Shown here one piece after another: positions 1-64,000 of a stretch of 64,000 nucleotides of DNA. How positions within the stretch are numbered: position 1 is the first letter of the stretch; every line of letters starts with the position of its first letter. The position numbers and the translations under genes are program-made. The stretch is taken from positions 1 to 64,000 of the forward strand of contig CAWEWF010000011.1 of the NCBI GenBank assembly GCA_963812605.1, written 5' to 3'. The notes under the pieces are model-generated. The model searched no databases. It saw only the letters and a program-made list of their open reading frames with translations, and was not told the DNA's origin. The stretch comes from an uncultured Verrucomicrobiae bacterium (GTDB lineage Bacteria > Verrucomicrobiota > Verrucomicrobiia > Palsa-1439).

Positions 1-605
1 TTCGCCGCTCCCTGGAATGCATTGTCCTTCCAGGCGCCGTCCTCCACCTTGCCATCGGGATACGTCATCTTCCCGGCCCCGTCCATCTTCCCGTTAGCGA
101 AGTGGCCCGCGTACTGCCGGCCATCGGGCCAGGTCATCGTCCCCATGCCGTAAGGCAGGTCGGGTTGCCCATCCACGACCACCCAGTCTCCCTTGTAGGT
201 CCGCCCATCCGGCCATGAAATCGTCCCGCCGCTCTTCGACCCGTCATTGTTCCACGTTCCTTCTTCCTTCGTGCCATCGGGAAAGACGCACGTGCCGCTG
301 GCCCGATAGAGCACGCCATTTCGCCATTCGCCTTTTTGATAGGTCCCGCGCGCATCGGTAAGTGTTCCCCGGCCGTCCGGCTTGCCGTCTTTCATTTCCC
401 CCTCGTAAACCGATCCGTCGTGCGCCACGAAGCCGCCCGGTTGGCTGGAGGTGGCCGGAGCTTGCGGCATGTCCATGCCGGCGACCTTGTTCGTTGCCGT
501 CCCCGGGTCTTTTGCCGCCGGCTCCTGGTCGTTGAGCTTGCCGCACCCGGCAAACAGGGCCGCCGCGAAAATCGTCGTCAGGAAAAATACCGCGCGTTTC
601 ATCAT
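1..605 (-). CDS. MORN-repeat lipoprotein (3' end runs off the window)
   Basis: Manual translation: MMKRAVFFLTTIFAAALFAGC (lipobox-like), then repeats such as YEGEMKDGKPDGRG, YAGHFANGKMDGAGKMTYPDG. No stop before base 1, so absent from the ORF track. Confidence 0.85.
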   Translation of the reverse strand, partial: MMKRAVFFLTTIFAAALFAGCGKLNDQEPAAKDPGTATNKVAGMDMPQAPATSSQPGGFVAHDGSVYEGEMKDGKPDGRGTLTDARGTYQKGEWRNGVLYRASGTCVFPDGTKEEGTWNNDGSKSGGTISWPDGRTYKGDWVVVDGQPDLPYGMGTMTWPDGRQYAGHFANGKMDGAGKMTYPDGKVEDGAWKDNAFQGAA

Positions 606-688
606 CACCTTTTGGATAGCTTGTTCCACACCACTTTTATCATCCCCGCCGGCCCACTTCAAGCCCGCGCGGGTGATGTCTTAATTTG

Positions 689-701
689 CCTCCGTCGCCT
701 G
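689..701 (+). repeat. 13-bp direct repeat CCTCCGTCGCCTG, left copy
   Basis: Identical to 25822-25834; the two copies bracket the phage-like operon. Confidence 0.6.
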
Positions 702-722
702 TAGCCGAAGCGTAAGCTTCGG
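701..722 (+). repeat. GTAG-type REP-like hairpin
   Basis: GTAG + CCGAAGC-GTAA-GCTTCGG perfect stem. Confidence 0.7.
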
Positions 723-833
723 TGGTAGCGATGCGGCAAATTACGACACTACCTCCACGCGGAAACGCCTCGAACCTGGTTTTTCGCCCTTCTTCTGCTA
801 AAAACATCCGCGAAAACCCCAATGTTTACGGGC

Positions 834-879
834 CTTTGGAAGAAAAGCTTCCAAAGCTTCCAAACCTTCCAAAGCTCGC
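834..879 (+). promoter_or_regulatory. tandem 9-mer array upstream of phage-like operon (putative operator)
   Basis: AAAGCTTCC AAAGCTTCC AAACCTTCC AAAGCTCGC (844-879) preceded by inverted copy CTTTGGAAG (834-842). Confidence 0.4.
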
Positions 880-963
880 TCACGGCTTTTTTCAGCTTCC
901 GATACTCTCGCCCGCGTTGATGCAACCGCCGTCAAAAACGCAGCGAATACGAGGAGATCGAAA

Positions 964-1860
964 ATGAATCTGTTGTCGAAGATCGCCCTGCTGGTCGGCC
1001 GCAGGAAGTTCGAGGAATTCGCCCAGGCCAACCCCACGCTCCCGGACGACGCGCTCGCCGTCGCCAATACGCTCGACACGTATCCCGTCCGTGGGGCGGT
1101 CGCGCTCGTCGCCGGCTCGCTCGCCCAGGCGGTCGACAATGTGTTGCATGGCACCGAAACAATCGCCGCCGCCGCGACGCACGCGCTCCTGGTCCTCGCC
1201 GCCCTCTGCATCATTTGGGTCCGCCACGCCATCAGCAAACACGACGTGCGCGTCAACGACGTCGTCCAAAAAGCCCGCGCGGTTTCCGGAATCGGCTCGA
1301 AAACCTTGCCCATGATCGTTGCGTTCGGACTTGGCGCGTGGCTGTTTGTTTCCTCTCCGAATTGTAGGGCAAGCGGCCCGCTTGCTGTCGTTTCGGAATC
1401 GGCAAGCGGGCCGCTTGCCCTACAAACGAACACGACGGCGGAAGCGCAAACGAATTCCGCCGCACCTCTCCTCGACAACGCCTTCACCCAACTCGTCACC
1501 GACATTGGCAAGTCCACCAAGTTCAGCAGCGGCGTCGGCATCAATCTTCACGCGAAGGTCGCGCCGCTGCTCTCGCAGGAATTGCCGCTGTTCGGTCGCA
1601 CAGGCACGAACTCCTCCTGGTCCACCGGCCCGTCGCATGCCACCTTCTTTCTCCCCGCCGAGAACGAGGAGCAACTCGGTTGGTCGTTGAGCGGCAGTTG
1701 GAAATCACCGCCGCGCCTCTTGCGCTTCGCGTTGTTCAACGCCAGCGACATCGACTGGACCGTCAACTGGGGCCTGCCCGTCGAGGATTACTACCAGCTC
1801 TTCCGTCACGTCGACTGGAAGGAAAACCGGTTCGGTCTCTCCGTCACGCGGAAATTTTGA
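964..1860 (+). CDS. membrane protein: holin-like N-terminus plus beta-rich C-terminal domain
   Basis: GAGGAG RBS; two hydrophobic segments; ends RFGLSVTRKF; first gene of the operon, where Mu-like phages place lysis genes; contains a 60-bp REP doublet. Confidence 0.6.
   Translation: MNLLSKIALLVGRRKFEEFAQANPTLPDDALAVANTLDTYPVRGAVALVAGSLAQAVDNVLHGTETIAAAATHALLVLAALCIIWVRHAISKHDVRVNDVVQKARAVSGIGSKTLPMIVAFGLGAWLFVSSPNCRASGPLAVVSESASGPLALQTNTTAEAQTNSAAPLLDNAFTQLVTDIGKSTKFSSGVGINLHAKVAPLLSQELPLFGRTGTNSSWSTGPSHATFFLPAENEEQLGWSLSGSWKSPPRLLRFALFNASDIDWTVNWGLPVEDYYQLFRHVDWKENRFGLSVTRKF
1364..1423. repeat. inverted REP doublet (REPIN-like) inside CDS
   Basis: GTAGGGCAAGCGGCCCGCTTG...CAAGCGGGCCGCTTGCCCTAC, 60 bp, read as [21 protein letters not shown]. 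Confidence 0.9.
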
Positions 1861-1878
1861 ACCCGGGAACACTAAGGA

Positions 1879-2244
1879 ATGAATGAACCACACGGAATCA
1901 ACTGGGGCGCGGTCCTGGCCTTCGTCGCGATCCTCGAATTTCTCCGCAGCGTCGTCATCTATATGTTCATCAGCCCGTTGCGCGGCGCGGGCAAGAAGAT
2001 CGACCACCTCGAAAACCAGCTTAACGGCCTTAATTTCACCAACCTGCAAAAAAGCGTCGAGGACCACGAGAAACGGATGCGCACGCTCGAAAGCGACGCG
2101 ATGCCCATCGACGATTTCCAGCGGTACGTGGACACCGCCGAGCGCGATCGCCGCCTGATGAACAAGAAACTCGACATCCTCCTGCAACGCACCGCGCACC
2201 TCCGCGAACCCGAAGATGAAAGGGAACTCTCCGATGAAACCTGA
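1879..2244 (+). CDS. single-TM coiled-coil protein (Mu gp25-like position)
   Basis: N-terminal TM then heptad-rich region; lies before the gp26/gp27-like genes. Confidence 0.6.
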   Translation: MNEPHGINWGAVLAFVAILEFLRSVVIYMFISPLRGAGKKIDHLENQLNGLNFTNLQKSVEDHEKRMRTLESDAMPIDDFQRYVDTAERDRRLMNKKLDILLQRTAHLREPEDERELSDET

Positions 2245-2506
2245 AGAACTCCGCGACCTCCGCGTCGCGCTCCTGCGCGAACTCTACCGCCTGCAACCGC
2301 TCGGCCGCCGCGCCGTCGTGCTCCACAAGCTGGTGGAAGCCGAAGTCGAGTGCACCGTCGCCGAGGTCAACGCCCAGCTCGCGTTCCTGCGCGGCAAACA
2401 TTTCCTCTGCGAGGTCAAAGCCGACGACATCTCCCCCGGCCTCGACCCCTATTGGTTCATCACCACCGAAGGCATGGTCCACTGCGAGGCGAAACGGCTG
2501 GTATGA
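2234..2506 (+). CDS. Mu gp26-like small winged-helix protein
   Basis: RVALLRELY...EVNAQLAFLRGKH...ITTEG pattern; synteny; ATGA overlap with next gene. Confidence 0.65.
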   Translation: MKPEELRDLRVALLRELYRLQPLGRRAVVLHKLVEAEVECTVAEVNAQLAFLRGKHFLCEVKADDISPGLDPYWFITTEGMVHCEAKRLV

Positions 2507-3159
2507 CGAAGCTCTGGCGAAAAAGCCGCAGCAAGATTGCCATGCTGCCGGAAGCGATCCGGATGGAGATCAACCGGAGGATCCGGAATGGTCAGCAGTA
2601 TTTGACAATTGTCCGGTGGCTCTTTGCCCAAAAGGCCAAGAGTGAGATTCCCGATCTCCGGTTGAAAAAGGGCGATCGTTATTCACTGGTTTGGTCGCGT
2701 GATTCAAGAATGCCCCAACGGGTAGAAGAGAACGCGATGCACTCCTTGTGCATGTGGTTCCAGAGCCACTACCGCGAGTGGCTGCGGGAAGAGGTCAGAC
2801 AAGACAAATCGATTCGCGCGCTGAAGGAGATGCAGGAATTGAGCAGCGTCGCCAGCGAAGAAGCCCGGCCCGGGGCGGTGCTCGGCGGCAACATGCTGAT
2901 TCAGTCCATGCTTCTGGAGACCATCAAAGTGCTCCACGAAGAGAATGCCGATCCACGCGAAATCGCCCGCCTGGCCGCTGCGTGGGCGCGACTGAACCAG
3001 GCCGCCACCGAGAACGAAAAGCTGAGACTCCGCACGGAGGATTCCATCGATGCCGGCCTTGCAGCCCTCAAGGCCGAAATCACGAAAGACCCGGAAGCCG
3101 TCGCGTTGTTCAGGAAACTTCACGACATCGTGAAAGGTTCGCCAAAACCAAGCGCATGA
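2503..3159 (+). CDS. Mu gp27-like (DUF3486) terminase small subunit
   Basis: N-terminal RSKIAMLPEAIRMEINRRIRNG motif; directly upstream of large terminase with ATGA overlap. Confidence 0.7.
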   Translation: MTKLWRKSRSKIAMLPEAIRMEINRRIRNGQQYLTIVRWLFAQKAKSEIPDLRLKKGDRYSLVWSRDSRMPQRVEENAMHSLCMWFQSHYREWLREEVRQDKSIRALKEMQELSSVASEEARPGAVLGGNMLIQSMLLETIKVLHEENADPREIARLAAAWARLNQAATENEKLRLRTEDSIDAGLAALKAEITKDPEAVALFRKLHDIVKGSPKPSA

Positions 3160-5336
3160 ACACCGGCTTCCAGCGCATTTACCAGTCCATCGAACTCGAC
3201 GAAATGCCGAAAGTCAGCACACCAAGGGTGAATTCCTTCCGCGAGTTCCTCGAAAAACACGCCCGCGTCAAAACCCCCGACGGCAGCTATCACCCCTACA
3301 CCTTCCAGGGCCGCGAGGCGCTGGAATTTGTGGTGGGGATTATCGACCACATTCTTGGTAGCGCGAGCGTCCCGCTTGCGGTCGTTCCGGCGACCATCAC
3401 CGGCGATTCCGCAACGGCGGCAACCGGGACGGTCGCCCTACCAGCAACATCCCATGTTCCGATCTCCGACGCCCGCCTCACCGCCACCGGCTCGGCGCAA
3501 TGGGGCAAAACCATCCTCGAATTAAACTTTCTCGCCTACGCCGCCGGTATCCAATTTCGCTCCGTCGGCCTGTTCCTGCCCGATGAAAGTCTCGTCGAGG
3601 GCATCGTGGACAGCAAACTTCGTCCCGATGTCCTCGACCAGCAGCCGTGGCTCAATTCCCTGATCACGCTCGGCAAAGCGGAAAACGCGTCGGGCAAAAC
3701 CGTCAACCGCAAGGGTCTCTTCACCTGCACCGATGGCCGGAAAAGATCGCACGGGATGATCCACGGCATGCAGAAAATCCCCACCACCTTCAGCTTCGAC
3801 ATCGTGATCGAGGACGAGAAGGACGACATCCCGCCGACCATGTCGCGCTACCTCACCGCCCGCATGACCGCCAGCGATCTGCGCTTCCGCTTAAGCATCG
3901 GCACCCAGCGCTACGCCGGCGCGGGACAGAACAAGGAGTTCGAGGACGGCACGATGCACCTCGGCCATTTCACCTGTGCGGCATGCGGCCACAAACAAAA
4001 CCCCGAAGAAAACTGGCCGCAAATTTGCCGGCTCGCCATCGACGACGCGCCGCAATGCGATGATCCACAACTGACTTTGGAAGGGAATTTCAAGAGGACA
4101 CAGGCAGGGACGCCTGTGCCACCAGAGCAGATATTTGAGTTCGAGCCTGATGGCAATTTCTACCTCGCCTGTGTCCATTGCGGCGCGGAGCTTGACCGTC
4201 ACGCTCCCGAATTTATCGCGCAGCATCCCGAACGCGAGAAGTTGCAGCATTGGTCCGTCCGTATTTCGCAACTGCTGGTCGCCGCCATCGCCTTGAAACA
4301 GATCGTCGCCGACTGGTGCCACAACGCGGTGCAAGACCCCGACGCCATGAAGACGTTTTACGTCGATCGCCTCGGCCTGCCGCGTTCCAGCAGCCAGCAG
4401 CTCGACCAGAAAATCCTCGACCGCGCCCGCAGCCTCGAACATTTCGACCTGTCACTGTCGCCGCGACGACCGCAGGCAGGGACGCCTGCGCCACCAGTGC
4501 AATATTACGCCGGGCTCGATACTGGCGACAGATGTTGGCTCACCGTTCGCGAAGTGGAAACGACCGCAGGCAGGGACGCCTGCGCCACCATAAAACGCAT
4601 CACGTGGCTGGAGCAACTCAGCGCCGAACGCGTCCGCGCCCGCGTGCCACAGATTTTCGAGTTGCTGGGAATCAGCACGTTGTTCGTGGATGCCGGCCCC
4701 TTGCGCGATCTCGCGCGCGATCTTTGTTTTCTGTTGAATGGCCTCACCGGTTTTCATCCCGCGCCGCTTCCCGATCCCGAGCGCGCCGTCATTCATTTTC
4801 CGGGCGGCCTCACGTGGGACGGCGCGAACCAGCGCTGGCGCGGCCTGCGTTGCGCCGCCGTCGAGTTCACGCTCAAGGAAGGGAAGGGCGTCGTCCACAA
4901 ACTCGGCATCACGCAGGACGGCCTGTTTTATCCCGTCATCGCCTGCAACCGCGACGAGACCATCGAGCGCGTCGTCAACGAACTGCTCACCGCCGCCGAA
5001 AACGTCATCGAAGTCATCGACAGCAAACTGCGCACCACGCCGTCGATCCGCCTGCCCGCGCGCGGGGTCGCCACGCCGAAGATCATCGACACGTTCGACG
5101 CCCACATCGTTTCCGGCAGCCGTCGCGAGCGCGACGAACGCGGCCGGGCCGAGCATTTTGTCGATGGCTGTGAAAACCATTTCCTGCTCAGCAACGCCTA
5201 CAGCGCGCTCGCGGAATCCGTCGGTGAACGCGGTTTCGCGCCTCCTCCCACCGGCGCGATGAATCCCGCCGCCGCCCTCACCCTCGGAAACCGCGGCCGC
5301 TGGGGCGCGCCCACCCTGGCGAGGAGGCCGTGGTGA
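3156..5336 (+). CDS. terminase large subunit, gpA-like
   Basis: Walker A GSAQWGKT, Walker B IVIEDEKD, CxxC pairs (CAACGH, CVHCG), nuclease AGLDTG; four REP-derived segments. Confidence 0.85.
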   Translation: MNTGFQRIYQSIELDEMPKVSTPRVNSFREFLEKHARVKTPDGSYHPYTFQGREALEFVVGIIDHILGSASVPLAVVPATITGDSATAATGTVALPATSHVPISDARLTATGSAQWGKTILELNFLAYAAGIQFRSVGLFLPDESLVEGIVDSKLRPDVLDQQPWLNSLITLGKAENASGKTVNRKGLFTCTDGRKRSHGMIHGMQKIPTTFSFDIVIEDEKDDIPPTMSRYLTARMTASDLRFRLSIGTQRYAGAGQNKEFEDGTMHLGHFTCAACGHKQNPEENWPQICRLAIDDAPQCDDPQLTLEGNFKRTQAGTPVPPEQIFEFEPDGNFYLACVHCGAELDRHAPEFIAQHPEREKLQHWSVRISQLLVAAIALKQIVADWCHNAVQDPDAMKTFYVDRLGLPRSSSQQLDQKILDRARSLEHFDLSLSPRRPQAGTPAPPVQYYAGLDTGDRCWLTVREVETTAGRDACATIKRITWLEQLSAERVRARVPQIFELLGISTLFVDAGPLRDLARDLCFLLNGLTGFHPAPLPDPERAVIHFPGGLTWDGANQRWRGLRCAAVEFTLKEGKGVVHKLGITQDGLFYPVIACNRDETIERVVNELLTAAENVIEVIDSKLRTTPSIRLPARGVATPKIIDTFDAHIVSGSRRERDERGRAEHFVDGCENHFLLSNAYSALAESVGERGFAPPPTGAMNPAAALTLGNRGRWGAPTLARRPW
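3358..3441. repeat. degenerate REP doublet inside terminase
   Basis: GTAGCGCGAGCGTCCCGCTTGCGGTCGTTCCG...GGGACGGTCGCCCTAC, 84 bp; related to 19642-19701 and 22941-23000. Confidence 0.85.
4099..4590 (-). repeat. three GTGG-type REP copies inside terminase (4099-4123, 4467-4496, 4561-4590)
   Basis: CGACCGCAGGCAGGGACGCCTGCGCCACCA family, read as QAGTPVPP, QAGTPAPP and TAGRDACAT; also at 8718, 15501, 15924, 23512, 49815. Confidence 0.9.
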
Positions 5337-5350
5337 AAAGGAACGACGTT

Positions 5351-5385
5351 AACGCTCAACGTCCAACGTTGAACATTCAACTTTC
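5351..5385 (+). repeat. degenerate heptamer tandem repeat
   Basis: AACGCTC AACGTCC AACGTTG AACATTC AACTTTC; same family at 19234-19327. Confidence 0.8.
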
Positions 5386-5502
5386 AAACTATCGGAAATC
5401 CGCCGTTGTAGGCCGCAAGCCGAGTCAGACGAGACACGCCGAATTATTGCCGGCGGCGCAACCCTCACGCGGCGTCGGTGGACTGGAGAATAATTTTGAA
5501 AA

Positions 5503-5566
5503 TTGTAGGGCGGGCATCTTGCCCGCCATCAAACCAACAGCGGCGGCCAGGATGGCCGCCCTACAA
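5503..5566. repeat. intergenic inverted REP doublet
   Basis: TTGTAGGGCGGGCATCTTGCCCGCC...GGCGGCCAGGATGGCCGCCCTACAA. Confidence 0.9.
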
Positions 5567-5584
5567 AACAACGGAGGAATAAAA

Positions 5585-5980
5585 ATGAAGAAGCACCTGT
5601 TCTCAATCCTGCTCACTGCGAGTGTCCTGGCGACCTACGTCTACGCCCAGGGTGGCTACCCGCTCGGCTCGGACGTTGCGTCGACGATCAGCACGAGCAA
5701 ATTCAACATCGCCGGCGCGAGTTCGACGCTGGTGGCGACCGACAACGCCAACCGCGTGTTCTGCAAGATCATCCAGCGCGGCACCAATGCCATCGATGTT
5801 GGTTACGGCCTCACCGTGACCAACGGCCAGCAGGACTACCTTATCGGCACGGTCGGCAGCACGTGGGACACGAAACGCCCGACGCTCTACAAGGGATCCA
5901 TCTCCGCGATCCTCGACAGCTCGACGGCGAACCTCACTTCCACCGTCACCGTGATCGAAGGCTCGCACCAGAGTTTCTAA
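5585..5980 (+). CDS. small beta-rich protein with signal-peptide-like N-terminus
   Basis: GGAGGA RBS; MKKHLFSILLTASVLATYVYA-Q; between terminase and portal. Confidence 0.75.
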   Translation: MKKHLFSILLTASVLATYVYAQGGYPLGSDVASTISTSKFNIAGASSTLVATDNANRVFCKIIQRGTNAIDVGYGLTVTNGQQDYLIGTVGSTWDTKRPTLYKGSISAILDSSTANLTSTVTVIEGSHQSF

Positions 5981-6005
5981 CCGCCGGTCGATCACGAGAA
6001 ACCAA

Positions 6006-7607
6006 ATGGCCAATCGCCTTCGAAAAACGTGGCGCAAACTTGTCGGTGTAGCCGCCGCCTTCCCGGCGGCAATCGCCGGGGCGTCCGGGACGGACACCGC
6101 TACACGCGGTCTCTTCCAATTCGGCGAGAGCAATCTCGTGGACGCGCCTCGTAGAACCGGCGTCTCGCCCGTTCCTCCGGTAGCCGGCACCATCGTCAAG
6201 GCGCAGGTCGCCGAGCGCTGGATGAACCAGGTCACGCGCGGCCTCACGCCCGAGGCGGTTGACGATTATCTCACCACCGCGATCAGCGGCGACACGTTGA
6301 ACCAGTTCGCGCTTTTCGAGGAGATGGAAGAGAAGTGGCCCGAGCTGCGCCTCGCGCTCTACAAACACAAACTCAAGGCCGCCCGCCGCAATCCGCGCAT
6401 CGTCCCGCCCGATCATCCGCAAAATCCCGCCCTCGCCAAAGAGAAAGCCGACTTCGCGAACTACGTCTTCGCCGCGATGCGCAACTGGCATCGCACCGCC
6501 TTCAATCTCCTCGACGCCGTCGGCAAAGGCATCAGCGGCGCGGAGATCGATTGGCAACCAGGGGAGGTGGCAGCTTCGGGGTCGTTGGTAGGGCGCGCTG
6601 GCCCAGCGCGCCGCGCCGCTGTCGTCATCGCTGAAATGCCCTGGGTGAATTATCGGCACTGGAGTTGGTGGTGGGACCGACCCGAATTGCAATTATTCCC
6701 CGACTTGCGCAACCGCGCCCTGCACATCGACGTGCCCGAGCGCAAGTTCATTATCTTCCATCACCTCTCGAAGAGCGGGCATCCCGCGCGCGCCGCGATG
6801 CTGCGCCCGCTCGCCTGGTATTTCCTCATTTACCTCTACACGATGAAGGACTGGAGCACGCTCGCCGAGACCTTCGGCGTCGATATCGCCCACGCGTTTT
6901 GCAACAAGGACGCCACCCAGGAACAGCGCAACGCCATCCTCCTGCATCTCTCCCGGCTCGCCGCGCGCGCCGGCGTGTTCGATGAGGGAACGGTCGTCAA
7001 TCTCCAGCGCGCCGCCAGCGGCAGCGCGTTCCCGCAGGAAGCGCTCGTGAAATATTGTTCCGAGAAAGCGCTCGAATGTCTCCTCGGCGCGACGCTCGGC
7101 ACACAAGCCGGCACCCACGGCGCGCGTTCCTTGGGATTGGTGCAACAGGACGAAACAGAAGAGATGGTGGACTGGACCTGCCTCCTCTTCGCGGGAACGA
7201 TGACCGGCACCGCGTTGCGGTGGCTGATGGATTTCAATTTCGCCGATCCCACCGACAATCCCGTGATGGAATTGCCCGGTGCCAGCCGCCGCGACATCGC
7301 CGCCCTCGCCAACGTCGTCAACACCCTGGTCAACCTCGGCCTCCGCGTCCCCGAATCCTGGGCCCACGCCCAGTTCGACATCCCGCAGCCCGGCACGACC
7401 ACCGAGCGTCTTTTAACGCCGAGCCAAACCGGCAGCGCGGGCCCCGTCGATACCGATACATCTGACGTTCCGCTTAACGGATCTGTGGAACGCGCTCTCG
7501 AAGCCATGCGCCTCAAGGCCGTCGCCGCAGGCCGCGACCCGGAATCCATCGACCGCGAGAAGCTCATCCTTGCGGAACTCGTCACCGGCCACACGAAAGG
7601 GACCTGA
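6006..7607 (+). CDS. Mu gp29-like portal protein (DUF935)
   Basis: ALFEEMEEK, LLDAVGKGISGAEIDW, LLGATLGT, SLGLVQQD, LVNLGLRVPESWAH motifs; REPs at 6151-6173 and 6581-6613. Confidence 0.9.
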   Translation: MANRLRKTWRKLVGVAAAFPAAIAGASGTDTATRGLFQFGESNLVDAPRRTGVSPVPPVAGTIVKAQVAERWMNQVTRGLTPEAVDDYLTTAISGDTLNQFALFEEMEEKWPELRLALYKHKLKAARRNPRIVPPDHPQNPALAKEKADFANYVFAAMRNWHRTAFNLLDAVGKGISGAEIDWQPGEVAASGSLVGRAGPARRAAVVIAEMPWVNYRHWSWWWDRPELQLFPDLRNRALHIDVPERKFIIFHHLSKSGHPARAAMLRPLAWYFLIYLYTMKDWSTLAETFGVDIAHAFCNKDATQEQRNAILLHLSRLAARAGVFDEGTVVNLQRAASGSAFPQEALVKYCSEKALECLLGATLGTQAGTHGARSLGLVQQDETEEMVDWTCLLFAGTMTGTALRWLMDFNFADPTDNPVMELPGASRRDIAALANVVNTLVNLGLRVPESWAHAQFDIPQPGTTTERLLTPSQTGSAGPVDTDTSDVPLNGSVERALEAMRLKAVAAGRDPESIDREKLILAELVTGHTKGT

Positions 7608-7616
7608 TGAACGCGC

Positions 7617-7853
7617 TCAAGACTTGGGGAGTTGCCGTGGCGGGCCTGTGCCTTCTTTGCGCATCAGCTCGCGCCGAAACTGGATGTACCGGTCGCGAAT
7701 CAGATGGGCGAATTCGTGGGGAGAAACTGAAGTTCCTTGCAGCACCTCAGCGACCAGACGGTCGTACCGCTGCTTGCAAGTGGCGACTTGATCGGGTTCG
7801 GCGCATTCCAGTTCGTACTTCGCCCGGAGAATGGTTTGAATATCTTTCATCAA
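7617..7853 (-). CDS. hypothetical protein (antisense insert)
   Basis: 78-aa ORF with natural composition, convergent on the portal stop. Confidence 0.55.
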   Translation of the reverse strand: MMKDIQTILRAKYELECAEPDQVATCKQRYDRLVAEVLQGTSVSPHEFAHLIRDRYIQFRRELMRKEGTGPPRQLPKS

Positions 7854-7912
7854 CCATTCGCGGACAGGTTAACCACGCGGGCGAAGATTTGCTGCAAGTG
7901 CTTCGGCCGTAC

Positions 7913-8395
7913 TCACATGCCGATCTCCCGCAGGGCCGCTTCGCGGCGCGCAGGAGTCATGTCGCTGTACCACTCGGCGTGGTTCATTCGCAAGGTTTCG
8001 ACGAGCGCCCGCAAGTCCTCGACTTGCAGACCGAGATGTTTGGGATCGACCTCGGTGTGGTCGTTCATATCGAGAAGGAGCAATTCGCCGGAGGCCAACA
8101 GGCCGGTCAACAGCACGCGATGAAATTGAAGATCGCGCGGCTGGGGATCAACGAGAATGAGCTTTTTCTCCTCGGCGCGGCGAAACATCTTCACGGCGCA
8201 CAGCCACAGCGACAGGCGATAGAGAAGAGTGCGTCTGCGCTCGGAAATTTCCTGCTCGATTTCTGCAACCAGCATCCGCACGGCCAACCAGTCGGGCGGT
8301 GCCAGGTTGAAGTCAAAATGGGGCTGCGCCAACTCGGTTTCCACGAGGAAGAATATACTCCTAGGGATTGGAAGCTTCAAGCCGATTTTCGCCAA
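7913..8395 (-). CDS. hypothetical helical protein (antisense insert; start uncertain)
   Basis: 160-aa ORF, L/E/R-rich; true start may be MLVAEIEQ near 8275. Confidence 0.55.
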   Translation of the reverse strand: MAKIGLKLPIPRSIFFLVETELAQPHFDFNLAPPDWLAVRMLVAEIEQEISERRRTLLYRLSLWLCAVKMFRRAEEKKLILVDPQPRDLQFHRVLLTGLLASGELLLLDMNDHTEVDPKHLGLQVEDLRALVETLRMNHAEWYSDMTPARREAALREIGM

Positions 8396-8465
8396 AGAGA
8401 CGGAAAAAACCGCTGCCTACATGCTGCCGGTGTGGCCAAGACAACCCCGTTTTCAGGAGGTCATC

Positions 8466-9719
8466 ATGTCTGACGTTACAACATCAATACCGAACACAAA
8501 ACACGCCGTCGCCTTCACCGGCCTTTCGACCGCAATCGGCAATCCAGAATCGCCAATCCAAAATCGCACCGATCTTTGGATCGTGTACTTGCCGAAAGGC
8601 GACCGCGCGGTTGACCAGAGCGCCGAGGACGGGACGCCGGTGAAATTGCGCGTCAATCCCTCCGCGCTTTCCGCGAAGCGCATGGAAGCCGCGCGCCGGG
8701 TAGTTGCAGGTGAGGTACGACCGCAGGCAGGGACGCCTGCGCCACCAGGACCGAGAAACCAGCCGTACACCGATTACAACCACGACGATAAGGAAGCCAG
8801 CGGTCGACCGTTGAAATTCGCGTGGCATGACGACCTCGGTGTGATTGGCCTCACGCGGCGCACGCTCCAAGCCATCGAACGCACCACGGGCGATCCGCCC
8901 GAGTTCCAGGCCTTCTCGCCGCACGTGCCCATCGACCCCGAAACGGGCGAGGCGGTCGGTATATATATGAACTGCGGCGGTTTTGTGAATCGTCCGCTCT
9001 TCGGCGACGCCACTTCGCTGTCCGCCGCCGCGCATCTCCCGCAGGAATTGGTCGCCGCCAATCCAAACGAAGTCGAACTCATCAATGTTGTAGCAGCGTC
9101 CGTCCCGGACGCTTCCGTCGCCGCAACCGTAGAACGGGCGTCCCGCCCGTTTACCGAATTGATCGCCAAACTCTGCGCCCATTACCAATTCGATCCCGCT
9201 ACCGTCACCGAGCCCGAATTGATCGCTGCCTTCGACCGCGAGTTCGCTGACATCACCGCACTGACCGCGCGGGCGAATCTGGCGGAAAACGCCATCGTCG
9301 CGCTTGGGTTCGAGAAATCCGCCATGCCCAACCCCGCCGAGCTGACCGCAAAAGCCGCGCTCCGCAAACCGTCCGACGAAGAAATCGGAATGGAGCTTGT
9401 CGGCTTTGCGGTCGGCTGCGGGATTCTCGCGCCTGCCGAGAAAACGGAATGGGAGCGCCGCCTCGCCAAAGACCGCGCGGGCTGGACGAAGGAGTTGCTC
9501 GCGAAAGCGCCAAGCGTGTTGCTGGGCCGGATTATCCAGGACCAATCCGCCACCCACGCCGCGGGAGGAACGAAGCCAAAAGCGAAGTGGGAGCACCGGG
9601 TCGAGGAACTTTGCGCGAAGGACCCCCTCATTGCCCCCATCGCGACGAAGGATCCCGCACGCGCCAAATCAATTGCGCTCGAACGAATCGCCAGGGAGGA
9701 GCCAGCGCTCCTCAAGTAG
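8466..9719 (+). CDS. Mu I-like prohead protease/scaffold
   Basis: AGGAGG RBS; DYNH...ASG, FSP and GFVNRP motifs; helical C-terminal scaffold region; repeats at 8534, 8718, 9090, 9129. Confidence 0.8.
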   Translation: MSDVTTSIPNTKHAVAFTGLSTAIGNPESPIQNRTDLWIVYLPKGDRAVDQSAEDGTPVKLRVNPSALSAKRMEAARRVVAGEVRPQAGTPAPPGPRNQPYTDYNHDDKEASGRPLKFAWHDDLGVIGLTRRTLQAIERTTGDPPEFQAFSPHVPIDPETGEAVGIYMNCGGFVNRPLFGDATSLSAAAHLPQELVAANPNEVELINVVAASVPDASVAATVERASRPFTELIAKLCAHYQFDPATVTEPELIAAFDREFADITALTARANLAENAIVALGFEKSAMPNPAELTAKAALRKPSDEEIGMELVGFAVGCGILAPAEKTEWERRLAKDRAGWTKELLAKAPSVLLGRIIQDQSATHAAGGTKPKAKWEHRVEELCAKDPLIAPIATKDPARAKSIALERIAREEPALLK

Positions 9720-9775
9720 CCGCACCCGATCGGGTCCGCTACGGAACCAAAAACCAAAAAAGAGGAGACACACAA

Positions 9776-10141
9776 ATGTGGAGCAGAACTGTAGAAACGG
9801 CGGTGAAGCTTGGCTTCGCGGTAAATCGCGGCAGCGTGGACGGCAATGTCGTTCTCGCCGCTGATGGCACAAAGCCGACATTCCCCGTCTTTAGTGAACG
9901 CCCCGACGTGGGCACGATCATCGCCGTGGGCAGCACGGTCGCCATTGTCACGGACGACGGCGACCGCGAAATCTACGTCATCCTGGGCAACACCGTCACC
10001 GAATTCCAATTCGGCATGTCGGATGCGAACGGCGCCTGGATCCCGGCCACCACCGGCAATTACACGGGCGTGCAATTCCTGCAAAGCGGCGTCGCCGGCA
10101 ACGTCGTCAAGGCCCGCGCCGCGCAATTCAAACTCCCATAA
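9776..10141 (+). CDS. capsid cement/decoration-like protein
   Basis: GAGGAG RBS; 121 aa G/V/A-rich; SDANGA and LQSGVAGNVV pattern; between protease and capsid. Confidence 0.65.
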   Translation: MWSRTVETAVKLGFAVNRGSVDGNVVLAADGTKPTFPVFSERPDVGTIIAVGSTVAIVTDDGDREIYVILGNTVTEFQFGMSDANGAWIPATTGNYTGVQFLQSGVAGNVVKARAAQFKLP

Positions 10142-10192
10142 CCAAAAATTGTAGGGCAGGCCTCTTGCCCGCCGACGAAAGGAAACAAGTAC

Positions 10193-11212
10193 ATGGCATC
10201 CGAACCACAACTCCTGACTCTCAACGCGCAGCTCACGACGTTCGTCGCGGGCGTGCAACCGCCCGATTTGCTCGGCCGCATCATCGCGCCGACTTCTCCC
10301 GCGCAATTGATTTCCGATGTGAAATTCAACTGGTGGAAATTTGATCCCGCCGAATACCTGCGCAAGCAGGACACGAAGGTCAACCGCCGCGGCACCATTC
10401 CCGTGACGGATTTCAGTTTCATCACGGACTCCGATGTCCTTGCCGATCACGGCCAGCAGATCGTCAACCCCAACGATATCAGTCTCCTCAGCGAAGGCCA
10501 ACCACCGCAGATTTTGCAGGCGCCGGTAAATGTCCGCATGGCAAAACTCAAGGCGTTGACCGAGACGTTCTGGTTCTCGCACGAGTTCGAGGTAAACAGC
10601 CTCGTCTTCGGCGCGGGCAATTACGCCGCGGCCAACACCCGCGTTGCCGCCACCACCGACATGCTCGACAATGCCGACAACGAGCCCATTAAGATCATCC
10701 AGACGTTGATCGACACACCATTGATTCCACCAAATGCGCTCGTCATGGGCCTCGCCGTCTGGCGTCCGCTGCAGCGCCATCCGCAGATGGTCAGCGCGAT
10801 CAAGGCCGTCCTTGGCAGCCGCGCCGCCGTCAGCGGTCAGGTGAACCAGGACGAAGTTGCCGCGTTCTTCGGCCTGAAGCAGGTGCTCGTGGGCAAACAG
10901 CGCACCAACGACGCGAACCCCGGTCAGGTCGCCAGCTACAGCCGCATCTGGGGCAAGCACCTGGCCGCGATTCGCATCGAGGACGCGCCGCAGTCTACTG
11001 TCTCACCGTATCCCGGCACCGCCCTGACCGCCTACGGCAACATCATGAACGCCGGCCCGGTTTTCGTCGCCTCGCGCACGATCCAGCCCGGCGAGGAAAA
11101 CGGCGGCCTCTACGGCGCCGTCGCCGACATCATCGGCCACACCCGCAAGGTTCTCATGGTCAACCAGGACTCCTGCTACCTGTTGCAGAACTGCGTCACA
11201 AACGATGTGTAA
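10193..11212 (+). CDS. major capsid protein
   Basis: 339 aa; PNALVMGLAVWRPLQRHPQ, AAFFGLKQVLVG, IWGK motifs; synteny. Confidence 0.85.
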   Translation: MASEPQLLTLNAQLTTFVAGVQPPDLLGRIIAPTSPAQLISDVKFNWWKFDPAEYLRKQDTKVNRRGTIPVTDFSFITDSDVLADHGQQIVNPNDISLLSEGQPPQILQAPVNVRMAKLKALTETFWFSHEFEVNSLVFGAGNYAAANTRVAATTDMLDNADNEPIKIIQTLIDTPLIPPNALVMGLAVWRPLQRHPQMVSAIKAVLGSRAAVSGQVNQDEVAAFFGLKQVLVGKQRTNDANPGQVASYSRIWGKHLAAIRIEDAPQSTVSPYPGTALTAYGNIMNAGPVFVASRTIQPGEENGGLYGAVADIIGHTRKVLMVNQDSCYLLQNCVTNDV

Positions 11213-11225
11213 ATCCGCCTCTGAT

Positions 11226-11264
11226 CCCCTCTCCCCACCGGGGGAGAGGGTTGGGGTGAGGGGG
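11226..11264 (+). repeat. boxC-like repeat (CCCTCTCCC...GGGAGAGGG-TT-GGGTGAGGGG)
   Basis: Related copies at 11868-11903 and 13947-13982. Confidence 0.8.
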
Positions 11265-11275
11265 AACATAAAAAT

Positions 11276-11752
11276 ATGACCATCATCAACGCTTTCCTGG
11301 CAGCCAGCGACGTGACCGACAACTTCAGCCCCGCGCAGCTTATCGAGATGCTCGACGATCCCGTGAATCCCACGGGCGCCTTAAATACCACTCTCCGTGA
11401 CAAAATCATCGCCCGCGTCAACGGCGAAGCCAGCAGCCTCGCCTCGGGCAAGCTCCTCTTCCCGCTGCAAGTCGACGACACCGATGCGGACAACATCAAG
11501 GCCACACTCGCGGGCTTCGCACTCGACATGTTCGAGTACTACGCGATGAAGGACAAACCTCACATCCTTCAAGCGTTCACCGGCGTGCAAGACGGCTACA
11601 ACCGCGCCATCGCCTGGCTCGAAGCCGTCCGCGACGGTAAAGCCACCATCGGCACCAGCAAAACCATCCCCGGCGCCGAAGCCCGCACTGCCGCTGTCGA
11701 AACCAGCCCCCACAAAGGCACTTTCGAGCGCAAACGAATGAGAGGTTGGTGA
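11276..11752 (+). CDS. Mu gp36-like head-tail adaptor (DUF1320)
   Basis: YNRAIAWLEAVRDGK motif; follows capsid. Confidence 0.8.
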   Translation: MTIINAFLAASDVTDNFSPAQLIEMLDDPVNPTGALNTTLRDKIIARVNGEASSLASGKLLFPLQVDDTDADNIKATLAGFALDMFEYYAMKDKPHILQAFTGVQDGYNRAIAWLEAVRDGKATIGTSKTIPGAEARTAAVETSPHKGTFERKRMRGW

Positions 11753-11770
11753 TGATTCCCTCGACTTTAA

Positions 11771-11903
11771 TTGTAGGGCAAGCGCTTCGCTTGCCGTCGC
11801 GAATTGTAGGACAAGCGGCCCGCTTGTCGTCGTCGTTGGTAGGGCGCGCTGGCCCAGCGCGCCGTCTCCTCTCCCCTCCGGGGGAGAGGATTAAGGTGAG
11901 GGG
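11771..11903 (+). repeat. mosaic cluster of three direct GTAG REPs plus a boxC-like repeat
   Basis: GTAGGGCAAGCGCTTCGCTTGCC, GTAGGACAAGCGGCCCGCTTGTC, GTAGGGCGCGCTGGCCCAGCGCGCC; 11832-11864 is identical to 6581-6613 in the portal. Confidence 0.85.
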
Positions 11904-11912
11904 AATATAACA

Positions 11913-12456
11913 TTGCCCTTCACCATCGAACCACGCGGCTTCGACGAACAAGGCCAGCGCCTCCGGCTCATCGACGCCCGTCTCGACAACCTTGATCCGA
12001 TCTTGAACGTCCTCGCCTCCGACCTCGCACAAATGTGGCGCGACAACATCGATGCCGGCCCCAATGATCGCTGGCAAGCCGGTCTCTCCTATCGAGCCGA
12101 ATCCCTCGGCGGTGTCACGTTGCGTGACCGCGGCTTGATGCAGGATTCCATCGTCGGCCAGCAGACCGGCCCGGCAGAAATCAGCGTCGGTAGCCCGCTC
12201 ACGGTCGGTAATGACTGGAACCTGCTCGCCATTCACGAATTCGGCGCGGACGTGAAAGCGACAAACAAGCCGTGGCTCATGTTCCGTTATCCACTCGCCT
12301 CAGCCACCGACTCCGGTTGGGCGCGCAAAAAAGCCATCACGATTCCGAAGCGCCCAACCGCCCCCTTCAATTGGGACAGTGGCGAACTAATGCCCGGAGG
12401 CAGAAATCGCGGTTCAATCGCGCATCAACATTTATTTGGCGGAGATCTCACAATGA
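11913..12456 (+). CDS. virion morphogenesis protein (Mu gpG-like); apparent +1 frameshift near 12393
   Basis: TLRDRGLMQDSI, VGS, AIHEFG, TIPKRP motifs; removing one C gives the end MPEAEIAVQSRINIYLAEISQ*. Confidence 0.75.
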
Positions 12457-12468
12457 AAACGTGCTTTC

Positions 12469-12496
12469 TGTCATGCCGAGCTTGTCGAGGCATCTC
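12469..12496 (+). repeat. GTCAT-type short palindromic repeat
   Basis: TGTCATGCCGAGCTTGTCGAGGCATCTC; reverse-complement relatives at 52931-52958 and 62849-62876. Confidence 0.75.
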
Positions 12497-12571
12497 CTGC
12501 CGTTACCGCCCATGTGTCCCTGCGCTAGGCGCCACAATCACATTGGTTTCATCCTTCGAACGGGCGCGATC

Positions 12572-13105
12572 ATGAGCAATTACCTCATCGACATCGAAGA
12601 TGCCATCATCACCAAGGTCAACTCCGCCCTGCGACCGGACGACTCCACGCGCAATTTCTTCAATCGCGTGGACATCTTTCGCGGCGAGAAGGCCGAAGTC
12701 TTTCTCGCAGTCGCGCGTGAGACCGCGCCTTCCGCCTGGCTGCGTCTCGACCGCATCCTCAATAAGCCCGAGGAATTCAAAGGCGCGCGCGGCCTCGGTC
12801 AACCCGTCCTGCAAGGCACGTTGCGCAACGAGATTGCCTGTGTCTGGTCGCTGTTCCTCTGTGCCCGCTCGTTGCGCGCCACCAGGGAACTTTCCCACGG
12901 CGGCCCCGGCGTCATCGGCGCGTACGACATGATCAACCTCGTCGTCGGCCCGTCGGGTTCCCCGCCATCAACCGCCGGCCAGTTGCGCGGCTGGCCCCCC
13001 ATCGCGCAAGCGGAGCCATTCGTTTTTGTCGGTCTGGAACTGCTCGGCCAGACGACGACTGAGACCGTCTACGAAGCTCAGTTCCGAACCCGGGTGCAAC
13101 TGTGA
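12572..13105 (+). CDS. Mu gp37-like tail terminator
   Basis: IEDAIITKV start, GAYDMI, VYEAQF end; lies before tail tube. Confidence 0.7.
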   Translation: MSNYLIDIEDAIITKVNSALRPDDSTRNFFNRVDIFRGEKAEVFLAVARETAPSAWLRLDRILNKPEEFKGARGLGQPVLQGTLRNEIACVWSLFLCARSLRATRELSHGGPGVIGAYDMINLVVGPSGSPPSTAGQLRGWPPIAQAEPFVFVGLELLGQTTTETVYEAQFRTRVQL

Positions 13106-13145
13106 ACGAAATCATTGTCCAAAACCAAAAACGGAGGAATAAAAA

Positions 13146-13931
13146 ATGAGTAACTTGGCCATCCGCAATCGGCTGACCGTCGGCAACGTCTGGCAGGGCG
13201 GCGCGGTCGCGCTGTTCGACAGCAACTATCTCGGCGTCCTGCTCGACCTCGGTAATGTCACCGATTCCACGTTCGACCAGGAATTGGAGGCGACCGATTT
13301 CCGCACCGCTCGCGCTACGGGCACGCTCGTCACCGAAGCCCGTCCGATCAAGCGGCTCGAATTGCCCATCACCATCAAGTGCAACGCGCCCGACCCGAAA
13401 GCGCTCGACCTCGCATTGTTCGGCACGGGCCAGGCCGCCTTCAGCCAGGCCTCCGCTTCGGCCACCACCCAGAATATCACCGTCGCCGCGCTCGACCTGT
13501 GGCACAAAATCGCCGGCTTCGAAATCGCCAACGTCGTCGTGAAAAAAGCCAGCACCACCGCCGTGTTCGGCACCGATTACGATCTGGACACCGAACTCGG
13601 CGCTGTCAAGCCGCTCACGGGCGGCATGTTCTCCGTCAGCGATACCATGGCGCTGACCTACGACCTGACGGCGATCAGCAAGGTCGAGAACCGGCCGCAA
13701 ACCCACATCGGCTTCGTCTACGGCGAATTCTACCTCTACATGGTCCTCCCGCCCAACGAAGGCCGCACCACCGAGCAGGTCTGGCTCCGTCACATGGCCA
13801 AGTCCCGCTTGGAACCGACCGGCAACTTCGACTTCAGCCCCGACAAACCTGCCGAGCAGTCATTCAAAATTACCCCCGTCCCAAGTGGCGACACGACCTA
13901 TCCCTTCGGTTACCTGCGCCAAATCAAATAG
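13146..13931 (+). CDS. major tail tube protein (non-contractile type)
   Basis: GGAGGA RBS; DLGNV, LDLALFG, GTDYDLDTELGAV motifs; no sheath gene nearby. Confidence 0.8.
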   Translation: MSNLAIRNRLTVGNVWQGGAVALFDSNYLGVLLDLGNVTDSTFDQELEATDFRTARATGTLVTEARPIKRLELPITIKCNAPDPKALDLALFGTGQAAFSQASASATTQNITVAALDLWHKIAGFEIANVVVKKASTTAVFGTDYDLDTELGAVKPLTGGMFSVSDTMALTYDLTAISKVENRPQTHIGFVYGEFYLYMVLPPNEGRTTEQVWLRHMAKSRLEPTGNFDFSPDKPAEQSFKITPVPSGDTTYPFGYLRQIK

Positions 13932-13992
13932 CAACCAACTCCCGTTCCCTCTCCCCTCGGGGGAGAGGGTTAGGGTGAGGGGAACCATACAT

Positions 13993-14424
13993 ATGACTGA
14001 CCAAGCCGTAAGACCAAACGTGGAAGGCGAGCTTCATCCCGACTCCGAGATCGGGACGCGCCGCCGACTTCGCGAGTCGATCGAAGTCACCTACGCCGAC
14101 GAACGCCGCGAGACCATCATCGTCAAACGCCTTTCCAACACCGACATGATCAAGTGGGCCGACACCGGCCTCGACAAGGCTTTCCTCGTCTTCCGTTCCG
14201 TTGAGCGCTCTGAGATTTCCAATCTCCAATCTCAAATCGGGCAGCTCTGGTTCGACTCCCTCACGCAGGACAGCGCCTTCGCCGTCGTCGAAAAGGCGCT
14301 CGCGCTGAACCATTCGCCGCTTCAAAAAAAAATGCTGGAGGCCGTCCTGGAAAATCTGCGGTCGTGGTTGTCAGCGATGCCCTCGACTTCCTCCGCGCCC
14401 GCGGCCATGACCCCGAAAAACTGA
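13993..14424 (+). CDS. tail assembly chaperone (G-like)
   Basis: Between tube and tape measure; slippery A9 run at 14324-14332. Confidence 0.7.
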   Translation: MTDQAVRPNVEGELHPDSEIGTRRRLRESIEVTYADERRETIIVKRLSNTDMIKWADTGLDKAFLVFRSVERSEISNLQSQIGQLWFDSLTQDSAFAVVEKALALNHSPLQKKMLEAVLENLRSWLSAMPSTSSAPAAMTPKN

Positions 14425-14648
14425 CCGACTATGAAATCGAAGAGACTTTCACCGTCGCATTCAAAAACTGGCAGCACGGCCTGGTCGAAGCCGCGTTTTA
14501 CACCGGCCTGCCATGGGTGACCAAACCGCGTGACTGGAAAAAATACTGTGATGACCTCCACCAGGCAATCGAAGGGACCTCACAACGCGCCGTCGCCGAG
14601 GAACTGCTCTCCAGCTTCCTCGCCCAGGGTGTTCCGGTCGCGAATTGA
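14331..14648 (+). CDS. tail chaperone T-like extension reached by -1 frameshift
   Basis: -1 frame is open from the A AAA AAA site (NAGGRPGKSAVVVSDALDFLRARG...) to 14648. Confidence 0.65.
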   Translation, partial: NAGGRPGKSAVVVVSDALDFLRARGHDPEKLTDYEIEETFTVAFKNWQHGLVEAAFYTGLPWVTKPRDWKKYCDDLHQAIEGTSQRAVAEELLSSFLAQGVPVAN

Positions 14649-14665
14649 CGCTGAAAGGCGATGAG

Positions 14666-15751
14666 ATGGCAGCCAACAACATTGCCGAAATCATCCTGAA
14701 AGTTACGACCGAAGGTCAGGGGAATGCCCAGGCTCTGGCCGCGCAATTGACCCAGCTCGATCAAGTGACGAACAAGGTGATGACCACCACCGTGGCCGCT
14801 ACCTCCGCGCAAAAAACGTTTAATGCGGAAATCGGCAAGACGTCACCAGCCGCGGGTCTTGTCGCCAAGGCGCAATTCCAACAGCCCCCTTCACAATTGG
14901 AAAAGCTGTCGCAGAACTGGGGCGACCTGCAAAAGCAGGTCGATGGTTTCACCACGCACACCCTCCGGGATTTCACTTCCACGTCCGCGCGCGCGTTGAC
15001 GCAATGGATCGAGGGCTCGAAGAACGCGAAGCAGGCCTTTGCCGGTTTCGTCACCTCCGTCCTCGAAGGCATCATTCAAATAATGCTTCAGCAGACGATT
15101 GCCCACGCGCTTGGCCTGACACAGGCGCAAGTCTCCGCGCAAACACAGACTGTCGCGAACACGGAAATCGCCGCCAGCGCCGCGCCCGCCGCCGCGCTCA
15201 CGGGCGCCGCCACCTTCGGGGCGAATTCCATCGGCGTGGCGCTGGTGATTGCCGCCGTGCTGGGTGGCGTCGGCGCATTGCTGGCCCTGACGCGTAAAGC
15301 GGAGGGCGGTCCGGTGTTTGGCGCGGGCAGCGAAACCAGCGATTCGATTCCGGCGTGGCTTTCGCAAAACGAATTCGTGCAACCCGCCTCCGCCCATAAT
15401 TACTACGGCACCGATGTCATGGAAGCGATGCGGACGCGTTCCATCCCGCGTGATGCCATCCGCGCTTCGATGGAGCACCGCACCTTCTCGCTGGGAGGTA
15501 TGGTGGCACAGGCGTCTCTGCCTGTGAGGGCCTTTGCCGAAGGCGGTATCGCCGTGCGCATGGCCGGTGGCGGCATCATCCCGAATGTCAGCGTCGGCGG
15601 CGCGACTGTCTTGATGGCCTTCGGTCCGCAAGAGATCGACCGCTTGATGGCCACCAGCGAAATGCAGAAGCACCTCGACGATCATCTGGACCGCAATCGC
15701 CACCGCATCGTACGCCACGTCAAACGCAGCGGAGGGACCCGCCAGGAATGA
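14666..15751 (+). CDS. short tape measure protein (361 aa)
   Basis: A/Q/T-rich helical; C-terminal AEGGPVFGAGSETSDSIPAWLSQNEFV motif; REP at 15501-15526. Confidence 0.85.
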   Translation: MAANNIAEIILKVTTEGQGNAQALAAQLTQLDQVTNKVMTTTVAATSAQKTFNAEIGKTSPAAGLVAKAQFQQPPSQLEKLSQNWGDLQKQVDGFTTHTLRDFTSTSARALTQWIEGSKNAKQAFAGFVTSVLEGIIQIMLQQTIAHALGLTQAQVSAQTQTVANTEIAASAAPAAALTGAATFGANSIGVALVIAAVLGGVGALLALTRKAEGGPVFGAGSETSDSIPAWLSQNEFVQPASAHNYYGTDVMEAMRTRSIPRDAIRASMEHRTFSLGGMVAQASLPVRAFAEGGIAVRMAGGGIIPNVSVGGATVLMAFGPQEIDRLMATSEMQKHLDDHLDRNRHRIVRHVKRSGGTRQE

Positions 15752-17619
15752 TCAGCGGCCTCACCATCTTCCCGTTCCGTGCGAATTGGTCCAAGCCGAT
15801 CACGCTGAAGTCCACCTTCGCGACGAACGTCAAGCGTGAGTCGATCCCCGGCAGCATCACGCGCGATAGCGCCCGCGACTACGGCCAGCGATCCATCAAG
15901 TTCAACATCCTGCCTTACAATGATGGTGGCGCAGGCGTCCCTGCCTGCGTCCGTGACTCGTGGGACGCCTTCCGCGAGGCGAATCCGCCGGGCACGATCC
16001 TCGGCATTCCGTTGTGGAGCGAGGAAGGCATTTACCTGACCGCCGACGCCGCGATCGGCGCGACGACTCTCTCGCTCTCCGCGGTGAACTTCGTGGACTG
16101 GCGCGGTGAAGCCGTCCTCTGGCCGTTCGGTAGTGGCGCGGGCGTCTCGCCCGCGGTCGTTGAAGGCGTCACCATCGCCAGCATCAGCGGCGCCATGATC
16201 AATCTTTCAAGCGCCCTTACAATCGCCTTTAAGGCCGGTGATCAATTCCTTCCCTTGATGCGCGGCTTTCAAATCGACGACTACGCCGAGCGCGTCCTCA
16301 GCCCGGAGATCTCCGAGCTGGTGCTGGAGTTTGTCGAGGACCTCGCGCACATCGGCGCGTATGCGGTCCCCGGCACGGTCAACGCCGTGTCGTATCTCGG
16401 CATCCCGGTCCTGCCGCTCATCGCCGAATGGAGCGAGCCGCCAACCGTCGGCATCACCCAGGGCACGCACGTGGTTTCGCAAGGGATCAATCGCCAGGCG
16501 CTCGCCACGCTCCGTCAATACGTCCGCCAGCGCCTCTCCTATCGCGTCGGTTGCGACGGTCGCCAGGACCGCGCGACCATCTGGGAGTTCTTTCACGATC
16601 GCCGCGGACGGTGGGACCGTTTCTGGCTGCCGTCGTTCAAGGATGAACTGAAACTTTCTGCCGATGTCGGCGCGACCGATACCTTCCTGACGCTGGAGAA
16701 TTTCGCGGACTACAGCAGCCGCTTCAATCTCGGCGGCGACCTGCGCGTCTCAATCTTCATCACGGATGGCTTCAACTTCTGGATTCGCCAGGTCAAGAGC
16801 CTTTCCACCGACAACTCAAACAAAGTGACGATTGATTTCGCGATCGGCTCTCCGCTTTCCGCTTCCGCGACGATGATCGGCCTGTTGCCCCTCGTGCAGT
16901 TCGCCACCGACGATATCGAGATCGAATGCCAGTCGCCGCTCGTCGCCACCGCGACCCTGGCCTTCACCGAACTGGAACGGGAATACGTCGAAGTGGACGC
17001 TACCTCGTGGCCGCCCGTGGGCGGCACCGCCGGCGGAACCGGTACCGGCGGATTGAACAATGCACCGCCTCCCCCAGCAACGCCTTGCAGTAATTTTGAT
17101 TCGGGCACCACGCCCAGCCAACTGCTGATCCATGTGAAGATTCAGGGGCCACCGCCCGGCGTGTGCACCGCCTACGAAGTCGGCAACACGCTGAAGATGG
17201 TCTACCAAAACGTGCCCGGCGACTTCGACGCGAACGGGCTCTTCGAGCACGACCTGGTTGCCACGCAGGTCTCGGGCAGTCCCTGTGTGTATGAGACGGC
17301 CACCGCGGACTATTTCGGCGGCGGCGGCGCGGTGTATATGGCCGCGCAAACCTACTCCGACAATCACTGCGGCACGGGCGGCGGCATCGGCGCAACCGTC
17401 AACGGTTTCTTCCGGCTCACCAAGCAGGCCACGTCGATGCTGATCCAGTGGGTCGTCGTGGGCAGCCCCACACACATCATCCGCGACCAAACGTTCACCT
17501 GCACCAGCGACGGCAACGCCCTCAACGGCGTCGGCGGCCAGCTCGCCAACGAGTATTCCTACGAGCAACTCTTTTCCCTAGTGCTCAGCACGTTCACCGT
17601 GGAGATCGTCCAGCCATGA
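15748..17619 (+). CDS. distal tail/baseplate protein with C-terminal extension
   Basis: ANWS, AEWS, FFHDRRGRWDRFWLPS motifs of Mu-like siphophage tail proteins; G/P linker then ~180-aa extra domain; REPs at 15924 and 16133. Confidence 0.7.
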   Translation: MISGLTIFPFRANWSKPITLKSTFATNVKRESIPGSITRDSARDYGQRSIKFNILPYNDGGAGVPACVRDSWDAFREANPPGTILGIPLWSEEGIYLTADAAIGATTLSLSAVNFVDWRGEAVLWPFGSGAGVSPAVVEGVTIASISGAMINLSSALTIAFKAGDQFLPLMRGFQIDDYAERVLSPEISELVLEFVEDLAHIGAYAVPGTVNAVSYLGIPVLPLIAEWSEPPTVGITQGTHVVSQGINRQALATLRQYVRQRLSYRVGCDGRQDRATIWEFFHDRRGRWDRFWLPSFKDELKLSADVGATDTFLTLENFADYSSRFNLGGDLRVSIFITDGFNFWIRQVKSLSTDNSNKVTIDFAIGSPLSASATMIGLLPLVQFATDDIEIECQSPLVATATLAFTELEREYVEVDATSWPPVGGTAGGTGTGGLNNAPPPPATPCSNFDSGTTPSQLLIHVKIQGPPPGVCTAYEVGNTLKMVYQNVPGDFDANGLFEHDLVATQVSGSPCVYETATADYFGGGGAVYMAAQTYSDNHCGTGGGIGATVNGFFRLTKQATSMLIQWVVVGSPTHIIRDQTFTCTSDGNALNGVGGQLANEYSYEQLFSLVLSTFTVEIVQP

Positions 17620-17640
17620 GAGGCTCACCCTCCATCCGCT

Positions 17641-17709
17641 GTAGCCGCGTCCCGATTCCGAGATCGGGACGCGCGCCGCGTTGGTGTAGCCACGGCTCTG
17701 TGAGCCGTG
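17641..17709 (+). repeat. two intergenic GTAG hairpins
   Basis: GTAGCCGCGTCCCGATTCCGAGATCGGGACGCG and GTAGCCACGGCTCTGTGAGCCGTG; first is related to 14037-14063, second to the 19908-19964 doublet. Confidence 0.8.
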
Positions 17710-17725
17710 AGGGCCAGGATCGCCA

Positions 17726-19219
17726 ATGAGAACACTTCCTCCAGCCTGGCTTGCACTGGAATTCACGCGCGAGCGCCAGGTCGCGCTGTTGATCCATATC
17801 TTCGCGCGGCGCGACGGACGCGTGACGCTGCCGAACGGCTGGGGCTCGTGGACGTATTCAGTCGGCTTTCAGGGCAACGTCAACTTCACCGACCTGGCCA
17901 ACTACGCGAGCGACGGCATCCAGTCACGCACGTATGTCCCTGCCGCGATTGAATTCGACCCGAGCCAGGTCTTTCGCAAGGAGAGTACCGCCCTGGATCC
18001 GCACGACATTACCCTGACGGTTGATCCTTCGCTCGATCCGTTTGCCAATTACGTCAACCGCCAGTGGCCGCTGACCTTCGGCATCGTGATCTACAAAGTG
18101 CACCGCAACGGCAATGCTGTGCTGACGGTGGACAACGGCAGCGGGACGCAGGTGCCTGTCGTGGACGTGGCGTTCATCGGCTATCTCGATGCCGACGATA
18201 CGCTGGAGGTCAACAGCGCCGGCCTGCAGCAGACCATCGAGGGCGGCAAGCTGAAGCTGGAAACCAAGTGGGACCACATCACCAAGAAGTTTGATCGTCC
18301 GGTGCCGCGCCCCATCTTCAGCATCGAATGCCCCAAGGCGCTCTTCTCGTCATCGGGCACGGCGGCGGTCGATTGCAACGCGGACATGCAATACGTTCGC
18401 ATCGACGGCCTCGTGTTGCAGGCCAGTGGCGCGGTGATCAGCGCCACGGAGTGGTATGGAAAGCCCGGAGGTTGGTTCGCGGAGGGTTTGCTCGAATATG
18501 TTGCGACCGATCCGATCAGCGGCTTGGATTTCGGCTTCGCGCTGAGAATCATTTCCAGCACGCAGCACACCGCTTCCGGCGTGAACTACGGCGACCTGAC
18601 GCTCGAAATGTTTCCGCCATTGCCAATCATCGGCGCGGTCGTCTCCGCGTTCGGTGGTTGCGACCGCGTGCGGTCCACGTGCATCACCAAGCACATCCCG
18701 AGCGGCACGGTCCCGCCCGCGCCGGGCACGCCGACGCCGGGCGATATTCGCGTGGCCCTGCAGCTCTTCAATAGCGTCCACGGCAACGCCAAGACCGCCT
18801 ACGTGATCATCACCCCGACGCTCCTGACGATCAAATACACCGGCACCGATACGACGCAGATCGGCAATTTCGCAATCAATAACGTGGACTGGACCACAAC
18901 CACGATGGTCCCGCTCGGCGGCAGTTCGCTGATAACGAGTCCAGGCTTTACGCTGACAGCCGGCAGCACCGGACCGCCAAACGCGACCGGCTACGTCTTC
19001 ACTCTCACTAACAACGGATCAGGCAACCCGACGATCAGCCAGAAGCCCACTGCTGCCAACGGCTTCACCCTGATCGTCAAGATGAGCCACCAGGCGGCAT
19101 ACGATTTCACGGTCAATTGGGTGCCGAGCAATGGATCGCCCATCAATCTCGGCAACCTGCAAAACTTCGGCGGCACCGACATCCCCATCGAGCACCCATC
19201 CCTGGAGACCACGAAGTGA
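17726..19219 (+). CDS. baseplate hub, BR0599/DUF2163-like
   Basis: CPKALF...DC, GWFAEG, GCDR..STC..K and NLQNFGG..IP motifs. Confidence 0.75.
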   Translation: MRTLPPAWLALEFTRERQVALLIHIFARRDGRVTLPNGWGSWTYSVGFQGNVNFTDLANYASDGIQSRTYVPAAIEFDPSQVFRKESTALDPHDITLTVDPSLDPFANYVNRQWPLTFGIVIYKVHRNGNAVLTVDNGSGTQVPVVDVAFIGYLDADDTLEVNSAGLQQTIEGGKLKLETKWDHITKKFDRPVPRPIFSIECPKALFSSSGTAAVDCNADMQYVRIDGLVLQASGAVISATEWYGKPGGWFAEGLLEYVATDPISGLDFGFALRIISSTQHTASGVNYGDLTLEMFPPLPIIGAVVSAFGGCDRVRSTCITKHIPSGTVPPAPGTPTPGDIRVALQLFNSVHGNAKTAYVIITPTLLTIKYTGTDTTQIGNFAINNVDWTTTTMVPLGGSSLITSPGFTLTAGSTGPPNATGYVFTLTNNGSGNPTISQKPTAANGFTLIVKMSHQAAYDFTVNWVPSNGSPINLGNLQNFGGTDIPIEHPSLETTK

Positions 19220-19233
19220 GGAACGAAAAAACA

Positions 19234-19327
19234 AACGCTCAACATTCAACTTCCAACGTTGAACGTCCAACGGGGAAAACTGCCGGCGACTTCGACGTTG
19301 AGCGTTCAACGTTGAACGTTGGACATT
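19234..19327. repeat. inverted pair of heptamer arrays
   Basis: (AACnnnn)x5, spacer, then (nnnnGTT)x5; imperfect long hairpin. Confidence 0.8.
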
Positions 19328-19340
19328 CGGGAGTTTCCGC

Positions 19341-19892
19341 ATGACACCGCACTGTCCATACTTCCCGAACAACCAGCCGCGCATCGATGCGCTCCTGGCG
19401 CAGCTCGCCGCGTGGGAAGGCACGCGCTGGCGGCACGCGGGCGCGCGACCCAACGACATGCGCTGTGGCATCAGTGGTGATTGCCTGTTTTGGGTTCACG
19501 CGTTCAAGGCCATCGGCGCGCTGCCGGCAAAGTTGGAGATCCCGGACTATCGCCTGCACGAAGCCAGCGCCGACGAAATGCAGACGCTCCGTCGTTGCAT
19601 CGAAGCAACCGGCCGCGCATTGCTGACGTGGGCGCGGCCTGGTAGCGCGAGCGTCCCGCTTGCGGTCGTTCCGAAGATGGCAAGCGGGACGCTCGCCCTA
19701 CAAAATTTTGCGATCGGCGACGTGCTGCTCTTCAAGAACGGCACCAGCGGCGCCCACTGCGGCCTCGCAGTCAAGGAATCGCCGCTCCACTTCGTCCACC
19801 TCACCGGCAACGGCCTGCTCGAAGAGCCGTTCCACCAGTCCCATTACATCGCCGCGCTGGCATACGTGTATCGACTGTTGGAGGACGCGTGA
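19341..19892 (+). CDS. tail-associated NlpC/P60 peptidase
   Basis: WEGTRWRH, GDC, GDVLLF, HCGL, FVH motifs; 60-bp REP doublet at 19642-19701. Confidence 0.85.
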   Translation: MTPHCPYFPNNQPRIDALLAQLAAWEGTRWRHAGARPNDMRCGISGDCLFWVHAFKAIGALPAKLEIPDYRLHEASADEMQTLRRCIEATGRALLTWARPGSASVPLAVVPKMASGTLALQNFAIGDVLLFKNGTSGAHCGLAVKESPLHFVHLTGNGLLEEPFHQSHYIAALAYVYRLLEDA

Positions 19893-19907
19893 AACACGTA
19901 TTCCGGT

Positions 19908-19964
19908 GTAGCCGCGCCTCTATGAGGCGCGTTCGTTCCGCACGGCTCGCAGAGCCGTGGCTAC
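19908..19964. repeat. intergenic inverted REP doublet
   Basis: GTAGCCGCGCCTCTATGAGGCGCG...CACGGCTCGCAGAGCCGTGGCTAC. Confidence 0.8.
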
Positions 19965-19980
19965 ATAAGGAGGCGGCGTA

Positions 19981-22925
19981 ATGGGTTTTCTCGGCGGCTC
20001 CAACGCAGGTGTTAACTCGAACCGGCGCGCGGTCACGCAATCGCCTGTCGCTTCCAACATTCTCGGCACACCCTGGCCGACGCTGTGGGGCCTGCGCGAC
20101 TTGAACGGGACCGTCATCGCCTGGACGAATCACCGATTCAGCAACGCGGGCTCTTCCGGCAAAGGCGGTGGCCAGGTTTCCTCCGGCGAGAAGGATTACC
20201 GCACGTTCGCGCTCGGCTTGTGCATCGGGCCGGTGGATCGCATCACGCAAATCTGGTACGACAATGAGTTGATCTGGGAAGGCAATGTTGGCGTAGCCTC
20301 CGCGGCAACCGTCGCCACGGCCACGGTCGGTGTCGGCGGCGTCGTTCTTACCGACAACGTTGCGCGCGGGACGATCACGTTCTATTTCGGGTTGGACACA
20401 CAGACCCAAGACCCGGTGCTCGCTCAATTCATTCCCGACGTGCCGTTCTACCGCGGCATGTGCTACGCAGTGTTCCACGGGCCCCGTAGTGGCTCTCGGG
20501 GCTTTCGCCTGGGCAACGCGGACACACTCGCGCAGGTCGCGCTGTACGTGGAGCGCATCCCGAAGACATTTGCGGGAATCTCGTTCACGGCCAGCGTCGA
20601 GGAGAATCCCGGCAACGCGTCGAACGAATTGCAACCCATCACCATTATGGCTAGACGCGTCCGGCTTTCACGGGCACGAGCGATGTGGAGTACTCGCTGC
20701 TGGCCCGCGAGCAGATCGGTTCCAATTCACAACTGAACGTCGCGTGGGCTTCCGAGACGGGCAGTGACACAACCGGCTCGGCGCTCATCACCAACGGCAC
20801 TCCTTTCGCTGTCGGCACGCTCGGTTTGATGGTCACGCTGTCGTGGGGCTCGAACGCATCGCCGCCACTGGAGACCGTCCTGGTCGCCATCTGGGAGATC
20901 TTCCTTACCAGCGCCGTCAGCGCCATCGGCGGCGCGAACGTCGCGAGCATCATCTACGAGCTGCTTACCAGTAGCGTGCACGGCGTCGCGCTGGATGCTG
21001 CGGTCCTCGACATGCCCGCGTTCCAGAACGCCGCCGCCGCCGTGACACAGATGGGCCTTTCCTGGGCGGTCAAACAAAAGGGCGATGCGCGCACGCTCAT
21101 CGAGGACATCCTGAAGAGCGTCCAGGGCGCGCTCGTCATCAGCAACGGCGCCATCGGGCCGCGCCTGCTCACCGGCGGTACGGTGGCGCTGACGCTTGAA
21201 CCAGATGACATCGTCGGCCTCAAGCAACGCCCCGGTTGCTGGTACGAGGTTCCGCAATACGCGACCGTCAAGTACGCGGACATCAATCGCAAGTTCCACG
21301 ACACCATTCTCCCGCTGCCAGGCGCGGGAGATTTTGGCGACGACGAAAAGACAATGGAGATCGCGTTGCCGATGGTCACCGACAACGGCGTGGCGCGCTT
21401 GATCGGCTCGCGGCTGCGCACGCTGGAGGCTCTCCCAAAGAATCCCGACACCATTCTCTGCGGTCGCGGCGCGTTTCAACTCCAGTTCGGCGACGTGCTT
21501 TTGATCAACGATGCCGCGCGCGGCTTCGACCCGACCTTGCCGATGATCATCATCGCCATCCGCGAGCACGGCGCGGGCGATGAAGTGATCGAGATCGATG
21601 TCGTGCCCGACGTGTTCAGCCCGTTGCCGGCAACAACGGCAGTCGTCGGCGGCACAAACGGGCCAGGACAAGGCGCTTCAGGAACGCCCATTGACCCGAT
21701 CTCGCTGCAGGAGCTTGTCGAGTTGCCATTCGATTTCGCCCCGGACGGCTCGAAACAGTTCACCTTGTTCGCCGCGCGTCCCGATCCCGACGTGCAGGGC
21801 ATGACGCTCTACGCGTCCACCGAGAACCCGCCCGTCGATTACAACGGCGTGGACGATTCTGCTCCCTTTCACGCGGGCGGCACGTTCGTCGATGCGAGCC
21901 TTCCAAAATTCACGATGGATCGCGAAGCCTACATCGACTTCACGCAGGGCAGCGACGACATCGAGGCGTTCTCGTCGCTCTCGGACAACGATTGGTTTGG
22001 ATATCAAATGCTCGTGCTCGTTGGCGCTGGCATCAACGCAGGACTCTACGCGGCGCGCGAGTTGGTGTTTCTCGGCGGCATAAGCTGGCGGCTACGAGGA
22101 ATCTTTGGGCCGCTATCAGACACGCCAGTCCCCACGCCAAATCCCGGCGATCCCGTGTTCGTCTTCGCTGTCCGCCCGCTTTATAATCTGGCTGGCCAGC
22201 CATCGTGGGTGATCAATTCGCTCCTGACGTTCAAAGGGATTCCTTTCGGCAGTAGAATCTCCCCGACGCTGGCGCAAACGGTCGCCACCGGCCTCACGAT
22301 CCTTTCGCGCGCCGCGTGCCCGCGCCCCGCGCAGAATCTCAACGCCAACGGTCGCGGCGGAATTGCCTCGCCGTTCTATAGTGGCGCGGGCGGCTCGCCC
22401 GCGAGTGATATTAACCTGGCGTGGGACCTGTGCAATCGCGCGTCGGGTTTCGGCGCGGAGACCATCCCTTGCGAGTTTGATCCATCCGTCGCCACGGAGA
22501 TCGCGACGTGCGCCATCGAGATTTGGGTCGCTGGAACGCTCGTGCGCACCGACGCGGCCAATGTCCGCGCCGCCGTCGCGACCGCGGTGGCCACCGCAAC
22601 CAGCGCCCTGCAATTCGATGTCGCTTCGGTCGCCGGATTACAGCCCGGCGACCGCATCAGTGTCGTCCACGGCGCGGCGCACGAATACTTCGGGCGTATC
22701 GCCTCGATCAGTGGCCTGACGATCACGCTCGTCTCGCCGATCGCGATTCCGCCCGCGCTGGGCGACACCGTGAATTGCTACGAATCCGTCGGCTACATCT
22801 ACACCGCCGCCAACAACGTCGCCGACAACGGCAGCCTCGCCGCCGCCGTGGACATCAAGGTCTACCCAATCTTAAACGGCCTGCGCGCCCTGCGCCCGGC
22901 AGAAATCCTGGTGACAAAGATATGA
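19981..22925 (+). CDS. large tail tip/host-specificity protein, split by apparent frameshift(s) at ~20636-20668
   Basis: N part: PTLWG, ALGLCIGPVDRITQIW, PFYRG; C part: ANVASIIYELLT, LQFGDV; the two ORFs form one typical tail protein. Confidence 0.75.
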
Positions 22926-22940
22926 TCACATTTTCCGATG

Positions 22941-23000
22941 GTAGCGCGACCGTCCCGTTTGCGGTCGTTATGACCAGGGCAAGCGGGACGCTCGCCCTAC
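22941..23000. repeat. REP doublet between tail genes
   Basis: GTAGCGCGACCGTCCCGTTTGCGGTCGTT...GCAAGCGGGACGCTCGCCCTAC. Confidence 0.85.
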
Positions 23001-23013
23001 GAGGCAGAACATC

Positions 23014-23481
23014 ATGAGCGTCCTCTCCAACGGCACCGAAGATCTCCAGGGCCAGAACCTCACGCCGGCAGCCGCGTATGCTGTGGCCAACACCGCTTTC
23101 CAAAAAATCGCACTGATGTGTCTCCTCGACAAGGACGTGCCATTTTACGGCCTGCCGCGCGACGGCGCGATTCGCGGCACATCGCAGATCGCCATCGAAC
23201 GTCTCATCACCGCCGTCGAGATTCGCGCCGAAGGGTCCGCGCCCGTTGGCAGTTCCCTGATCGTGCAACTGATCGTCGGCGGCGTGCTGCAGTCGCAACA
23301 GTACGCGCTTCCCGCCGCCAGCGCCTACGCCCTGGTCGCCGTCATCAATGACGGCAACGGCGGCGCCTCCGGCTCGGGTCTCGTCGTCCCCGCCAACACG
23401 ACGCTGGCCGTCCAGATCACCAGCGGCAACCAGGCCGTCGATGTCGTCGTCACTCCCAAAACCCAACTGAGGATTCTCTGA
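23014..23481 (+). CDS. beta-rich hypothetical tail accessory protein
   Basis: 155-aa ORF, same codon style, 2 nt from the next gene. Confidence 0.7.
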   Translation: MSVLSNGTEDLQGQNLTPAAAYAVANTAFQKIALMCLLDKDVPFYGLPRDGAIRGTSQIAIERLITAVEIRAEGSAPVGSSLIVQLIVGGVLQSQQYALPAASAYALVAVINDGNGGASGSGLVVPANTTLAVQITSGNQAVDVVVTPKTQLRIL

Positions 23482-23483
23482 CC

Positions 23484-25427
23484 ATGAAACGCACTTTAAT
23501 TCTCCTTTCACTGGTGGCGCAGGCGTCCCTGCCTGCGGTCGTCCGCGCCGGCAACGTCTACCCCGACCGCGTGATTGTCGGCGTCGCCACCGGCGAAGTT
23601 GACGAAACGCAGTACAGCACCAACGACGTTTCGCTCACCGTCACCAATCTGCCCGGCGGCGGTCGTCGCGCCATCCTTGGGATCAGCGGCAGCGCTTCCA
23701 AAGAAACCACCAACGCCGCCCTCGACAAGCTCCGCCTCAACGACGGCGGCTCGCTGACGAACGTTCCTTCGCCGGCAGGCATGGTCACCAACAATCAGCG
23801 CAATGTAAGTCTGGGATTTCCTCCCGACCTGTGGGTCTGGCCAACGTTCGTGGATGCCGACGACAATTTACAATTCTTCATCGGGGGACTCACCAACGCG
23901 ATCCCGCTCGCGCCGAACCCGATACTAGTGGGCAATGCGAGTTGGTTTTTCCGCGACGGCAGCATGATTGAGGGAGCGGACGGTGTGTTCACCATCGCCA
24001 ACACGATCAACATCAATCCCACCAACGGCTTCGGGCTAACCAAGACAACCGACCTCAGGACGGCGCTTGCCAATACCTTCGTCTCTGTGGCCTCCGTATT
24101 GGCGAGCAATGGACTGGTATATGCGCCGGAAGAGGCGATCACGCCGTCAGCCACCACCAATATAGTCGTCACCATTGCCACGAATGGCACCAGCGGCCTG
24201 GCTCTCTTCGTCATGCAGGCCACCAATACGACGCTGACCGCATTCACCACGCCGACGGCGATCTCGATCACCAACAGCGGCATCTGGACGGTGCCTTCCA
24301 GCGGCAACTTCAACGATGGGTTCTACAAGTACCGCAACGGCAAGCACTGGCTCCTTTTCACCGGCAACGACACGATGGTTTATGTCGCGTCCTCGACCAA
24401 CGGCATCGGCGGTCCGTACGGCATGGCCGGCGCCTTTACCGGCCTGACCAACGCGACTCTCTCGGCAATTGAGGGTCCATCCATTTTCGATATCGCGCAG
24501 GCCAACGGGACCACCAACAGCTATTTGATCTGCGCCGCCGCGTTCGCGCCCTCGCGCCAGGAAGAGCGCATGGGCTGGTCGGTCACGACCAATGATTGGA
24601 CCACGTTCACCACGACAAACCAGTGGGCATCCTTTTCGGCGCTCGTGCCGGTCAACGCCTCGCTCTTAATCAACCATTGCACTCCATTCCACGTGGAATC
24701 GATGACCGCGATGAAGGCCCTGCTGGCGCGCCTCTTTAGTGGACGTTACCCGGCCACGCCCATTCCGAAGTCGATCTCCTACACCGGCAGCTTCGGCCTG
24801 GATGTGCCGCAATTCGGGCTCCAGGACCCTATTTTCCAGCGATGGTCCGGCATGACTGTCTACACGAACGCTGGCGTCGGCTTGGTCGCCGGCAGCGACA
24901 TCAAGTTCATCATGACCACCAACGGCAACTTCTACGCCGGCGGATTCGGCCAGACCGAACTGAATCCCGATCCGCCGGCCGAGTTCAACCCCAACGAGCG
25001 CTTCTGGATGATGAGCAACCCGAACGCCAACGGCGATTCGTACTTTTGGTTCCGAGTCCTGACCGGCAGCGGAGTCGTGTTCGGCATTGGCAATCACAAC
25101 GGCACGGGTTTCCTGGCGGAAGAAGGGGCCGCGCCGATTCAATTCTGGGTCAACGCCAACTCCGGCAGTTCGACGCCCTTCAGCGGCGCGACAATCACTT
25201 TCTCCGTGGACCAGGCCTCGGCCACCAGCCAGGTGCCGTTTGATGTGGAAGGCACGTTGACGGAGAAGGGGCATCCGGTGATTACGAACGGAGTGCCACT
25301 GGGAAGTTCACTGTCACAACGGTCCTCCATCACCAACGCACCCGCCGCCGCCGTTTCCTCGCCAACCGCGTGGGCGGACATCATCGGCACCAACGGCCAG
25401 CACTACGTTGTGCCGTTATACCAATAA
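23484..25427 (+). CDS. fibre/adhesin-like protein with signal-like N-terminus and possible GH43/32-like propeller segment
   Basis: T/N/G-rich; NDGFYKYRNGKHWLLF, ASSTNGIGGPY, IEGPSIF, SVTTNDWTTF; ends NGQHYVVPLY; REP at 23512-23541. Confidence 0.6.
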   Translation: MKRTLILLSLVAQASLPAVVRAGNVYPDRVIVGVATGEVDETQYSTNDVSLTVTNLPGGGRRAILGISGSASKETTNAALDKLRLNDGGSLTNVPSPAGMVTNNQRNVSLGFPPDLWVWPTFVDADDNLQFFIGGLTNAIPLAPNPILVGNASWFFRDGSMIEGADGVFTIANTININPTNGFGLTKTTDLRTALANTFVSVASVLASNGLVYAPEEAITPSATTNIVVTIATNGTSGLALFVMQATNTTLTAFTTPTAISITNSGIWTVPSSGNFNDGFYKYRNGKHWLLFTGNDTMVYVASSTNGIGGPYGMAGAFTGLTNATLSAIEGPSIFDIAQANGTTNSYLICAAAFAPSRQEERMGWSVTTNDWTTFTTTNQWASFSALVPVNASLLINHCTPFHVESMTAMKALLARLFSGRYPATPIPKSISYTGSFGLDVPQFGLQDPIFQRWSGMTVYTNAGVGLVAGSDIKFIMTTNGNFYAGGFGQTELNPDPPAEFNPNERFWMMSNPNANGDSYFWFRVLTGSGVVFGIGNHNGTGFLAEEGAAPIQFWVNANSGSSTPFSGATITFSVDQASATSQVPFDVEGTLTEKGHPVITNGVPLGSSLSQRSSITNAPAAAVSSPTAWADIIGTNGQHYVVPLYQ

Positions 25428-25441
25428 CCCCGAAAGGAACC

Positions 25442-25813
25442 ATGAATCGAAAGATGAAACTCTCCGCCATCGCCGCCTCCATCGTCGCCGGCATCACGGC
25501 CATTGCCTGCGCCTCCCTGAGCACCGGGCCGGTTGGATCCGGCACAACTTCGGCCGGCGTTCCCCCCACGCCGCAGGCCCCGCTGATCTCAAACATCGGC
25601 GTGACATCGATGACGGTATCGTGGGTCGGCGGCACACCTACCGCGAGCAATTCCGCCACCGTGTTCTATCTCGTGCAGATGTCCGCCACCAATCAATCGA
25701 ACTTCGCGACCGTCGCCTCCAACGATGTCACCATCACCAGCGTCACGATCTCCAACCTGACACCGTCCACCACCTATTTCTTCCGCATTGTCGCCGGCGA
25801 TGGAAAACCGTAG
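25442..25813 (+). CDS. secreted fibronectin type III domain protein
   Basis: AAAGGA RBS; hydrophobic leader; TSMTVSW...YLVQ...ISNLTPSTTYFFRIVA FN3 signature. Confidence 0.85.
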   Translation: MNRKMKLSAIAASIVAGITAIACASLSTGPVGSGTTSAGVPPTPQAPLISNIGVTSMTVSWVGGTPTASNSATVFYLVQMSATNQSNFATVASNDVTITSVTISNLTPSTTYFFRIVAGDGKP

Positions 25814-25821
25814 CGGGTATT

Positions 25822-25834
25822 CCTCCGTCGCCTG
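25822..25834 (+). repeat. 13-bp direct repeat CCTCCGTCGCCTG, right copy
   Basis: Identical to 689-701; 8 bp after the FN3 gene stop. Confidence 0.6.
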
Positions 25835-25946
25835 CTTGGTGCTCAAAGGCTTCTCCGCGGCGGTGCGGGAATTTCCATTCGGCATTATGCACTTGACAAA
25901 CAATAAACGCGGGTGGATATGTCAACCGAGAGGGCGGCCTCAAAAA

Positions 25947-26102
25947 CTACTTCCGTTTCGAGGTCTGGCGGCTTCTGGGCTTCTTCGTCCAGTAGTCAGG
26001 GACCGGCACGAGCATGGCGCGTTTGAGTGCTTCCTTCGGGGGAAGGTCGCACTTCAGTGGGTCACGCTCGCGGGTCGCTGGCTTTTGTTTTTCATCGGCC
26101 AT
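25947..26102 (-). CDS. small basic protein at IS end (51 aa)
   Basis: MADEKQKPATRERDPLKCDLPPKEALKRAMLVPVPDYWTKKPRSRQTSKRK; below the ORF-track cutoff. Confidence 0.5.
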   Translation of the reverse strand: MADEKQKPATRERDPLKCDLPPKEALKRAMLVPVPDYWTKKPRSRQTSKRK

Positions 26103-26106
26103 CAAT

Positions 26107-27211
26107 TTACTCTAGCAAAATTCTGGGCGCGTGACAATTCATTCGGCCAAGACACCGGGATATTTCCAGTACGGATATTTGAAGATGCATTTTTGCTGCG
26201 AGAGGCTCAGTTGTGTATGGGTCTGGGCCGGGGACAACAAAGTGCTCCAAATTAGTGGAAGGCTTCGATGCCTGGATGTATGCGTTATAAGTGCCATTTG
26301 TTTGAAGGGAAAACAGAATGATCGTCGAGCCGAATACCGCGAGCGTATCATTGGTGTTCAAAACAAAAAGACCCGACACATCCATTTCATTAGACCTGCG
26401 GTAGAACACCTGCAATACCCGGTCGTCCGGATTCATTGACGATTTCAAATGCGTTAGCATTAAAATTCCTGTCCCAGCCGGTGGGTATTTTGGTATCCCA
26501 CTCGTTGTTCATCTCGATTTTCCGCATTTCACCACCAATCGGGGTTTGGGCATAGACGAACAACCGTCTGTTCTTTACGTAAGGCATCACAGGCGTCGGG
26601 AAAGAGTGACCATTCACATCCATCACCGAGAATACTCTGAAAAACATGGGCTTAGTCTCGCGCCCCCAAAGGTTGGTAATTTCTATTGGCGCTTCACCCT
26701 TCTGAAATTTGATGGAACTTCTCGTCGGTGGGATTGTCGCAGTCCAGACCGGTTCAGAGATTTCTTGAGCACCGAGATGGAGAAATACATTCGAGCAGTC
26801 GCTCGGAAGCTCTGGCGGTTGCCAGCCCGCGACTGGAGCGGCCTGTTCTGGTGGTTGTTGATCAGCCGGGTTCCTGTAGAACTTATTAAGCGGTATCGCC
26901 AACATGACGCCACAGAGAATAATGTAAACAACCCAAACCTTTACTTGGCGCTTTGTGATCTCGGCAGTTTTGTGCGCTATGACCGCTGCACCTAATAGGC
27001 CACCACATTTGGAAAACCAATGAATAAAGACAGCCACAAGCCCGGTAAAATCATCTGCTTCTTGCCAGAGAACGTAAGACACGATCTCAATGATTGTGAC
27101 TGCAGCAGCAATGAACCTGACCCGTTTCCAATCGATACGTTTTTTGTGCTCATCTGCTGGGGTATCGTCGCCCTTCTTATTTTGGGAAGCCTGCTGTGAC
27201 TCCGATTCCAT
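26107..27211 (-). CDS. passenger membrane protein (3 TM plus soluble domain), apparent frameshift near 26420
   Basis: Lower GC; removing one G joins FEIVNESGRP to VLQVFYRRSNE. Confidence 0.6.
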
Positions 27212-27218
27212 TATGAGA

Positions 27219-28214
27219 TTAAACGCTGAATTTCTTCCGCCGAATAGCGCGTCGTGGTACGTGCGGCTTATCCTCCACTACCGGACACTGGGGCTGGTAA
27301 GTCAAGCGTTTGCCTTCGACCATTTTCAGCCCCGCAACAGTACGCTCTCCATCCGTCGCCTTGCGGTAGTTGTGGCGATGGTCGAACTCGGCAAGGTACA
27401 AGGGCAAGTGTTGTTCGCTTACATGGTGGAACGTACCGACCACGCCACGCTTCAAGAGCGAAAAGAATCCCTCCACGCCATTGGTGTGCGCCAACCCGCG
27501 AACGTATTCCTTGGAAGAACGGTTCACGGCCACATGCGCGGCGAATCCCTTGGTGGCCTTGCGGTATCCCCAAAAATCGTCGGTCATTATGGTTGCCGAA
27601 GGGTCAATATGGTTCTGCAAGACCCTTTTCAGATTGTTGCCCGTTACATGCCGCACAACCTGCGAACGCACACGGCCCCCGCGCTCCAAGAGCGAAACCA
27701 CCGGCACGTTGTTGCCCATGAAGTGACGGCCTTTGCCATGGGCTTTCCCACCGACATACGTTTCATCGCATTCAACCGTGCCGTCCAGCTTGTCATTGAA
27801 CGCAGGGTCTTGGAGCGCGTATCGGATGCGATGCGCCATGAAAAGGGCAGAGCGATAGCTGCCCAATTCCAACAGCCGTTGCAGTTGCAGCGAGGAAATT
27901 CCTTTCTTGGAACTGCAAATCAGATACCAAGCAATCAGCCACTTGCGGAGCGGGATATGCGAATCCTCAAAGATGGTTCCGATGGTCACGGTGAACTGCT
28001 TCTCACAATTCGCGCACCAGCGGAGCCCGGCTCGAACCTTCTTTTCCGGGTTGGCCGCTATCTCCGAAAACTTCATTTGGTCAGTGCATTTGCAATGTGG
28101 GCACGCAATGCCGTCAGACCAGCGAATGCTTTCCAGATGCTTGCGGGCCTTGTCGTCCGTCGCAAAGCGGTCGATAAGCTGAATCAGTGTCAAATCCAAG
28201 TTGTCCGTTTTCAT
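27219..28214 (-). CDS. IS1595-family DDE transposase
   Basis: Zn ribbon CPHC..CANC, GTIFEDS, VECDETYVGG, TDD, HTNGVEGFFSLLKR, YLAEF. Confidence 0.95.
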   Translation of the reverse strand: MKTDNLDLTLIQLIDRFATDDKARKHLESIRWSDGIACPHCKCTDQMKFSEIAANPEKKVRAGLRWCANCEKQFTVTIGTIFEDSHIPLRKWLIAWYLICSSKKGISSLQLQRLLELGSYRSALFMAHRIRYALQDPAFNDKLDGTVECDETYVGGKAHGKGRHFMGNNVPVVSLLERGGRVRSQVVRHVTGNNLKRVLQNHIDPSATIMTDDFWGYRKATKGFAAHVAVNRSSKEYVRGLAHTNGVEGFFSLLKRGVVGTFHHVSEQHLPLYLAEFDHRHNYRKATDGERTVAGLKMVEGKRLTYQPQCPVVEDKPHVPRRAIRRKKFSV

Positions 28215-28330
28215 GGTGTAAATCTATGCGAAACTCTATTGTTTGTCAAGTGCATAGTCCCGTTTCCATTGCGGATCTTTGTCGCTTCTTGCTTTCATTC
28301 GCCTGCTTCACCCACTGAATCACGGTGGCC

Positions 28331-29575
28331 TCAGTCCCCTCCGCTGGCGATGAACCAAAGTCGTGACCGCAGCACTAGCACTGGCTTTGGCCGTATGGTT
28401 CTCCGCGCCGCAACTGACTCTCGCAGATCATATCTTTTCACGAACCCAATTCCACGCCCGGGTATACCAAGGGGGCGGTGGCTCGGGCGGTGGCGGGCGG
28501 TGGGGGAGGCGGTTTGCTTTGGTGAGTAGTCTTTCGCCGGACCATTTGGGGCCGTGCCAGGTTTGCCCTGTGCGGTTGTTTCCGATAACTGTGCGAGCGC
28601 CACCTTCGATTCCTGCTCGCGCTGCGGGATCTGAGATTGAATATCCTTAATCTTCGCATCCATGGATCCTAACGTCCCTTGCCCCTGACTAATCTGCTGC
28701 TGGTAGAACGTTATATCGCTCTGTAACTGGGCCTTTTCAGGATTGGGAACCGGACCCTGACCCATTGTTACTTGCTCCTGCTGCGGGGTAGTAACACCTG
28801 CCGTCAGGCGACCTGCCAAATCGCGACGGCCGCCACCCGAGCTCACGGTCGCGCCATAGGTAGATCCTCCGATGGTGTCGGGAACAGTTGGAAGTTGCGC
28901 CTGCGCTGCCGCCAGTTTCGCTTGCGTTGTGGTAATGGTGGCGCTGAGTTGGGCCCGCTGCACTTGAAGGTTGGTAAGCTGGCTCTTGAGGGATTGCAAG
29001 GCCGTCTGCGCTGTTTGAACTTCCGCCTGCTTCTGCGCGCGTTCCGCCTGGACCTTCTTTTCTTCCGGGGTCATCCACGTGTCCGCAAACTTGACCTTCC
29101 CGCTGGCCACGTTCGTTGCCTCCGCTCGCCAATCCACGAGGCGCTTGTCGATCTCCGCGGCCTCGGCGGAGTTCGTAAACTTTGCCTGGAACTTTTCGAA
29201 AGCGGCAATCCCGACCGCATATTGATCTTTCGTCAACTCCTGGTTCGGATTGAGCGTGAATTTCGCCAGGGAGGCGTACGCCGCCTTCTCCTGCTTTTGC
29301 TCCAGGGTCTCGCGCGCAATGGACTGGATGTCGGACGTGTCCACCTGTCGCTTGGAGAAGATCGTGCCATGGTAAAGCGACACCTCGATTTCGATTTGCG
29401 TCTCCGTTTCCGAGAGGATTTGTCCTTCCAGCACTTCGCCGGATTTCAAAGTCAAGGTGTCGGCCTTGAGGGATGCCGACAGGCCAAGAAAAAGCAGGCC
29501 GGCAAATATCCAGAGCCGACGCTTGGGGGACATCCCGCCCTTTTGTGCATTCTCACGTGTTCCCGGTATGGGCAT
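28331..29575 (-). CDS. secreted coiled-coil protein (3' end probably frameshifted)
   Basis: Signal peptide, ADTLTLKSGEVLEGQI domain, Q-rich coiled coil; alternative-frame end PPPWYTRAWNWVREKI*. Confidence 0.75.
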   Translation of the reverse strand: MPIPGTRENAQKGGMSPKRRLWIFAGLLFLGLSASLKADTLTLKSGEVLEGQILSETETQIEIEVSLYHGTIFSKRQVDTSDIQSIARETLEQKQEKAAYASLAKFTLNPNQELTKDQYAVGIAAFEKFQAKFTNSAEAAEIDKRLVDWRAEATNVASGKVKFADTWMTPEEKKVQAERAQKQAEVQTAQTALQSLKSQLTNLQVQRAQLSATITTTQAKLAAAQAQLPTVPDTIGGSTYGATVSSGGGRRDLAGRLTAGVTTPQQEQVTMGQGPVPNPEKAQLQSDITFYQQQISQGQGTLGSMDAKIKDIQSQIPQREQESKVALAQLSETTAQGKPGTAPNGPAKDYSPKQTASPTARHRPSHRPLGIPGRGIGFVKRYDLRESVAARRTIRPKPVLVLRSRLWFIASGGD

Positions 29576-29992
29576 TCGTTACTCCGCCGGTGTACGAATC
29601 CTGCTGCCGACCTTTGTGAAACGGAATTTTAGCAGCGCGGCTCCACCATCGCAAGGGGATTCGATTGTGATCTCGATTCGAGATGAAACATTGTCCGCTG
29701 AAATGAAAACAATCTTTATCGCGCCATCGATTCAAGTAAAATATTTTCCGTTACGAAACAAAAGAACTTGCGCCGGGAAATGCGCTCGCTAGAATCGCGA
29801 CTCAGTTCACCGAGGAGGAAGGGAATTTTGGAGGCGAGCGATACCACGGTGACAGCAGGTTCCCGGTAGGACGGCGGCCGTTCAGCTTTTGCTTCGACGG
29901 CTAAAATCCACCGCAAATCTGCCCAAGACCGAAGGTGTGCTGCGGGAAATTGCCCGCATTTGAAAAAATATTGAGCCGGGCGTACTTTTGAC

Positions 29993-30044
29993 TTGAAACA
30001 CAACATATGGGGTCATATAGTGCCGCCCGCACTATTAGCAGTGG
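29993..30044 (+). promoter_or_regulatory. sigma70 promoter with tandem NrdR boxes
   Basis: TTGAAA-17-TATAGT; ACACAACATATGGGGT (29998) and GCACTATTAGCAGTGG (30029), 31 bp apart, upstream of an RNR gene. Confidence 0.7.
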
Positions 30045-30105
30045 TTGCAAGCAAGACGTAGATCGCTGCTAATCGTCAACTGGCAGGCTTTTAAGGAGGG
30101 GGAAC

Positions 30106-33100
30106 GTGATCAACTTGAAGCAGAGTGTGGGGGAACTTTCCGCGGCCAAGGTTAAACTGGCCCGCAAGGACCCGGACATGGATATGCCGGGTTCAGCCGA
30201 CACCAACAAACGCGCCAAACGCGGCGCCCAAACGCACGAGCCCCGGAAAAACGGAGCGGTTGTGGCGCGGGTGTTTAGTCGTGCCGACGTGAAGCCGTTC
30301 GACGAGATCGAATGGGAGCGGCGCACGGCGGAAATCACGGACGACGCGGGACGCATCATCTTTAAGCAGGAGAATGTGGAAGTCCCGAAGAGTTGGTCGA
30401 TCCTGGCCACGAAAGTCGTCGTCTCCAAATACTTCTACGGCGAGAACGGTACCGCCTCCCGCGAGCACAGTGTTCGTCAGCTTATTCACCGCGTCACGCG
30501 CACGATTGCCGATTGGGGCAAACGGGATGGCTATTTTGCCAGCGAAAAGGACGCCGAGACCTTTTATGACGAGCTGACCTGGCTCTGCGTCAACCAACAT
30601 GGTTCGTTCAATTCGCCCGTCTGGTTCAACTGCGGTCTCTTCTCCCAGTATGGCGTGGGCAAACACAGCGGCGCGGGGAATTTCTACTACGATGCGGACA
30701 CCCGGGCCGTCAAACGCGCCTCGACGCAATACGAATATCCGCAGTGCTCGGCCTGCTTCATCCAATCCATCGGCGATACGATGGAAGACATCATGGAGCT
30801 CGCCCGCAGCGAGGCGATGTTGTTCAAGTATGGCAGCGGCACGGGCACGGACCTTTCGTCGCTGCGCAGTTCCCGCGAAAAACTTTCCGGCGGCGGCCGC
30901 CCCAGCGGCCCGCTCTCGTTCCTCAAGGTTTATGACGCCATCGCCAGCGTCGTGAAGTCGGGCGGCAAGACGCGCCGCGCCGCGAAAATGAACACCTTGA
31001 AAGTCTGGCATCCGGACATCAAGGACTTCATCGAGGCCAAGCCGAAGGAAGAACGCAAGGCCTGGGCCCTCATCGAGCAGGGATACGCGGGGGATTTCAA
31101 CGGCGACGCCTACGGTTCCGTCTCTTTCCAGAATGAAAACCTCAGCGTGCGCGTGACCGATGAGTTCATGCGCGCCGTGCTCGACGACAAGGATTGGACG
31201 ACCCATTGGGTCACGAATCCGAACAGGCCCGGACCGACCTACAAGGCGCGCGAGTTGATGCGTGGCATCGCGGAAGGGACGTGGATTTGCGGCGATCCCG
31301 GCATGCAGTACGAGGACACGATCCAGCGCTGGCACACCTGCAAAAACACCGCCCCGATCAACTCGAGCAACCCGTGCAGCGAGTATATGTTCCTCGATAA
31401 TAGCGCCTGCAATCTCGCGTCGCTGAACCTGATGAAGTTCGTGCGCGCGGACGGCGTGTTCGATGTCGAGCGCTTCAAGGCGGCCGTGGAAATCTTCATC
31501 ACCGCCCAGGAGATTCTCGTCGATAACGCGAGTTATCCCACGGAAATGATCGGGCTGAACAGTCATTTGTACCGCCCGCTCGGCCTCGGCTTCGCCAATC
31601 TCGGTTCGCTGAGCATGTCGATGGGCCTGCCCTACGACAGCGATGAGGGCCGCGGGCTGGCCGGCGCGATCACCGCCATCATGCACCTGCACGCCTACAC
31701 GCAGTCGGCGCACATCGCCGAGAAACTCGGCGCGTTCGAGGGCTTTGCCAAAAACCGCGAACCGATGTTGGAAGTCATGGAAATGCACCGCGACGCGGTG
31801 AAACGCATCCACCCGAGTTGCCCGGATTACCTGCGCAACGCGGCGCAGCGTTGCGGCGATGAAGCCGTGGAACTGGGCCGGCGTTTTGGCTACCGCAACT
31901 CGCAGGTCACCGTCCTCGCGCCGACGGGCACCATCGCGTTCATGATGGATTGTGACACGACGGGCGTCGAGCCGGACATCGCGCTCGTGAAGTACAAGCT
32001 GCTGGCGGGCGGCGGCATGTTGAAGATTGTCAATCGCACGGTGCCGATGGCGTTGAAGAAACTTGGCTATACCGATTCGCAGATCACCGAGATCGTGAAG
32101 TACATCGACGAGAAGGACATGATTGAGGGTGCGCCGCACCTCCAGGAAAAACATCTCACGGTGTTCGATTGCGCGTTCAAGCCCGCGAAAGGCCGGCGCA
32201 GCATCCACTATATGGCGCACCTCAAGATGATGGCCGCCGCGCAGCCGTTCCTCAGCGGGGCGATTTCCAAAACGGTGAATATGCCGCAGGAGTCCACCGT
32301 GGAAGAGATCATGCACAGTTACGCCGAGGGCTGGAAACTCGGGTTGAAGGCCGTGGCGATCTATCGCGACGGTTCGAAACGCTCGCAGCCGCTCAACACC
32401 TCCCGCGGCAGCGGCGACACACCCGCCGAAAAGGCCGCGAAGGAAGCGGATTGCTTCAAGTCGCGCATTGGCGAACTCGAAGAGGAAGTCGCGAGCTTGC
32501 GCGCCCGTCTGGGCGCCCCCGCGCGGCATCGCCTGCCAGACACGCGCCAGGCCGTGACCCATAAATTCGATATCGCCGGCCACGAAGGTTACATCACCGT
32601 GGGCCTGTTCGACGATGGCGTGCCGGGCGAACTGTTCATCACCATGGCGAAGGAAGGTTCGACCATTGGCGGCTTGATGGACACGATCGGGACACTCGTC
32701 AGCCTCGCGCTGCAATACGGCGTGCCGCTGGAAACGCTGGTGAAGAAATTCGCGCATCAGCGTTTCGAACCGAGCGGCTTTACCAAGAATCCCGATATCC
32801 CGATTGCGAAGTCGATCAGCGATTACCTGTTCCGCTGGCTGGGTTGCCAGTTTATCCCCGGCTACCGCGAGGCCAATTCCCCCAATCCCGGGCAGCCCGA
32901 GCTGCCGCTCAGGGAAGACGCCGAGCAGGAAAAAAAATTCGTCAATAAACCCGTCCAGGACCTGGAACAGACGGAAGAACCACCGGCGCGCCCGACCGGT
33001 CTTTCCGCCGTCCAGCAACTGAGCCGAACGGTCCAGCATTTCATGCAGGATGCGCCCGCCTGCGATACCTGCGGCGCGATCACCGTGCGCAATGGCGCCT

Positions 33101-33144
33101 GCTACAAATGCCTCAACTGCGGTAATTCCATGGGGTGCTCCTAG
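30106..33144 (+). CDS. nrdJ: class II B12-dependent ribonucleotide reductase
   Basis: FNSPVWFN, QCSACFI, SNPCSE, APTGTI, TSCPD-like region, terminal CxxC..CxxC; start uncertain. Confidence 0.95.
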   Translation: MINLKQSVGELSAAKVKLARKDPDMDMPGSADTNKRAKRGAQTHEPRKNGAVVARVFSRADVKPFDEIEWERRTAEITDDAGRIIFKQENVEVPKSWSILATKVVVSKYFYGENGTASREHSVRQLIHRVTRTIADWGKRDGYFASEKDAETFYDELTWLCVNQHGSFNSPVWFNCGLFSQYGVGKHSGAGNFYYDADTRAVKRASTQYEYPQCSACFIQSIGDTMEDIMELARSEAMLFKYGSGTGTDLSSLRSSREKLSGGGRPSGPLSFLKVYDAIASVVKSGGKTRRAAKMNTLKVWHPDIKDFIEAKPKEERKAWALIEQGYAGDFNGDAYGSVSFQNENLSVRVTDEFMRAVLDDKDWTTHWVTNPNRPGPTYKARELMRGIAEGTWICGDPGMQYEDTIQRWHTCKNTAPINSSNPCSEYMFLDNSACNLASLNLMKFVRADGVFDVERFKAAVEIFITAQEILVDNASYPTEMIGLNSHLYRPLGLGFANLGSLSMSMGLPYDSDEGRGLAGAITAIMHLHAYTQSAHIAEKLGAFEGFAKNREPMLEVMEMHRDAVKRIHPSCPDYLRNAAQRCGDEAVELGRRFGYRNSQVTVLAPTGTIAFMMDCDTTGVEPDIALVKYKLLAGGGMLKIVNRTVPMALKKLGYTDSQITEIVKYIDEKDMIEGAPHLQEKHLTVFDCAFKPAKGRRSIHYMAHLKMMAAAQPFLSGAISKTVNMPQESTVEEIMHSYAEGWKLGLKAVAIYRDGSKRSQPLNTSRGSGDTPAEKAAKEADCFKSRIGELEEEVASLRARLGAPARHRLPDTRQAVTHKFDIAGHEGYITVGLFDDGVPGELFITMAKEGSTIGGLMDTIGTLVSLALQYGVPLETLVKKFAHQRFEPSGFTKNPDIPIAKSISDYLFRWLGCQFIPGYREANSPNPGQPELPLREDAEQEKKFVNKPVQDLEQTEEPPARPTGLSAVQQLSRTVQHFMQDAPACDTCGAITVRNGACYKCLNCGNSMGCS

Positions 33145-33167
33145 GGTACGGAGCAAGTCGCAAACAG

Positions 33168-33201
33168 GAAGCCCCGGGAGTTAACCCGGGGCTTTTTGTT
33201 T
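33168..33201 (+). terminator. intrinsic terminator after nrdJ
   Basis: AAGCCCCGGG-AGTTAA-CCCGGGGCTT then T-tract; a GTAG hairpin follows at 33202. Confidence 0.85.
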
Positions 33202-33305
33202 GTAGCCGCGAAACGCTTTCGCGGCGGGTACTACGGGGCTTGACCTTCGTGCCCACAAGCGCTTAAATAGATGACCCTTACAACAGACAATTCAGGAGAC
33301 ACATT

Positions 33306-33623
33306 ATGGCAGCACCATCAGCACCCAAAGCAGGCACCACGAACGCGCGCCCGAAGGCGAAGGACGATAAAGGCGGTAAAAAAGAGGCGAAGGTCGTTTA
33401 CCCGAGCGAATTCGGCTCGCACACGAGCATGGCGAATGAGGAATTGACCGGCAAGATCGCCGCGGCCAAGCAGGACGCGACGGATGCCTGGGTAATTCTT
33501 GCCGACGAACGCGGGCCCTACGCCACGCGCAAATCGCGGCTCGATACCGGCCTGGCCGACCCGAACCGCTTCGTGGACCAGCCCGCCCGCGACCAGTTCG
33601 TCAAAGACCTGTCCGCGGCGTAA
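33306..33623 (+). CDS. hypothetical protein
   Basis: AGGAG RBS, 105 aa, typical codon usage. Confidence 0.75.
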   Translation: MAAPSAPKAGTTNARPKAKDDKGGKKEAKVVYPSEFGSHTSMANEELTGKIAAAKQDATDAWVILADERGPYATRKSRLDTGLADPNRFVDQPARDQFVKDLSAA

Positions 33624-33731
33624 CACAAGATCGGACTTTCCGAGCGTCAGGGTCTTGTGGCCCTGGCGCTCTTGCCGTTTATGCGGGGCGCTTGCCCTGT
33701 AATGCCGAGAATGGTATTTCCTAGTGACGCT

Positions 33732-35609
<1,878 letters not shown>

Positions 35610-35610
35610 A

Positions 35611-36174
35611 TTGCCGGAATCACAACCAATCATTTACTTGATTGCTGGCTGCAATGGCGCGGGCAAGACCACTTTCGCGAAGTCATTTCTTCCACACGAG
35701 GCGAAATGCCTGAATTTTCTGAACGCCGATTTGATCGCACAAGGTCTTTCTCCGCTGGATGCTACAGCAGCAACAGTGAAAGCAGGGCGGTTGTTACTCG
35801 AGGAATTCGATTCGTTTATAACGAAACACGAAACGTTTGCTATTGAAAGCACGCTCAGTGGCACGACTTACATTCGGCGTTTGAAACAAGTCAAACGACA
35901 AGGCTTCCGTCTTTACCTCCATTATCTTTGGCTACCCAATTCGTTGATGGCTCTCGCTCGCGTGCGCGAACGCGTGAAGAAGGGCGGCCATAACGTCCCG
36001 GAAGCTGATGTGCGCAGGCGATTTGGACGAAGTTTGCGACATTTTGTCGATGACTACGTCGCCTTGGCCGACCGCTGGGCTGTATGGGACAATCAGACGA
36101 GTCCGCCGCGACTCTTGGCTGAATCTGAAACTTGCTCCCACGAGCAACTTAAGACTATACTGAGGTTGCCATGA
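35611..36174 (+). CDS. zeta-toxin-like P-loop kinase
   Basis: IAGCNGAGKTT, NADLIA, ESTLSG, RVKKGGHNVP. Confidence 0.85.
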   Translation: MPESQPIIYLIAGCNGAGKTTFAKSFLPHEAKCLNFLNADLIAQGLSPLDATAATVKAGRLLLEEFDSFITKHETFAIESTLSGTTYIRRLKQVKRQGFRLYLHYLWLPNSLMALARVRERVKKGGHNVPEADVRRRFGRSLRHFVDDYVALADRWAVWDNQTSPPRLLAESETCSHEQLKTILRLP

Positions 36175-36335
36175 AGAGCCGTAATGGACACCGCAAGAAG
36201 GACGATTTCATCGCACCTGCGCGCCGAGCTTTTCAACGCGTCGCGCGACAGCTCCGTGCGGAGAACGCCAAGCTCGGCCTGCCGCTTGTGTTTGGAGACA
36301 AGGGGCAGATACGATTGGTCCGCATCCGGCCCTAA
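36171..36335 (+). CDS. small partner protein of the zeta-like kinase (54 aa)
   Basis: ATGA overlap; ...ENAKLGLPLVFGDKGQIRLV. Confidence 0.65.
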   Translation: MKSRNGHRKKDDFIAPARRAFQRVARQLRAENAKLGLPLVFGDKGQIRLVRIRP

Positions 36336-36500
36336 CGGTTAATCCGTCCAACGTGCCTCTGAAATGTTTTTCGGCGACGGCATTCGGATAGAAGATGCCG
36401 TTGATTTGGCGTCCCCAGAGGCTGGGGGCGGCAACTGCAAGAACCGCAACCCAGATGCTTTCTGATGAGCATATTCGGAAATCGCTTCCCGGCGATGGCC

Positions 36501-36525
36501 TGATACATGGTAGTACCATGTATCA
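36501..36525. promoter_or_regulatory. 25-bp perfect palindrome, putative PadR operator
   Basis: TGATACATGGTA-G-TACCATGTATCA; variants at 36886-36910 and 37538-37562. Confidence 0.65.
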
Positions 36526-36882
36526 ACGATTCTGTGTGCTGTTGGATGGGCGGTTTAACAGGGCGGTGATCGCTTGAGTGGAGGTGGTCCACTGGTGGCG
36601 CAGTTGTTGGCAGACTCGTCGGCCGCGCGAGGTGAGGCGGTAGTAGCGGCGCTGTCGACCTTCCTTGGGGCCCTGCCATTGGCTCGTCAGCAAGCCCTGC
36701 TTCTCCAGATGGCGAAGGACGGGGTAGATGGTGCCATCTTGCCAGTTCAGGGTGCCTTTGGAGCGGGCGAAGATGCGCTTGCGGATGCCATAGCCGTAGC
36801 TCGGCCCGTCGCGGAGGATGTCCAGGACGATCAAATCGTACGTGCCCGCCGCCAAATTTCTCGCGAACTCATCACGCTTCAT
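36523..36882 (-). CDS. PadR-family regulator
   Basis: GPSYGYGI, GTIYPVLRHLEKQG, RRYYRLTSRG. Confidence 0.92.
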   Translation of the reverse strand: MKRDEFARNLAAGTYDLIVLDILRDGPSYGYGIRKRIFARSKGTLNWQDGTIYPVLRHLEKQGLLTSQWQGPKEGRQRRYYRLTSRGRRVCQQLRHQWTTSTQAITALLNRPSNSTQNR

Positions 36883-37013
36883 AAGAGATGCATGGTAGTG
36901 CCATGTATCATCCGGGGCAATCGTGCGCGGTCAAGGGCGCAATTCGTTACTGGTCGGTGGTTCATCTCTCCCGAGTAGTGCGGATGGCGGAGGTGGTATC
37001 CCTGTCGGTGAGG

Positions 37014-37376
37014 TCAACGCCTGAGGGCCAGTTGCCCAAATCGAGATTCACTAGATAGCGGCCGGGGCATTCTGGTCATAACAGTCACGTAATGACGGAG
37101 GTCTTTGGTTTCGTCGGGCGCATCTTGAAACGGGTCGCTGCGCGCGAGGGCGATGACATTCCGAGCGGGACAAATCATCAATTCGGGTTCGAATGGCAGT
37201 CGCCGGAGGATTTCCGCGCGCAATTTTGCCTGGCTGACGTTCTGACGGACGACAAATGTTCCCGCCGCGCCCACGTTGACCACTCCGAAATCCCCCAACT
37301 GCTTGGCCAGAACGCCTGGTTGAAACCGCTGGTGACCGCCGACGTTGACGGCCCTAAAAAATACGACCGATGCCAT
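37014..37376 (-). CDS. DUF1697-family protein, probably truncated
   Basis: VVFFRAVNVGGH, GAAGTFVV; only 120 aa. Confidence 0.65.
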   Translation of the reverse strand: MASVVFFRAVNVGGHQRFQPGVLAKQLGDFGVVNVGAAGTFVVRQNVSQAKLRAEILRRLPFEPELMICPARNVIALARSDPFQDAPDETKDLRHYVTVMTRMPRPLSSESRFGQLALRR

Positions 37377-37729
37377 GGAATTCTTCCAACCTTTCGATAA
37401 ATCAAATTGAGGTAAGGGAGAGCCGGTCTCAAGCAAGATCTTCGGCTCGCAGGGATCTCCAACTGTTCATCAAGATCGTTTCTTCACCGTAGTGCTCGGC
37501 AGCTTTCCCACCTTACCCATCGCCACCGCTAATGCCATGATACATATCTAAGATATGCATCATGGCTCAGCAAGCGGATACTGGCCGCAAGTCGATGAGA
37601 AGGCGTGTTCAGTAAGAGGGTGTATTCAAAGAGGAAGCGTGTTCCGGTTGTCCGACAGTCTCAGGCGGCGGCAAGGGCCGACCTGGGGCCGGATGCGGAG
37701 AACGCCTTTACCGGTTGGCCGGCGGAACG

Positions 37730-39680
<1,951 letters not shown>

Positions 39681-39683
39681 CCC

Positions 39684-42600
39684 CTACGGCGTGAGCCGGG
39701 CGCGATAGAACCGTTGCGGAACGGAAACGGCGCCGGGGTCGGTGACCTGGATGATGCCGTTATTCCCGGCGAGATTGTTCGTCACCAGCGTCCAGACGTT
39801 GCTCGACAGGTTGTCGCAACTTTCCACTTCGTAGGTATTATCGCGAACACTGGTGAAACTCACGAGATAGTCGCTGCCGCTGGCCTGGATCGCTGTGATG
39901 CGGAAGACCGATGCGGCACTGGTCGGGTCGGTGCCGGCGAGATACTCCTGCAAGTTGTTCATGCCGTCGCCGTCGGGATCGCAGAGGGCACAGGACACAC
40001 TGTTCGTATTGTTGCCAGCGCCGCCGAAATACTGGGCGCGCCACCAATCGGGAATACCATCCCCGACAGAATCTCCCGAGAGCGATTGCACGGTGTAAGC
40101 GAAGTTCGTGTCGATGAAGGTGAACCGATACGTCCCATTGAGAGCGCCGTTAATGAGAATGTTCGTCGACGAATTCGCTTTGCCGGTGCCGGCCAGCGGA
40201 ACGGTGAATTGCGACTGCGACCCGTTGTTCTCGCCCCAGTTCGAAGCCCAGGCGCCGTTGGCGGTGAACTTGAACTGGATATTGGTGAGACCGACGAGGT
40301 CGGCGTCGAATTGCCAGGTGTCATTGGCGATGAGCAGCATGTTGTTCAACGTTTGGTCCCAGCCGTTGAATGTGCCTGCGACGGTCATCGAGGCATACGG
40401 GCTGGCCAACAGCGGCACCACACTATAAGCCAGCGTCTGGTCATTGAACGTGAACCGATAGGTCCCGTTGAACATGCCGTTCACCAAAATATTCGTGGAC
40501 GAATTCAGGATGGCCGTGCCGGAGGCCGGGACGGTTTGCGACTGCGTCGTGCCGCCCCAATTCGTGCCCCATCCGCCATTGGCGGCAAACTTGAACTGGA
40601 AGTTTGTGAGACCGCTGAAGCTGGCGTCGTACTGCCAGGTGCGAATGTCGACCAGTTGCATGTTGTTTAACGCCTGGTTCCAGCCGTTGAACGTGCCCGC
40701 CGCCGTCATGGAACCATAAGGATCGCCCGTGTTCCAATCGACATGAACCGTCTGCAGGCCGGCGGTGTCCGCGATCTTGATCTCCAATTGGCCGGTGGGC
40801 GTCATCAACCAGCCCGGAGCCGGCGCGTTCGTGTTGGGCAACTGACTGAGCGGTGAACCATTGAGCTTCACGTCCGACACGGTGTCGGGATTGTTCACGT
40901 AAATGTTGTAATTGGTGCGCCCCGGGTTGTACCCGCCCTGGCGCGCGCCAATCGTGAAATCCCAATTGCTCGTGGTGCGCGAGCTGGTGAACGTCGTCGT
41001 CGCAAAGACGTTGTTCGTGAAATTCCAGCCTTCGCCTTCATCTTCGTAGAGCGTAAAGGAAGAATTGCCGTCCGGCCAACAATTCAGGTCGAGGTAGCCC
41101 GGCATGAACTGGTTGGCATACTGCATCGAAGGCCCCATCGGGATGATCGCGCCCGAGCACACAAACAAGGGAAGAGTGCCGAGCGGCGCATTGACCGTGA
41201 CCGTGTTGCCGCCGCCGTACTTCGTGTTCGTGGGCCAATAATACCAATTGGATGGCCACGGCAGGTACACGCTCCGGGTCGTGGCGCCCTGGGTATAGAT
41301 GGGCGCCGCCAGCAGGTAATCACCGCACAGGAAATCGAAGTCATTGAGCGAATAGCTGTTCACGTCCGTATAGTAATCGAACACGGTCGGCGTATTCATC
41401 GGCGTGCCGTTGACGGCCGCATTGCGCATCAGCGTGTACAGATACGGCATCAGCTTGTAGCGAAACTGGATGTTCTTCCGCATAAGACTGCAGTAATCCG
41501 TGCCGTCCGCCGAGGGGCTGTTCTGCCACGGAGTGAACCGCCACGGCTCGCGTCCCTGGTTGCCATCTGGCCAAACGTTGTCGCCTTTTTGCGAGTGGTT
41601 CCGATAGAACGGCAACAGCGCGCCCCACTCGTGCCAGCGGGTCAACAATTCACCCGTGACGCTTCCCGAAAAACCGCCGAGATCGTGGCCGTACGTGGCC
41701 TGCCCGGAAATCATTGTGTTCACGCCCAGTCGAATACAGGCCTGCGCGTAGTACCAATTCGCCACGGTATCGCCGCTCCAGCCGGCCGCGTACTGCTGGA
41801 CGCCGGGAAACCCGGAACGCGTCAGCACGAAAGGGCGGCGGTCGGGATATTGGGTGCGAAGGATGTCATAGCTCGAGGAGGCTTCCCGCAGGCTGAAATA
41901 ATTCCTCTCGTTTGACCATTGACGGCGCGTGTCCGTGTTGGACGTTCCATAGCGGCCATCCAGCCAGAGGAGCCCGTTGATCGGGATCTGCTGGCTGTCC
42001 TCGGGTTCGCTCAGGTCGTTCCAAATGCCCCCGAACGGGAATGAATTCATCCAGTTCATGACCTTCGCCTTCCAGCGATTCCGAAATGGGGTGCTCGTAT
42101 AATCGAACCATGACACGTTCCCGACAAAAATACCGGCTGTAAACTCCGCGCCCGTATTGTCCTTGATGAAATCGAGGTTGGTGGAGGCGCCGGTGTACAA
42201 GGGATCGCCGGGTTCCAGCCACGGCTCGATCAACGGAATGAGTTTCACCCCGAAGCTCGCGGCATTCGTCGCCATGCCAAACGGGTCCGGATAGTTGGCG
42301 GTATTCACCGTCAACTGGTCCAGCGGGCCAATGGTGTTGTGCGCCGGGTCCGTGCTGTAATTCATGTAATCGATGTCGAGGTAGATCGCCTCCAGGGGAA
42401 TGTTGCTCGCGGTGGCCGTGCTGGCAATGTACTGGACCCAGTTTTGGTCCCAATACGAGTAACGGCCGAGATGATAGCCCATCGCCCATTTCGGCAGCAT
42501 CGTCGGTCGCCCGGTCAATTCCGAGTAGCGATCGATCACCGACTTCATCGTGTGGTTGGTGCTGCCGCCGAGAAAGAAGTAGTCCATCTGCCCGTCGCCC

Positions 42601-43463
42601 GCCTCGAAGGAATACTCGTTGGCGATCTGCGTCCCCATGCGGAAGGTCGGACGGCAGGGATTGTCGAAGAAGATGCCGTAGACGAACGCGGGCGTGCTGC
42701 CGACGGCAGGTTGCACACCGTAGAAGAAGGGGGTGTTCATGTACATCGGGTTTTGCCCGTCACCCCAATGGTAGGACTGATTGTTCCAGCAAATGATGTT
42801 CAGTCCGCGCCGATTGGATGGCCCGGCGTATTCGCCAAAGCCGAAATACGCCTGGTTCGCCGGCATCAACTTGAGGCATTTGAGTTTCGAACTGCCCGTG
42901 GGTAGCGCCGTGCCGCCCGGCATGGAGTACGTGGGATCAAACTCCATGTGATCGTCCTGCAATAGATAGTAACCGGCGTTTCTGTCCAGGAAATCAACCT
43001 TGAACGGGTTTTTGGTGACGATGACATTGAGCTGCGGAGTCTGGATGAGGTAGTTGGTACCCTGGTCGAGGATCGTCGTCGCGACCGCCACCCAGTTGCT
43101 GAACTGCTGCGCGATCATCGGCTCCTCCTTGCTCCAGAGGCCCGTGAAATGATACCGCACCCGCACGACGTCGGGCGCCCACGGGGTAACTTCCGCGGCG
43201 CCGCCCGTGCTGATGCCAAAGATGTACATGCTGTTGCCCGAGGTTGGATCGTTGCTCACCGTGAGGCTGTTCACGGCGCCGACCTCCGTGACAGCCGCCA
43301 TGAGGGATCGAGTGGAAACGAGGAGCGATGGGATCAACAAAAGAATACAGGCGACGACATGCCTTGGTGGCAGTTTCTGCAGCATCATGGCTCGAAACCT
43401 TTCTGGAACGTCCTTCTCACACGTAATCGCGCCCGTTAGGTAAATCGCTTTACGAGCATCCAT
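39684..43463 (-). CDS. secreted GH31 glycosidase with two carbohydrate-binding-like repeats and C-terminal sorting-type domain
   Basis: LDIDYM, WNDLSEP, WSGD, HDLGGF; two AGTFNGW...FKF.ANG.W repeats; DPDGDGMNNLQEYLAGTDP and RFYR end; start uncertain. Confidence 0.9.
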   Translation of the reverse strand: MDARKAIYLTGAITCEKDVPERFRAMMLQKLPPRHVVACILLLIPSLLVSTRSLMAAVTEVGAVNSLTVSNDPTSGNSMYIFGISTGGAAEVTPWAPDVVRVRYHFTGLWSKEEPMIAQQFSNWVAVATTILDQGTNYLIQTPQLNVIVTKNPFKVDFLDRNAGYYLLQDDHMEFDPTYSMPGGTALPTGSSKLKCLKLMPANQAYFGFGEYAGPSNRRGLNIICWNNQSYHWGDGQNPMYMNTPFFYGVQPAVGSTPAFVYGIFFDNPCRPTFRMGTQIANEYSFEAGDGQMDYFFLGGSTNHTMKSVIDRYSELTGRPTMLPKWAMGYHLGRYSYWDQNWVQYIASTATASNIPLEAIYLDIDYMNYSTDPAHNTIGPLDQLTVNTANYPDPFGMATNAASFGVKLIPLIEPWLEPGDPLYTGASTNLDFIKDNTGAEFTAGIFVGNVSWFDYTSTPFRNRWKAKVMNWMNSFPFGGIWNDLSEPEDSQQIPINGLLWLDGRYGTSNTDTRRQWSNERNYFSLREASSSYDILRTQYPDRRPFVLTRSGFPGVQQYAAGWSGDTVANWYYAQACIRLGVNTMISGQATYGHDLGGFSGSVTGELLTRWHEWGALLPFYRNHSQKGDNVWPDGNQGREPWRFTPWQNSPSADGTDYCSLMRKNIQFRYKLMPYLYTLMRNAAVNGTPMNTPTVFDYYTDVNSYSLNDFDFLCGDYLLAAPIYTQGATTRSVYLPWPSNWYYWPTNTKYGGGNTVTVNAPLGTLPLFVCSGAIIPMGPSMQYANQFMPGYLDLNCWPDGNSSFTLYEDEGEGWNFTNNVFATTTFTSSRTTSNWDFTIGARQGGYNPGRTNYNIYVNNPDTVSDVKLNGSPLSQLPNTNAPAPGWLMTPTGQLEIKIADTAGLQTVHVDWNTGDPYGSMTAAGTFNGWNQALNNMQLVDIRTWQYDASFSGLTNFQFKFAANGGWGTNWGGTTQSQTVPASGTAILNSSTNILVNGMFNGTYRFTFNDQTLAYSVVPLLASPYASMTVAGTFNGWDQTLNNMLLIANDTWQFDADLVGLTNIQFKFTANGAWASNWGENNGSQSQFTVPLAGTGKANSSTNILINGALNGTYRFTFIDTNFAYTVQSLSGDSVGDGIPDWWRAQYFGGAGNNTNSVSCALCDPDGDGMNNLQEYLAGTDPTSAASVFRITAIQASGSDYLVSFTSVRDNTYEVESCDNLSSNVWTLVTNNLAGNNGIIQVTDPGAVSVPQRFYRARLTP

Positions 43464-43612
43464 CTATAAGCCACAACCGCGCCAAGCGCAAGCCATTTCC
43501 GGCTGAATCAGCCGTACTTGGTGGCGCCAATGATGGATACTTGATTTCACTTTCGTCGGCGGGGTAGTATCGCGTTTGTCAAAGAAAACAGTGCGAGCCC
43601 AGGAGATTTCCC

Positions 43613-44999
43613 ATGTCACTCCTTATCAAGAATGGCCGAATCGTCACCGCCAGCGAACAATACACCGCGGACATTTATTGCGAAGGCGAACAAATCACCC
43701 GCATCGGCGCCAATCTCGAGCGCGCCTCCCAAAGCCACCGTGATCGACGCGACGGGCAAGTACGTGTTCCCCGGCTTCATCGATCCGCATGTGCACATCT
43801 ATTTGCCGTTTATGGGAACGTACGCCAAGGACACGCACGAAACGGCGAGCAAAGCCGCGCTCATCGGCGGCACGACGACGCTGATCGAGATGGTCTGCCC
43901 GGCGCGGGCCCAGCAGCCGCTCGCCGACGGTTTCGAGTTGTGGCTTAACAAGGCCAAGGGCCATTGCGCGTGCGATTTCACCTTCCATCAGGGCGTGGCG
44001 CGTTACGACAAGGAATGCGAAGACCAACTCACCGAGATCGTCAAGAAAGGCATCGCCAGCTTCAAGATCTTCCTCGCGTACAAGGGCGCGTTCGGCATCA
44101 ACGACGAGGAGTTGTACCACACCTTGCGGCTCGCCAAGAAACTCGGTGTCATCACCACCGCCCACTGCGAGAACGCGGACCTCGTCTTCGAACTGCAGAA
44201 GAAGCTGATCAGCGAAGGCAAGACCGGCACGAAATGGCATTACTGGAGCCGTCCGCCGCAGGTCGAGGCCGAGGGCGTGCATCACCTGATGACCTTCGCC
44301 GAAATGCACGACGCGCACGTGTACACCGTGCACACCAGTTGCGAAGAATCGCTCAATGAGGCGTTGCGCGGCATGCAGCGCGGCGTGAAGGTCTGGGTCG
44401 AGACGCTCATCCAGTACCTCGTCCTCGACAAGAGCTACGCCGAGCTGCCGAACTTCGAAGGCTCGAAGTTCGTGATGTCGCCGCCGCTCCGCGACAAGAA
44501 AAACCAGGACGTGTACTGGAACGCGCTTCGCCAGCGGTTCGTCAGCACGGTGGCGACCGACCACGCGCCCTTCGATTTCAAGACCCAGAAGCCGATGGGC
44601 AAGGACGACTTCACCAAAATCCCGAACGGCATCCCGTCGCTCGAAGATCGCGTGAATCTGTTGTACACGCACGGCGTCTGCGAAGGCCGGCTCGACCTGA
44701 ACACCTTCGTCAACTGCGCCAGCACCCAGGCCGCCAAACTCTTCGGCCTCTTCCCGCGCAAAGGCTCGATCGCCGCCGGCAGCGATGCCGACCTCGTCGT
44801 GTACGACCCGAAATATAAAGGCAAGATCTCCGCCAAGACCCAGACGATCAACGTCGACTACAGCGCCTTCGAAGGCTGGCCCATCAAAGGCCGCCCCCAC
44901 GTCGTGACCGTGAGCGGCGAAATCGCCGCCAAAGACGGCAAATTTGTCGGAAACACCAAGCGCGGCCAACTCCTCAAACGCGACCCGACGCATTTTTAA
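43613..44999 (+). CDS. hydA: dihydropyrimidinase (apparent frameshift near 43717)
   Basis: MSLLIKNGRIV joins PGFIDPHVH, SFKIFLAY, AHCEN, ATDHAPF. Confidence 0.9.
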
Positions 45000-45043
45000 A
45001 CGGATTGTGTACGGACTTGTCCGAATGCTAAAGTAATTCTGCT

Positions 45044-45226
45044 ATGAAGACCATTTCACCGGCTAAGGCCTTGAAATTTAGCGGCGTTGCCGGCGTGCCA
45101 GAATCCATGAGTCTGACGAAAGCTCAAAAGGAAGAGTTGGACCGCCGCCTTGAGGAATACCGTAAAAATGCGCAAGCCGGTTCCCCGTGGTCGGAGGTGA
45201 AGAAGAGAATTCAGGCGAGCAGATGA
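45044..45226 (+). CDS. addiction-module antitoxin (TIGR02574-like)
   Basis: LTKAQKEELDRRLEEY...PWSEVKKRI. Confidence 0.7.
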   Translation: MKTISPAKALKFSGVAGVPESMSLTKAQKEELDRRLEEYRKNAQAGSPWSEVKKRIQASR

Positions 45227-45269
45227 ATCACCGTTGAGTGATTCGTCCCGTGGCTGAGTCTGAATTGTC
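45223..45269 (+). pseudogene. RelE/ParE toxin 5' remnant
   Basis: ATGA overlap with antitoxin; MNHR*VIRPVAESEL. Confidence 0.5.
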
Positions 45270-46017
45270 AATGGGAACCAATCAGGCGAACACCCGAATG
45301 CAGAAGCCATCAAGAGAGTCTATCATTGCTGCTTACAATGATCTTGTCGCAGAGAAAGGTGGCAAGGTTATCGGTGAGGGTGTCTTCACGAAGGAGTCCC
45401 ACTTTTCCCGCTATTACTGGCACGGGGGTTTCTGGCGGTCATGGTCCGCATTTCAGGCAGATGCTGGACACACGCCAAACGAGCCGAATCAAAAGACCGA
45501 GGACGAAACGCTTTTACAGCGCTTCGCCGAATTAGCTCTGGATCGAAAAGAGGTTCCCACAGAACCGGACCTAGTTCTGAAGCGAAAAGAAGATCCTTCT
45601 TTCCCGTCAAAAGGCTGCTTTCGTAGGTGGGGCAGTCGAGAATCGCTCTTATCGAAACTCGGTGAGTATTGCGAAGGAAAACCACAGTTCAAAGTGGTTT
45701 CTGATCTCTTAAAACAGGGTATCTCCGTTAACTTGGATCGCCGTCTCGATTCACTACAAATTAGGGGCTTCGTATACCTGCTTCGCTACGGCAAATATTA
45801 CAAGCTAGGTCGTACGAATGCGGTAGGCCGTCGTCTCCGGGAACTTGCAATCCAGTTACCGAAAAAACCAGACACAGTGCATGTCATTGAAACAGACGAT
45901 CCCGAGGGCATCGAACAGTACTGGCATCGCCGCTTTGCAGAAAAACGTCAAGAGGGGGAGTGGTTCGCTCTCTCCTCAGAAGAAGTGAAAGCGTTCAAGA
46001 AGCGGAAATTCCAGTAG
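45270..46017 (+). CDS. GIY-YIG (T5orf172-like) nuclease-domain protein
   Basis: GFVYLL, YKLGRT, EQYWHRRFAEKRQEGEWFALS; lower GC; start uncertain. Confidence 0.8.
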
Positions 46018-46096
46018 TTCCATTTGGCTGTCTTTTTGGTTTCAGTTTTTCTGCTGCTTCTCTTGCTCGCTGAAGCGGGCTGTGATAGGTTGCTTC

Positions 46097-46245
46097 GTGA
46101 TTCGAAAGCTTAAATCAGGCAAGTATCGCCTGTACTCGCGCAAGAAGAACCCGAAGACGGGGAGGCGGCGGAATCTTGGGACATTTAGTTCCCGAGCGCC
46201 GCGCAGAAGCACGAACGCGCAGTGCAGTATTTCAAAAGACATTAG
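46097..46245 (+). CDS. small basic protein (apparent frameshift near 46197)
   Basis: MIRKLKSGKYRLYSRKKNPKTGRRRNLGTFSSR joins AQKHERAVQYFKRH*. Confidence 0.6.
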
Positions 46246-46889
46246 GCACACTGGGAACCATTGTGACGTGGCGTGCCGCGCAGCAGGTGTTACTCTTATA
46301 TCGGTAATTGATAATTTGCTGGACAAGGTGTGCTGGGATGGGTATGGTCGGCGCAAAGGACATGAACGGTGAAAGGCAGAAGAGTGAAGAGTGAAGGGCA
46401 ATGGGCGATCTTTTTAATGAACGACGCGGCGCGATACCTAAATGGCAGGCATTGCACTGTACAATCGGAAGGCAGCACGGCGACAGAGCGCCGCGGCTAA
46501 AGGGAAAGAGTACAGGCGGGAGCCTACTTCGCGAAGACGCTACGAAGGCCAGGCTGCCTGTTCAACTCGAAAGCGGAAAGACACGGGCGGGACGCCCGCG
46601 CCACTATCGGGAAAAAAGAGGCTGGAAAATATGTGTTTCTGCGAAACGAACCCCCCAGTTAAGTCGCGATTTGATAGAAGTTTATGAGAATGGGGTCGCG
46701 ACTTTGGCTGGGTTGTTTCCCGGCATTTGCCCGATGAGTTCGCGAACGAGACAAGGCAGGCGAGATGGATGGTGAAGGCCCGGTCTTTTTCCTTTGCTCT
46801 CGCTGGCGCGCCGCATATAATTCGTTGACAGGGCGAGGGCAGTTGCGAACCCCGTCCAATGGGCCGCGCGAATCGGAGAATATCCATCA

Positions 46890-48323
46890 ATGATTAAGAA
46901 TCTTGCCCCGAAGTTGACCGACGCGGAGTACGAGAAGAATTTTGCCGACATCAATCCGCCGTTCGCGCCCCACAACTCGAAGATCGAGGCCAACCGCTGC
47001 CTGTACTGCTTCGACGCGCCGTGCACGCGCGCCTGTCCGACGCATATCGACATTCCCGCGTTCATCAAGAAGATCGCCACGGGCAACATGCGCGGCAGCG
47101 CGAAGGAAATTCTCGATGCCAACATTCTCGGCATGAGCTGCGGGCGGATTTGTCCCGTTGATTCGCTGTGCGAAGGCGCGTGCGTCTACAACGAGCGCGA
47201 CACCGAGGCGATTGAGATCGGCCGGCTCCAGCGTTACTCGATCGATTGGTTTTACGAGAACTGGGACAAGACGAAGCAGATGTTCAAGGCGGGCAAGTCC
47301 AACGGGAAAAAAGTCGCCTGCATCGGCGGCGGACCCGCGAGCCTTTCCGCGGCCTTTTACCTCGCGCAACTCGGCTATGCGGTCACGATTTACGACAAGA
47401 ACGACAAGCCCGGCGGCCTGAATACGTACGGCATCGCGCGCTACAAGATGTCCGCCGAAGAAGCGCTCAAGGAAGTGAAGCTCGTCGAGCACGTCGGCGT
47501 GAAATTCAAACAGAAATGCGAAGTCGGCAAGGACGTGGCCATCGACAAGCTCACGAAGGACAACGACGCCATTTTCGTCGGCGTCGGCCTCGGGCAGACC
47601 GAAGACCTCGGGATTCCCGGCGAAGATTTACCCGGCGTGGTGGACGCCATCACGTTCATTGACGAACTCAAGCACAACAAGCTGCGCGATGTGCGGGTCG
47701 GCCGCCGCGTCGCGGTCATTGGCGCGGGAAATACTTCCGTGGACGCCGCCACGCAGTCGAAGCGGCTCGGCGCGGAGATGGTCATGGTGCTGTACCGCCG
47801 CACGGAAGCGGAGATGCCCGCGTACGATTACGAGTACGAGATCGCCAAGAAGGACGGCTGCGTTTACTACTTCCTCACGGCGCCGAAACGCATCGTCGGC
47901 AAAGGCGCCGTCGAAGGCATTGAATGCGTCCGCATGAAACTCGGCAAGCCCGACGCGTCGGGACGGCCGTCGCCCGAGCCGATTGCCGGGAGCGAATTCG
48001 TCCTCGAATGCGACATGGTGATCAAGTCGCTCGGGCAGAAGAAGCAGGGTGAGTTTGCCCAGAAAGTGCTCGGCTTGAAAACCGACAATCGCGGCCGCAT
48101 TACGGTTGACGAAATCACCATGCAGACCAGCAATCCGAAATTTTACGCGGGTGGCGATTGCGTCAATGGCGGCCGCGAAGTGGTCAACGCCGTGGCGCAC
48201 GGCAAACGCGCCGCGTGGGCGATCCACAAAAAACTGTCGGGCGAGGACATCGACCTGGATGGTTTGTGGAAAAATGAAACCATCCGCCGCAACGCGAATA
48301 CGGCTGAGCACCAGTATGCGTGA
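46890..48323 (+). CDS. preT: dihydropyrimidine dehydrogenase subunit
   Basis: RCLYCFDAPC...CP, GGGPA, GAGNTSVDAA, GGDCVNG. Confidence 0.9.
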   Translation: MIKNLAPKLTDAEYEKNFADINPPFAPHNSKIEANRCLYCFDAPCTRACPTHIDIPAFIKKIATGNMRGSAKEILDANILGMSCGRICPVDSLCEGACVYNERDTEAIEIGRLQRYSIDWFYENWDKTKQMFKAGKSNGKKVACIGGGPASLSAAFYLAQLGYAVTIYDKNDKPGGLNTYGIARYKMSAEEALKEVKLVEHVGVKFKQKCEVGKDVAIDKLTKDNDAIFVGVGLGQTEDLGIPGEDLPGVVDAITFIDELKHNKLRDVRVGRRVAVIGAGNTSVDAATQSKRLGAEMVMVLYRRTEAEMPAYDYEYEIAKKDGCVYYFLTAPKRIVGKGAVEGIECVRMKLGKPDASGRPSPEPIAGSEFVLECDMVIKSLGQKKQGEFAQKVLGLKTDNRGRITVDEITMQTSNPKFYAGGDCVNGGREVVNAVAHGKRAAWAIHKKLSGEDIDLDGLWKNETIRRNANTAEHQYA

Positions 48324-48324
48324 A

Positions 48325-48460
48325 TGGCGAAAATCCGAATTTCGAAATATGAAACAAGCTCGAATGTTAGAAATCCCAAATACCACGGCGACTGCGAGAC
48401 AACTCTTTGAAATTCGATTTTCGAATTTGATTCGTGCTTCGGTTTTTGAATTTCGGATTT
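48325..48460. repeat. heptamer-based inverted repeat element
   Basis: AAATCCGAATTTCGAAAT...TTTGAATTTCGGATTT; relative at 60715-60860. Confidence 0.75.
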
Positions 48461-48472
48461 AGAAAGGAAGTC

Positions 48473-49762
48473 ATGGCAGATTTAAGCATCAATTGCGGCG
48501 GCATCAAATCACCCAACCCGTTCTGGCTCGCCAGCGCGCCGCCGACCAACAGCGGCGGCCAGATCCAGCGCGCGTTCGACCTGGGGTGGGGCGGCGCCGT
48601 GTGGAAAACGCTCGGCGAAACCATCATCAACGTCAACTCCCGCTTCTGGTCCCTCGACTACGGCTCGACCCGCATGATGGGCCTGAACAATATCGAGCTC
48701 ATCACCGCGCGTCCTTGGGACACCAACATTCGCGAGATCAAGGAAACGAAAAAGAAGTATCCCAAGAACGCCGTCATTGTCTCGATGATGATCGAATCGA
48801 AGCAAGAGGCGTGGCACAAGGCCGTCAAGGAAGTTAATGACACGGGTTGCGACGGCATCGAGTTGAATTTCGGTTGCCCGCACGGGATGAGCGAACGCGG
48901 CATGGGCAGCGCCGTCGGCCAGGTGCCCGAGTACACGAAGATGATTACCGAATGGGTGAAGGAAGTCGCCGAAGTTCCCGTGCTGGTGAAGTTGACGCCG
49001 AACATCAGCAACGTCGCCGTCGTCGGGCGCGCGGCCGCCGCCGGCAAAGCCGACGGCATTTCGTTGATCAATACCATCAACTCGATCATGGGCATCAACC
49101 TCGACAATTTCGCGCCGTACCCGAGCGTGGACGGCAAAGGCAGCCATGGCGGTTACTGCGGCCCCGCCGTCAAGCCCATCGCGCTCAACATGGTCAGCGC
49201 GATTGCCAAGGACGCGGAGATCGGCATTCCCGTTTCGGGCATCGGCGGCATCACGACCTGGCAGGATGCCGTGGAGTTCATGGTGCTCGGCGCGACGAGC
49301 GTGCAGGTCTGCACGGCGGTGATGCATTACGGCTACCGCATCGTCGAGGACATGATCGACGGGCTCTCGAACTGGATGGATGAGAAGGGCTATAAGAAGT
49401 GCACCGACTTCATCGGCAAGGCGCTGCCGAACATCAAGGACTGGAGCGACCTTAACCTCAATTACAAACTCGTCGCCCGCATCAATGCCGATCTCTGCAT
49501 CGGCTGCGAACTCTGCCACGTCGCCGCGTGGGACGGGTCACACCAGTGCATCGACCTCGAAATGGGCAACGGCCACCGCGTGCCGGTCATCAACGATCCC
49601 GAATGCGTCGGCTGCAATCTCTGCATGCTCGTCTGTCCCGTCGACGGCTGCATTCAAATGGTCGAGGTCGAAACCGGCAAGAAGTCGATGTCCTGGCGCC
49701 AATACCAGGCGGAACTCGGAAAGAACCCGAAGTGCGAGCCGCCCGGTTACATTGAGCACTAG
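48473..49762 (+). CDS. preA: dihydropyrimidine dehydrogenase subunit
   Basis: NPFWLASAPPT, ELNFGCPHGMSERGMG, KLTPN, C-terminal Fe-S motifs. Confidence 0.95.
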   Translation: MADLSINCGGIKSPNPFWLASAPPTNSGGQIQRAFDLGWGGAVWKTLGETIINVNSRFWSLDYGSTRMMGLNNIELITARPWDTNIREIKETKKKYPKNAVIVSMMIESKQEAWHKAVKEVNDTGCDGIELNFGCPHGMSERGMGSAVGQVPEYTKMITEWVKEVAEVPVLVKLTPNISNVAVVGRAAAAGKADGISLINTINSIMGINLDNFAPYPSVDGKGSHGGYCGPAVKPIALNMVSAIAKDAEIGIPVSGIGGITTWQDAVEFMVLGATSVQVCTAVMHYGYRIVEDMIDGLSNWMDEKGYKKCTDFIGKALPNIKDWSDLNLNYKLVARINADLCIGCELCHVAAWDGSHQCIDLEMGNGHRVPVINDPECVGCNLCMLVCPVDGCIQMVEVETGKKSMSWRQYQAELGKNPKCEPPGYIEH

Positions 49763-49866
49763 AACTCATCATACAAATGGTGGATAGGCCGCTGTGCCTG
49801 TCAAAACCCATCGACACAGGCAGGGACGCCTGTGCCACCAAAGGTTTATGAGACTACTTCCAGTGC

Positions 49867-51312
49867 TTACTCGTAGACGTAACGGTTGAAGGTGCCGCGG
49901 GCCACGGTCGAGATCTTCACTTCCTCACCCCAGGCTGTCTCGACTTTGTCGTTCGCGGGTGCGGCGAGGATGTGTTTGCCGCCGCAGTTTACGACCGCGA
50001 CCGTGTAAGCACCTTCGGGACTGCCCACTTGCGGGTAGACCGTCGTGGAAACTTCCAGGACTCCCTGCGGCAGCCGGGGCTTGTGCGGCTCGTTGTTGTG
50101 CGGGAGCGGCTCGGGCTGCCAGCGGCGAAAATGATGGCGATAGCGGCGGTTGCCGACCTTGTCGAGCACCGTGACGGCGATGTTGTTGCCGGGTCCGCCG
50201 ATGCTGTGGCAGATGGCGACCTTCGCTTTTTTCACCTGCAACCCGGCCGGCGCTTCCCCGCGCAGTTGCCGGCAAGCTTCGATGATTTTGATCAAGCCAG
50301 TGCCGCCCAGCGCGTGCAGGTCTTTCAGTCCACCGGAGATGTTCGTCGGGATTGCGCCATCGCGTTCCAGCGTTCCTTTCTCGATCGCCTTGAGGGCTTC
50401 CGCATGCGTGAAGATGCCCAAGTCGACGAGGTTCAGCAAAAAGAGCGGCCCGAACGCATCATGCTGTTCGATGATCAGTCCGCTCAAGTCCTGTGGATGA
50501 AGAATACCTGCCTGCTTATAGGCTTTGCGCGCGGCCCAGCGCGTAGCTTCGAGGTGATCGATGTAGTAGCGGTCGAAAATGCGCGAGCCATCCACCGCAT
50601 GCCCGACGCCGGAAATCTCGATGTCGCTCTCCTTACTGGTGACCAGGATCGCGCCGGCGGCGTCGCTCGTGGGACAGGAATCGAACACGTGCAGCGGCGT
50701 CGCGACGGGAGGGTTCCGCACCGGGTCGCGATACTCGGCGGCCGTGATTCCCTTGCCGGAGAATTGCGCGTCCGGATTGGCCGCCGCGTAGCGATAGGCG
50801 CGAATGGCGATCTTTTCCAGCAAGGCCTTGAAGTCCGGCGACGATACCTTGTTGACCCGCGCGTATTCCAGCGAGATCAACGCGATTGCCGATGGCATGG
50901 TCAGCCCGCAAGCGCGATCGATCGGATCGACCACCTCGCCGATGATTCGCGAGCGCTCGTCGCGTAGCACGGCGCTCATCTTCTCGCCGCCGACGGCGAG
51001 CACGCGTTTGCACCGCCCGCTCGCGACGGCGTCGAACGCGCGCAATAGCGCGGTGTGGCCGTTGGAAGCGGTCTCGACGCGTTCGGCTTCCGCGCCGCGC
51101 AAACCGAGACGGTCGGCGACCTTGGTGGCGATATTGCCTTCGCCGGTGAAGGAAGAAATGTTCTGGACGGAGACGAAGACGCCGTCGATCCGGCTCGGGT
51201 CAACCTTGGAAAGAATCTTCTGGGCCGGCTCACAGAGGAGGTCAACCAGCGACAAATCCGTCTTCTTATACGCCTTGGTGCGTTCCGCCTGCTGGATATA
51301 GACCTTCATCAT
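49867..51312 (-). CDS. SCP-x-type thiolase-like protein with short C-terminal extension
   Basis: GGEKMS, CPTSDAAGA, HDAF, NISGGL..HALGGTG; no Cys at the usual ACASG position. Confidence 0.75.
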   Translation of the reverse strand: MMKVYIQQAERTKAYKKTDLSLVDLLCEPAQKILSKVDPSRIDGVFVSVQNISSFTGEGNIATKVADRLGLRGAEAERVETASNGHTALLRAFDAVASGRCKRVLAVGGEKMSAVLRDERSRIIGEVVDPIDRACGLTMPSAIALISLEYARVNKVSSPDFKALLEKIAIRAYRYAAANPDAQFSGKGITAAEYRDPVRNPPVATPLHVFDSCPTSDAAGAILVTSKESDIEISGVGHAVDGSRIFDRYYIDHLEATRWAARKAYKQAGILHPQDLSGLIIEQHDAFGPLFLLNLVDLGIFTHAEALKAIEKGTLERDGAIPTNISGGLKDLHALGGTGLIKIIEACRQLRGEAPAGLQVKKAKVAICHSIGGPGNNIAVTVLDKVGNRRYRHHFRRWQPEPLPHNNEPHKPRLPQGVLEVSTTVYPQVGSPEGAYTVAVVNCGGKHILAAPANDKVETAWGEEVKISTVARGTFNRYVYE

Positions 51313-51396
51313 CCCCCTTTCCCCAAAGCACCTCCAGTGCCGAACGTCCTCTCACTGGGCGAGATTCTACCCTCTTTTGCAAGCAGCCTGCAATAA

Positions 51397-51633
51397 AAAG
51401 GCTTAATGATCAGCATGGAACCGATCAAAGACAAACAGAAGACGCTCGCTGTCGCGGAAACCAAGGAAGTCCGGCGACTGTGCCGCGAAGCGGGTGTGTT
51501 GGTCGGCGCCGGCGGCACCTTCGCCAACGTCATCCGCCTCCAGCCACCCCTGACGCTGACCGCCGCCGAAGCCGACCGGGTTTGCGACGTGGTTAGCGAT
51601 GCGGTGAGCAAGGTGGCTGGCGCGATGGAGTAG
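51397..51633 (+). pseudogene. class III aminotransferase C-terminal fragment
   Basis: KGLMISME...GVLVGAGGTFANVIRLQPPL; no upstream part. Confidence 0.7.
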
Positions 51634-51656
51634 GACGCCGGTAGTAGCGACGGAAT

Positions 51657-52154
51657 ATGGATAACGCTCTATCCAACGACCAAATCCGAGCATGGATTGA
51701 CGATCTTGTTGCCAAACTTGGCATTAAGGAACAATGCGATTGGAAGGAGTACGACTCACTCCTACAACGTGGAAAAACTAAGGAATGCGTCGAGGGCATC
51801 GCATCGTATCTGGGGCTGCCCATCGCGATTGATTTCGCATACGTAGCGAACAACCCAAAGACTGGCGACAAAAACCGGTTCGAGAGCGACGGCTTGGTGA
51901 AAACCGACTGGAGAGGTCGTGGAGTCGATGGCATCACAGCACAGGTGTCGATACCGGAACGGCTGCCTTTATACGGCAGTTCAAGCCTTAAGAATTATCC
52001 AATCCGAGTAAGGGTCAGCAAGAACTGCGGTCAAAATCCCGATTCGTTCATTGCAGTGATGGCGCACGAGCTATCTCACATAGTGCTAGCTTCACTTTAC
52101 CACCCAGAAAAGGATAACTACATTAGCGTGCGAGCTTCGCGGTTCATCTCGTAG
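51657..52154 (+). CDS. hypothetical protein with HExxH motif, probably truncated
   Basis: VMAHELSH close to the end; lower GC. Confidence 0.55.
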   Translation: MDNALSNDQIRAWIDDLVAKLGIKEQCDWKEYDSLLQRGKTKECVEGIASYLGLPIAIDFAYVANNPKTGDKNRFESDGLVKTDWRGRGVDGITAQVSIPERLPLYGSSSLKNYPIRVRVSKNCGQNPDSFIAVMAHELSHIVLASLYHPEKDNYISVRASRFIS

Positions 52155-52791
52155 CATGTCCTCACGTATTCCGCCGGAACCGGGACGAGATTCCTTTGTG
52201 AAGTCTCCGCCACAAAGAGGAAGTTGATAGCTGGGCCTCGCGTCCCAATCATTAGCTTCCCGAGACGAACCCAAGCTGGCCAAAGAAGATTCCCCATCAC
52301 CGCGCGGCGCAATGCGTTGACGCATATGTGAGGACAATATCTCGAATGTGACAATCAACGAGTTCACCCATCAGGAAGAACTGTATGTAAAGTTGCGGCG
52401 ATAAGTTTGCCAGTTGCCTGCTGACGTTGTGTAACTGATTGATCATACTTGGCTGGTGTTTTTCAGTCAGGTGCGCGAGCAACTGTTCTGCCTGTAGTCG
52501 CCGGTGTGTTATTACTTCAGATTCGGAAACACAGCCGAGGTCGGTTGGGCAAACGTGGAATACTGCGCCTAGTTGCTCCAACAGCTCGATAAACTCCATG
52601 ATCTGACTTTCGCCAAGCCTACCCCCCTTGACTTCCTTCCTGCCGTATCCCCACTTGTGCTTCAGTGCGATAAAGCGCTGCTCAAAATCAGAATGAAGTT
52701 CTTCCGCAATGGTCAGAGCACCGACGCAGCTAATACTGTGTTGGCCAAGTTGAGGAACAAAGACTCCGGATTCGTCGATATAAACAACCAT
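52118..52791 (-). pseudogene. DUF3800-like gene with probable internal deletion
   Basis: VYIDESG and EVKG N-terminus joined out of frame near 52320 to NALRRAVMGNL...W..LGKLMI. Confidence 0.6.
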
Positions 52792-53035
52792 GCAGAATTC
52801 CCCATTACGCGGAGTATGCCAACGCATTCCGGCAGGGACAAGCCTGACGATATTTCAGCCGGTAAGACAAGCAGGCCGGGCGGGCGAGAGTTTTATGGCG
52901 TTACCGGAGAGGAAAGAATCGTAAACGACAGAGATCCTTCGACAAGCTCAGGATGACAACCGGGGGAGAAGGCAACGTTACCGGGCGGCGGCTGGGCCAG
53001 CCGTCCTTACCAACGACCTCGGCGATCTTTGCGTC

Positions 53036-54350
53036 TCAGCTCTTCTCGATAATCGTAAAGACCTCATCCAGCGTCTTGATGATGAAATCGCTGTCGGCAT
53101 TCGTGATGCAGAAGCGGGGGTTTGATGCGGATGGTGTTGGCGGCCATGCCGCCGCGACCGATGAGCAGACCCCGGTCTTTGCACAATTCCATCGCGCGCT
53201 GGACGTGTTGCGGCGCGACTTCCTTCGATTCCTTGTCCTTCACGATCTCCAGGCCGCGCATGAGACCCTTGCCGCGATGTTCGCCGACGATCTTGTGGTC
53301 GCGAACCAGCTTGTCGAAGCCGGCGGCCAGACGGTCACCCTGGACCTTGGCGTTGTGCATATAATTGTTGCGCTCGATGCATTCGACGACCGCGAGACCA
53401 GCGGCCATCGAGACGGGATTGCCGCCGTAGGTATTGAAGTGGACCTTCTCGCGCATGGACTCGGCGATTTCCTTCGTGCAGGTCACGCCGCCGAGCGGGA
53501 TGCCATTGCCCATGCCCTTGGCCATCGTGATCATGTCGGGCTTCACGCCCCATTGCTCGATGCCCCACCATTTGTCACCCGTGCGCCCGAAGCCCGTCTG
53601 TACTTCATCGGAGATGAACACGCCGCCGTATTTCTTCACGATGTCGTAGGTGATTTCGAAATATTCCTTCGGCGGATCGATCACGCCGCCAAATCCCTGG
53701 ATCGGTTCCGCGATGAACGCGGCGATCTTGCCGGACGTGTTGTACTTGATGACGTCCTCGAGTTCGCGCGCGCAAGCGACGTTGCAGGAGGGATACTTCA
53801 GGCCGAACGGGCAGCGGTAACAGTAGCCCGGCGAAATGTGGGTGACCCCAAAGACGTACGGCAAGGAGTGCCGCCATTTCGACTGGCCCGTCATCGTCAT
53901 CGCCATCAGCGTGCGCCCGTGGAAACTGTGGCGCAGGGCGATGAATTCCGTTTGCTTGGTGTAATTCTTCGCGAGCAGCGCGGCCAGTTCGTTCGCCTCG
54001 CAGCCGCTGTTCGTGAAGAAGCTGACCTTCAATCCGCCGGGCATGACCGTCGCCAGTTTTTCGGCGTAGCGGACCAAATTCGGGTGATAATACAATGTGG
54101 TCATGTGCTGCAGATTTTTCATCTGCTCGATGGTCGGGTTGGTCACTTCGGGATGGCAATGGCCGACGCTGATCGTGACCACCGCGGAAAATCCGTCGAG
54201 ATACTTGTTGCCCTTGTCGTCATAGACGAACTGCATGTCGCCCTTCACGATGTTCATCGGAAAATACTTCATCGTGCTGGGCAGGATGTACTCGTCGCGC
54301 ATCTGCCCGATCTGGTCGGGCGTCAAAGTTTCGGTTGGTTTCATGTGCAT
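53036..54350 (-). CDS. class III aminotransferase, beta-alanine/AGXT2-like (apparent frameshift near 53112)
   Basis: FTNSGCEANE, FHGRT, AEPIQG, DEVQTGFGRTG, MAKG; C-terminus CITNADSDFIIKTLDEVF in a shifted frame. Confidence 0.9.
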
Positions 54351-54509
54351 GGGGATTACCTCATAATCAAGATTTAGGTATTGCTACGAGCATACACCGC
54401 AAGCCTATTTTTTTACCAGAGATTTTTCTCCGGGCGCTGCAAGTCATCGTTTACGGCTGAAATTGCCTAACCAGTTGACGTCGCCGCCAAGATTGGAGAT
54501 ACTACAAAC

Positions 54510-54692
54510 ATGAGCGGGCCCAGCGTGAAGCGTGAATTGAAAAGCATCGCGGCGCAACTGCCTGATTCGGCTACGTATTCCGACGCGATGTATGAGCTTT
54601 ACGTGCGAATGAAGATCGCGGCCGGTCGAAAGGCCGCCACTGAAGGGCGTATCATCTCGCATGCTGCCGTGAAACGCCGCTTTGCCAAGTGA
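54510..54692 (+). CDS. antitoxin
   Basis: LPDSATYSDAMYELYV...GRIISHAAVKRRF; overlaps toxin. Confidence 0.8.
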   Translation: MSGPSVKRELKSIAAQLPDSATYSDAMYELYVRMKIAAGRKAATEGRIISHAAVKRRFAK

Positions 54693-54979
54693 TGAAGGTC
54701 GTCTGGACCGCTCCGGCCGTTTCTGATTTGGACGCAATTCGTGGCTACATCGCCCGTGACTCCAAAGTTTACTCCGACACGATGGTGGTGGAGATCTTCG
54801 AAGCGGTGGATCGTCTGATGAAATTTCCCCGGTCAGGCCGCATCGTGCCCGAAGAGAGCGACCCCAACACCCGCGAAGTAATCGTGGGTAACTATCGTGT
54901 GATCTATGAGATCAGCGGCGCGACAGTGCGCATATTGACAGTTCTTCACAGCGCCCGGCTCTACCGGAAACCGTCCTGA
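54689..54979 (+). CDS. RelE/ParE-family toxin
   Basis: VVWTAPAVSDL, FPRSGRIVPE, YRVIY, VLHSAR. Confidence 0.9.
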   Translation: MMKVVWTAPAVSDLDAIRGYIARDSKVYSDTMVVEIFEAVDRLMKFPRSGRIVPEESDPNTREVIVGNYRVIYEISGATVRILTVLHSARLYRKPS

Positions 54980-55095
54980 CCGCTTGCGCGAAGCCGGTGG
55001 CTGCGGCGACGTGGCCCATCTCAGCGAACCACATCTTCGCCATGCCCAGAAAGCACTCTTTGTCGCAGGGAGTTGACGTGTATAGCGCAATTTGG

Positions 55096-55431
55096 TTAGA
55101 GCACCATCGAATAATTGTCGATGTATTTGTCTATATCTTGTCGCCCCAAATAGCACTTTCCAGCGCGTTCAAAAACGTTGAATTGGTCCTGCCCGCCGGA
55201 CGATTTGCTGAGTAAATTTCGGTGCGTGTCAATGAAGCTTCTTGGGAGACAGACTGCCTTTATGTTGTCGTCGTCATATCCACACAGCAGCACAGCGCCT
55301 TGGAACTCTCCCTCAGGCAAGCCGAGCCACCATTTCCGTCCATCCGCCATTTTCCTTCCGGTACTATACGTGATCCCTACGCGCTCTCCTTTACTGTTTT
55401 GGTAAATCGTCCCGCGAATGTGAGTCAACAT
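55096..55431 (-). CDS. hypothetical protein
   Basis: 111-aa lower-GC ORF; start uncertain. Confidence 0.5.
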   Translation of the reverse strand: MLTHIRGTIYQNSKGERVGITYSTGRKMADGRKWWLGLPEGEFQGAVLLCGYDDDNIKAVCLPRSFIDTHRNLLSKSSGGQDQFNVFERAGKCYLGRQDIDKYIDNYSMVL

Positions 55432-55461
55432 CCCTCCGTGGTCAGCGAGCTTCCCGGCAGT

Positions 55462-56988
55462 TCACACCGCTGCTTGCGGCTTGCGCACGAGGGTCATCCA
55501 GGCCCAGTACACAACGAATGAAATGGAGAAGCCGACGAACCACGCGTAGCTGTACAGGTGCATCAGGAATGGCCCGACGGTTGCAGGGTCCACCAGCTTG
55601 ATGGTGCCGAGGAAGCCGGGCACATTCGGGGCGATCCCGAGCACCAGTGCCACGATGGCCGCGGGGTTGAATCCGCTGCCGTAAAAATACCGGCCGTCGC
55701 GCAAATAAAGTTGAACCGGATTCAACCGCGTCTGCCGGATCACGAAGTAGTCGCAGATCAGAATCCCGCCGATGGGCCCGAGCAGGGCCGAGTAACCAAC
55801 CAGCCACGTGAAGATGTAACCGCTCGGGTCGGCCACCAGTTTCCATGGTTGGATCAGGATGCCGATGATGCCGGTGATCAGACCGCCGATGCGGAAAGTG
55901 ATCCTGGACGGCCAGAGGTTCGAAAAGTCATTGGCCGGGCTGACAACATTTGCGGCGAGATTGGTGGCCAGCGTCGCGAGGCACAAGGCAAACAACGAAA
56001 TACCGAGCACGGCTGGGCTCTTGAATTTGGTAATGAGCACCACGGGATCCCAGATCGCGGAACCATAGATCACGATCGTCGCGGACGTTACGGCCACACC
56101 GATGAACGAGTACAACGCCATGGTGGTTGGCAAACCAACCGCCTGGCCGATGACCTGATCACGTTGCGTGCGCGAGTAGCGGGTAAAGTCGGGGATGTTC
56201 AGGGAAAGCGTGGCCCAATAACCGATCATGCCGGTCAGTGCCGGGAAAAATATCAGCCAGAATTGCCCCGCTTTCGGGCCGCCCGGCACAAAGGCCGACG
56301 GTTGCGAGAGCATCGGCCCGAAACCGTTGGCGGCGCGATAGGCCCAGGCGAGCAGGGCCAACCCGAGGAGGATAAGCAGCGGCGCTTTAATATCGAGGAG
56401 GATGCGGATCGACTCGATACCCTTGTAAATGACGAGCATGTTGATCCCCCAGAAAAACATGAAGCAGGCAAACTGCGCGATGTTGATGCCGCCCCACCAG
56501 CTCGGCAGGGAATTCCACGCGGGCACGTAGATGGTAATGATCTTGTAAATCGCCCAACCGCCAATCCACGTCTGGATGCCGAACCAGCCGCAGGCGACAA
56601 ACGCGCGCAACAGCGCGGGGATGTTCGCGCCGCGAATGCCGAAGGATGCGCGGCAATAAACGGGGAAGGGGATGCCGTATTTCGTGCCGGCATGCGCGTT
56701 GAGAATCATCGGCACCAGCACGATGGCGTTGCCAAAGAAAATCGTAAACACGGCCTGATACCAATTCATGCCCTCGGAGATCAGCGATGAGGCGAGCATG
56801 TAGGTCGGGATGCAGGCCGACATGGAAATCCACAACGCCGCGATGTCTTTCATGCCCCACTTGCGGTCTTTCACCAGCGTCGGGGCGATGTCCTCGTTCC
56901 AGTACGGCGAATGCGAGATATTGTCCGTGACCTCGTGGATGCCGTTGGTAACGCGGACGCCTTCGAGTTCCTGGATGGGCACGTTCAT
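55462..56988 (-). CDS. NCS1 nucleobase:cation symporter
   Basis: Many TM segments; GTKYGIPFPV, ACGWFGIQ, LSLNIPDFTR, AANVVSPA. Confidence 0.93.
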   Translation of the reverse strand: MNVPIQELEGVRVTNGIHEVTDNISHSPYWNEDIAPTLVKDRKWGMKDIAALWISMSACIPTYMLASSLISEGMNWYQAVFTIFFGNAIVLVPMILNAHAGTKYGIPFPVYCRASFGIRGANIPALLRAFVACGWFGIQTWIGGWAIYKIITIYVPAWNSLPSWWGGINIAQFACFMFFWGINMLVIYKGIESIRILLDIKAPLLILLGLALLAWAYRAANGFGPMLSQPSAFVPGGPKAGQFWLIFFPALTGMIGYWATLSLNIPDFTRYSRTQRDQVIGQAVGLPTTMALYSFIGVAVTSATIVIYGSAIWDPVVLITKFKSPAVLGISLFALCLATLATNLAANVVSPANDFSNLWPSRITFRIGGLITGIIGILIQPWKLVADPSGYIFTWLVGYSALLGPIGGILICDYFVIRQTRLNPVQLYLRDGRYFYGSGFNPAAIVALVLGIAPNVPGFLGTIKLVDPATVGPFLMHLYSYAWFVGFSISFVVYWAWMTLVRKPQAAV

Positions 56989-56992
56989 CGGG

Positions 56993-57868
56993 CTACGGGA
57001 GCAATTCGGACATTTCCTTGTAGGTCTCAGGACGGCGGTCGCGATAAAACTGCCAGACGTTGCGCACTTCGCGGATCACGTCGAGGTTCAGGTCGGCGAC
57101 GATGATGGCGTCCTTTTCGCGCGGGCCTTCGGCGATGATTTTGCCGCGCGGATTGGCGAAATAGCTTTGCCCGTAAAATTCGCCGAAGTCCCAGGGCTTC
57201 TCCGTCCCGACGCGATTGATCGCGCCCACGTAAAAGATATTCGCCACCGCCGCCGCGGGTTGTTCGAGTTTCCACAAGTATTCGCTCAAGCCCGCCACCG
57301 TGGCGCTGGGATTGAAAACGATCTCGGCGCCGTTGAGGCCGAGCAGCCGCCAGCCTTCGGGGAAATGGCGGTCGTAACAAATATAAACGCCAATCTTGCC
57401 GACCGCCGTCTCGAACACAGGATAGCCGAGGTTGCCGGGCTTGAAATAAAACTTCTCCCAGAAGCCGGGCTGGCAGTGGGGGATGTGGTTCTTGCGATAC
57501 TTGCCGAGATATTTGCCATCGGCATCGATAACCGCCGCCGTGTTGTAGTACGTGCCGGTGGCTTCCTCTTCGTACACGGGAACGATGAGCACCATCCCGT
57601 GTTTCTTTGCCAGCCGCTGCATCAACTTGATGGTCGGACCGTCCGGCACGCGCTCGGTTGACTCGTACCACTTGATCTCCTGTTCGCAACAGAAATACGG
57701 GCCGTAAAAAATCTCCTGCATGCAGAGCACTTGCACGCCCTTTTTCGCCGCCTGCTCGATCAGCTTCACGTGCTTCTCGATCATCGCCTGCTTGATCTTC
57801 TTGACGGACGACGCGCCTGACTCCGGGTTGGTCGCTTGAATCAGTCCGCCGCGTACGATGCGTGCCAT
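56993..57868 (-). CDS. beta-ureidopropionase (nitrilase superfamily)
   Basis: QEIF, YRKNHIP, FWEKFYF, ICYDRHFPE. Confidence 0.9.
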   Translation of the reverse strand: MARIVRGGLIQATNPESGASSVKKIKQAMIEKHVKLIEQAAKKGVQVLCMQEIFYGPYFCCEQEIKWYESTERVPDGPTIKLMQRLAKKHGMVLIVPVYEEEATGTYYNTAAVIDADGKYLGKYRKNHIPHCQPGFWEKFYFKPGNLGYPVFETAVGKIGVYICYDRHFPEGWRLLGLNGAEIVFNPSATVAGLSEYLWKLEQPAAAVANIFYVGAINRVGTEKPWDFGEFYGQSYFANPRGKIIAEGPREKDAIIVADLNLDVIREVRNVWQFYRDRRPETYKEMSELLP

Positions 57869-57880
57869 GTTGCGCTCTCC

Positions 57881-59416
57881 TCAATAAATGTTTGTTTGAC
57901 GCTTTACCCCCGTGTAGTCGTAGAACACGGTCTTCAGTTGCGTGAAGAAATTCAGCCCTTCATCGCTCATTTCGCGGCTGCCGTAGCCGGTCGCCTTGAA
58001 TCCGCCGAACGGCAATTGTGCTTCGCCGCCAACGGTCGGCGAGTTGATGTGTACCATGCCGGCTTCGATCCGGTCCGTGAACCGCATCACAAGATTTGCG
58101 TCGCCGGTGTAAATCGCACAGGTCAGGCCGAACTGCACGTTATTGGCGACGGCCATGGCTTCCTCGAAATCGCCCACGCGAAAGACGGCCAGCACCGGGC
58201 CGAAGACTTCCTCCTGCGCCAGCGTGTGCTCGGGCTTCACGTTGTCGAACACGGTCGGCGCTACGAAATAGCCCTTCCCGAGTTTTCCGTCGGTAAGCGC
58301 GTTACCGCCGATCAAGCACTTGTTGCCCTCTTTTTTGGCGATCTCGATATACCGCAGGTCGGTTTCGTACTGCGCCTTGTCAACTGCCGGGCCCATGTGG
58401 ACGCCGTCTTCCGTGCCGTCACCCACCTTGATCTTCTTGACGCGCTCGATCAGTTTTTCGAGAAACTTGTCCGCAATCGCCTTGTGCAGAACCAGGCGGC
58501 TGGTCGCGGTGCAGCGCTGACCGGTCGAACCGAAAGCGCCTTGCGCGCAGCCTTCGACGGCGAGGTCGATATCGGCGTCGTCCATCACCACCAACGGGTT
58601 TTTGCCGCCCATTTCGCATGTGACCTTTGCCAAATGCGCGGCGGCCTGCTTGGCGACCTGTCCGCCGGTTTCACAGGAACCGGTAAACGAGACCGCGCGA
58701 ACGGTCTTGTTGTTCACGAACTCATCGCCGACGGTGCCGCCGCCGCCGTAGACGAGATTCAGCGCGCCTTTGGGCAGGCCGGCATCTTCATAAATTTTTG
58801 CGAGCAATTCCGCGCAGCCGGGGGTATTGCTCGCGGCCTTGAAGACCACCGTATTGCCGGCGACCAGCGCGGGCGCCGTTTTCCACACGGGAATGCAGAA
58901 AGGAAAATTCCAGGGCGTGACGCAGCTCACCACGCCGAGCGGCTGGCGAATCGTGTACACGAACGTGCTGGGCACCTCGCTCGGCGAGGTCCGACCCTCG
59001 ATGCGAAAGGACTGGCCCGCATAATACTCGAGCAGGTTGATGCCTTTCTGGACTTCGCCGCGCGATTCGCTGAGGGTCTTGCCTTCCTCGCGCGTCATCG
59101 TGCGGGCGATTTCCTCTTTGCGCTCGTAAGTAAGTTGCACGGCCCTGGCGAGGATGCGACCGCGGGCGGGCGCGGGCGTATTGCGCCATGCTGGAAACGC
59201 GGCCTGGGCGGCGGCGATGCCTGCCTGCGCTTCTTCGCGGGTCGACTGCGGCGCGTGGCCGATGATGTCGTCGGTGTTGGCGGGATTGATGTTGGGTGTG
59301 GACTTACCCGAGGACGAATCCACCCACTGTCCGTTGATGAAATTCTTGTAGCGGCGCGACTCAGCGGCGGGTTTTGCGGCGCTTTGCGGTTTGTCGGCGA
59401 GTGCTTGTGGCGGCAT
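57881..59416 (-). CDS. aldehyde dehydrogenase (non-acylating type)
   Basis: TPWNFP, FTGS, CEMGGKN, GQRCTA, EEVFGP. Confidence 0.92.
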
Positions 59417-60320
59417 GTTTGGAACTCCTCTTCTGGCTCCCTAAAATCTCGTTTGTCAGTTTCTCAACCGCGTCGTGCGGGTCAAGTTTTCTCTTGGCGA
59501 CATCGGTCAGAACGGTTTGCGCCCGTGGCCCTTCTAGCGCACGAAGTATAGTGGCCGTCAGGCGCGATTGCAATAGTCGAGTCACCTCCGCGCGCACGGC
59601 CCGCGCGCGCCTTTTTGCCAATTCACCCGAATGCACAAGATAGGCGTGGTGGACGTCCATCGCCCCGCAAAGGGTTGGGATGCCTTCGCCGCTCTTGGCC
59701 GACGTGTGAATCGTTGGACGCTCCCATTTGATCGCGCTGTATCGGGGGCCGGCTGCGGGGGCGCGGGCATTGAACAAATCCACCTTGTTAACCACCAAAA
59801 TGTCCGCGATCTCCATCAAACCGGACTTCGCCCGCTGGATCTCATCGCCCAATTCGGGCATGAGCACCACGACGACCGTGTCCGCAACTTCCGCAACTTC
59901 CACTTCATCCTGCCCCGTGCCCACTGTTTCCACGATCACGATGTCGAACCCCGCGGCGTCCAGCGCATGGATGATCTGCGGTGTCGAATCGGTCACCCCG
60001 CCGTGATGGTGGCGCGTCGCCAGGCTGCGGATGAACACCCCCTCGTCCTCGCTGTGCCGTTGCATTCGCAGCCGGTCCCCCAGCAGCGCGCCGCCCGAGA
60101 TCGGACTCGTCGGATCGATCGCAATCACGCCGACGGTCTTGTGTTGGCGGCGCAAATTGTCGATGAGCCGGTCGATCAGCGAACTTTTCCCCACGCCGGG
60201 CGGTCCGGTGACGCCGAGAATGCGCGCCTTGCCCGTGCGCCGGTAAAGTTCCGTCGGCAACGGCTCGCCGCTATCGAGGCGGGTGATCAACTTGGTGAGT
60301 TCTTTGCCGTGCATGATCAT
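59361..60320 (-). CDS. meaB: methylmalonyl-CoA mutase-associated GTPase
   Basis: GPPGVGKS, DPTSP.SGGALLGDRLRM, ETVG.GQ.E, NKVD. Confidence 0.92.
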   Translation of the reverse strand: MIMHGKELTKLITRLDSGEPLPTELYRRTGKARILGVTGPPGVGKSSLIDRLIDNLRRQHKTVGVIAIDPTSPISGGALLGDRLRMQRHSEDEGVFIRSLATRHHHGGVTDSTPQIIHALDAAGFDIVIVETVGTGQDEVEVAEVADTVVVVLMPELGDEIQRAKSGLMEIADILVVNKVDLFNARAPAAGPRYSAIKWERPTIHTSAKSGEGIPTLCGAMDVHHAYLVHSGELAKRRARAVRAEVTRLLQSRLTATILRALEGPRAQTVLTDVAKRKLDPHDAVEKLTNEILGSQKRSSKHAATSTRRQTAKRRKTRR

Positions 60321-60709
60321 CGCCGGCTGCTCTGGATGAACTCCACGATGCTGCCAATGGAACTGCCCGGGCCGAAGACTTCCTTGATGCCCAGCTTCTT
60401 CAATTTTTTCACGTCATCGTCGGGAATGATGCCGCCGGCAAATACCAACAGGCCCTTGACCTTTTCTTTTTTCAGCAATTCCATCACGCGCTTGAACTGC
60501 GCCATGTGGCCGCCCGAAAGCGAACTCAAGCCGATGACGTCCACATCTTCCTGTAGCGCGGCGGCGACGATCTGCTCGGGTGTGTTGCGAATGCCAGTGT
60601 ACACGACTTCCATCCCCGCATCGCGCAGCCCCATGGCCACGACGAGCGCGCCGCGCTCATGGCCATCAAGACCCGCTTTGGCAATCAAAACTTTAATGGG
60701 TCGGTTCAT
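60317..60709 (-). CDS. acyl-CoA mutase cobalamin-binding subunit
   Basis: KAGLDGHERG, GLSSLSGGH, GGIIP. Confidence 0.92.
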   Translation of the reverse strand: MNRPIKVLIAKAGLDGHERGALVVAMGLRDAGMEVVYTGIRNTPEQIVAAALQEDVDVIGLSSLSGGHMAQFKRVMELLKKEKVKGLLVFAGGIIPDDDVKKLKKLGIKEVFGPGSSIGSIVEFIQSSRR

Positions 60710-60714
60710 AGTGG

Positions 60715-60860
60715 AAAATCCGAATTTCGAAATCCGAAACAAACTCGAATGACCGAAATCGGAAAACTCAAAAGGGGGCCGCCGGAACGATTTCCGCAAT
60801 TGCATTCTTCGAATTTCGGATTTGTTTCGTGCTTCGAATTTCGGGATTCGGATTTGAGAT
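60715..60860. repeat. heptamer-based inverted repeat element
   Basis: AAATCCGAATTTCGAAATCCGAAAC...TTCGAATTTCGGGATTCGGATTT. Confidence 0.75.
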
Positions 60861-60863
60861 TTG

Positions 60864-62372
60864 TCATATTGAATGATTTGCCCGATATTCGCCGAATGTT
60901 GCCCGCAACACTTTGCAGATTTCGCCGACCGTGATGTAGTTGCGCACGCAGTCTACGACGATCGGCATCAGGTTTTCCGAACCCTTTGCTGCTTTTTCGA
61001 GGGTTGCGAGGCATTTGCCGACTTTGGCGGCGTTGCGTTTCTTGCGCAGCGCGGCCAGGTCGCGACGGCGGCGCGGCTCCAATTGCGGATCGATCTTTTG
61101 CCTTTGAATCTTCAGCACCTTGTCGCTGACGCATTCGTTGACGCCGACAATGATCTTCTCTTTGCGCTCGACGGCCTTCTGGTGTTCGTACGCGGCGTGA
61201 TAGATTTCCTTGTAAACGTAGCCACTCTCGATGGCCTTGAGCATCCCGCCCATGTTGTCGATTTTATTCAGGTATTCGCGGGCCTCTTGGGCGAGTTGGT
61301 CGGTGAGCGATTCGATATAAGGACTGCCGCCGAGCGGGTCGGGTTCGGTCGTCACGCCCGACTCGTAGGCGATGATTTGTTGGGTGCGCAACGCGAGCAA
61401 TGCGGATTCCTCGGTCGGCAGGGCAATCGCTTCGTCCTTGGCGTTGGTGTGCAGGCTTTGCGTGCCGCCGAGCACAGCCGCGAGCGCTTCGAGGGTGGTG
61501 CGGACGACATTGTTGTCGGGTTGCTGGGCAGTGAGCGTCGAGCCGGCGGTTTGCGTGTGGAAACGCAACATCATCGAGCGTTCATGCTTTGCGCCAAAGC
61601 GGTCGCGCATGATGTGCGCCCAGAGCCGGCGCGCCGCGCGGAACTTCGCGATCTCCTCGAAGAAATTACTGTGGCAGTTGAAGAAAAATGCAAGACGTGG
61701 GGCGAAGTCGTCGACGTTCAGGCCACGCTCGACACAGGTCTGCACATAGGTGATGCCGTCGGCCAGCGTGAAGGCGATTTCCTGGGCGGCGGTGCAGCCG
61801 GCTTCACGCATGTGATAGCCGCCGACGCTGATGGTGTTCCAGCCCGGCACTTCCTTTGCGCAGAATTCCACAATGTCGGCAATCAGGCGCAGGGAAGGTT
61901 TTGGCGGAAAAATGTAGGTGCCGCGCGCGATGTATTCCTTGAGAATGTCATTTTGTACAGTGCCCGAAACTTTGGCCCACGGGACGCGTTGCTTCTCGGC
62001 GACAGCGAGGTAGAGCGCCAACAAGATGCCAGCGGTCGCATTGATTGTCATCGACGTGCTGACCTTGTCGAGCGGGATGCCGGTGAAAACCTGTTCCATG
62101 TCCGCCAGTGACGAGATTGCGACGCCGACGCGACCGACTTCGCCAAGGGCCATCGCATCGTCGCTGTCGTACCCGATCTGCGTCGGCAAATCGAACGCCA
62201 TCGAAAGACCGGTCTGGCCCTGCCCGAGCAGATAGCGGTACCGCTGATTCGTTTCCTTTGCGGTGCCGAAGCCCGCATACTGGCGCATCGTCCAGAGCTT
62301 CCCGCGATACATCGAAGCGTGGATCCCGCGCGTGAAGGGGAATTTGCCGGGTTGTTCGAGTGGCTCAGTCAT
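60864..62372 (-). CDS. methylmalonyl-CoA mutase large (substrate-binding) subunit
   Basis: [10 protein letters not shown] (Tyr typical of methylmalonyl-CoA specificity), [17 protein letters not shown]. Confidence 0.92.
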
Positions 62373-62769
62373 GCGGCTCGCAAAGTTCGACAAGCACGCC
62401 GTGGGCGGACTTTGGGTGGAGGAAGGCGATCTTGGCGCCACCGGCGCCGGTGCGTGGCTGTTCGTCGATGAGGCTGACGTTGGCGCTTTTCAGATTCTTC
62501 AGTTGCTCGGCGAGGTGGTCGGTTTGAAGGGTCAGGTGATGCAAACCTTCGCCGCGTTTATCGAGGAATTTCTGGATGGGGCTGTCGGGCGAGGTGGGTT
62601 CGAGCAATTCAATGGTACTTTCGCCTGACTTCAGGATCGCAACGCGGACTTTCTGCTCGGGCACTTCCTCGATGTGCGAGAGTTTCAGGCCGAGCGCATC
62701 GACCCAGAATTTTTTGGCCTCGTCGATGCTCTTGACTGCGATGCCGATGTGGTCGATGCCGTTAATCAT
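62365..62769 (-). CDS. mce: methylmalonyl-CoA epimerase
   Basis: [32 protein letters not shown]. Confidence 0.93.
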
Positions 62770-62889
62770 AAGACACCGTGTTTATATGGTAGCTGCGGCT
62801 GGAGAGGCAAAGCGGTGACGAGTCACCGCACTCCAAAAAGGAACGACAGAGATGCCTCGACAGGCTCGGCATGACAAGGATTTGCTGGA

Positions 62890-64000
62890 TCATACTGCGC
62901 CTGCCTTTTTCAAACCGGCGATGTCGTCATCTTTGTAGCCGAGATCGCGCAGAACTTCCGTCGTGTGCTGCCCGAGCAACGGCGGTGCGTCACCCGCGTC
63001 GCCGGGGGTCGCGGACAACTTCACGGGCACGCCGGTCATCTTCACCGACTTGAGTTTTGCGTGCGGACGCTCGACGACCATGTCGCGAGCGCGCACCTGC
63101 GGGTGCTCGAGCACTTCGGAGACGGAATAGATGGGGCCGCAGGGGATGCCGTTCTTTTCCAGCAACGCGAGCCATTCCTCGGCGGTCTTCTGCGCAAAAA
63201 TCTTTTCCAGCACGGGGTACAACTCGGTATGATTCTCGACGCGCTTCGGATTGGTGGCGAATTTCTCGTGCGTCTTCAAGTCCGGCCGTCCGATGGCCTC
63301 GCAAAACTGTTGCCAGAGACGGTCGTTGCCGGCGGCGAGGTTGAACCAGCGGTCGCTGGCCTTGAAGGTCTCGTAGGGCACGATGGTGGGATGCTGGTTT
63401 CCTTTGCGCGTCGGCGATTTGCCGGTGCCGAAATAAATACCGGCTTGATAGGTGAGGAACGAGACCTGTCCATCGAGCAGCGACACATCGACTTTTTGTC
63501 CGCGGCCCGTGCGCTGGCGGACCTGCAAGGCGAGGAGGATGCCGAGTGTCGCGTAGAGGCCGGCGGTGATGTCGGCCAGCGACGTGCCCGTTTTGAAGGG
63601 CGGACCGTTTGGTTCGCCCGTGAGGCTCATGATGCCACCTTGTCCCTGGATCGAGAGATCGTAGCCGGGGCGATCAGCCCAGGGACCGGTATGACCATAA
63701 CCAGTGACCGAGGCATAAATAATTTTCGGATTGAGTTTCACGACTTCGTCATAGCCGAAGCCGATGCTCGGCAGGAAGTCGCGGCGAAAATTTTCCACCA
63801 ACACATCCGACTGTTGGATGAGCTTCTTCAGGATTTCGCGGGCCTCGGGTGTCTTGAGATTGAGCGTCAGGGATTTCTTGCCGCGATTGATGCTGAGGAA
63901 GTAGACGCTTTCGCCTTCGAGGAACGGCGGGCCGTAGGCGCGCGTGTCGTCACCCTTGTCGGGATTTTCTACTTTGATAATTTCCGCGCCGAAATCGCTC
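62890..64000 (-). CDS. CaiB/BaiF family III CoA transferase (5' end outside the window)
   Basis: GAEIIKVE, NRGKKS, DVLVENFR, PGYD, PLLGQHT. Confidence 0.92.
   Translation of the reverse strand, partial: SDFGAEIIKVENPDKGDDTRAYGPPFLEGESVYFLSINRGKKSLTLNLKTPEAREILKKLIQQSDVLVENFRRDFLPSIGFGYDEVVKLNPKIIYASVTGYGHTGPWADRPGYDLSIQGQGGIMSLTGEPNGPPFKTGTSLADITAGLYATLGILLALQVRQRTGRGQKVDVSLLDGQVSFLTYQAGIYFGTGKSPTRKGNQHPTIVPYETFKASDRWFNLAAGNDRLWQQFCEAIGRPDLKTHEKFATNPKRVENHTELYPVLEKIFAQKTAEEWLALLEKNGIPCGPIYSVSEVLEHPQVRARDMVVERPHAKLKSVKMTGVPVKLSATPGDAGDAPPLLGQHTTEVLRDLGYKDDDIAGLKKAGAV

What the first reader, a model, noticed from the sequence alone, without database searches (positions are those of the whole stretch)
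964..25813. Stand-alone Mu-head/short-tail morphogenesis operon: candidate new gene transfer agent or domesticated virion
Seen: about 24 co-oriented, tightly coupled genes covering terminase, portal, protease, capsid, connectors, tube, chaperones, tape measure, hub, NlpC/P60 and fibres, bounded by a host-type MORN gene and an IS. No Mu A/B transposase, integrase, repressor, late activator, replication gene or clear endolysin was recognised. Established: Mu-like phages package host DNA at their ends; RcGTA is a head-tail cluster with a short tape measure and DUF2163-NlpC/P60-large tail protein order, with regulators and lysis genes elsewhere. Inference: core genes stay open despite a heavy load of host repeats, which fits long residence under selection. 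I know of no described GTA in this probable Verrucomicrobiota lineage, but cannot verify that.
Basis: partly seen in the sequence, partly recalled or inferred. Interest (0 to 1): 0.92.

Follow-up and report, generated by a model that had tools for sequence, protein, structure and literature searches.

The report
Domesticated Mu-like virion gene cluster
A 25-kb block of phage head and tail genes, with no genes for phage replication or lysogeny, has been passed down and kept intact within a genus of uncultured soil Verrucomicrobia, which makes it a good candidate for a new, independently evolved gene transfer agent.

Summary
Window 964-25813 carries 25 co-oriented virion genes of the Mu-like siphovirus type: TerS gp27, TerL, Mu portal, protease, capsid, gp36, neck, tube, frameshifting chaperones, a 361-aa tape measure, Dit, hub, NlpC/P60, a J-like protein and fibres. 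A MORN gene lies upstream and an IS1595 downstream. No transposase, integrase, repressor, activator, endolysin or Mu F gene was found.

The window starts at a contig end, so absence upstream cannot be judged here. Four relatives with 10-18 kb of contig upstream of g01 also show no early genes.

- Eleven of 18 genomes of the genus carry the collinear cluster.
- One more holds a partial copy at a contig end, and three keep deletion scars.
- Flanks change one side at a time.
- Host and cluster trees share 6 of 8 splits.
- Head-gene dS matches host dS, and dN/dS is 0.03-0.39.
- Six palindrome insertions specific to this genome all preserve the reading frame.

This is a vertically inherited prophage under purifying selection. 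The GTA-like function is inferred, not shown. Points against: repeated losses, a frameshifted J gene here, a hypervariable TerS with many solo paralogs, and no sequence link to RcGTA.

The parts
3..662 (-). MORN-repeat protein. Upstream flank, cut by the contig end.
   Evidence: Pfam PF02493 2.2e-14. Orthologs lie upstream of the cluster in G012, G006 and G005. The window is C11:1-64000.
964..1860 (+). g01, the first conserved gene of the cluster. It has a helical N-terminal part, a variable linker and a conserved C-terminal domain. Function unknown; a lysis or envelope role is a guess.
   Evidence: No family hit. Conserved in 7 genomes at 68-92% identity in the alignment, with an in-frame insert specific to G000. 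Its N-terminus survives in the deletion scars of G007 and G014. The AlphaFold model was unusable, pLDDT 41.
1879..2244 (+). g02, 121 aa, with an N-terminal hydrophobic segment and a coiled coil. Spanin- or holin-like by eye only.
   Evidence: No family hit apart from a weak coiled-coil match. Conserved in relatives at 51-97%.
2216..2506 (+). g03, about 90 aa, unknown. Relatives start at the Met at residue 7.
   Evidence: Alignment A6. No family hit. The model was unusable, pLDDT 43.
2503..3159 (+). gp27-type small terminase subunit (DUF3486). Hypervariable between species.
   Evidence: PF11985 3.7e-6 and phrog_426 6.9e-7. Identity between species is 41-88%, and sister species G005 and G002 share only 46%. 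dS 2.3-2.6 against 0.4-0.6 for neighbouring genes.
3156..5336 (+). Large terminase subunit.
   Evidence: phrog_675 7.2e-31 and a weak GpA_ATPase match. dN/dS 0.12-0.17. Three in-frame palindrome inserts.
5585..5980 (+). g06, a small protein with a signal-peptide-like N-terminus. Unknown function.
   Evidence: No family hit. No match in G009 or G013; 43-87% identity in the relatives that have it.
6006..7607 (+). Mu-type portal protein.
   Evidence: PF06074 1.3e-55. Exactly one copy in each of the 11 cluster-bearing genomes and none in the other 7.
7617..8395 (-). Antisense two-gene cassette (78 aa at 7617-7853 and 160 aa at 7913-8395). It sits where Mu-like phages carry gene F.
   Evidence: 81-86% aa identity without stops in G002 and G005. 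Absent from the G012 and G006 spacers. No Pfam or PADLOC hit.
8466..9719 (+). Mu-like head protease / scaffold (gpI type).
   Evidence: PF10123 2.2e-5, just below the cut-off. dN/dS 0.12-0.15.
9776..10141 (+). g09, a small head protein, scaffold-like.
   Evidence: phrog_673 6.4e-4. It occupies the position of the 'head scaffolding protein' of JBD67. dN/dS 0.04-0.18.
10193..11212 (+). Major capsid protein.
   Evidence: phrog_1005 5e-42. 87-98% identity in 6 relatives. dN/dS 0.03-0.13. Closest cultured phages share 26-30%.
11276..11752 (+). Mu gp36-type head completion protein.
   Evidence: PF07030 3.9e-11.
11913..12575 (+). Neck / tail completion protein. The last ~60 aa in G000 have no counterpart in relatives.
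   Evidence: phrog_26 8.8e-8. Relatives align to residues 1-161 only.
12572..13105 (+). g13, a conserved connector-region protein of unknown family.
   Evidence: 83-98% identity in relatives and dN/dS 0.07-0.11. No family hit.
13146..13931 (+). Tail tube protein.
   Evidence: phrog_807 5.1e-13. dN/dS 0.08-0.22.
13993..14648 (+). Tail assembly chaperones G (13993-14424) and T (14364-14648, in the -1 frame). A slippery A9 run lies at 14324-14332.
   Evidence: The overlap and frames are read from the sequence. A run of A7-A9 is conserved at the same place in 9 of 9 genomes.
14666..15751 (+). Tape measure protein, short at 361 aa.
   Evidence: Seven PHROG families matched, five of them annotated tape measure. 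Length is 338-359 aa in 6 relatives. Comparators: 999 aa at the same position in G209 and 1004 aa in phage QH16.
15748..17619 (+). Distal tail protein (Dit) with a variable C-terminal extension.
   Evidence: The profile of 6 orthologs matches JBD30 chain 8rk3_U at 6.3e-17 and 8vjh_B 'distal tail protein' at 1.3e-6. phrog_1082.
17726..19219 (+). Baseplate hub protein.
   Evidence: The profile matches 8vjh_D 'baseplate hub 1 protein' at 3.5e-5. phrog_778.
19341..19892 (+). NlpC/P60-type cell-wall peptidase of the tail tip.
   Evidence: The profile matches Spr/MepS at 1.4e-5 to 4.7e-5. Cys48, His139 and His153 are invariant in 7 species; calling them the catalytic triad is my inference.
19981..22925 (+). 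J-like central tail fibre / host-specificity protein. In G000 it is split into two ORFs (19981-20736 and 20685-22925) by one frameshift between 20622 and 20667.
   Evidence: Both ORFs hit phrog_1101, at profile positions 15-207 and 221-780, and PF13550 is matched. It is a single ORF of 972-1103 aa in 5 of 5 relatives. The laid contigs that were listed do not cover the site.
23014..25813 (+). g23 (155 aa, conserved), g24 (647 aa, fibre-like, variable between species) and g25 (FN3-domain protein).
   Evidence: g23 shares 42-74% identity with relatives. Only the first ~75 aa of g24 are shared. g25 hits fn3 at 8e-10. Relatives carry different large ORFs at this position.
25880..28262 (-). IS1595-family insertion sequence with a 273-aa passenger ORF. 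It marks the right edge of the cluster in G000.
   Evidence: NF033547 6.3e-58. 26-nt inverted ends (pair I18). Single copy in the genome. One soil-metagenome contig joins 25850 to 28404 without it.
28331..33144 (.). Downstream flank: a 414-aa coiled-coil protein (-) and class II ribonucleotide reductase (30106-33144, +).
   Evidence: PF02867 2.6e-135. Both genes follow the cluster in G012 and G006. In 7 other genomes the reductase is instead preceded directly by the ortholog of C9:82305-83738.

Best explanation
This is the virion-morphogenesis half of a Mu-like siphovirus (Casadabanvirus-like). It lost its transposition, regulation and lysis genes and its F gene, and its tape measure is shortened to a third. 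It has since been inherited vertically as a chromosomal locus through an uncultured genus of Verrucomicrobiia, under purifying selection.

Shown:
- The gene content.
- The absence of early genes beside it in relatives with long upstream contig.
- Vertical descent.
- Purifying selection on every gene.
- Repeated loss by deletion.

Inferred:
- It still assembles DNA-filled tailed particles. Terminase, portal, protease, capsid, the slippery site of the chaperones and the candidate catalytic residues of the peptidase are all conserved.
- With no way to replicate or excise, it would fill those heads from the chromosome in situ. It would therefore act as a gene-transfer-agent-like element, with regulators and lysis genes elsewhere.
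- Whether packaging is random (a classic GTA) or starts at sites read by the gp27 small terminase (as in lateral transduction) is open.

My confidence is about 0.85 for the evolutionary part. The 0.55 given below is for the GTA-like function.
For: Gene content:
- Pfam, PHROG, NCBIfam and PDB-profile hits cover the cluster.
- The closest cultured phages are Mu-like siphoviruses at 26-30% identity.
- Annotated maps of JBD67 and QH16 show what is missing here.

No early genes:
- None of the ORFs scanned in window 1-30 kb hit an early, lysogeny or endolysin family.
- The four relatives with 10-18 kb of contig upstream of g01 (G012, G005, G009, G013) carry surface proteins, an XhoI restriction-modification pair or host orthologs there. 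G006 has about 3 kb of unscanned small ORFs between its MORN ortholog and g01, and the G016 contig ends at g03.
- There is one Mu-type portal per cluster-bearing genome and none elsewhere.

Distribution:
- The portal is found in 10 of 17 other genomes of the genus.
- The capsid family is found in 15 of 401 genomes sampled from the class: G000, the same 10, and 4 outside the genus.

Vertical descent:
- g01 to g23 are collinear in the six relatives fetched, as far as each contig reaches. G016 ends at g03, g06 gave no match in G009 and G013, and in G005 g18 and g22 gave no match.
- There are three flank configurations, each differing from the next on one side only.
- G007 and G014 are sisters of cluster-bearing G009 and G013. 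At the same locus they keep a g01-g23 fusion ORF plus fibre genes.
- G010 keeps g01-g03 fused to g12 and then the tail genes.
- G008 has the J C-terminus, g23 and fibres at a contig end.
- The host tree (RpoB+RNR) and the cluster tree (9 head-to-tube proteins) share 6 of 8 internal splits on 11 taxa. None of 10,000 label shuffles reached 6; the maximum was 5.
- Head-gene dS is 0.34-0.62 against RNR 0.43-0.52 in the close clade. It is 0.54-1.6 against 0.74-0.92 in the others.

Selection:
- NG86 dN/dS is 0.03-0.39 for all 23 genes against G012 and G006.
- The A7-A9 slippery run is conserved in 9 of 9 genomes.
- Cys and two His residues of the peptidase are invariant in 7 of 7.
- Six G000-specific palindrome insertions inside g01, TerL (three), portal and protease are all multiples of 3 and free of stops.

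Derived state:
- G209, from another genus of the family, keeps a Mu F-like gene and a 999-aa ORF at the tape-measure position. The focal genus has no F and a tape measure of 338-361 aa.
Against: - No particle, packaging, expression or transfer data exist. No RNA run holds the stretch, and only low-depth contigs could be laid.
- The cluster is dispensable. There are at least three independent deletions (G007, G014, G010), and no trace in G003, G015 or G017. G017 is 59% complete.
- G000's own J-like gene is frameshifted.
- The portal is read in two frames in G005, G009 and G001. g18 is also split or interrupted by stops in G009, G016 and G001. These may be assembly errors or decay.
- TerS has saturated dS and an allele pattern that conflicts with the host tree. 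The whole tail-tip module of G005 is replaced, at 26-32% identity. So parts of the locus exchange horizontally.
- The protease/scaffold gene is retained, so nothing suggests a reduced head. At 25 kb the cluster could fit into a Mu-sized head. The criterion 'cannot package itself' is therefore not implied by the sequence.
- Purifying selection and co-divergence would also fit a non-GTA function.
- The Pfam probes for Mu transposase failed on the JBD67 control. Genome-wide absence of a transposase therefore rests on local context and tblastn only.
Confidence: 0.55

Rival explanations
1. It is a packaging machine driven by sequence-specific small terminases. The cluster supplies heads and tails. 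The cluster's own gp27 and the 1-6 solo gp27 paralogs per genome each start headful packaging at their own site. Particles would then carry the cluster, or the variable (often defence) islands next to the solo genes. That would be a lateral-transduction or helper-satellite arrangement rather than random GTA packaging.
For: - gp27-like genes occur in 16 of 18 genomes of the genus, with up to 6 per genome.
- In 15 loci examined they sit singly at conserved host loci beside variable small ORFs. In G000 the neighbours are a Panacea antitoxin, an N6 methylase, an ORF6N protein and a 986-aa protein.
- The cluster's TerS is the fastest-changing gene and its alleles do not follow the host tree.
- Recalled, not from a call: in Mu and many pac phages the recognition site lies in or near the left end or the terS gene.
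Against: - Solo paralogs persist in genomes without the cluster: G007, G014, G015 and G003. They therefore do not depend on it.
- Several paralogs carry stop codons.
- DUF3486 proteins away from a terminase have no shown function.
- No pac site has been identified, and no integrase or replication genes were seen beside the paralogs (by BLAST grouping only; the neighbours were not scanned against Pfam).
Confidence: 0.15
2. It is a defective prophage remnant with no present function, decaying slowly and being lost lineage by lineage.
For: - Three deletion derivatives, and three genomes with no trace.
- A frameshift in J in G000, and frameshifts in the portal and g18 in some relatives.
- An IS and many palindromes have invaded the G000 copy.
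Against: - All 23 genes show dN/dS of 0.03-0.39 over dS of 0.2-2.6. Head genes match the host's dS, so the ORFs have stayed open for as long as these species have diverged.
- The G000 terminal branch is not longer than those of its sisters.
- Palindrome insertions inside genes are all in frame.
- The slippery site and the candidate catalytic residues are conserved.
Confidence: 0.12
3. It produces PBSX-like killer particles or serves some other host-beneficial particle function, such as competition or lysis-linked release. Gene transfer would be incidental.
For: The comparative evidence is the same as for the best explanation: a complete head and tail set, vertical descent and purifying selection. 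The fibre genes are highly variable between species, and fibres are retained intact even after the cluster is deleted in G007 and G014.
Against: - No adjacent repressor or lysis module, such as PBSX-type elements carry (that feature is recalled, not from a call), was found.
- Conservation of terminase and portal shows that DNA packaging is maintained. A pure killing function would not obviously require it.
Confidence: 0.08
4. It is the late region of a still autonomous phage whose early genes lie elsewhere or in unassembled sequence.
For: - The window starts at a contig end, and the genome is 90% complete in 15 contigs.
- In G016 and G011 the assembly also breaks at or inside the upstream end of the cluster.
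Against: - In G012, G005, G009 and G013, 10-18 kb of contig upstream of g01 show host orthologs and no phage early genes.
- Flanks change one side at a time, and deletion scars lie at the same locus in sister species.
- tblastn with 11 JBD67 early proteins gave only two weak AAA+ matches in G000.
- The Mu-transpos_C hits in the genus belong to 720-728-aa genes. The one in G008 lies beside glmS, Tn7-like by my reading.
Confidence: 0.04

Closest known systems
Gene transfer agents / viriforms (RcGTA and CcGTA of Alphaproteobacteria, BaGTA of Bartonella, VSH-1 of Brachyspira, Dd1 of Desulfovibrio, VTA of Methanococcus voltae)
   Same: - A head-and-tail gene cluster without replication, integration or lysogeny genes.
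- Vertical transmission with the host genome and purifying selection.
- Patchy loss among relatives, a short tail module, and lysis and regulators not in the cluster.

The criteria come from the abstract of PMC9662315. The list of known hosts comes from a passage of bioRxiv 10.1101/2024.11.15.623857.
   Different: - The ancestry is different: a Mu-type head with a gp27 terminase, against an HK97/lambda-like head in RcGTA. The latter point is recalled, not from a call.
- The host phylum is different. Three full-text searches found no paper reporting a GTA in Verrucomicrobia.
- Nothing suggests a reduced head.
- TerS is hypervariable and multi-copy.
- None of the functional criteria (random packaging, subpopulation induction, transfer) has been tested.
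Mu-like transposable siphoviruses: Casadabanvirus/Beetrevirus (JBD30, JBD67, D3112-like), and the Mu-head phage Stenotrophomonas vB_SmaS_QH16
   Same: - The gene order is the same: small proteins, gp27 TerS, TerL, Mu portal, protease, scaffold, capsid, gp36, neck, tube, G/T chaperones, tape measure, Dit, hub, tail-tip proteins.
- The Dit profile matches JBD30 chain 8rk3_U at 6e-17 (entry 8RK3 is cited in PMC11445458, of which I saw the search listing and the start of the abstract).
   Different: - Identity is only 22-30%.
- There is no transposase A/B, Gam, GemA, repressor or late activator.
- There is no holin or endolysin, and no F / DNA-pilot gene.
- The tape measure is 361 aa, against 1004 aa in QH16.
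- The locus is fixed in the chromosome and co-diverges with the host.
PBSX-type defective prophages of Bacillus (recalled, no call)
   Same: A chromosomally fixed, genus-conserved phage-like element that makes particles carrying host DNA and cannot propagate.
   Different: PBSX keeps its own repressor, sigma-like activator and lysis genes beside the structural genes, and has a contractile tail. None of these features is seen here.
Lateral transduction by in-situ packaging prophages, and TerS-encoding phage satellites (SaPI/PICI) (recalled, no call)
   Same: A pac-type small terminase could start headful packaging from an unexcised chromosomal site. Extra terS-like genes are scattered in the genome beside variable islands.
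   Different: There is no replication-competent helper, no integrase or primase beside the solo gp27 genes, and no packaging data.

Membership tests
Gene transfer agent (viriform), criteria from the abstract of PMC9662315 | Transmitted vertically as part of the cellular genome | tested here: met
   - One-side-at-a-time flank changes.
- Deletion scars at the same locus in sister species.
- 6 of 8 tree splits shared, with 0 of 10,000 shuffles as good.
- Head-gene dS equals host dS.
Gene transfer agent (viriform) | Encodes particles that resemble tailed-phage virions | tested here: inconclusive
   A full head and non-contractile tail gene set is present and conserved. Particles themselves cannot be observed with these tools, and the J-like gene is frameshifted in this genome.
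Gene transfer agent (viriform) | Encapsidates at best part of its own genome; packages host DNA without preference | not testable with these tools
   No particle DNA data exist. The sequence gives no sign of a reduced head. The only runs found are low-depth soil metagenome contigs.
Gene transfer agent (viriform) | Induced in a small subpopulation under host control | not testable with these tools
   No RNA holder was listed. No regulator was identified in or beside the cluster.
Gene transfer agent (viriform) | Lacks replication, integration and lysogeny modules (cannot propagate itself) | tested here: met
   No such family was hit in any ORF scanned in window 1-30 kb. In G012, G005, G009 and G013, 10-18 kb of upstream contig show none. 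Caveat: the Pfam transposase probes failed on the positive control.
RcGTA-like GTAs (alphaproteobacterial type I) | Homology of head and tail genes to the RcGTA cluster | tested here: not met
   - The head is of Mu type (PF06074, PF11985, PF07030, PF10123).
- No DUF2163- or DUF2460-type Pfam hit for g18 or g19 at E <= 0.01.
- PDB profile searches at E <= 1 returned JBD30, 8vjh and Spr/MepS chains only.
- That RcGTA chains are in the PDB copy is recalled, not checked.
Mu-like transposable phage | DDE transposase A with ATPase B, and repressor/Ner-type control | tested here: not met
   - None lies beside the cluster in the contigs that extend upstream.
- tblastn with JBD67 A, B and 9 other early proteins gave only two weak AAA+ matches in G000.
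- PF09299 was found in 3 of 18 genomes, on 720-728-aa genes (one hit is a fragment). The one in G008 lies next to glmS.
Mu-like transposable phage | Mu-type head module (gp27, TerL, portal, protease I, gp36) | tested here: met
Mu-like transposable phage | Protein F (minor head / DNA pilot) after the portal; late activator Mor/C; lysis cassette before the terminase | tested here: not met
   - No F remnant in 8 spacers.
- An F-like gene is present in out-genus relative G209 (PF04233 4e-4).
- No Mor, endolysin or holin hit.
- All of these are present in JBD67 and QH16.
Phage satellite (PICI/SaPI-like) | Lacks structural genes and hijacks a helper's | tested here: not met
   The cluster is itself the structural gene set.

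The most novel reading that the evidence does not exclude
A domesticated Mu-like capsid-and-tail factory works together with a family of solo gp27 small-terminase genes. These are parked at conserved chromosomal hot spots next to variable defence islands. Each gp27 would start headful packaging at its own site, so the cell would export chosen chromosomal neighbourhoods (defence islands, or the cluster itself) to relatives. This would be a host-owned, multi-origin lateral-transduction system, and the first GTA-like element in the PVC superphylum.
Probability: 0.1. Interest if true: 0.92.

Novelty: new variant of a known kind. Interest (0 to 1): 0.74.

Why it matters
The passage read lists characterised GTAs only from Rhodobacterales, Caulobacter, Bartonella, Desulfovibrio, Brachyspira and Methanococcus voltae. 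The same passage says that finding new ones by computation is hard, because they look like defective prophages.

Here the comparative evidence separates the two cases more clearly than usual:
- the same locus across a genus;
- host-like synonymous divergence;
- strong purifying selection on every gene;
- in-frame survival of repeat insertions;
- datable deletion scars.

If particles are confirmed, three things would follow. It would be an independent domestication of a Mu-type phage. It would be the first GTA-like element in Verrucomicrobiota, which are abundant soil and peat bacteria. And it would offer a natural series of intact, head-less and fully deleted variants for asking what such elements are selected for.

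The hypervariable, multi-copy small terminase also makes the question 'what decides which DNA a domesticated capsid carries' directly testable.

Tried and rejected
- **Active Mu-like prophage with early genes just off the contig.** Rejected from relatives with long contigs.
- **The C9:84-97 kb segment upstream as the missing early region.** Rejected. By eye it holds host-type genes: LOG-like, dapF-like, an HTH protein and a REP-associated transposase-like gene. These were not scanned against a family library.
- **RcGTA-type tail.** No support.
- **Mu F remnant between portal and protease.** None at E < 1 in 8 spacers.
- **Pfam PF02914 and PF09299 as probes for a Mu transposase.** Both failed to hit the annotated transposase of JBD67. 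Their negative results therefore carry little weight.
- **Function of g01, g02, g03, g06, g13, g23, g24 and the antisense pair.** No hit in Pfam, PHROGs, NCBIfam or PADLOC where scanned. The ESM Atlas gave no usable hit for g01.
- **AlphaFold models of g01 and g03.** From 7- and 6-row alignments they had mean pLDDT of 41 and 43. No fold search was run on them.
- **PDB sequence searches with the capsid profile and the tube protein.** No hit at E <= 1.
- **Sequencing runs.** No RNA holder was listed. Four soil-metagenome runs from one study hold 8-32% of the sampled words, as Logan contigs only, at depth 2-6. They give no coverage comparison, and none of the contig pieces listed lies on the J frameshift site (most pieces were not shown).
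- **IMG/VR.** It gave 4 contigs of 18.6-26.4 kb. Three were mapped and are the same cluster, with no extra genes in the parts fetched. The fourth (57% capsid identity) matches the G050 relative.
- **Not used.** Complex prediction, the search of protein representatives, the search for homologous proteins and the listing of cluster members; no question here needed them. Supplementary files of papers were not consulted.
- **The search of earlier findings.** Closed.

Full report
**What is there**

The window is bases 1-64000 of contig C11 of a 4.17-Mb, 15-contig assembly rated 90% complete. From 964 to 25813 there are 25 co-oriented ORFs, several with 4-nt overlaps (g03/g04, g04/g05, g12/g13, g17/g18).

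Family searches gave these assignments:
- gp27-type small terminase;
- large terminase (phrog_675, 7e-31);
- Mu portal (PF06074, 1e-55);
- Mu-like protease I (2e-5, just under Pfam's cut-off);
- a small scaffold-like protein;
- major capsid (phrog_1005, 5e-42);
- gp36;
- a neck protein;
- tube;
- a 361-aa tape measure;
- three tail-tip proteins.

Profiles built from orthologs of 6-7 species sharpened the tail tip.
- g18 matches the distal tail protein of phage JBD30 (8rk3_U, 6e-17) and 8vjh_B.
- g19 matches a baseplate hub (8vjh_D, 3.5e-5).
- g20 matches the NlpC/P60 peptidases Spr/MepS (about 1e-5). One Cys and two His residues are invariant.
- Entry 8RK3 is cited in the JBD30 paper PMC11445458, of which I saw the search listing and the start of the abstract.

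g15 and g16 overlap in the 0 and -1 frames. An A9 run lies at 14324-14332, and a run of A7-A9 stands at the same place in all 9 genomes looked at. This is the classic chaperone frameshift site.

The closest cultured phages are Mu-like siphoviruses at 26-30% identity for capsid and portal and 22-25% for tail-tip proteins. The annotated maps of JBD67 and QH16 have the same gene order.

Against those maps the cluster lacks:
- the whole early region;
- the late activator;
- holin and endolysin;
- the F / DNA-pilot gene after the portal.

Its tape measure is about a third as long.

- A MORN gene lies upstream. It is cut by the contig end.
- An IS1595 element lies downstream, with 26-nt inverted ends and one copy in the genome.
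- One soil-metagenome contig joins 25850 to 28404 without the IS, so the insertion is polymorphic.

**Defects and additions in this copy**

- The J-like gene is split by one frameshift between 20622 and 20667. It is one ORF of 972-1103 aa in 5 of 5 relatives. The contig pieces listed do not cover the site, so I cannot say whether the frameshift is real.
- Between portal and protease, on the opposite strand, lie two ORFs of 78 and 160 aa. They are 81-86% identical and free of stops in G002 and G005. They are missing from G012 and G006.
- Short GC-rich palindromes are 15-40 times denser in the cluster than in the genome. Perfect hairpins run at 0.32 per kb, against 0.05-0.08 outside.
- Six palindrome insertions lie inside g01, TerL (three), portal and protease. 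They are absent from most or all relatives. They measure 21-84 nt, every one a multiple of three.

**Is it stand-alone?**

This window alone cannot tell, because only 963 bases precede g01. Relatives can.

The portal was found in 13 of 61 related genomes, G000 included. That is 10 of the 17 other species of the genus, one genome of another genus of the family, and one of another family.

I fetched 60 kb around the portal in six species.
- g01 to g23 are collinear in the six, as far as each contig reaches. G016's contig ends at g03, g06 gave no match in G009 and G013, and in G005 g18 and g22 gave no match.
- Four of them have 10-18 kb of contig upstream of g01. In G012 and G005 the stretch next to g01 holds an HYR surface protein, an XhoI restriction-modification pair and a 1628-aa repeat protein, not phage early genes. 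In G009 and G013 it holds mostly orthologs of host genes and was not scanned against a family library.
- G006 has about 3 kb of unscanned small ORFs between its MORN ortholog and g01.
- Each cluster-bearing genome has exactly one Mu-type portal, and the other seven have none.

The Pfam models for Mu transposase were poor probes. Neither hits the annotated JBD67 transposase. PF09299 did find genes of 720-728 aa in G008 and G010 and a fragment in G011. The G008 copy lies beside glmS with a 556-aa partner, which I read as Tn7-like. tblastn with 11 JBD67 early proteins found only two weak AAA+ matches in G000.

**Vertical descent**

There are three flank configurations.
1. G009 and G013: upstream, orthologs of G000 C14:808-816k, which lies next to rpoB; downstream, orthologs of C2:173-189k. 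G016 shares the downstream side.
2. G005: upstream, orthologs of C9:84-94k plus MORN; downstream, orthologs of C2:173-189k.
3. G000, G012 and G006: MORN upstream (with C9:84-94k orthologs beyond it in G006; in G000, C9 is a separate contig); downstream, the 414-aa gene and ribonucleotide reductase.

Each configuration differs from the next on one side only. That is what rearrangements around a resident locus give. Independent insertions would not.

In 7 other genomes the reductase is directly preceded by the ortholog of C9:82305-83738. So the block carrying the cluster moved there in the ancestor of the G000 clade.

The strongest evidence comes from genomes that 'lack' the cluster.
- G007 is the sister of G009. 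At the same locus, between the same flanks, it has an ORF that joins the first 42 residues of g01 to the C-terminal part of g23. Fibre genes follow it.
- G014 is the sister of G013. It has a similar fusion with other breakpoints (g01 1-175, g23 57-155).
- G010 has g01, g02 and the first 30 residues of g03 joined to the end of g12, followed by g13-g19. The head module is deleted and the tape measure is frameshifted.
- G008 has the end of J, g23 and fibres at a contig end.

The tally for the 18 genomes of the genus is:
- 11 with the cluster;
- 1 partial at a contig end;
- 3 deletion derivatives;
- 3 without trace, one of them only 59% complete.

A host tree (RpoB plus the reductase, 2275 columns, 18 genomes) and a cluster tree (nine head-to-tube proteins, 2872 columns, 12 rows) share 6 of 8 internal splits on their 11 common taxa. 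The two conflicts lie inside the closest clade, where host support is 76-84. None of 10,000 label shuffles reached 6 shared splits; the maximum was 5. Related genomes are not independent, so this is not a probability.

Synonymous divergence tells the same story.
- Against the three close species, head genes have dS 0.34-0.62 and the reductase 0.43-0.52.
- Against the seven more distant species, head genes have 0.54-1.6 and the reductase 0.74-0.92.

**Selection**

Nei-Gojobori dN/dS against G012 and G006 is 0.03-0.39 for all 23 genes (capsid 0.03-0.04). It stays at or below 0.5 against the distant species, except where G005 has a replaced module.

dS is near saturation for the distant pairs, and the method is simple, so the values are rough. 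The direction is not in doubt.

The in-frame palindrome insertions show that selection for open frames also acted on the G000 lineage itself. G000's terminal branch is no longer than those of its sisters.

**What does not fit a simple picture**

- TerS has dS 2.3-2.6. It shares 41-50% identity between most species and 46% between the sister species G005 and G002. Yet it shares 67% between G000 and G004 and 88% between G012 and G006. Its alleles have been exchanged.
- Tail genes g17-g23 have dS 0.7-1.4. G005 carries a different tail-tip module, at 26-32% identity.
- gp27-like genes are a family. There are 1-6 per genome in 16 of 18 genomes, including genomes without the cluster.
- In 15 loci they stand alone at conserved host sites beside variable small ORFs. 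In G000 (C10:210313-211002) the neighbours are a Panacea antitoxin, a DNA methylase, an ORF6N protein and a 986-aa protein.

**Comparison outside the genus**

The capsid family was found in 15 of 401 genomes sampled from the class. Four of these lie outside the genus.

One of them is G209, from another genus of the same family. It has a related cluster that still carries a Mu F-like gene (PF04233 4e-4, below the cut-off) and a 999-aa ORF at the tape-measure position. Loss of F and shortening of the tape measure are therefore derived in the focal genus.

**Interpretation**

The evolutionary reading is well supported: an old, chromosomally fixed, selectively maintained virion gene set of Mu-like origin that cannot propagate itself.

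The functional reading is inference. It rests on which genes are conserved: terminase, portal, protease, capsid, the frameshift site and the peptidase residues. From that I infer that the cluster makes DNA-filled particles which carry chromosomal DNA, as a GTA does.

The sequence does not suggest a small head. The multi-copy, fast-changing small terminase raises the alternative of site-directed packaging.

**Literature**

- Three full-text searches found no report of a GTA in this phylum: 'gene transfer agent' + Verrucomicrobia (39 papers, 15 listed); gene transfer agents / Mu-like / domesticated (110 papers, 20 listed); and GTA + Verrucomicrobiota + prophage (2 papers).
- PMC6172770: passages read. 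It notes many non-viral reads in peat viromes and mentions GTAs as one possible cause.
- GTA criteria come from the abstract of PMC9662315.
- The list of known GTA hosts comes from one passage of bioRxiv 10.1101/2024.11.15.623857.
- Record titles returned name uncultured Verrucomicrobia / Verrucomicrobiia MAGs.

Noticed in passing
G000 C10:210313-211002 (L002:14314-15006) and 14 loci in relatives (L133-L146): A family of solo gp27-like (DUF3486, small-terminase-type) genes. There are 1-6 per genome in 16 of 18 genomes of the genus. They stand alone at conserved host loci (for example beside msbA-like, DUF374 and SLT genes) next to variable, often defence-type genes. They also occur in genomes that lost the virion cluster.
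   Followed up: partly
window 7617-7853 (-) and 7913-8395 (-): An antisense pair of genes (78 and 160 aa) sits between portal and protease, at the place of Mu gene F. They are 81-86% identical without stops in G002 and G005 and absent in G012 and G006. No Pfam or PADLOC hit. The pair could be a toxin-antitoxin or a moron.
   Followed up: partly
window 1362-1425, 3356-3443, 4466-4497, 4560-4591, 6576-6613, 8717-8748, 15924-15954, 19640-19701, 22939-23005, 23511-23542: Several families of GC-rich palindromes are 15-40 times enriched in the cluster relative to the genome. Six sit inside genes as in-frame insertions specific to G000. A gene that looks like a REP-associated tyrosine transposase lies at C9:94811-95863, probably just upstream of the window; I read it by eye and did not scan it.
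   Followed up: partly
window 25880-28262: An IS1595-family element with a 273-aa passenger ORF of no known family. It is single-copy in the genome. A soil-metagenome contig from one run lacks it, joining 25850 to 28404 with 5 other letters between.
   Followed up: yes
window 11227-11275, 11867-11915, 13947-13994: A repeated ~42-nt unit stands immediately before the start codons of g11, g12 and g15. It combines a hairpin (CCCTCTCCCC..GGGGGAGAGGG) with a purine-rich stretch. It may be a shared translation-initiation or processing signal.
   Followed up: no
L025-L027 (G005), joined coordinates 18709-27710: In G005 the whole module from tape measure to J is replaced by a homologous but very distant one (26-32% identity). 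The head genes remain 65-90% identical. This is a module swap inside an otherwise vertically inherited locus.
   Followed up: no
L148 (G008:C76) 8209-13375 and L149 (G010:C63) 625-6766: A Tn7-like element: an HTH protein, a 720-728-aa protein with a Mu-transpos_C domain and a 522-556-aa partner. It lies beside glmS in G008 and about 7 kb upstream of the head-less cluster remnant in G010.
   Followed up: partly
L027:2709-4537 (G005): An XhoI-type restriction endonuclease and an N6/N4 methylase lie in the variable stretch just upstream of g01. The stretch between MORN and g01 behaves as a variable-gene hot spot: about 300 bp in G000, 3 kb in G006 and 9-10 kb in G012 and G005.
   Followed up: partly
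G000 C9:92484-93332: A diaminopimelate-epimerase-like gene appears split into two ORFs. This was read by eye from the translations and could be an assembly indel. It bears on whether the J frameshift is real.
   Followed up: no
L127 (G007) 11029-15751; L131 (G014) 82-2187: After the cluster was deleted, the fibre-like genes downstream of g23 remain as long open ORFs of 803, 651 and 701 aa. This could mean the deletions are recent, or that these genes have a use of their own.
   Followed up: no

Follow-up and report, generated by a model that had tools for sequence, protein, structure and literature searches.

The GT(A/G)G-headed hairpins found inside the reading frames of a cluster of phage-derived head and tail genes in a soil Verrucomicrobium are very probably REP or REPIN insertions into a long-resident cluster, kept by purifying selection where they are tolerated. 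The window analysed is a stretch of 64,000 nucleotides, and the cluster occupies positions 964..25427 of its forward strand with 23 genes, which PHROG and Pfam matches describe as a Mu-like head joined to a siphovirus tail. These matches identify, all on the forward strand, TerS (2503-3159), TerL (3156-5336, whose structure model matches solved large terminases), the portal (6006-7607), a protease/scaffold (8466-9719), the major capsid protein MCP (10193-11212), the tube (13146-13931), the tape measure protein TMP (14666-15751) and the tail genes 15748-17619, 17726-19219, 19341-19892 (g19) and 19981-22925 (J-like). Of 17 further genomes of the genus, 9 have an orthologous, collinear cluster, complete in 6 and partial in 3, and the TerL frame is open in 10 out of 10 genomes. 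In the comparisons below the host genome is labelled G000 and its relatives carry similar labels.

About 21 REP units are distributed over 9 of the 23 cluster genes. Positions 1-26000 were scanned with relaxed settings that require a GT[AG]G head, a loop of 3-7 and a G+C-rich 7-12 bp stem in which one mismatch is allowed. This relaxed scan returned 33 units, 22 in CDS and 11 intergenic when curated gene starts were used. The family-B pattern matched 8 times in the window, with 7 of the 8 matches in cluster CDS, and the family-A/E pattern 14 times, against 0.00 expected in both cases (100 dinucleotide shuffles for family B), while contig C4 holds 66 headed hairpins as compared to 11 in a Markov-3 simulation. 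The first-pass annotation had listed 17 coding hairpin sites; on sequence reading and scanning, GT(A/G)G-type units were found at all 17, one of them (14030-14062) being a headless partial copy, and the recurrent peptides it had noticed in the cluster proteins were recovered as well. Its remark that capsid and tail tube lack such units also holds, since no REP is present in the capsid, tube and Tail_17726 genes of G000 once a hairpin at 13635-13661 is set aside, which appears in the tube gene in the relaxed scan only, resembles no family and is probably due to chance. Across the 8 genomes scanned, none of 72 perfect-stem CDS hairpins falls in MCP, tube, g09, g13 or the adaptor; the first four have identical lengths in 8/8 genomes and the adaptor differs by 1-2 residues.

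The units belong to repeat families that are dispersed over the whole genome, which contains 552 headed hairpins in total. Allowing up to 3 mismatches, families A to G number 88, 64, 36, 20, 18, 14 and 29 copies respectively, and in family B 57 of 64 copies have perfect stems, the stem variants being compensatory. One RAYT gene, which matches NF047646 over its full length (83.2 bits, cut-off 80), is flanked on both sides by inverted family-B REPs, and a second RAYT-like gene lies amid family-A REPs; this association suggests that the repeats are mobilised by RAYT transposases. A complete RAYT was also found in frame within alaS. As a correction to the first-pass annotation, insertion is not a process particular to virion genes, for in-frame family copies occur in at least 41 genes outside the cluster, such as alaS, ffh and hemB, and the 20 of these that were examined are all ordinary cellular genes.

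Comparison of individual coding sites with orthologues provides the evidence for insertion. In g01, a family-A doublet of REPIN type (1364..1423; units 1364-1385 on the forward and 1401-1423 on the reverse strand) encodes a 21-residue peptide and amounts to a 78-nt insert, the site being empty in 7 of 8 orthologues. TerL carries a family-E/A doublet at 3358..3441 (3358-3380, forward; 3419-3441, reverse) that encodes residues 71-98; G006 and G005 have nothing at this site, and 7 orthologues have different inserts there. The TerL insert is modelled as coil with pLDDT below 50. Three family-B REPs follow on the reverse strand. That at 4097..4122 (peptide QAGTPVPP) lies in a hypervariable hot spot with a different sequence in every orthologue and an occupancy of 0.30 in a 30-sequence alignment; that at 4471..4494 (RPQAGTPAPP), an insert of 24 nt, is missing from 8 of 9 orthologues and partly shared with G013; and that at 4565..4588, read in another frame as TAGRDACAT, inserts 21 nt at a site which 5 of 9 orthologues have empty, and lies in the turn between model strands 460-469 and 478-488. 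Apart from the four REP-coded stretches, the alignment of 30 TerL sequences contains no internal low-occupancy segment of 3 residues or more.

The portal gene has a doublet near its N-terminus (6048..6103; 6048-6070, forward; 6080-6103, reverse) which was absent from the first list and came from the relaxed scan. It is situated downstream of the conserved MANRLRKTW start, and 6 of 7 aligned orthologues are shorter here by 3-16 residues, the G009 row being uninformative as its N-terminus is mis-called. Two further forward-strand units of this gene are a family-G REP at 6151..6174 (RRTGVSPVP), in a variable region of the same length as in G012, and a family-D REP at 6588..6612 (VGRAGPARR), which accounts for 6-9 residues more than in G006, G002 and G005. 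The 33-mer 6581-6613 is identical to intergenic 11832-11864, as had been reported, and the latter holds the REP copy 11839-11865. In the protease/scaffold gene, a reverse-strand family-B REP at 8722..8745 (RPQAGTPAPP) is a net insert of 27+6 nt at a site empty in 7/7 orthologues, and two forward-strand units at 9090..9151 (9090-9115 and 9129-9151; AASVPDAS and VERASRPF) are shared with G006, with G012, G002 and G005 shorter there.

Among the tail genes and g23, where the coding sites are all on the forward strand, the chaperone gene contains near its N-terminus a partial copy (14030..14062) of the 17641-17673 unit without the GTAG head, a 51-nt insert that is absent in G006, G012 and G002. The family-B REP of the tape-measure gene (15503..15526, VAQASLPV) brings a net gain of only 12 nt relative to G006, G012 and G016, with its flanks replaced. 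The tail gene 15748-17619 has a family-B REP at 15926..15951 (GGAGVPAC), a 24-nt insert empty in 4/4 orthologues, and a family-C REP at 16133..16155 (SGAGVSPAVV) with a net gain of 18 nt (6 residues) relative to G006/G012; at the latter site the unit belongs to family B in G013 and to family A/E in G016. At the family-E/A doublet in g19 (19642..19701, peptide GSASVPLAVVPKMASGTLALQ), the proteins of G012 and G005 are shorter by 15 residues, and G009, G013 and G016 have other inserts there. The J-like gene contains a family-C REP (22381..22403, SGAGGSPAS), a 21-nt insert relative to G006/G012 with similar sequence in G009, and a family-B REP (23514..23537, LVAQASLPAVV) lies in the signal-peptide-like N-terminus of g23, a stretch that is different and shorter in G006 and G012.

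Taken over 18 sites of G000, lineage-specific, in-frame indels relative to at least one orthologue are seen at 15-16, a count across orthologues that are kin and therefore not independent. Hot spots with unrelated inserts in nearly every species are the first, second and fourth TerL sites, g19 and the second site of the tail gene 15748-17619. Neither a target-site rule nor a target duplication was seen at the 10 junctions compared. At all of about 18 coding sites the frame is kept and none introduces a stop codon, the surviving inserts adding 4-26 residues each. The doublet spans of 60, 84 and 60 bp given earlier are correct; the argument drawn from their being multiples of 3, however, fails because only 15 of 69 intergenic head-to-head doublets genome-wide have such a GTAG-to-CTAC span. 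Span and insert length are not the same quantity either, the 78-nt insert of g01 having a span of 60 nt.

These frames are kept in genes under constraint. For g01 to g22 compared with G006/G012, dN/dS is 0.03-0.27 in 20 of 22 genes over a dS range of 0.19-2.8, the exceptions being the chaperone (0.36-0.41) and TMP (0.28 vs G012). The reading of the inserts is itself biased: 28 family-B copies in CDS are read as QAGTPAPP (14), GRDACAT (6), GAGVPAC (5), AQASLP (2), WRRRPCL (1) and DRRQGRLRH (0), a skew (chi-square p=3.4e-5) that leaves the Arg-rich frames with 1 of 28. The TerL structure model has a mean pLDDT of 84.8; in it each of the four inserts is coil, with pLDDT per 10-residue block of 41-47, 72-79, 75 and 64, and they are predicted to sit in loops. 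The first-pass proposal, that repeats drove peptide insertion in frame and that selection for frame and for tolerant loops filtered the result, is supported by every test run.

Coding REP density is unequal across the genome and the cluster is its peak. Out of 1910 windows of 24.5 kb genome-wide it ranks at the top: it contains 25 hairpins, where the average is 3.1 and the 99th percentile is 14. Its 22.2 kb of CDS contain 16 of 70 strict in-CDS family matches where 0.36 were expected. Its CDS density is 17-44 times that of other genes, an approximate figure since genes outside the cluster were called by a crude caller covering 80% of the genome. One family-B subfamily has spread locally: 5 of 12 genome copies of the CGCAGGC/GCCTGCG subtype are in the cluster (Fisher p=0.005), and all five are absent in G006 and G012. 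Of the two units reported in host genes in the rest of the window, only a forward-strand family-A REP at 34116..34138 (VGQAARLP), in frame in a class-I aminoacyl-tRNA synthetase gene (33732-35609, Pfam tRNA-synt_1c), is clearly within a CDS; the hairpin at 35355 looks like chance. Units at 33205 and 49815 are intergenic, the latter a reverse-strand family-B REP (49815..49839) detected by hairpin and family-B scans.

Inside the cluster, the spacers contain about 5 units per kb and the CDS about 0.95. Hairpin scanning located a doublet between TerL and g06 (5505..5564), three tandem forward-strand REPs between adaptor and neck (11773-11797, 11806-11830 and 11839-11865), two forward-strand REPs between tail genes (17641..17709) and a doublet between g19 and the J-like gene (19908..19964); a forward-strand REP between g09 and MCP (10151..10173) came from the family-A/E pattern scan and a family-E/A doublet between the J-like gene and g22 (22941..23000) from sequence reading and scans. 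All six groups are placed just 3' of stop codons, which would suit functional cis-elements put there by selection, whether as mRNA stabilisers or attenuators acting on a long late transcript or as signals for protein binding or packaging; REPs elsewhere have been proposed as 3' RNA elements (PMC3733652), and the stems are kept by compensatory change. Such conservation is nevertheless expected from the mobilisation mechanism alone, the same units recur 14-88 times genome-wide, housekeeping genes included, and their presence, family and position differ among the orthologous clusters of sister species, the load in cluster CDS ranging from 3 to 22 units by genome. We therefore regard placement for a cis function as very unlikely.

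A dead prophage, where REPs would accumulate neutrally as in unconstrained DNA and the open frames would be leftovers, is very unlikely too, even though the G000 copy is not pristine. Its J-like gene is split into two overlapping frames (19981-20736 and 20685-22925) that are a single ORF in 6 relatives, its neck C-terminus (12390-12570) is replaced with respect to orthologues, and about 860 extra nt separate the portal from the protease gene. Genes for an integrase, a transposase or replication were not seen adjoining the cluster, and the density in cluster CDS, 0.7-0.95 per kb, is higher than the genome-wide intergenic 0.21-0.45 per kb, which is approximate given the crude gene calls. Given the split gene and the replaced C-terminus, part of the REP load of G000 could postdate loss of function. 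Against neutral decay stand the low dN/dS values, the complete gene order and open frames retained in 6 other species, sites that are all in frame and free of stop codons, the bias against Arg-rich readings, the REP-free capsid, tube, g09, g13 and adaptor genes and the roughly fivefold higher density of the cluster spacers over its CDS.

Avs-type sensors target TerL and portal, and one PDB entry is entitled 'Avs3 bound to phage PhiV-1 terminase'. The unrelated inserts at shared hot spots might be seen as cassettes maintained by diversifying selection, varying surface loops of TerL, portal or tail to evade protein-sensing defences or alter receptor binding. This is extremely unlikely, however, as identical families occur in cytoplasmic housekeeping enzymes without such pressure, the inserts are low-complexity, linker-like peptides that cannot be aligned for testing positive selection, and the element seems to reside in the chromosome and not to infect new hosts.

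Insertion followed by purifying selection thus remains the preferred explanation. The hairpins belong to several GT(A/G)G-headed REP/REPIN families of the genome, which are non-autonomous and of the type that RAYT (Y1/HUH) transposases mobilise, and copies have entered singly or as inverted doublets throughout the long-resident cluster. Purifying selection would retain those that preserve the reading frame, are read in frames giving small, Ala/Gly/Pro/Ser/Thr-rich peptides, presumably translated, and fall in loops or linkers tolerant of extra residues, leaving rigid proteins such as capsid and tube without any. Permissive sites would be reused repeatedly, so that the repeat at a given hot spot differs, or is missing, among orthologues of sister species. 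That the cluster is the densest sink may reflect that insertions cost little in structural genes which are rarely expressed and rich in loops, together with local spread of one subfamily. Rickettsia RPEs were the precedent first cited for coding palindromes, but the background is wider because intragenic GTAG REPs have been published since 2013; PMC3733652 gives the highest count for the Verrucomicrobium Opitutus terrae and includes the GTGG head variant. REPs inside genes are hence already known, and this cluster represents an unusually dense case.

The source genome (4.17 Mb in 15 contigs, 58% G+C) carries at 964-25427 of the window, on the forward strand, a cluster of 23 genes (g01-g23) which PHROGs and Pfam matches assign to a phage-type head-tail module. 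The head genes comprise a small terminase (Mu gp27-like), the large terminase (TerL), a Mu-type portal, a Mu-like protease/scaffold, the major head protein, an adaptor (Mu gp36-like) and a neck protein, and the tail genes comprise the tube, a chaperone, the tape measure and four distal tail genes, one of them encoding a J-like protein. The AlphaFold model of TerL (mean pLDDT 84.8, pTM 0.78) has as its top structure matches the solved large terminases of HK97, D6E, Sf6 and T4 gp17. Orthologues of TerL at 77-90% identity, with frames open in all, are present in nine of the 17 other genomes of the genus, and six of those nine have the entire cluster in collinear order, the other three being interrupted by contig ends. 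Across these orthologues some products are fixed in length (MCP 339 residues, tube 261, g09 121, g13 177-179) and others vary, namely TerL (685-846 residues), the portal (508-613) and the protease (365-451). Comparison with two relatives, G006 and G012, gave dN/dS values of 0.03-0.27 for 20 of the 22 genes g01-g22 (dS 0.19-2.8), with higher values for the chaperone (0.36-0.41), the tape measure protein (0.28 against G012) and g23 (0.54-0.58).

A first-pass annotation, made by reading the sequence, had proposed that about 17 REP-like hairpins lie in frame inside these virion genes, as repeat-driven insertions filtered by selection. The described unit was found at all 17 positions. Using a relaxed scan of window 1-26000, we obtained 33 headed hairpins (GT[AG]G head, stems of 7-11 bp, loops of 3-6 nt), of which, with curated gene starts, 22 lie in CDS and 11 are intergenic. 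The CDS hairpin at 13635, in the tube gene, looks like a chance occurrence, the unit at 14030 is a partial copy, without the head, of an intergenic unit at 17641, and a further doublet (an inverted pair of units) at 6048-6103, in the N-terminus of the portal, had been absent from the earlier list. In total, nine of the 23 cluster genes contain about 21 REP units, distributed over about 18 sites. Doublets in the cluster number four in coding sequence and three in spacers. The pattern of one hairpin family (B) matches eight times in the window, seven of them in cluster CDS, and that of families A and E matches 14 times, with 0.00 expected for either in 100 shuffles. In the host part of the window there is one clear copy in a CDS, in a class-I aminoacyl-tRNA synthetase gene, and within the cluster the spacers have about five times the REP density of the CDS.

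Some further repeat features were observed in the same region. At 23484-23560, the family-B REP of g23 provides most of a signal-peptide-like N-terminus, MKRTLILLSLVAQASLPAVVRA. Another family of repeats, in which GGTGAGGGG comes after CCTCTCCCC-N-GGGGAGAGG, occurs at 11220-11262, 11865-11905 and 13945-13985, directly upstream of three start codons, and is read in frame within TerL of other species as ...SPLP.GER...G. Units of a third type, resembling AACGTTGAACG, lie at 5340-5395 and 19235-19330, in the spacers that follow TerL and the tail gene at 17726-19219.

When the REP sites were compared one by one with their orthologues, 15-16 of the 18 were found to be indels relative to at least one of them. 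The net insert is 78 nt in g01 (site empty in seven of eight orthologues), 24 nt at 4471 and 21 nt at 4565 in TerL (empty in eight and five of nine), 27+6 nt at 8722 in the protease (empty in all seven), 24 nt at 15926 in a tail gene (empty in all four), 51 nt at 14030 in the chaperone (empty in G006, G012, G002, G005 and G013) and 21 nt at 22381 in the J-like gene (empty in G006 and G012); site 6151 has the same length as in G012, and site 15503 shows a net gain of only 12 nt. Several sites are hot spots which carry other inserts in other species, including members of other REP families and two unrelated types of repeat-derived peptide, ...SPLP.GER... and ...ILRSAQND.... In an alignment of 30 TerL sequences, the most distant at 24% identity, less than 50% occupancy over at least three internal residues is seen only at 71-98, 316-323, 438-445 and 470-476, which are exactly the four REP-coded segments. 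All four are predicted as coil in the structural model, the last one as a turn between two strands, with block-mean pLDDT of 41-47 (residues 71-100), 72-79 (311-330), 75 (441-450) and 64 (471-480) against at least 90 in the surroundings; SPRRPQAGTPAPPVQYY is an example of a predicted TerL peptide spanning such a segment.

Two other explanations of these inserts were considered, namely that they are faults of assembly or that they belong to MITEs. Many contigs in the four soil-metagenome sets that cover window 900-20899 (depth 0-4, contigs short) do end at REPs, with loose ends at 1362/1393, 6053/6085, 11771-11867 and 15500, which is expected for repeats, and the same pattern is present in nine other assemblies, for which reason an artefact was rejected. 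One metagenome contig of 588 nt (X2 record 14, 15449-16036) runs across the REPs at 15503 and 15926 and differs from the window once; as its sample may be that of the assembly, it was not counted as independent support. No presence/absence polymorphism was seen in these four sets at that depth. As for MITEs, which are defined by the terminal inverted repeats of a parent IS together with a target-site duplication, the ten insertion junctions which were compared with empty sites showed no evident target motif, common target or target duplication, and the units are single hairpins of 23-28 nt, so that this identity was rejected.

The insertions have entered genes under constraint: the frames are kept, dN/dS is low in 20 of the 22 genes g01-g22, and housekeeping genes are also targets. 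Among the family-B copies lying deep in well-scoring genes (n=28), the six possible readings are used unequally (chi-square p=3.4e-5), with QAGTPAPP found 14 times, GRDACAT six, GAGVPAC five, AQASLP two, WRRRPCL once and DRRQGRLRH never. The Arg-rich frames account for one of the 28 where one third is expected (p=1.8e-4). Perfect-stem coding hairpins are absent from MCP, tube, g09, g13 and the adaptor, which make up 14% of the CDS, in all 72 cases from eight genomes; the nominal probability is 1.6e-5, the genomes being kin and not independent. Taken together, the indels, the constrained genes, the frame bias and the predicted coil in the TerL model support the proposal of in-frame insertion filtered by selection. 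The multiple-of-three span of doublets, which the first-pass annotation had offered as evidence, did not hold up in that role, as only 15 of the 69 intergenic doublets in the genome have such a span.

At the level of the whole genome, perfect hairpins with a stem of at least 7 and a loop of 3-7 number 2377, 552 of them with a GT[AG]G head, and one contig (C4) alone carries 66 headed hairpins compared with 11 in a Markov-3 simulation. Seven family consensuses, A to G, have 88, 64, 36, 20, 18, 14 and 29 copies respectively at up to three mismatches over the 15 contigs. In family B the stem is perfect in 57 of 64 copies, its variants are compensatory (CACAGGC/GCCTGTG, CGCAGGC/GCCTGCG and CGCAAGC/GCTTGCG), and there is little or no variation at head positions 2-5 (GTGG) among the 64. 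Head-to-head doublets number 92, of which 69 are intergenic, 16 lie in CDS and seven are mixed, with a modal span of 62 bp. By crude gene calls, 374 of the 552 headed units are intergenic genome-wide; 29 of the 64 family-B copies lie deep in CDS, and 21-22 of the 33 hairpins in the cluster are coding. REPs are extragenic by name, but intragenic members of published families are on record (PMC3733652). The genome also holds five matches to Y1_Tnp. RAYT genes (Y1/HUH transposases linked to REPs) flanked by these same repeats, for which the first-pass annotation had suggested looking, were found for two families. That of family B matches NF047646 over its full length (83.2 bits against a cut-off of 80) and has inverted family-B units on either side, at C2:122956 and 123533, and a RAYT-like gene at C14:~656600-657620 is enclosed and interrupted by a dense array of family-A REPs, in a region whose REP density is second only to that of the cluster. 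The units show what is characteristic of REPs and REPINs, that is, short palindromes with GTAG-type heads, a high dispersed copy number above chance, inverted doublets and a cognate RAYT flanked by the same REPs. In the C14 gene the HUH motif was seen in one frame and the Y motif in another.

Among 1910 sliding windows of 24.5 kb, the head-tail cluster has the highest count, with 25 headed hairpins (mean 3.1, 99th percentile 14). By strict family matches, 16 of the 70 deep-CDS copies in the genome fall in the 22.2 kb of cluster CDS where 0.36 are expected, so coding density is not equal across the genome, and by the hairpin definition 17 are found in cluster CDS against 1.0 expected; these genome-wide CDS rates are approximate because the gene calls (3590 genes, 80% of the genome) are crude. 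The placing of the units in virion genes stands in so far as the cluster is the densest region, and does not stand as a restriction, since the process is genome-wide, with 41 genes outside the cluster holding deep family copies. We picked 20 of these 41, favouring longer and better-scoring genes, and each of the 20 encodes a product with curated Pfam domains. Among these products are AlaRS, SRP54/Ffh, ALAD/HemB, PrmC, anthranilate synthase I, an aconitase-family enzyme, glycogen synthase, MetH, PurL, a class-III aminotransferase, Mfd, HrpB, a CCA-adding-type enzyme, thymidine phosphorylase, a NuoM-type subunit and one HEAT-repeat protein. Perfect-stem CDS hairpins in the cluster number 15 in this genome (G000) and 22 in G009, 10 in G013, seven in G016, seven in G002 (half of the cluster), five in G006 and three each in G012 and G005. 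For the family-B subtype CGCAGGC/GCCTGCG, five of the 12 genomic copies lie in the cluster (Fisher p=0.005) and all five are absent from G006 and G012; this concentration and absence point to recent, local spread.

The surroundings of the cluster are informative about its nature. In G006 it has host-like genes on both sides, one side having genes for an FHA-domain protein, an EamA fragment, a MORN protein and a histidine kinase, and the other side genes for a methyltransferase and ribonucleotide reductase. One right flank is common to G000, G006 and G012 (ribonucleotide reductase 94-95% identical) and a different one to G009, G016, G005 and G013. No integrase, Mu-type transposase or replication gene was in view beside the cluster, the source contig starting 960 bp upstream of it, and no second prophage was detected in this genome (90% complete), PF05065, PF04860 and PF03354 giving 0 matches each. 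Three partial contigs of the same cluster are found in IMG/VR. The J-like gene, a single ORF of 972-1103 residues in six relatives, is split here into overlapping frames at 19981-20736 and 20685-22925; the break falls within a divergent stretch, where nucleotide alignment could not place the lesion. The last ~60 residues of the neck protein (12390-12570) bear no relation to the C-terminus of ~24 residues which is conserved in all seven orthologues. We infer that the cluster is a long-resident defective prophage or a GTA-like element.

Other observations concern individual genes of the region. The segment encoding the end of the neck protein (12390-12570) is foreign-looking and lower in G+C. 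The gap of ~860 nt between portal and protease (7607-8466) contains two minus-strand ORFs, 7620-7853 and 7916-8395, without a Pfam match, and the C-terminus of the portal is ~100 residues shorter than in G002, G016, G009 and G013. In the chaperone gene a run of nine A at 14325-14333 is followed by an open -1 frame reaching the tape-measure gene, and is probably the programmed frameshift site usual for G/GT-type arrangements. Immediately to the right of the cluster, at 27222-28214 on the minus strand, an IS1595-family transposase gene (DDE_Tnp_IS1595 with a zinc ribbon) occupies a low-G+C patch (52%).

The family-B RAYT lies within alaS. The only alaS found in this genome (C2:121095-124442, minus strand, 1114 codons, locus L038, outside the window) encodes in frame, at residues ~296-499, a complete RAYT in which both the HUH motif and the catalytic Tyr motif are present, flanked by inverted family-B REPs read as GGASVPAC and PQAGTLAPP; the gene also has a family-E doublet further downstream. 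The site is occupied in G001 and G009 too, and is empty in nine of the 11 other genus genomes examined. A literature search for a RAYT-alaS fusion gave no report. Another RAYT sequence, a partial one, lies at C6:70666-71778 (locus L016:676-1788), where one 370-codon ORF comprises a complete D-aminoacyl-tRNA deacylase (dtd; TIGR00256, residues 1-146) and a partial RAYT (264-358), with REP-like hairpins between the two parts.

A bolder proposal, which we regard as tentative and rather unlikely in its full form, is that the REP-RAYT system of the genus may have moved into coding sequence. The most active family, B, would be driven by the alaS-embedded RAYT, and its main sink would be the domesticated GTA-like cluster, where repeated local insertion and turnover of REP peptides could keep supplying terminase, portal, protease and tail proteins with new loops. 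The seamless empty alaS site of sister species would then be expected from precise Y1-type excision. Were this proposal true, the transposase would be made together with an aminoacyl-tRNA synthetase or within it, and the phage-derived cluster would be a preferred target and not just a tolerant one. The alaS-embedded RAYT, if confirmed, would provide a concrete system in which to ask how a domesticated transposase is maintained and expressed.

The orthologue-by-orthologue evidence indicates that functional proteins can gain length from selfish hairpin repeats at permissive loops which are used repeatedly, and it provides, for terminase, portal, prohead protease and tail proteins, a natural map of where insertions are tolerated. 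It also widens the range of coding palindromes from Rickettsia and Opitutus to uncultured peat/soil Verrucomicrobiia and to phage-derived genes. For annotation, stretches such as QAGTPAPP, GRDACAT, GAGVPAC and AQASLPA should be taken neither as domains nor as sequencing errors, and REP-coded stretches also break short-read assemblies.

Several known systems resemble parts of what is described here. Gene transfer agents such as RcGTA are head-tail-only clusters amid host genes, in a conserved place and under purifying selection. The present cluster is similar in its host-like flanks (in G006), its shared place within species groups, its purifying selection and in having no integrase or replication module in view; unlike in RcGTA, its head genes are Mu-like, it spans ~24.5 kb, regulators may lie elsewhere in the genome, and particles packaging random host DNA would be hypothetical. 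The palindromic elements of Rickettsia (RPEs), which Ogata and colleagues are said to have described in 2000 and 2002, reportedly lie in frame in functional genes, housekeeping genes included, and are tolerated as extra peptides. RPE-1 is longer, and Rickettsia is an alphaproteobacterium that lives obligately inside cells and has a reduced genome, whereas the host here is a free-living soil Verrucomicrobium of ~4.2 Mb. The likeness lies in palindromes placed in frame in protein genes, housekeeping genes among them, with no sequence relation to the families reported here. RPE-4 and RPE-6 are classed as CGTC-type in PMC3733652; the heads here are GTAG/GTGG and not CGTC, and the units are 23-28 nt, so membership was rejected and the resemblance is one of behaviour only.

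The REPIN-RAYT systems of Pseudomonas and E. coli are described, in the portions available of Nunvar 2010 (PMC2817692), Bertels and Rainey 2011 (PMC3337134) and Corneloup 2021 (PMC8266576), as overwhelmingly extragenic. As far as those portions go, they share with the present families the GTAG hairpins, the inverted doublets, the presence of several families per genome and a Y1/HUH transposase, in single copy, with its own REPs on either side; unlike them, 29 of 64 family-B copies here are deep in CDS and the family-B RAYT is inside an essential gene. The closest precedent is the study of Di Nocera, De Gregorio and Rocco (2013, BMC Genomics 14:522, PMC3733652), the text of which reports GTAG REPs wholly within ORFs of known function, tRNA synthetases included, with the highest intragenic count in Opitutus terrae, a Verrucomicrobium, and describes a GTGG head variant, palindromes of 20-40 bp, dimers coding for 20-30 residues and association with RAYT, drawing a parallel to Rickettsia RPEs. 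Because intragenic GTAG REPs are described there, the kind is already known, and the cluster is a new, unusually dense case of it. The word 'phage' occurs 0 times in that paper, the target ORF list of which may include prophage ORFs, and the literature searched, which covers few subscription journals, gave no account of REPs within structural genes of phages or prophages. In comparison with that paper, GTAG/GTGG heads, several families per genome, coding dimers, aminoacyl-tRNA synthetase targets and RAYT association are shared. The present case is new in its gene context, in the turnover at hot spots from species to species, and in its frame bias and density: unlike in that study, the densest region is a phage-derived structural cluster, the inserts have been traced over nine species to hot spots, and the frame bias has been measured.
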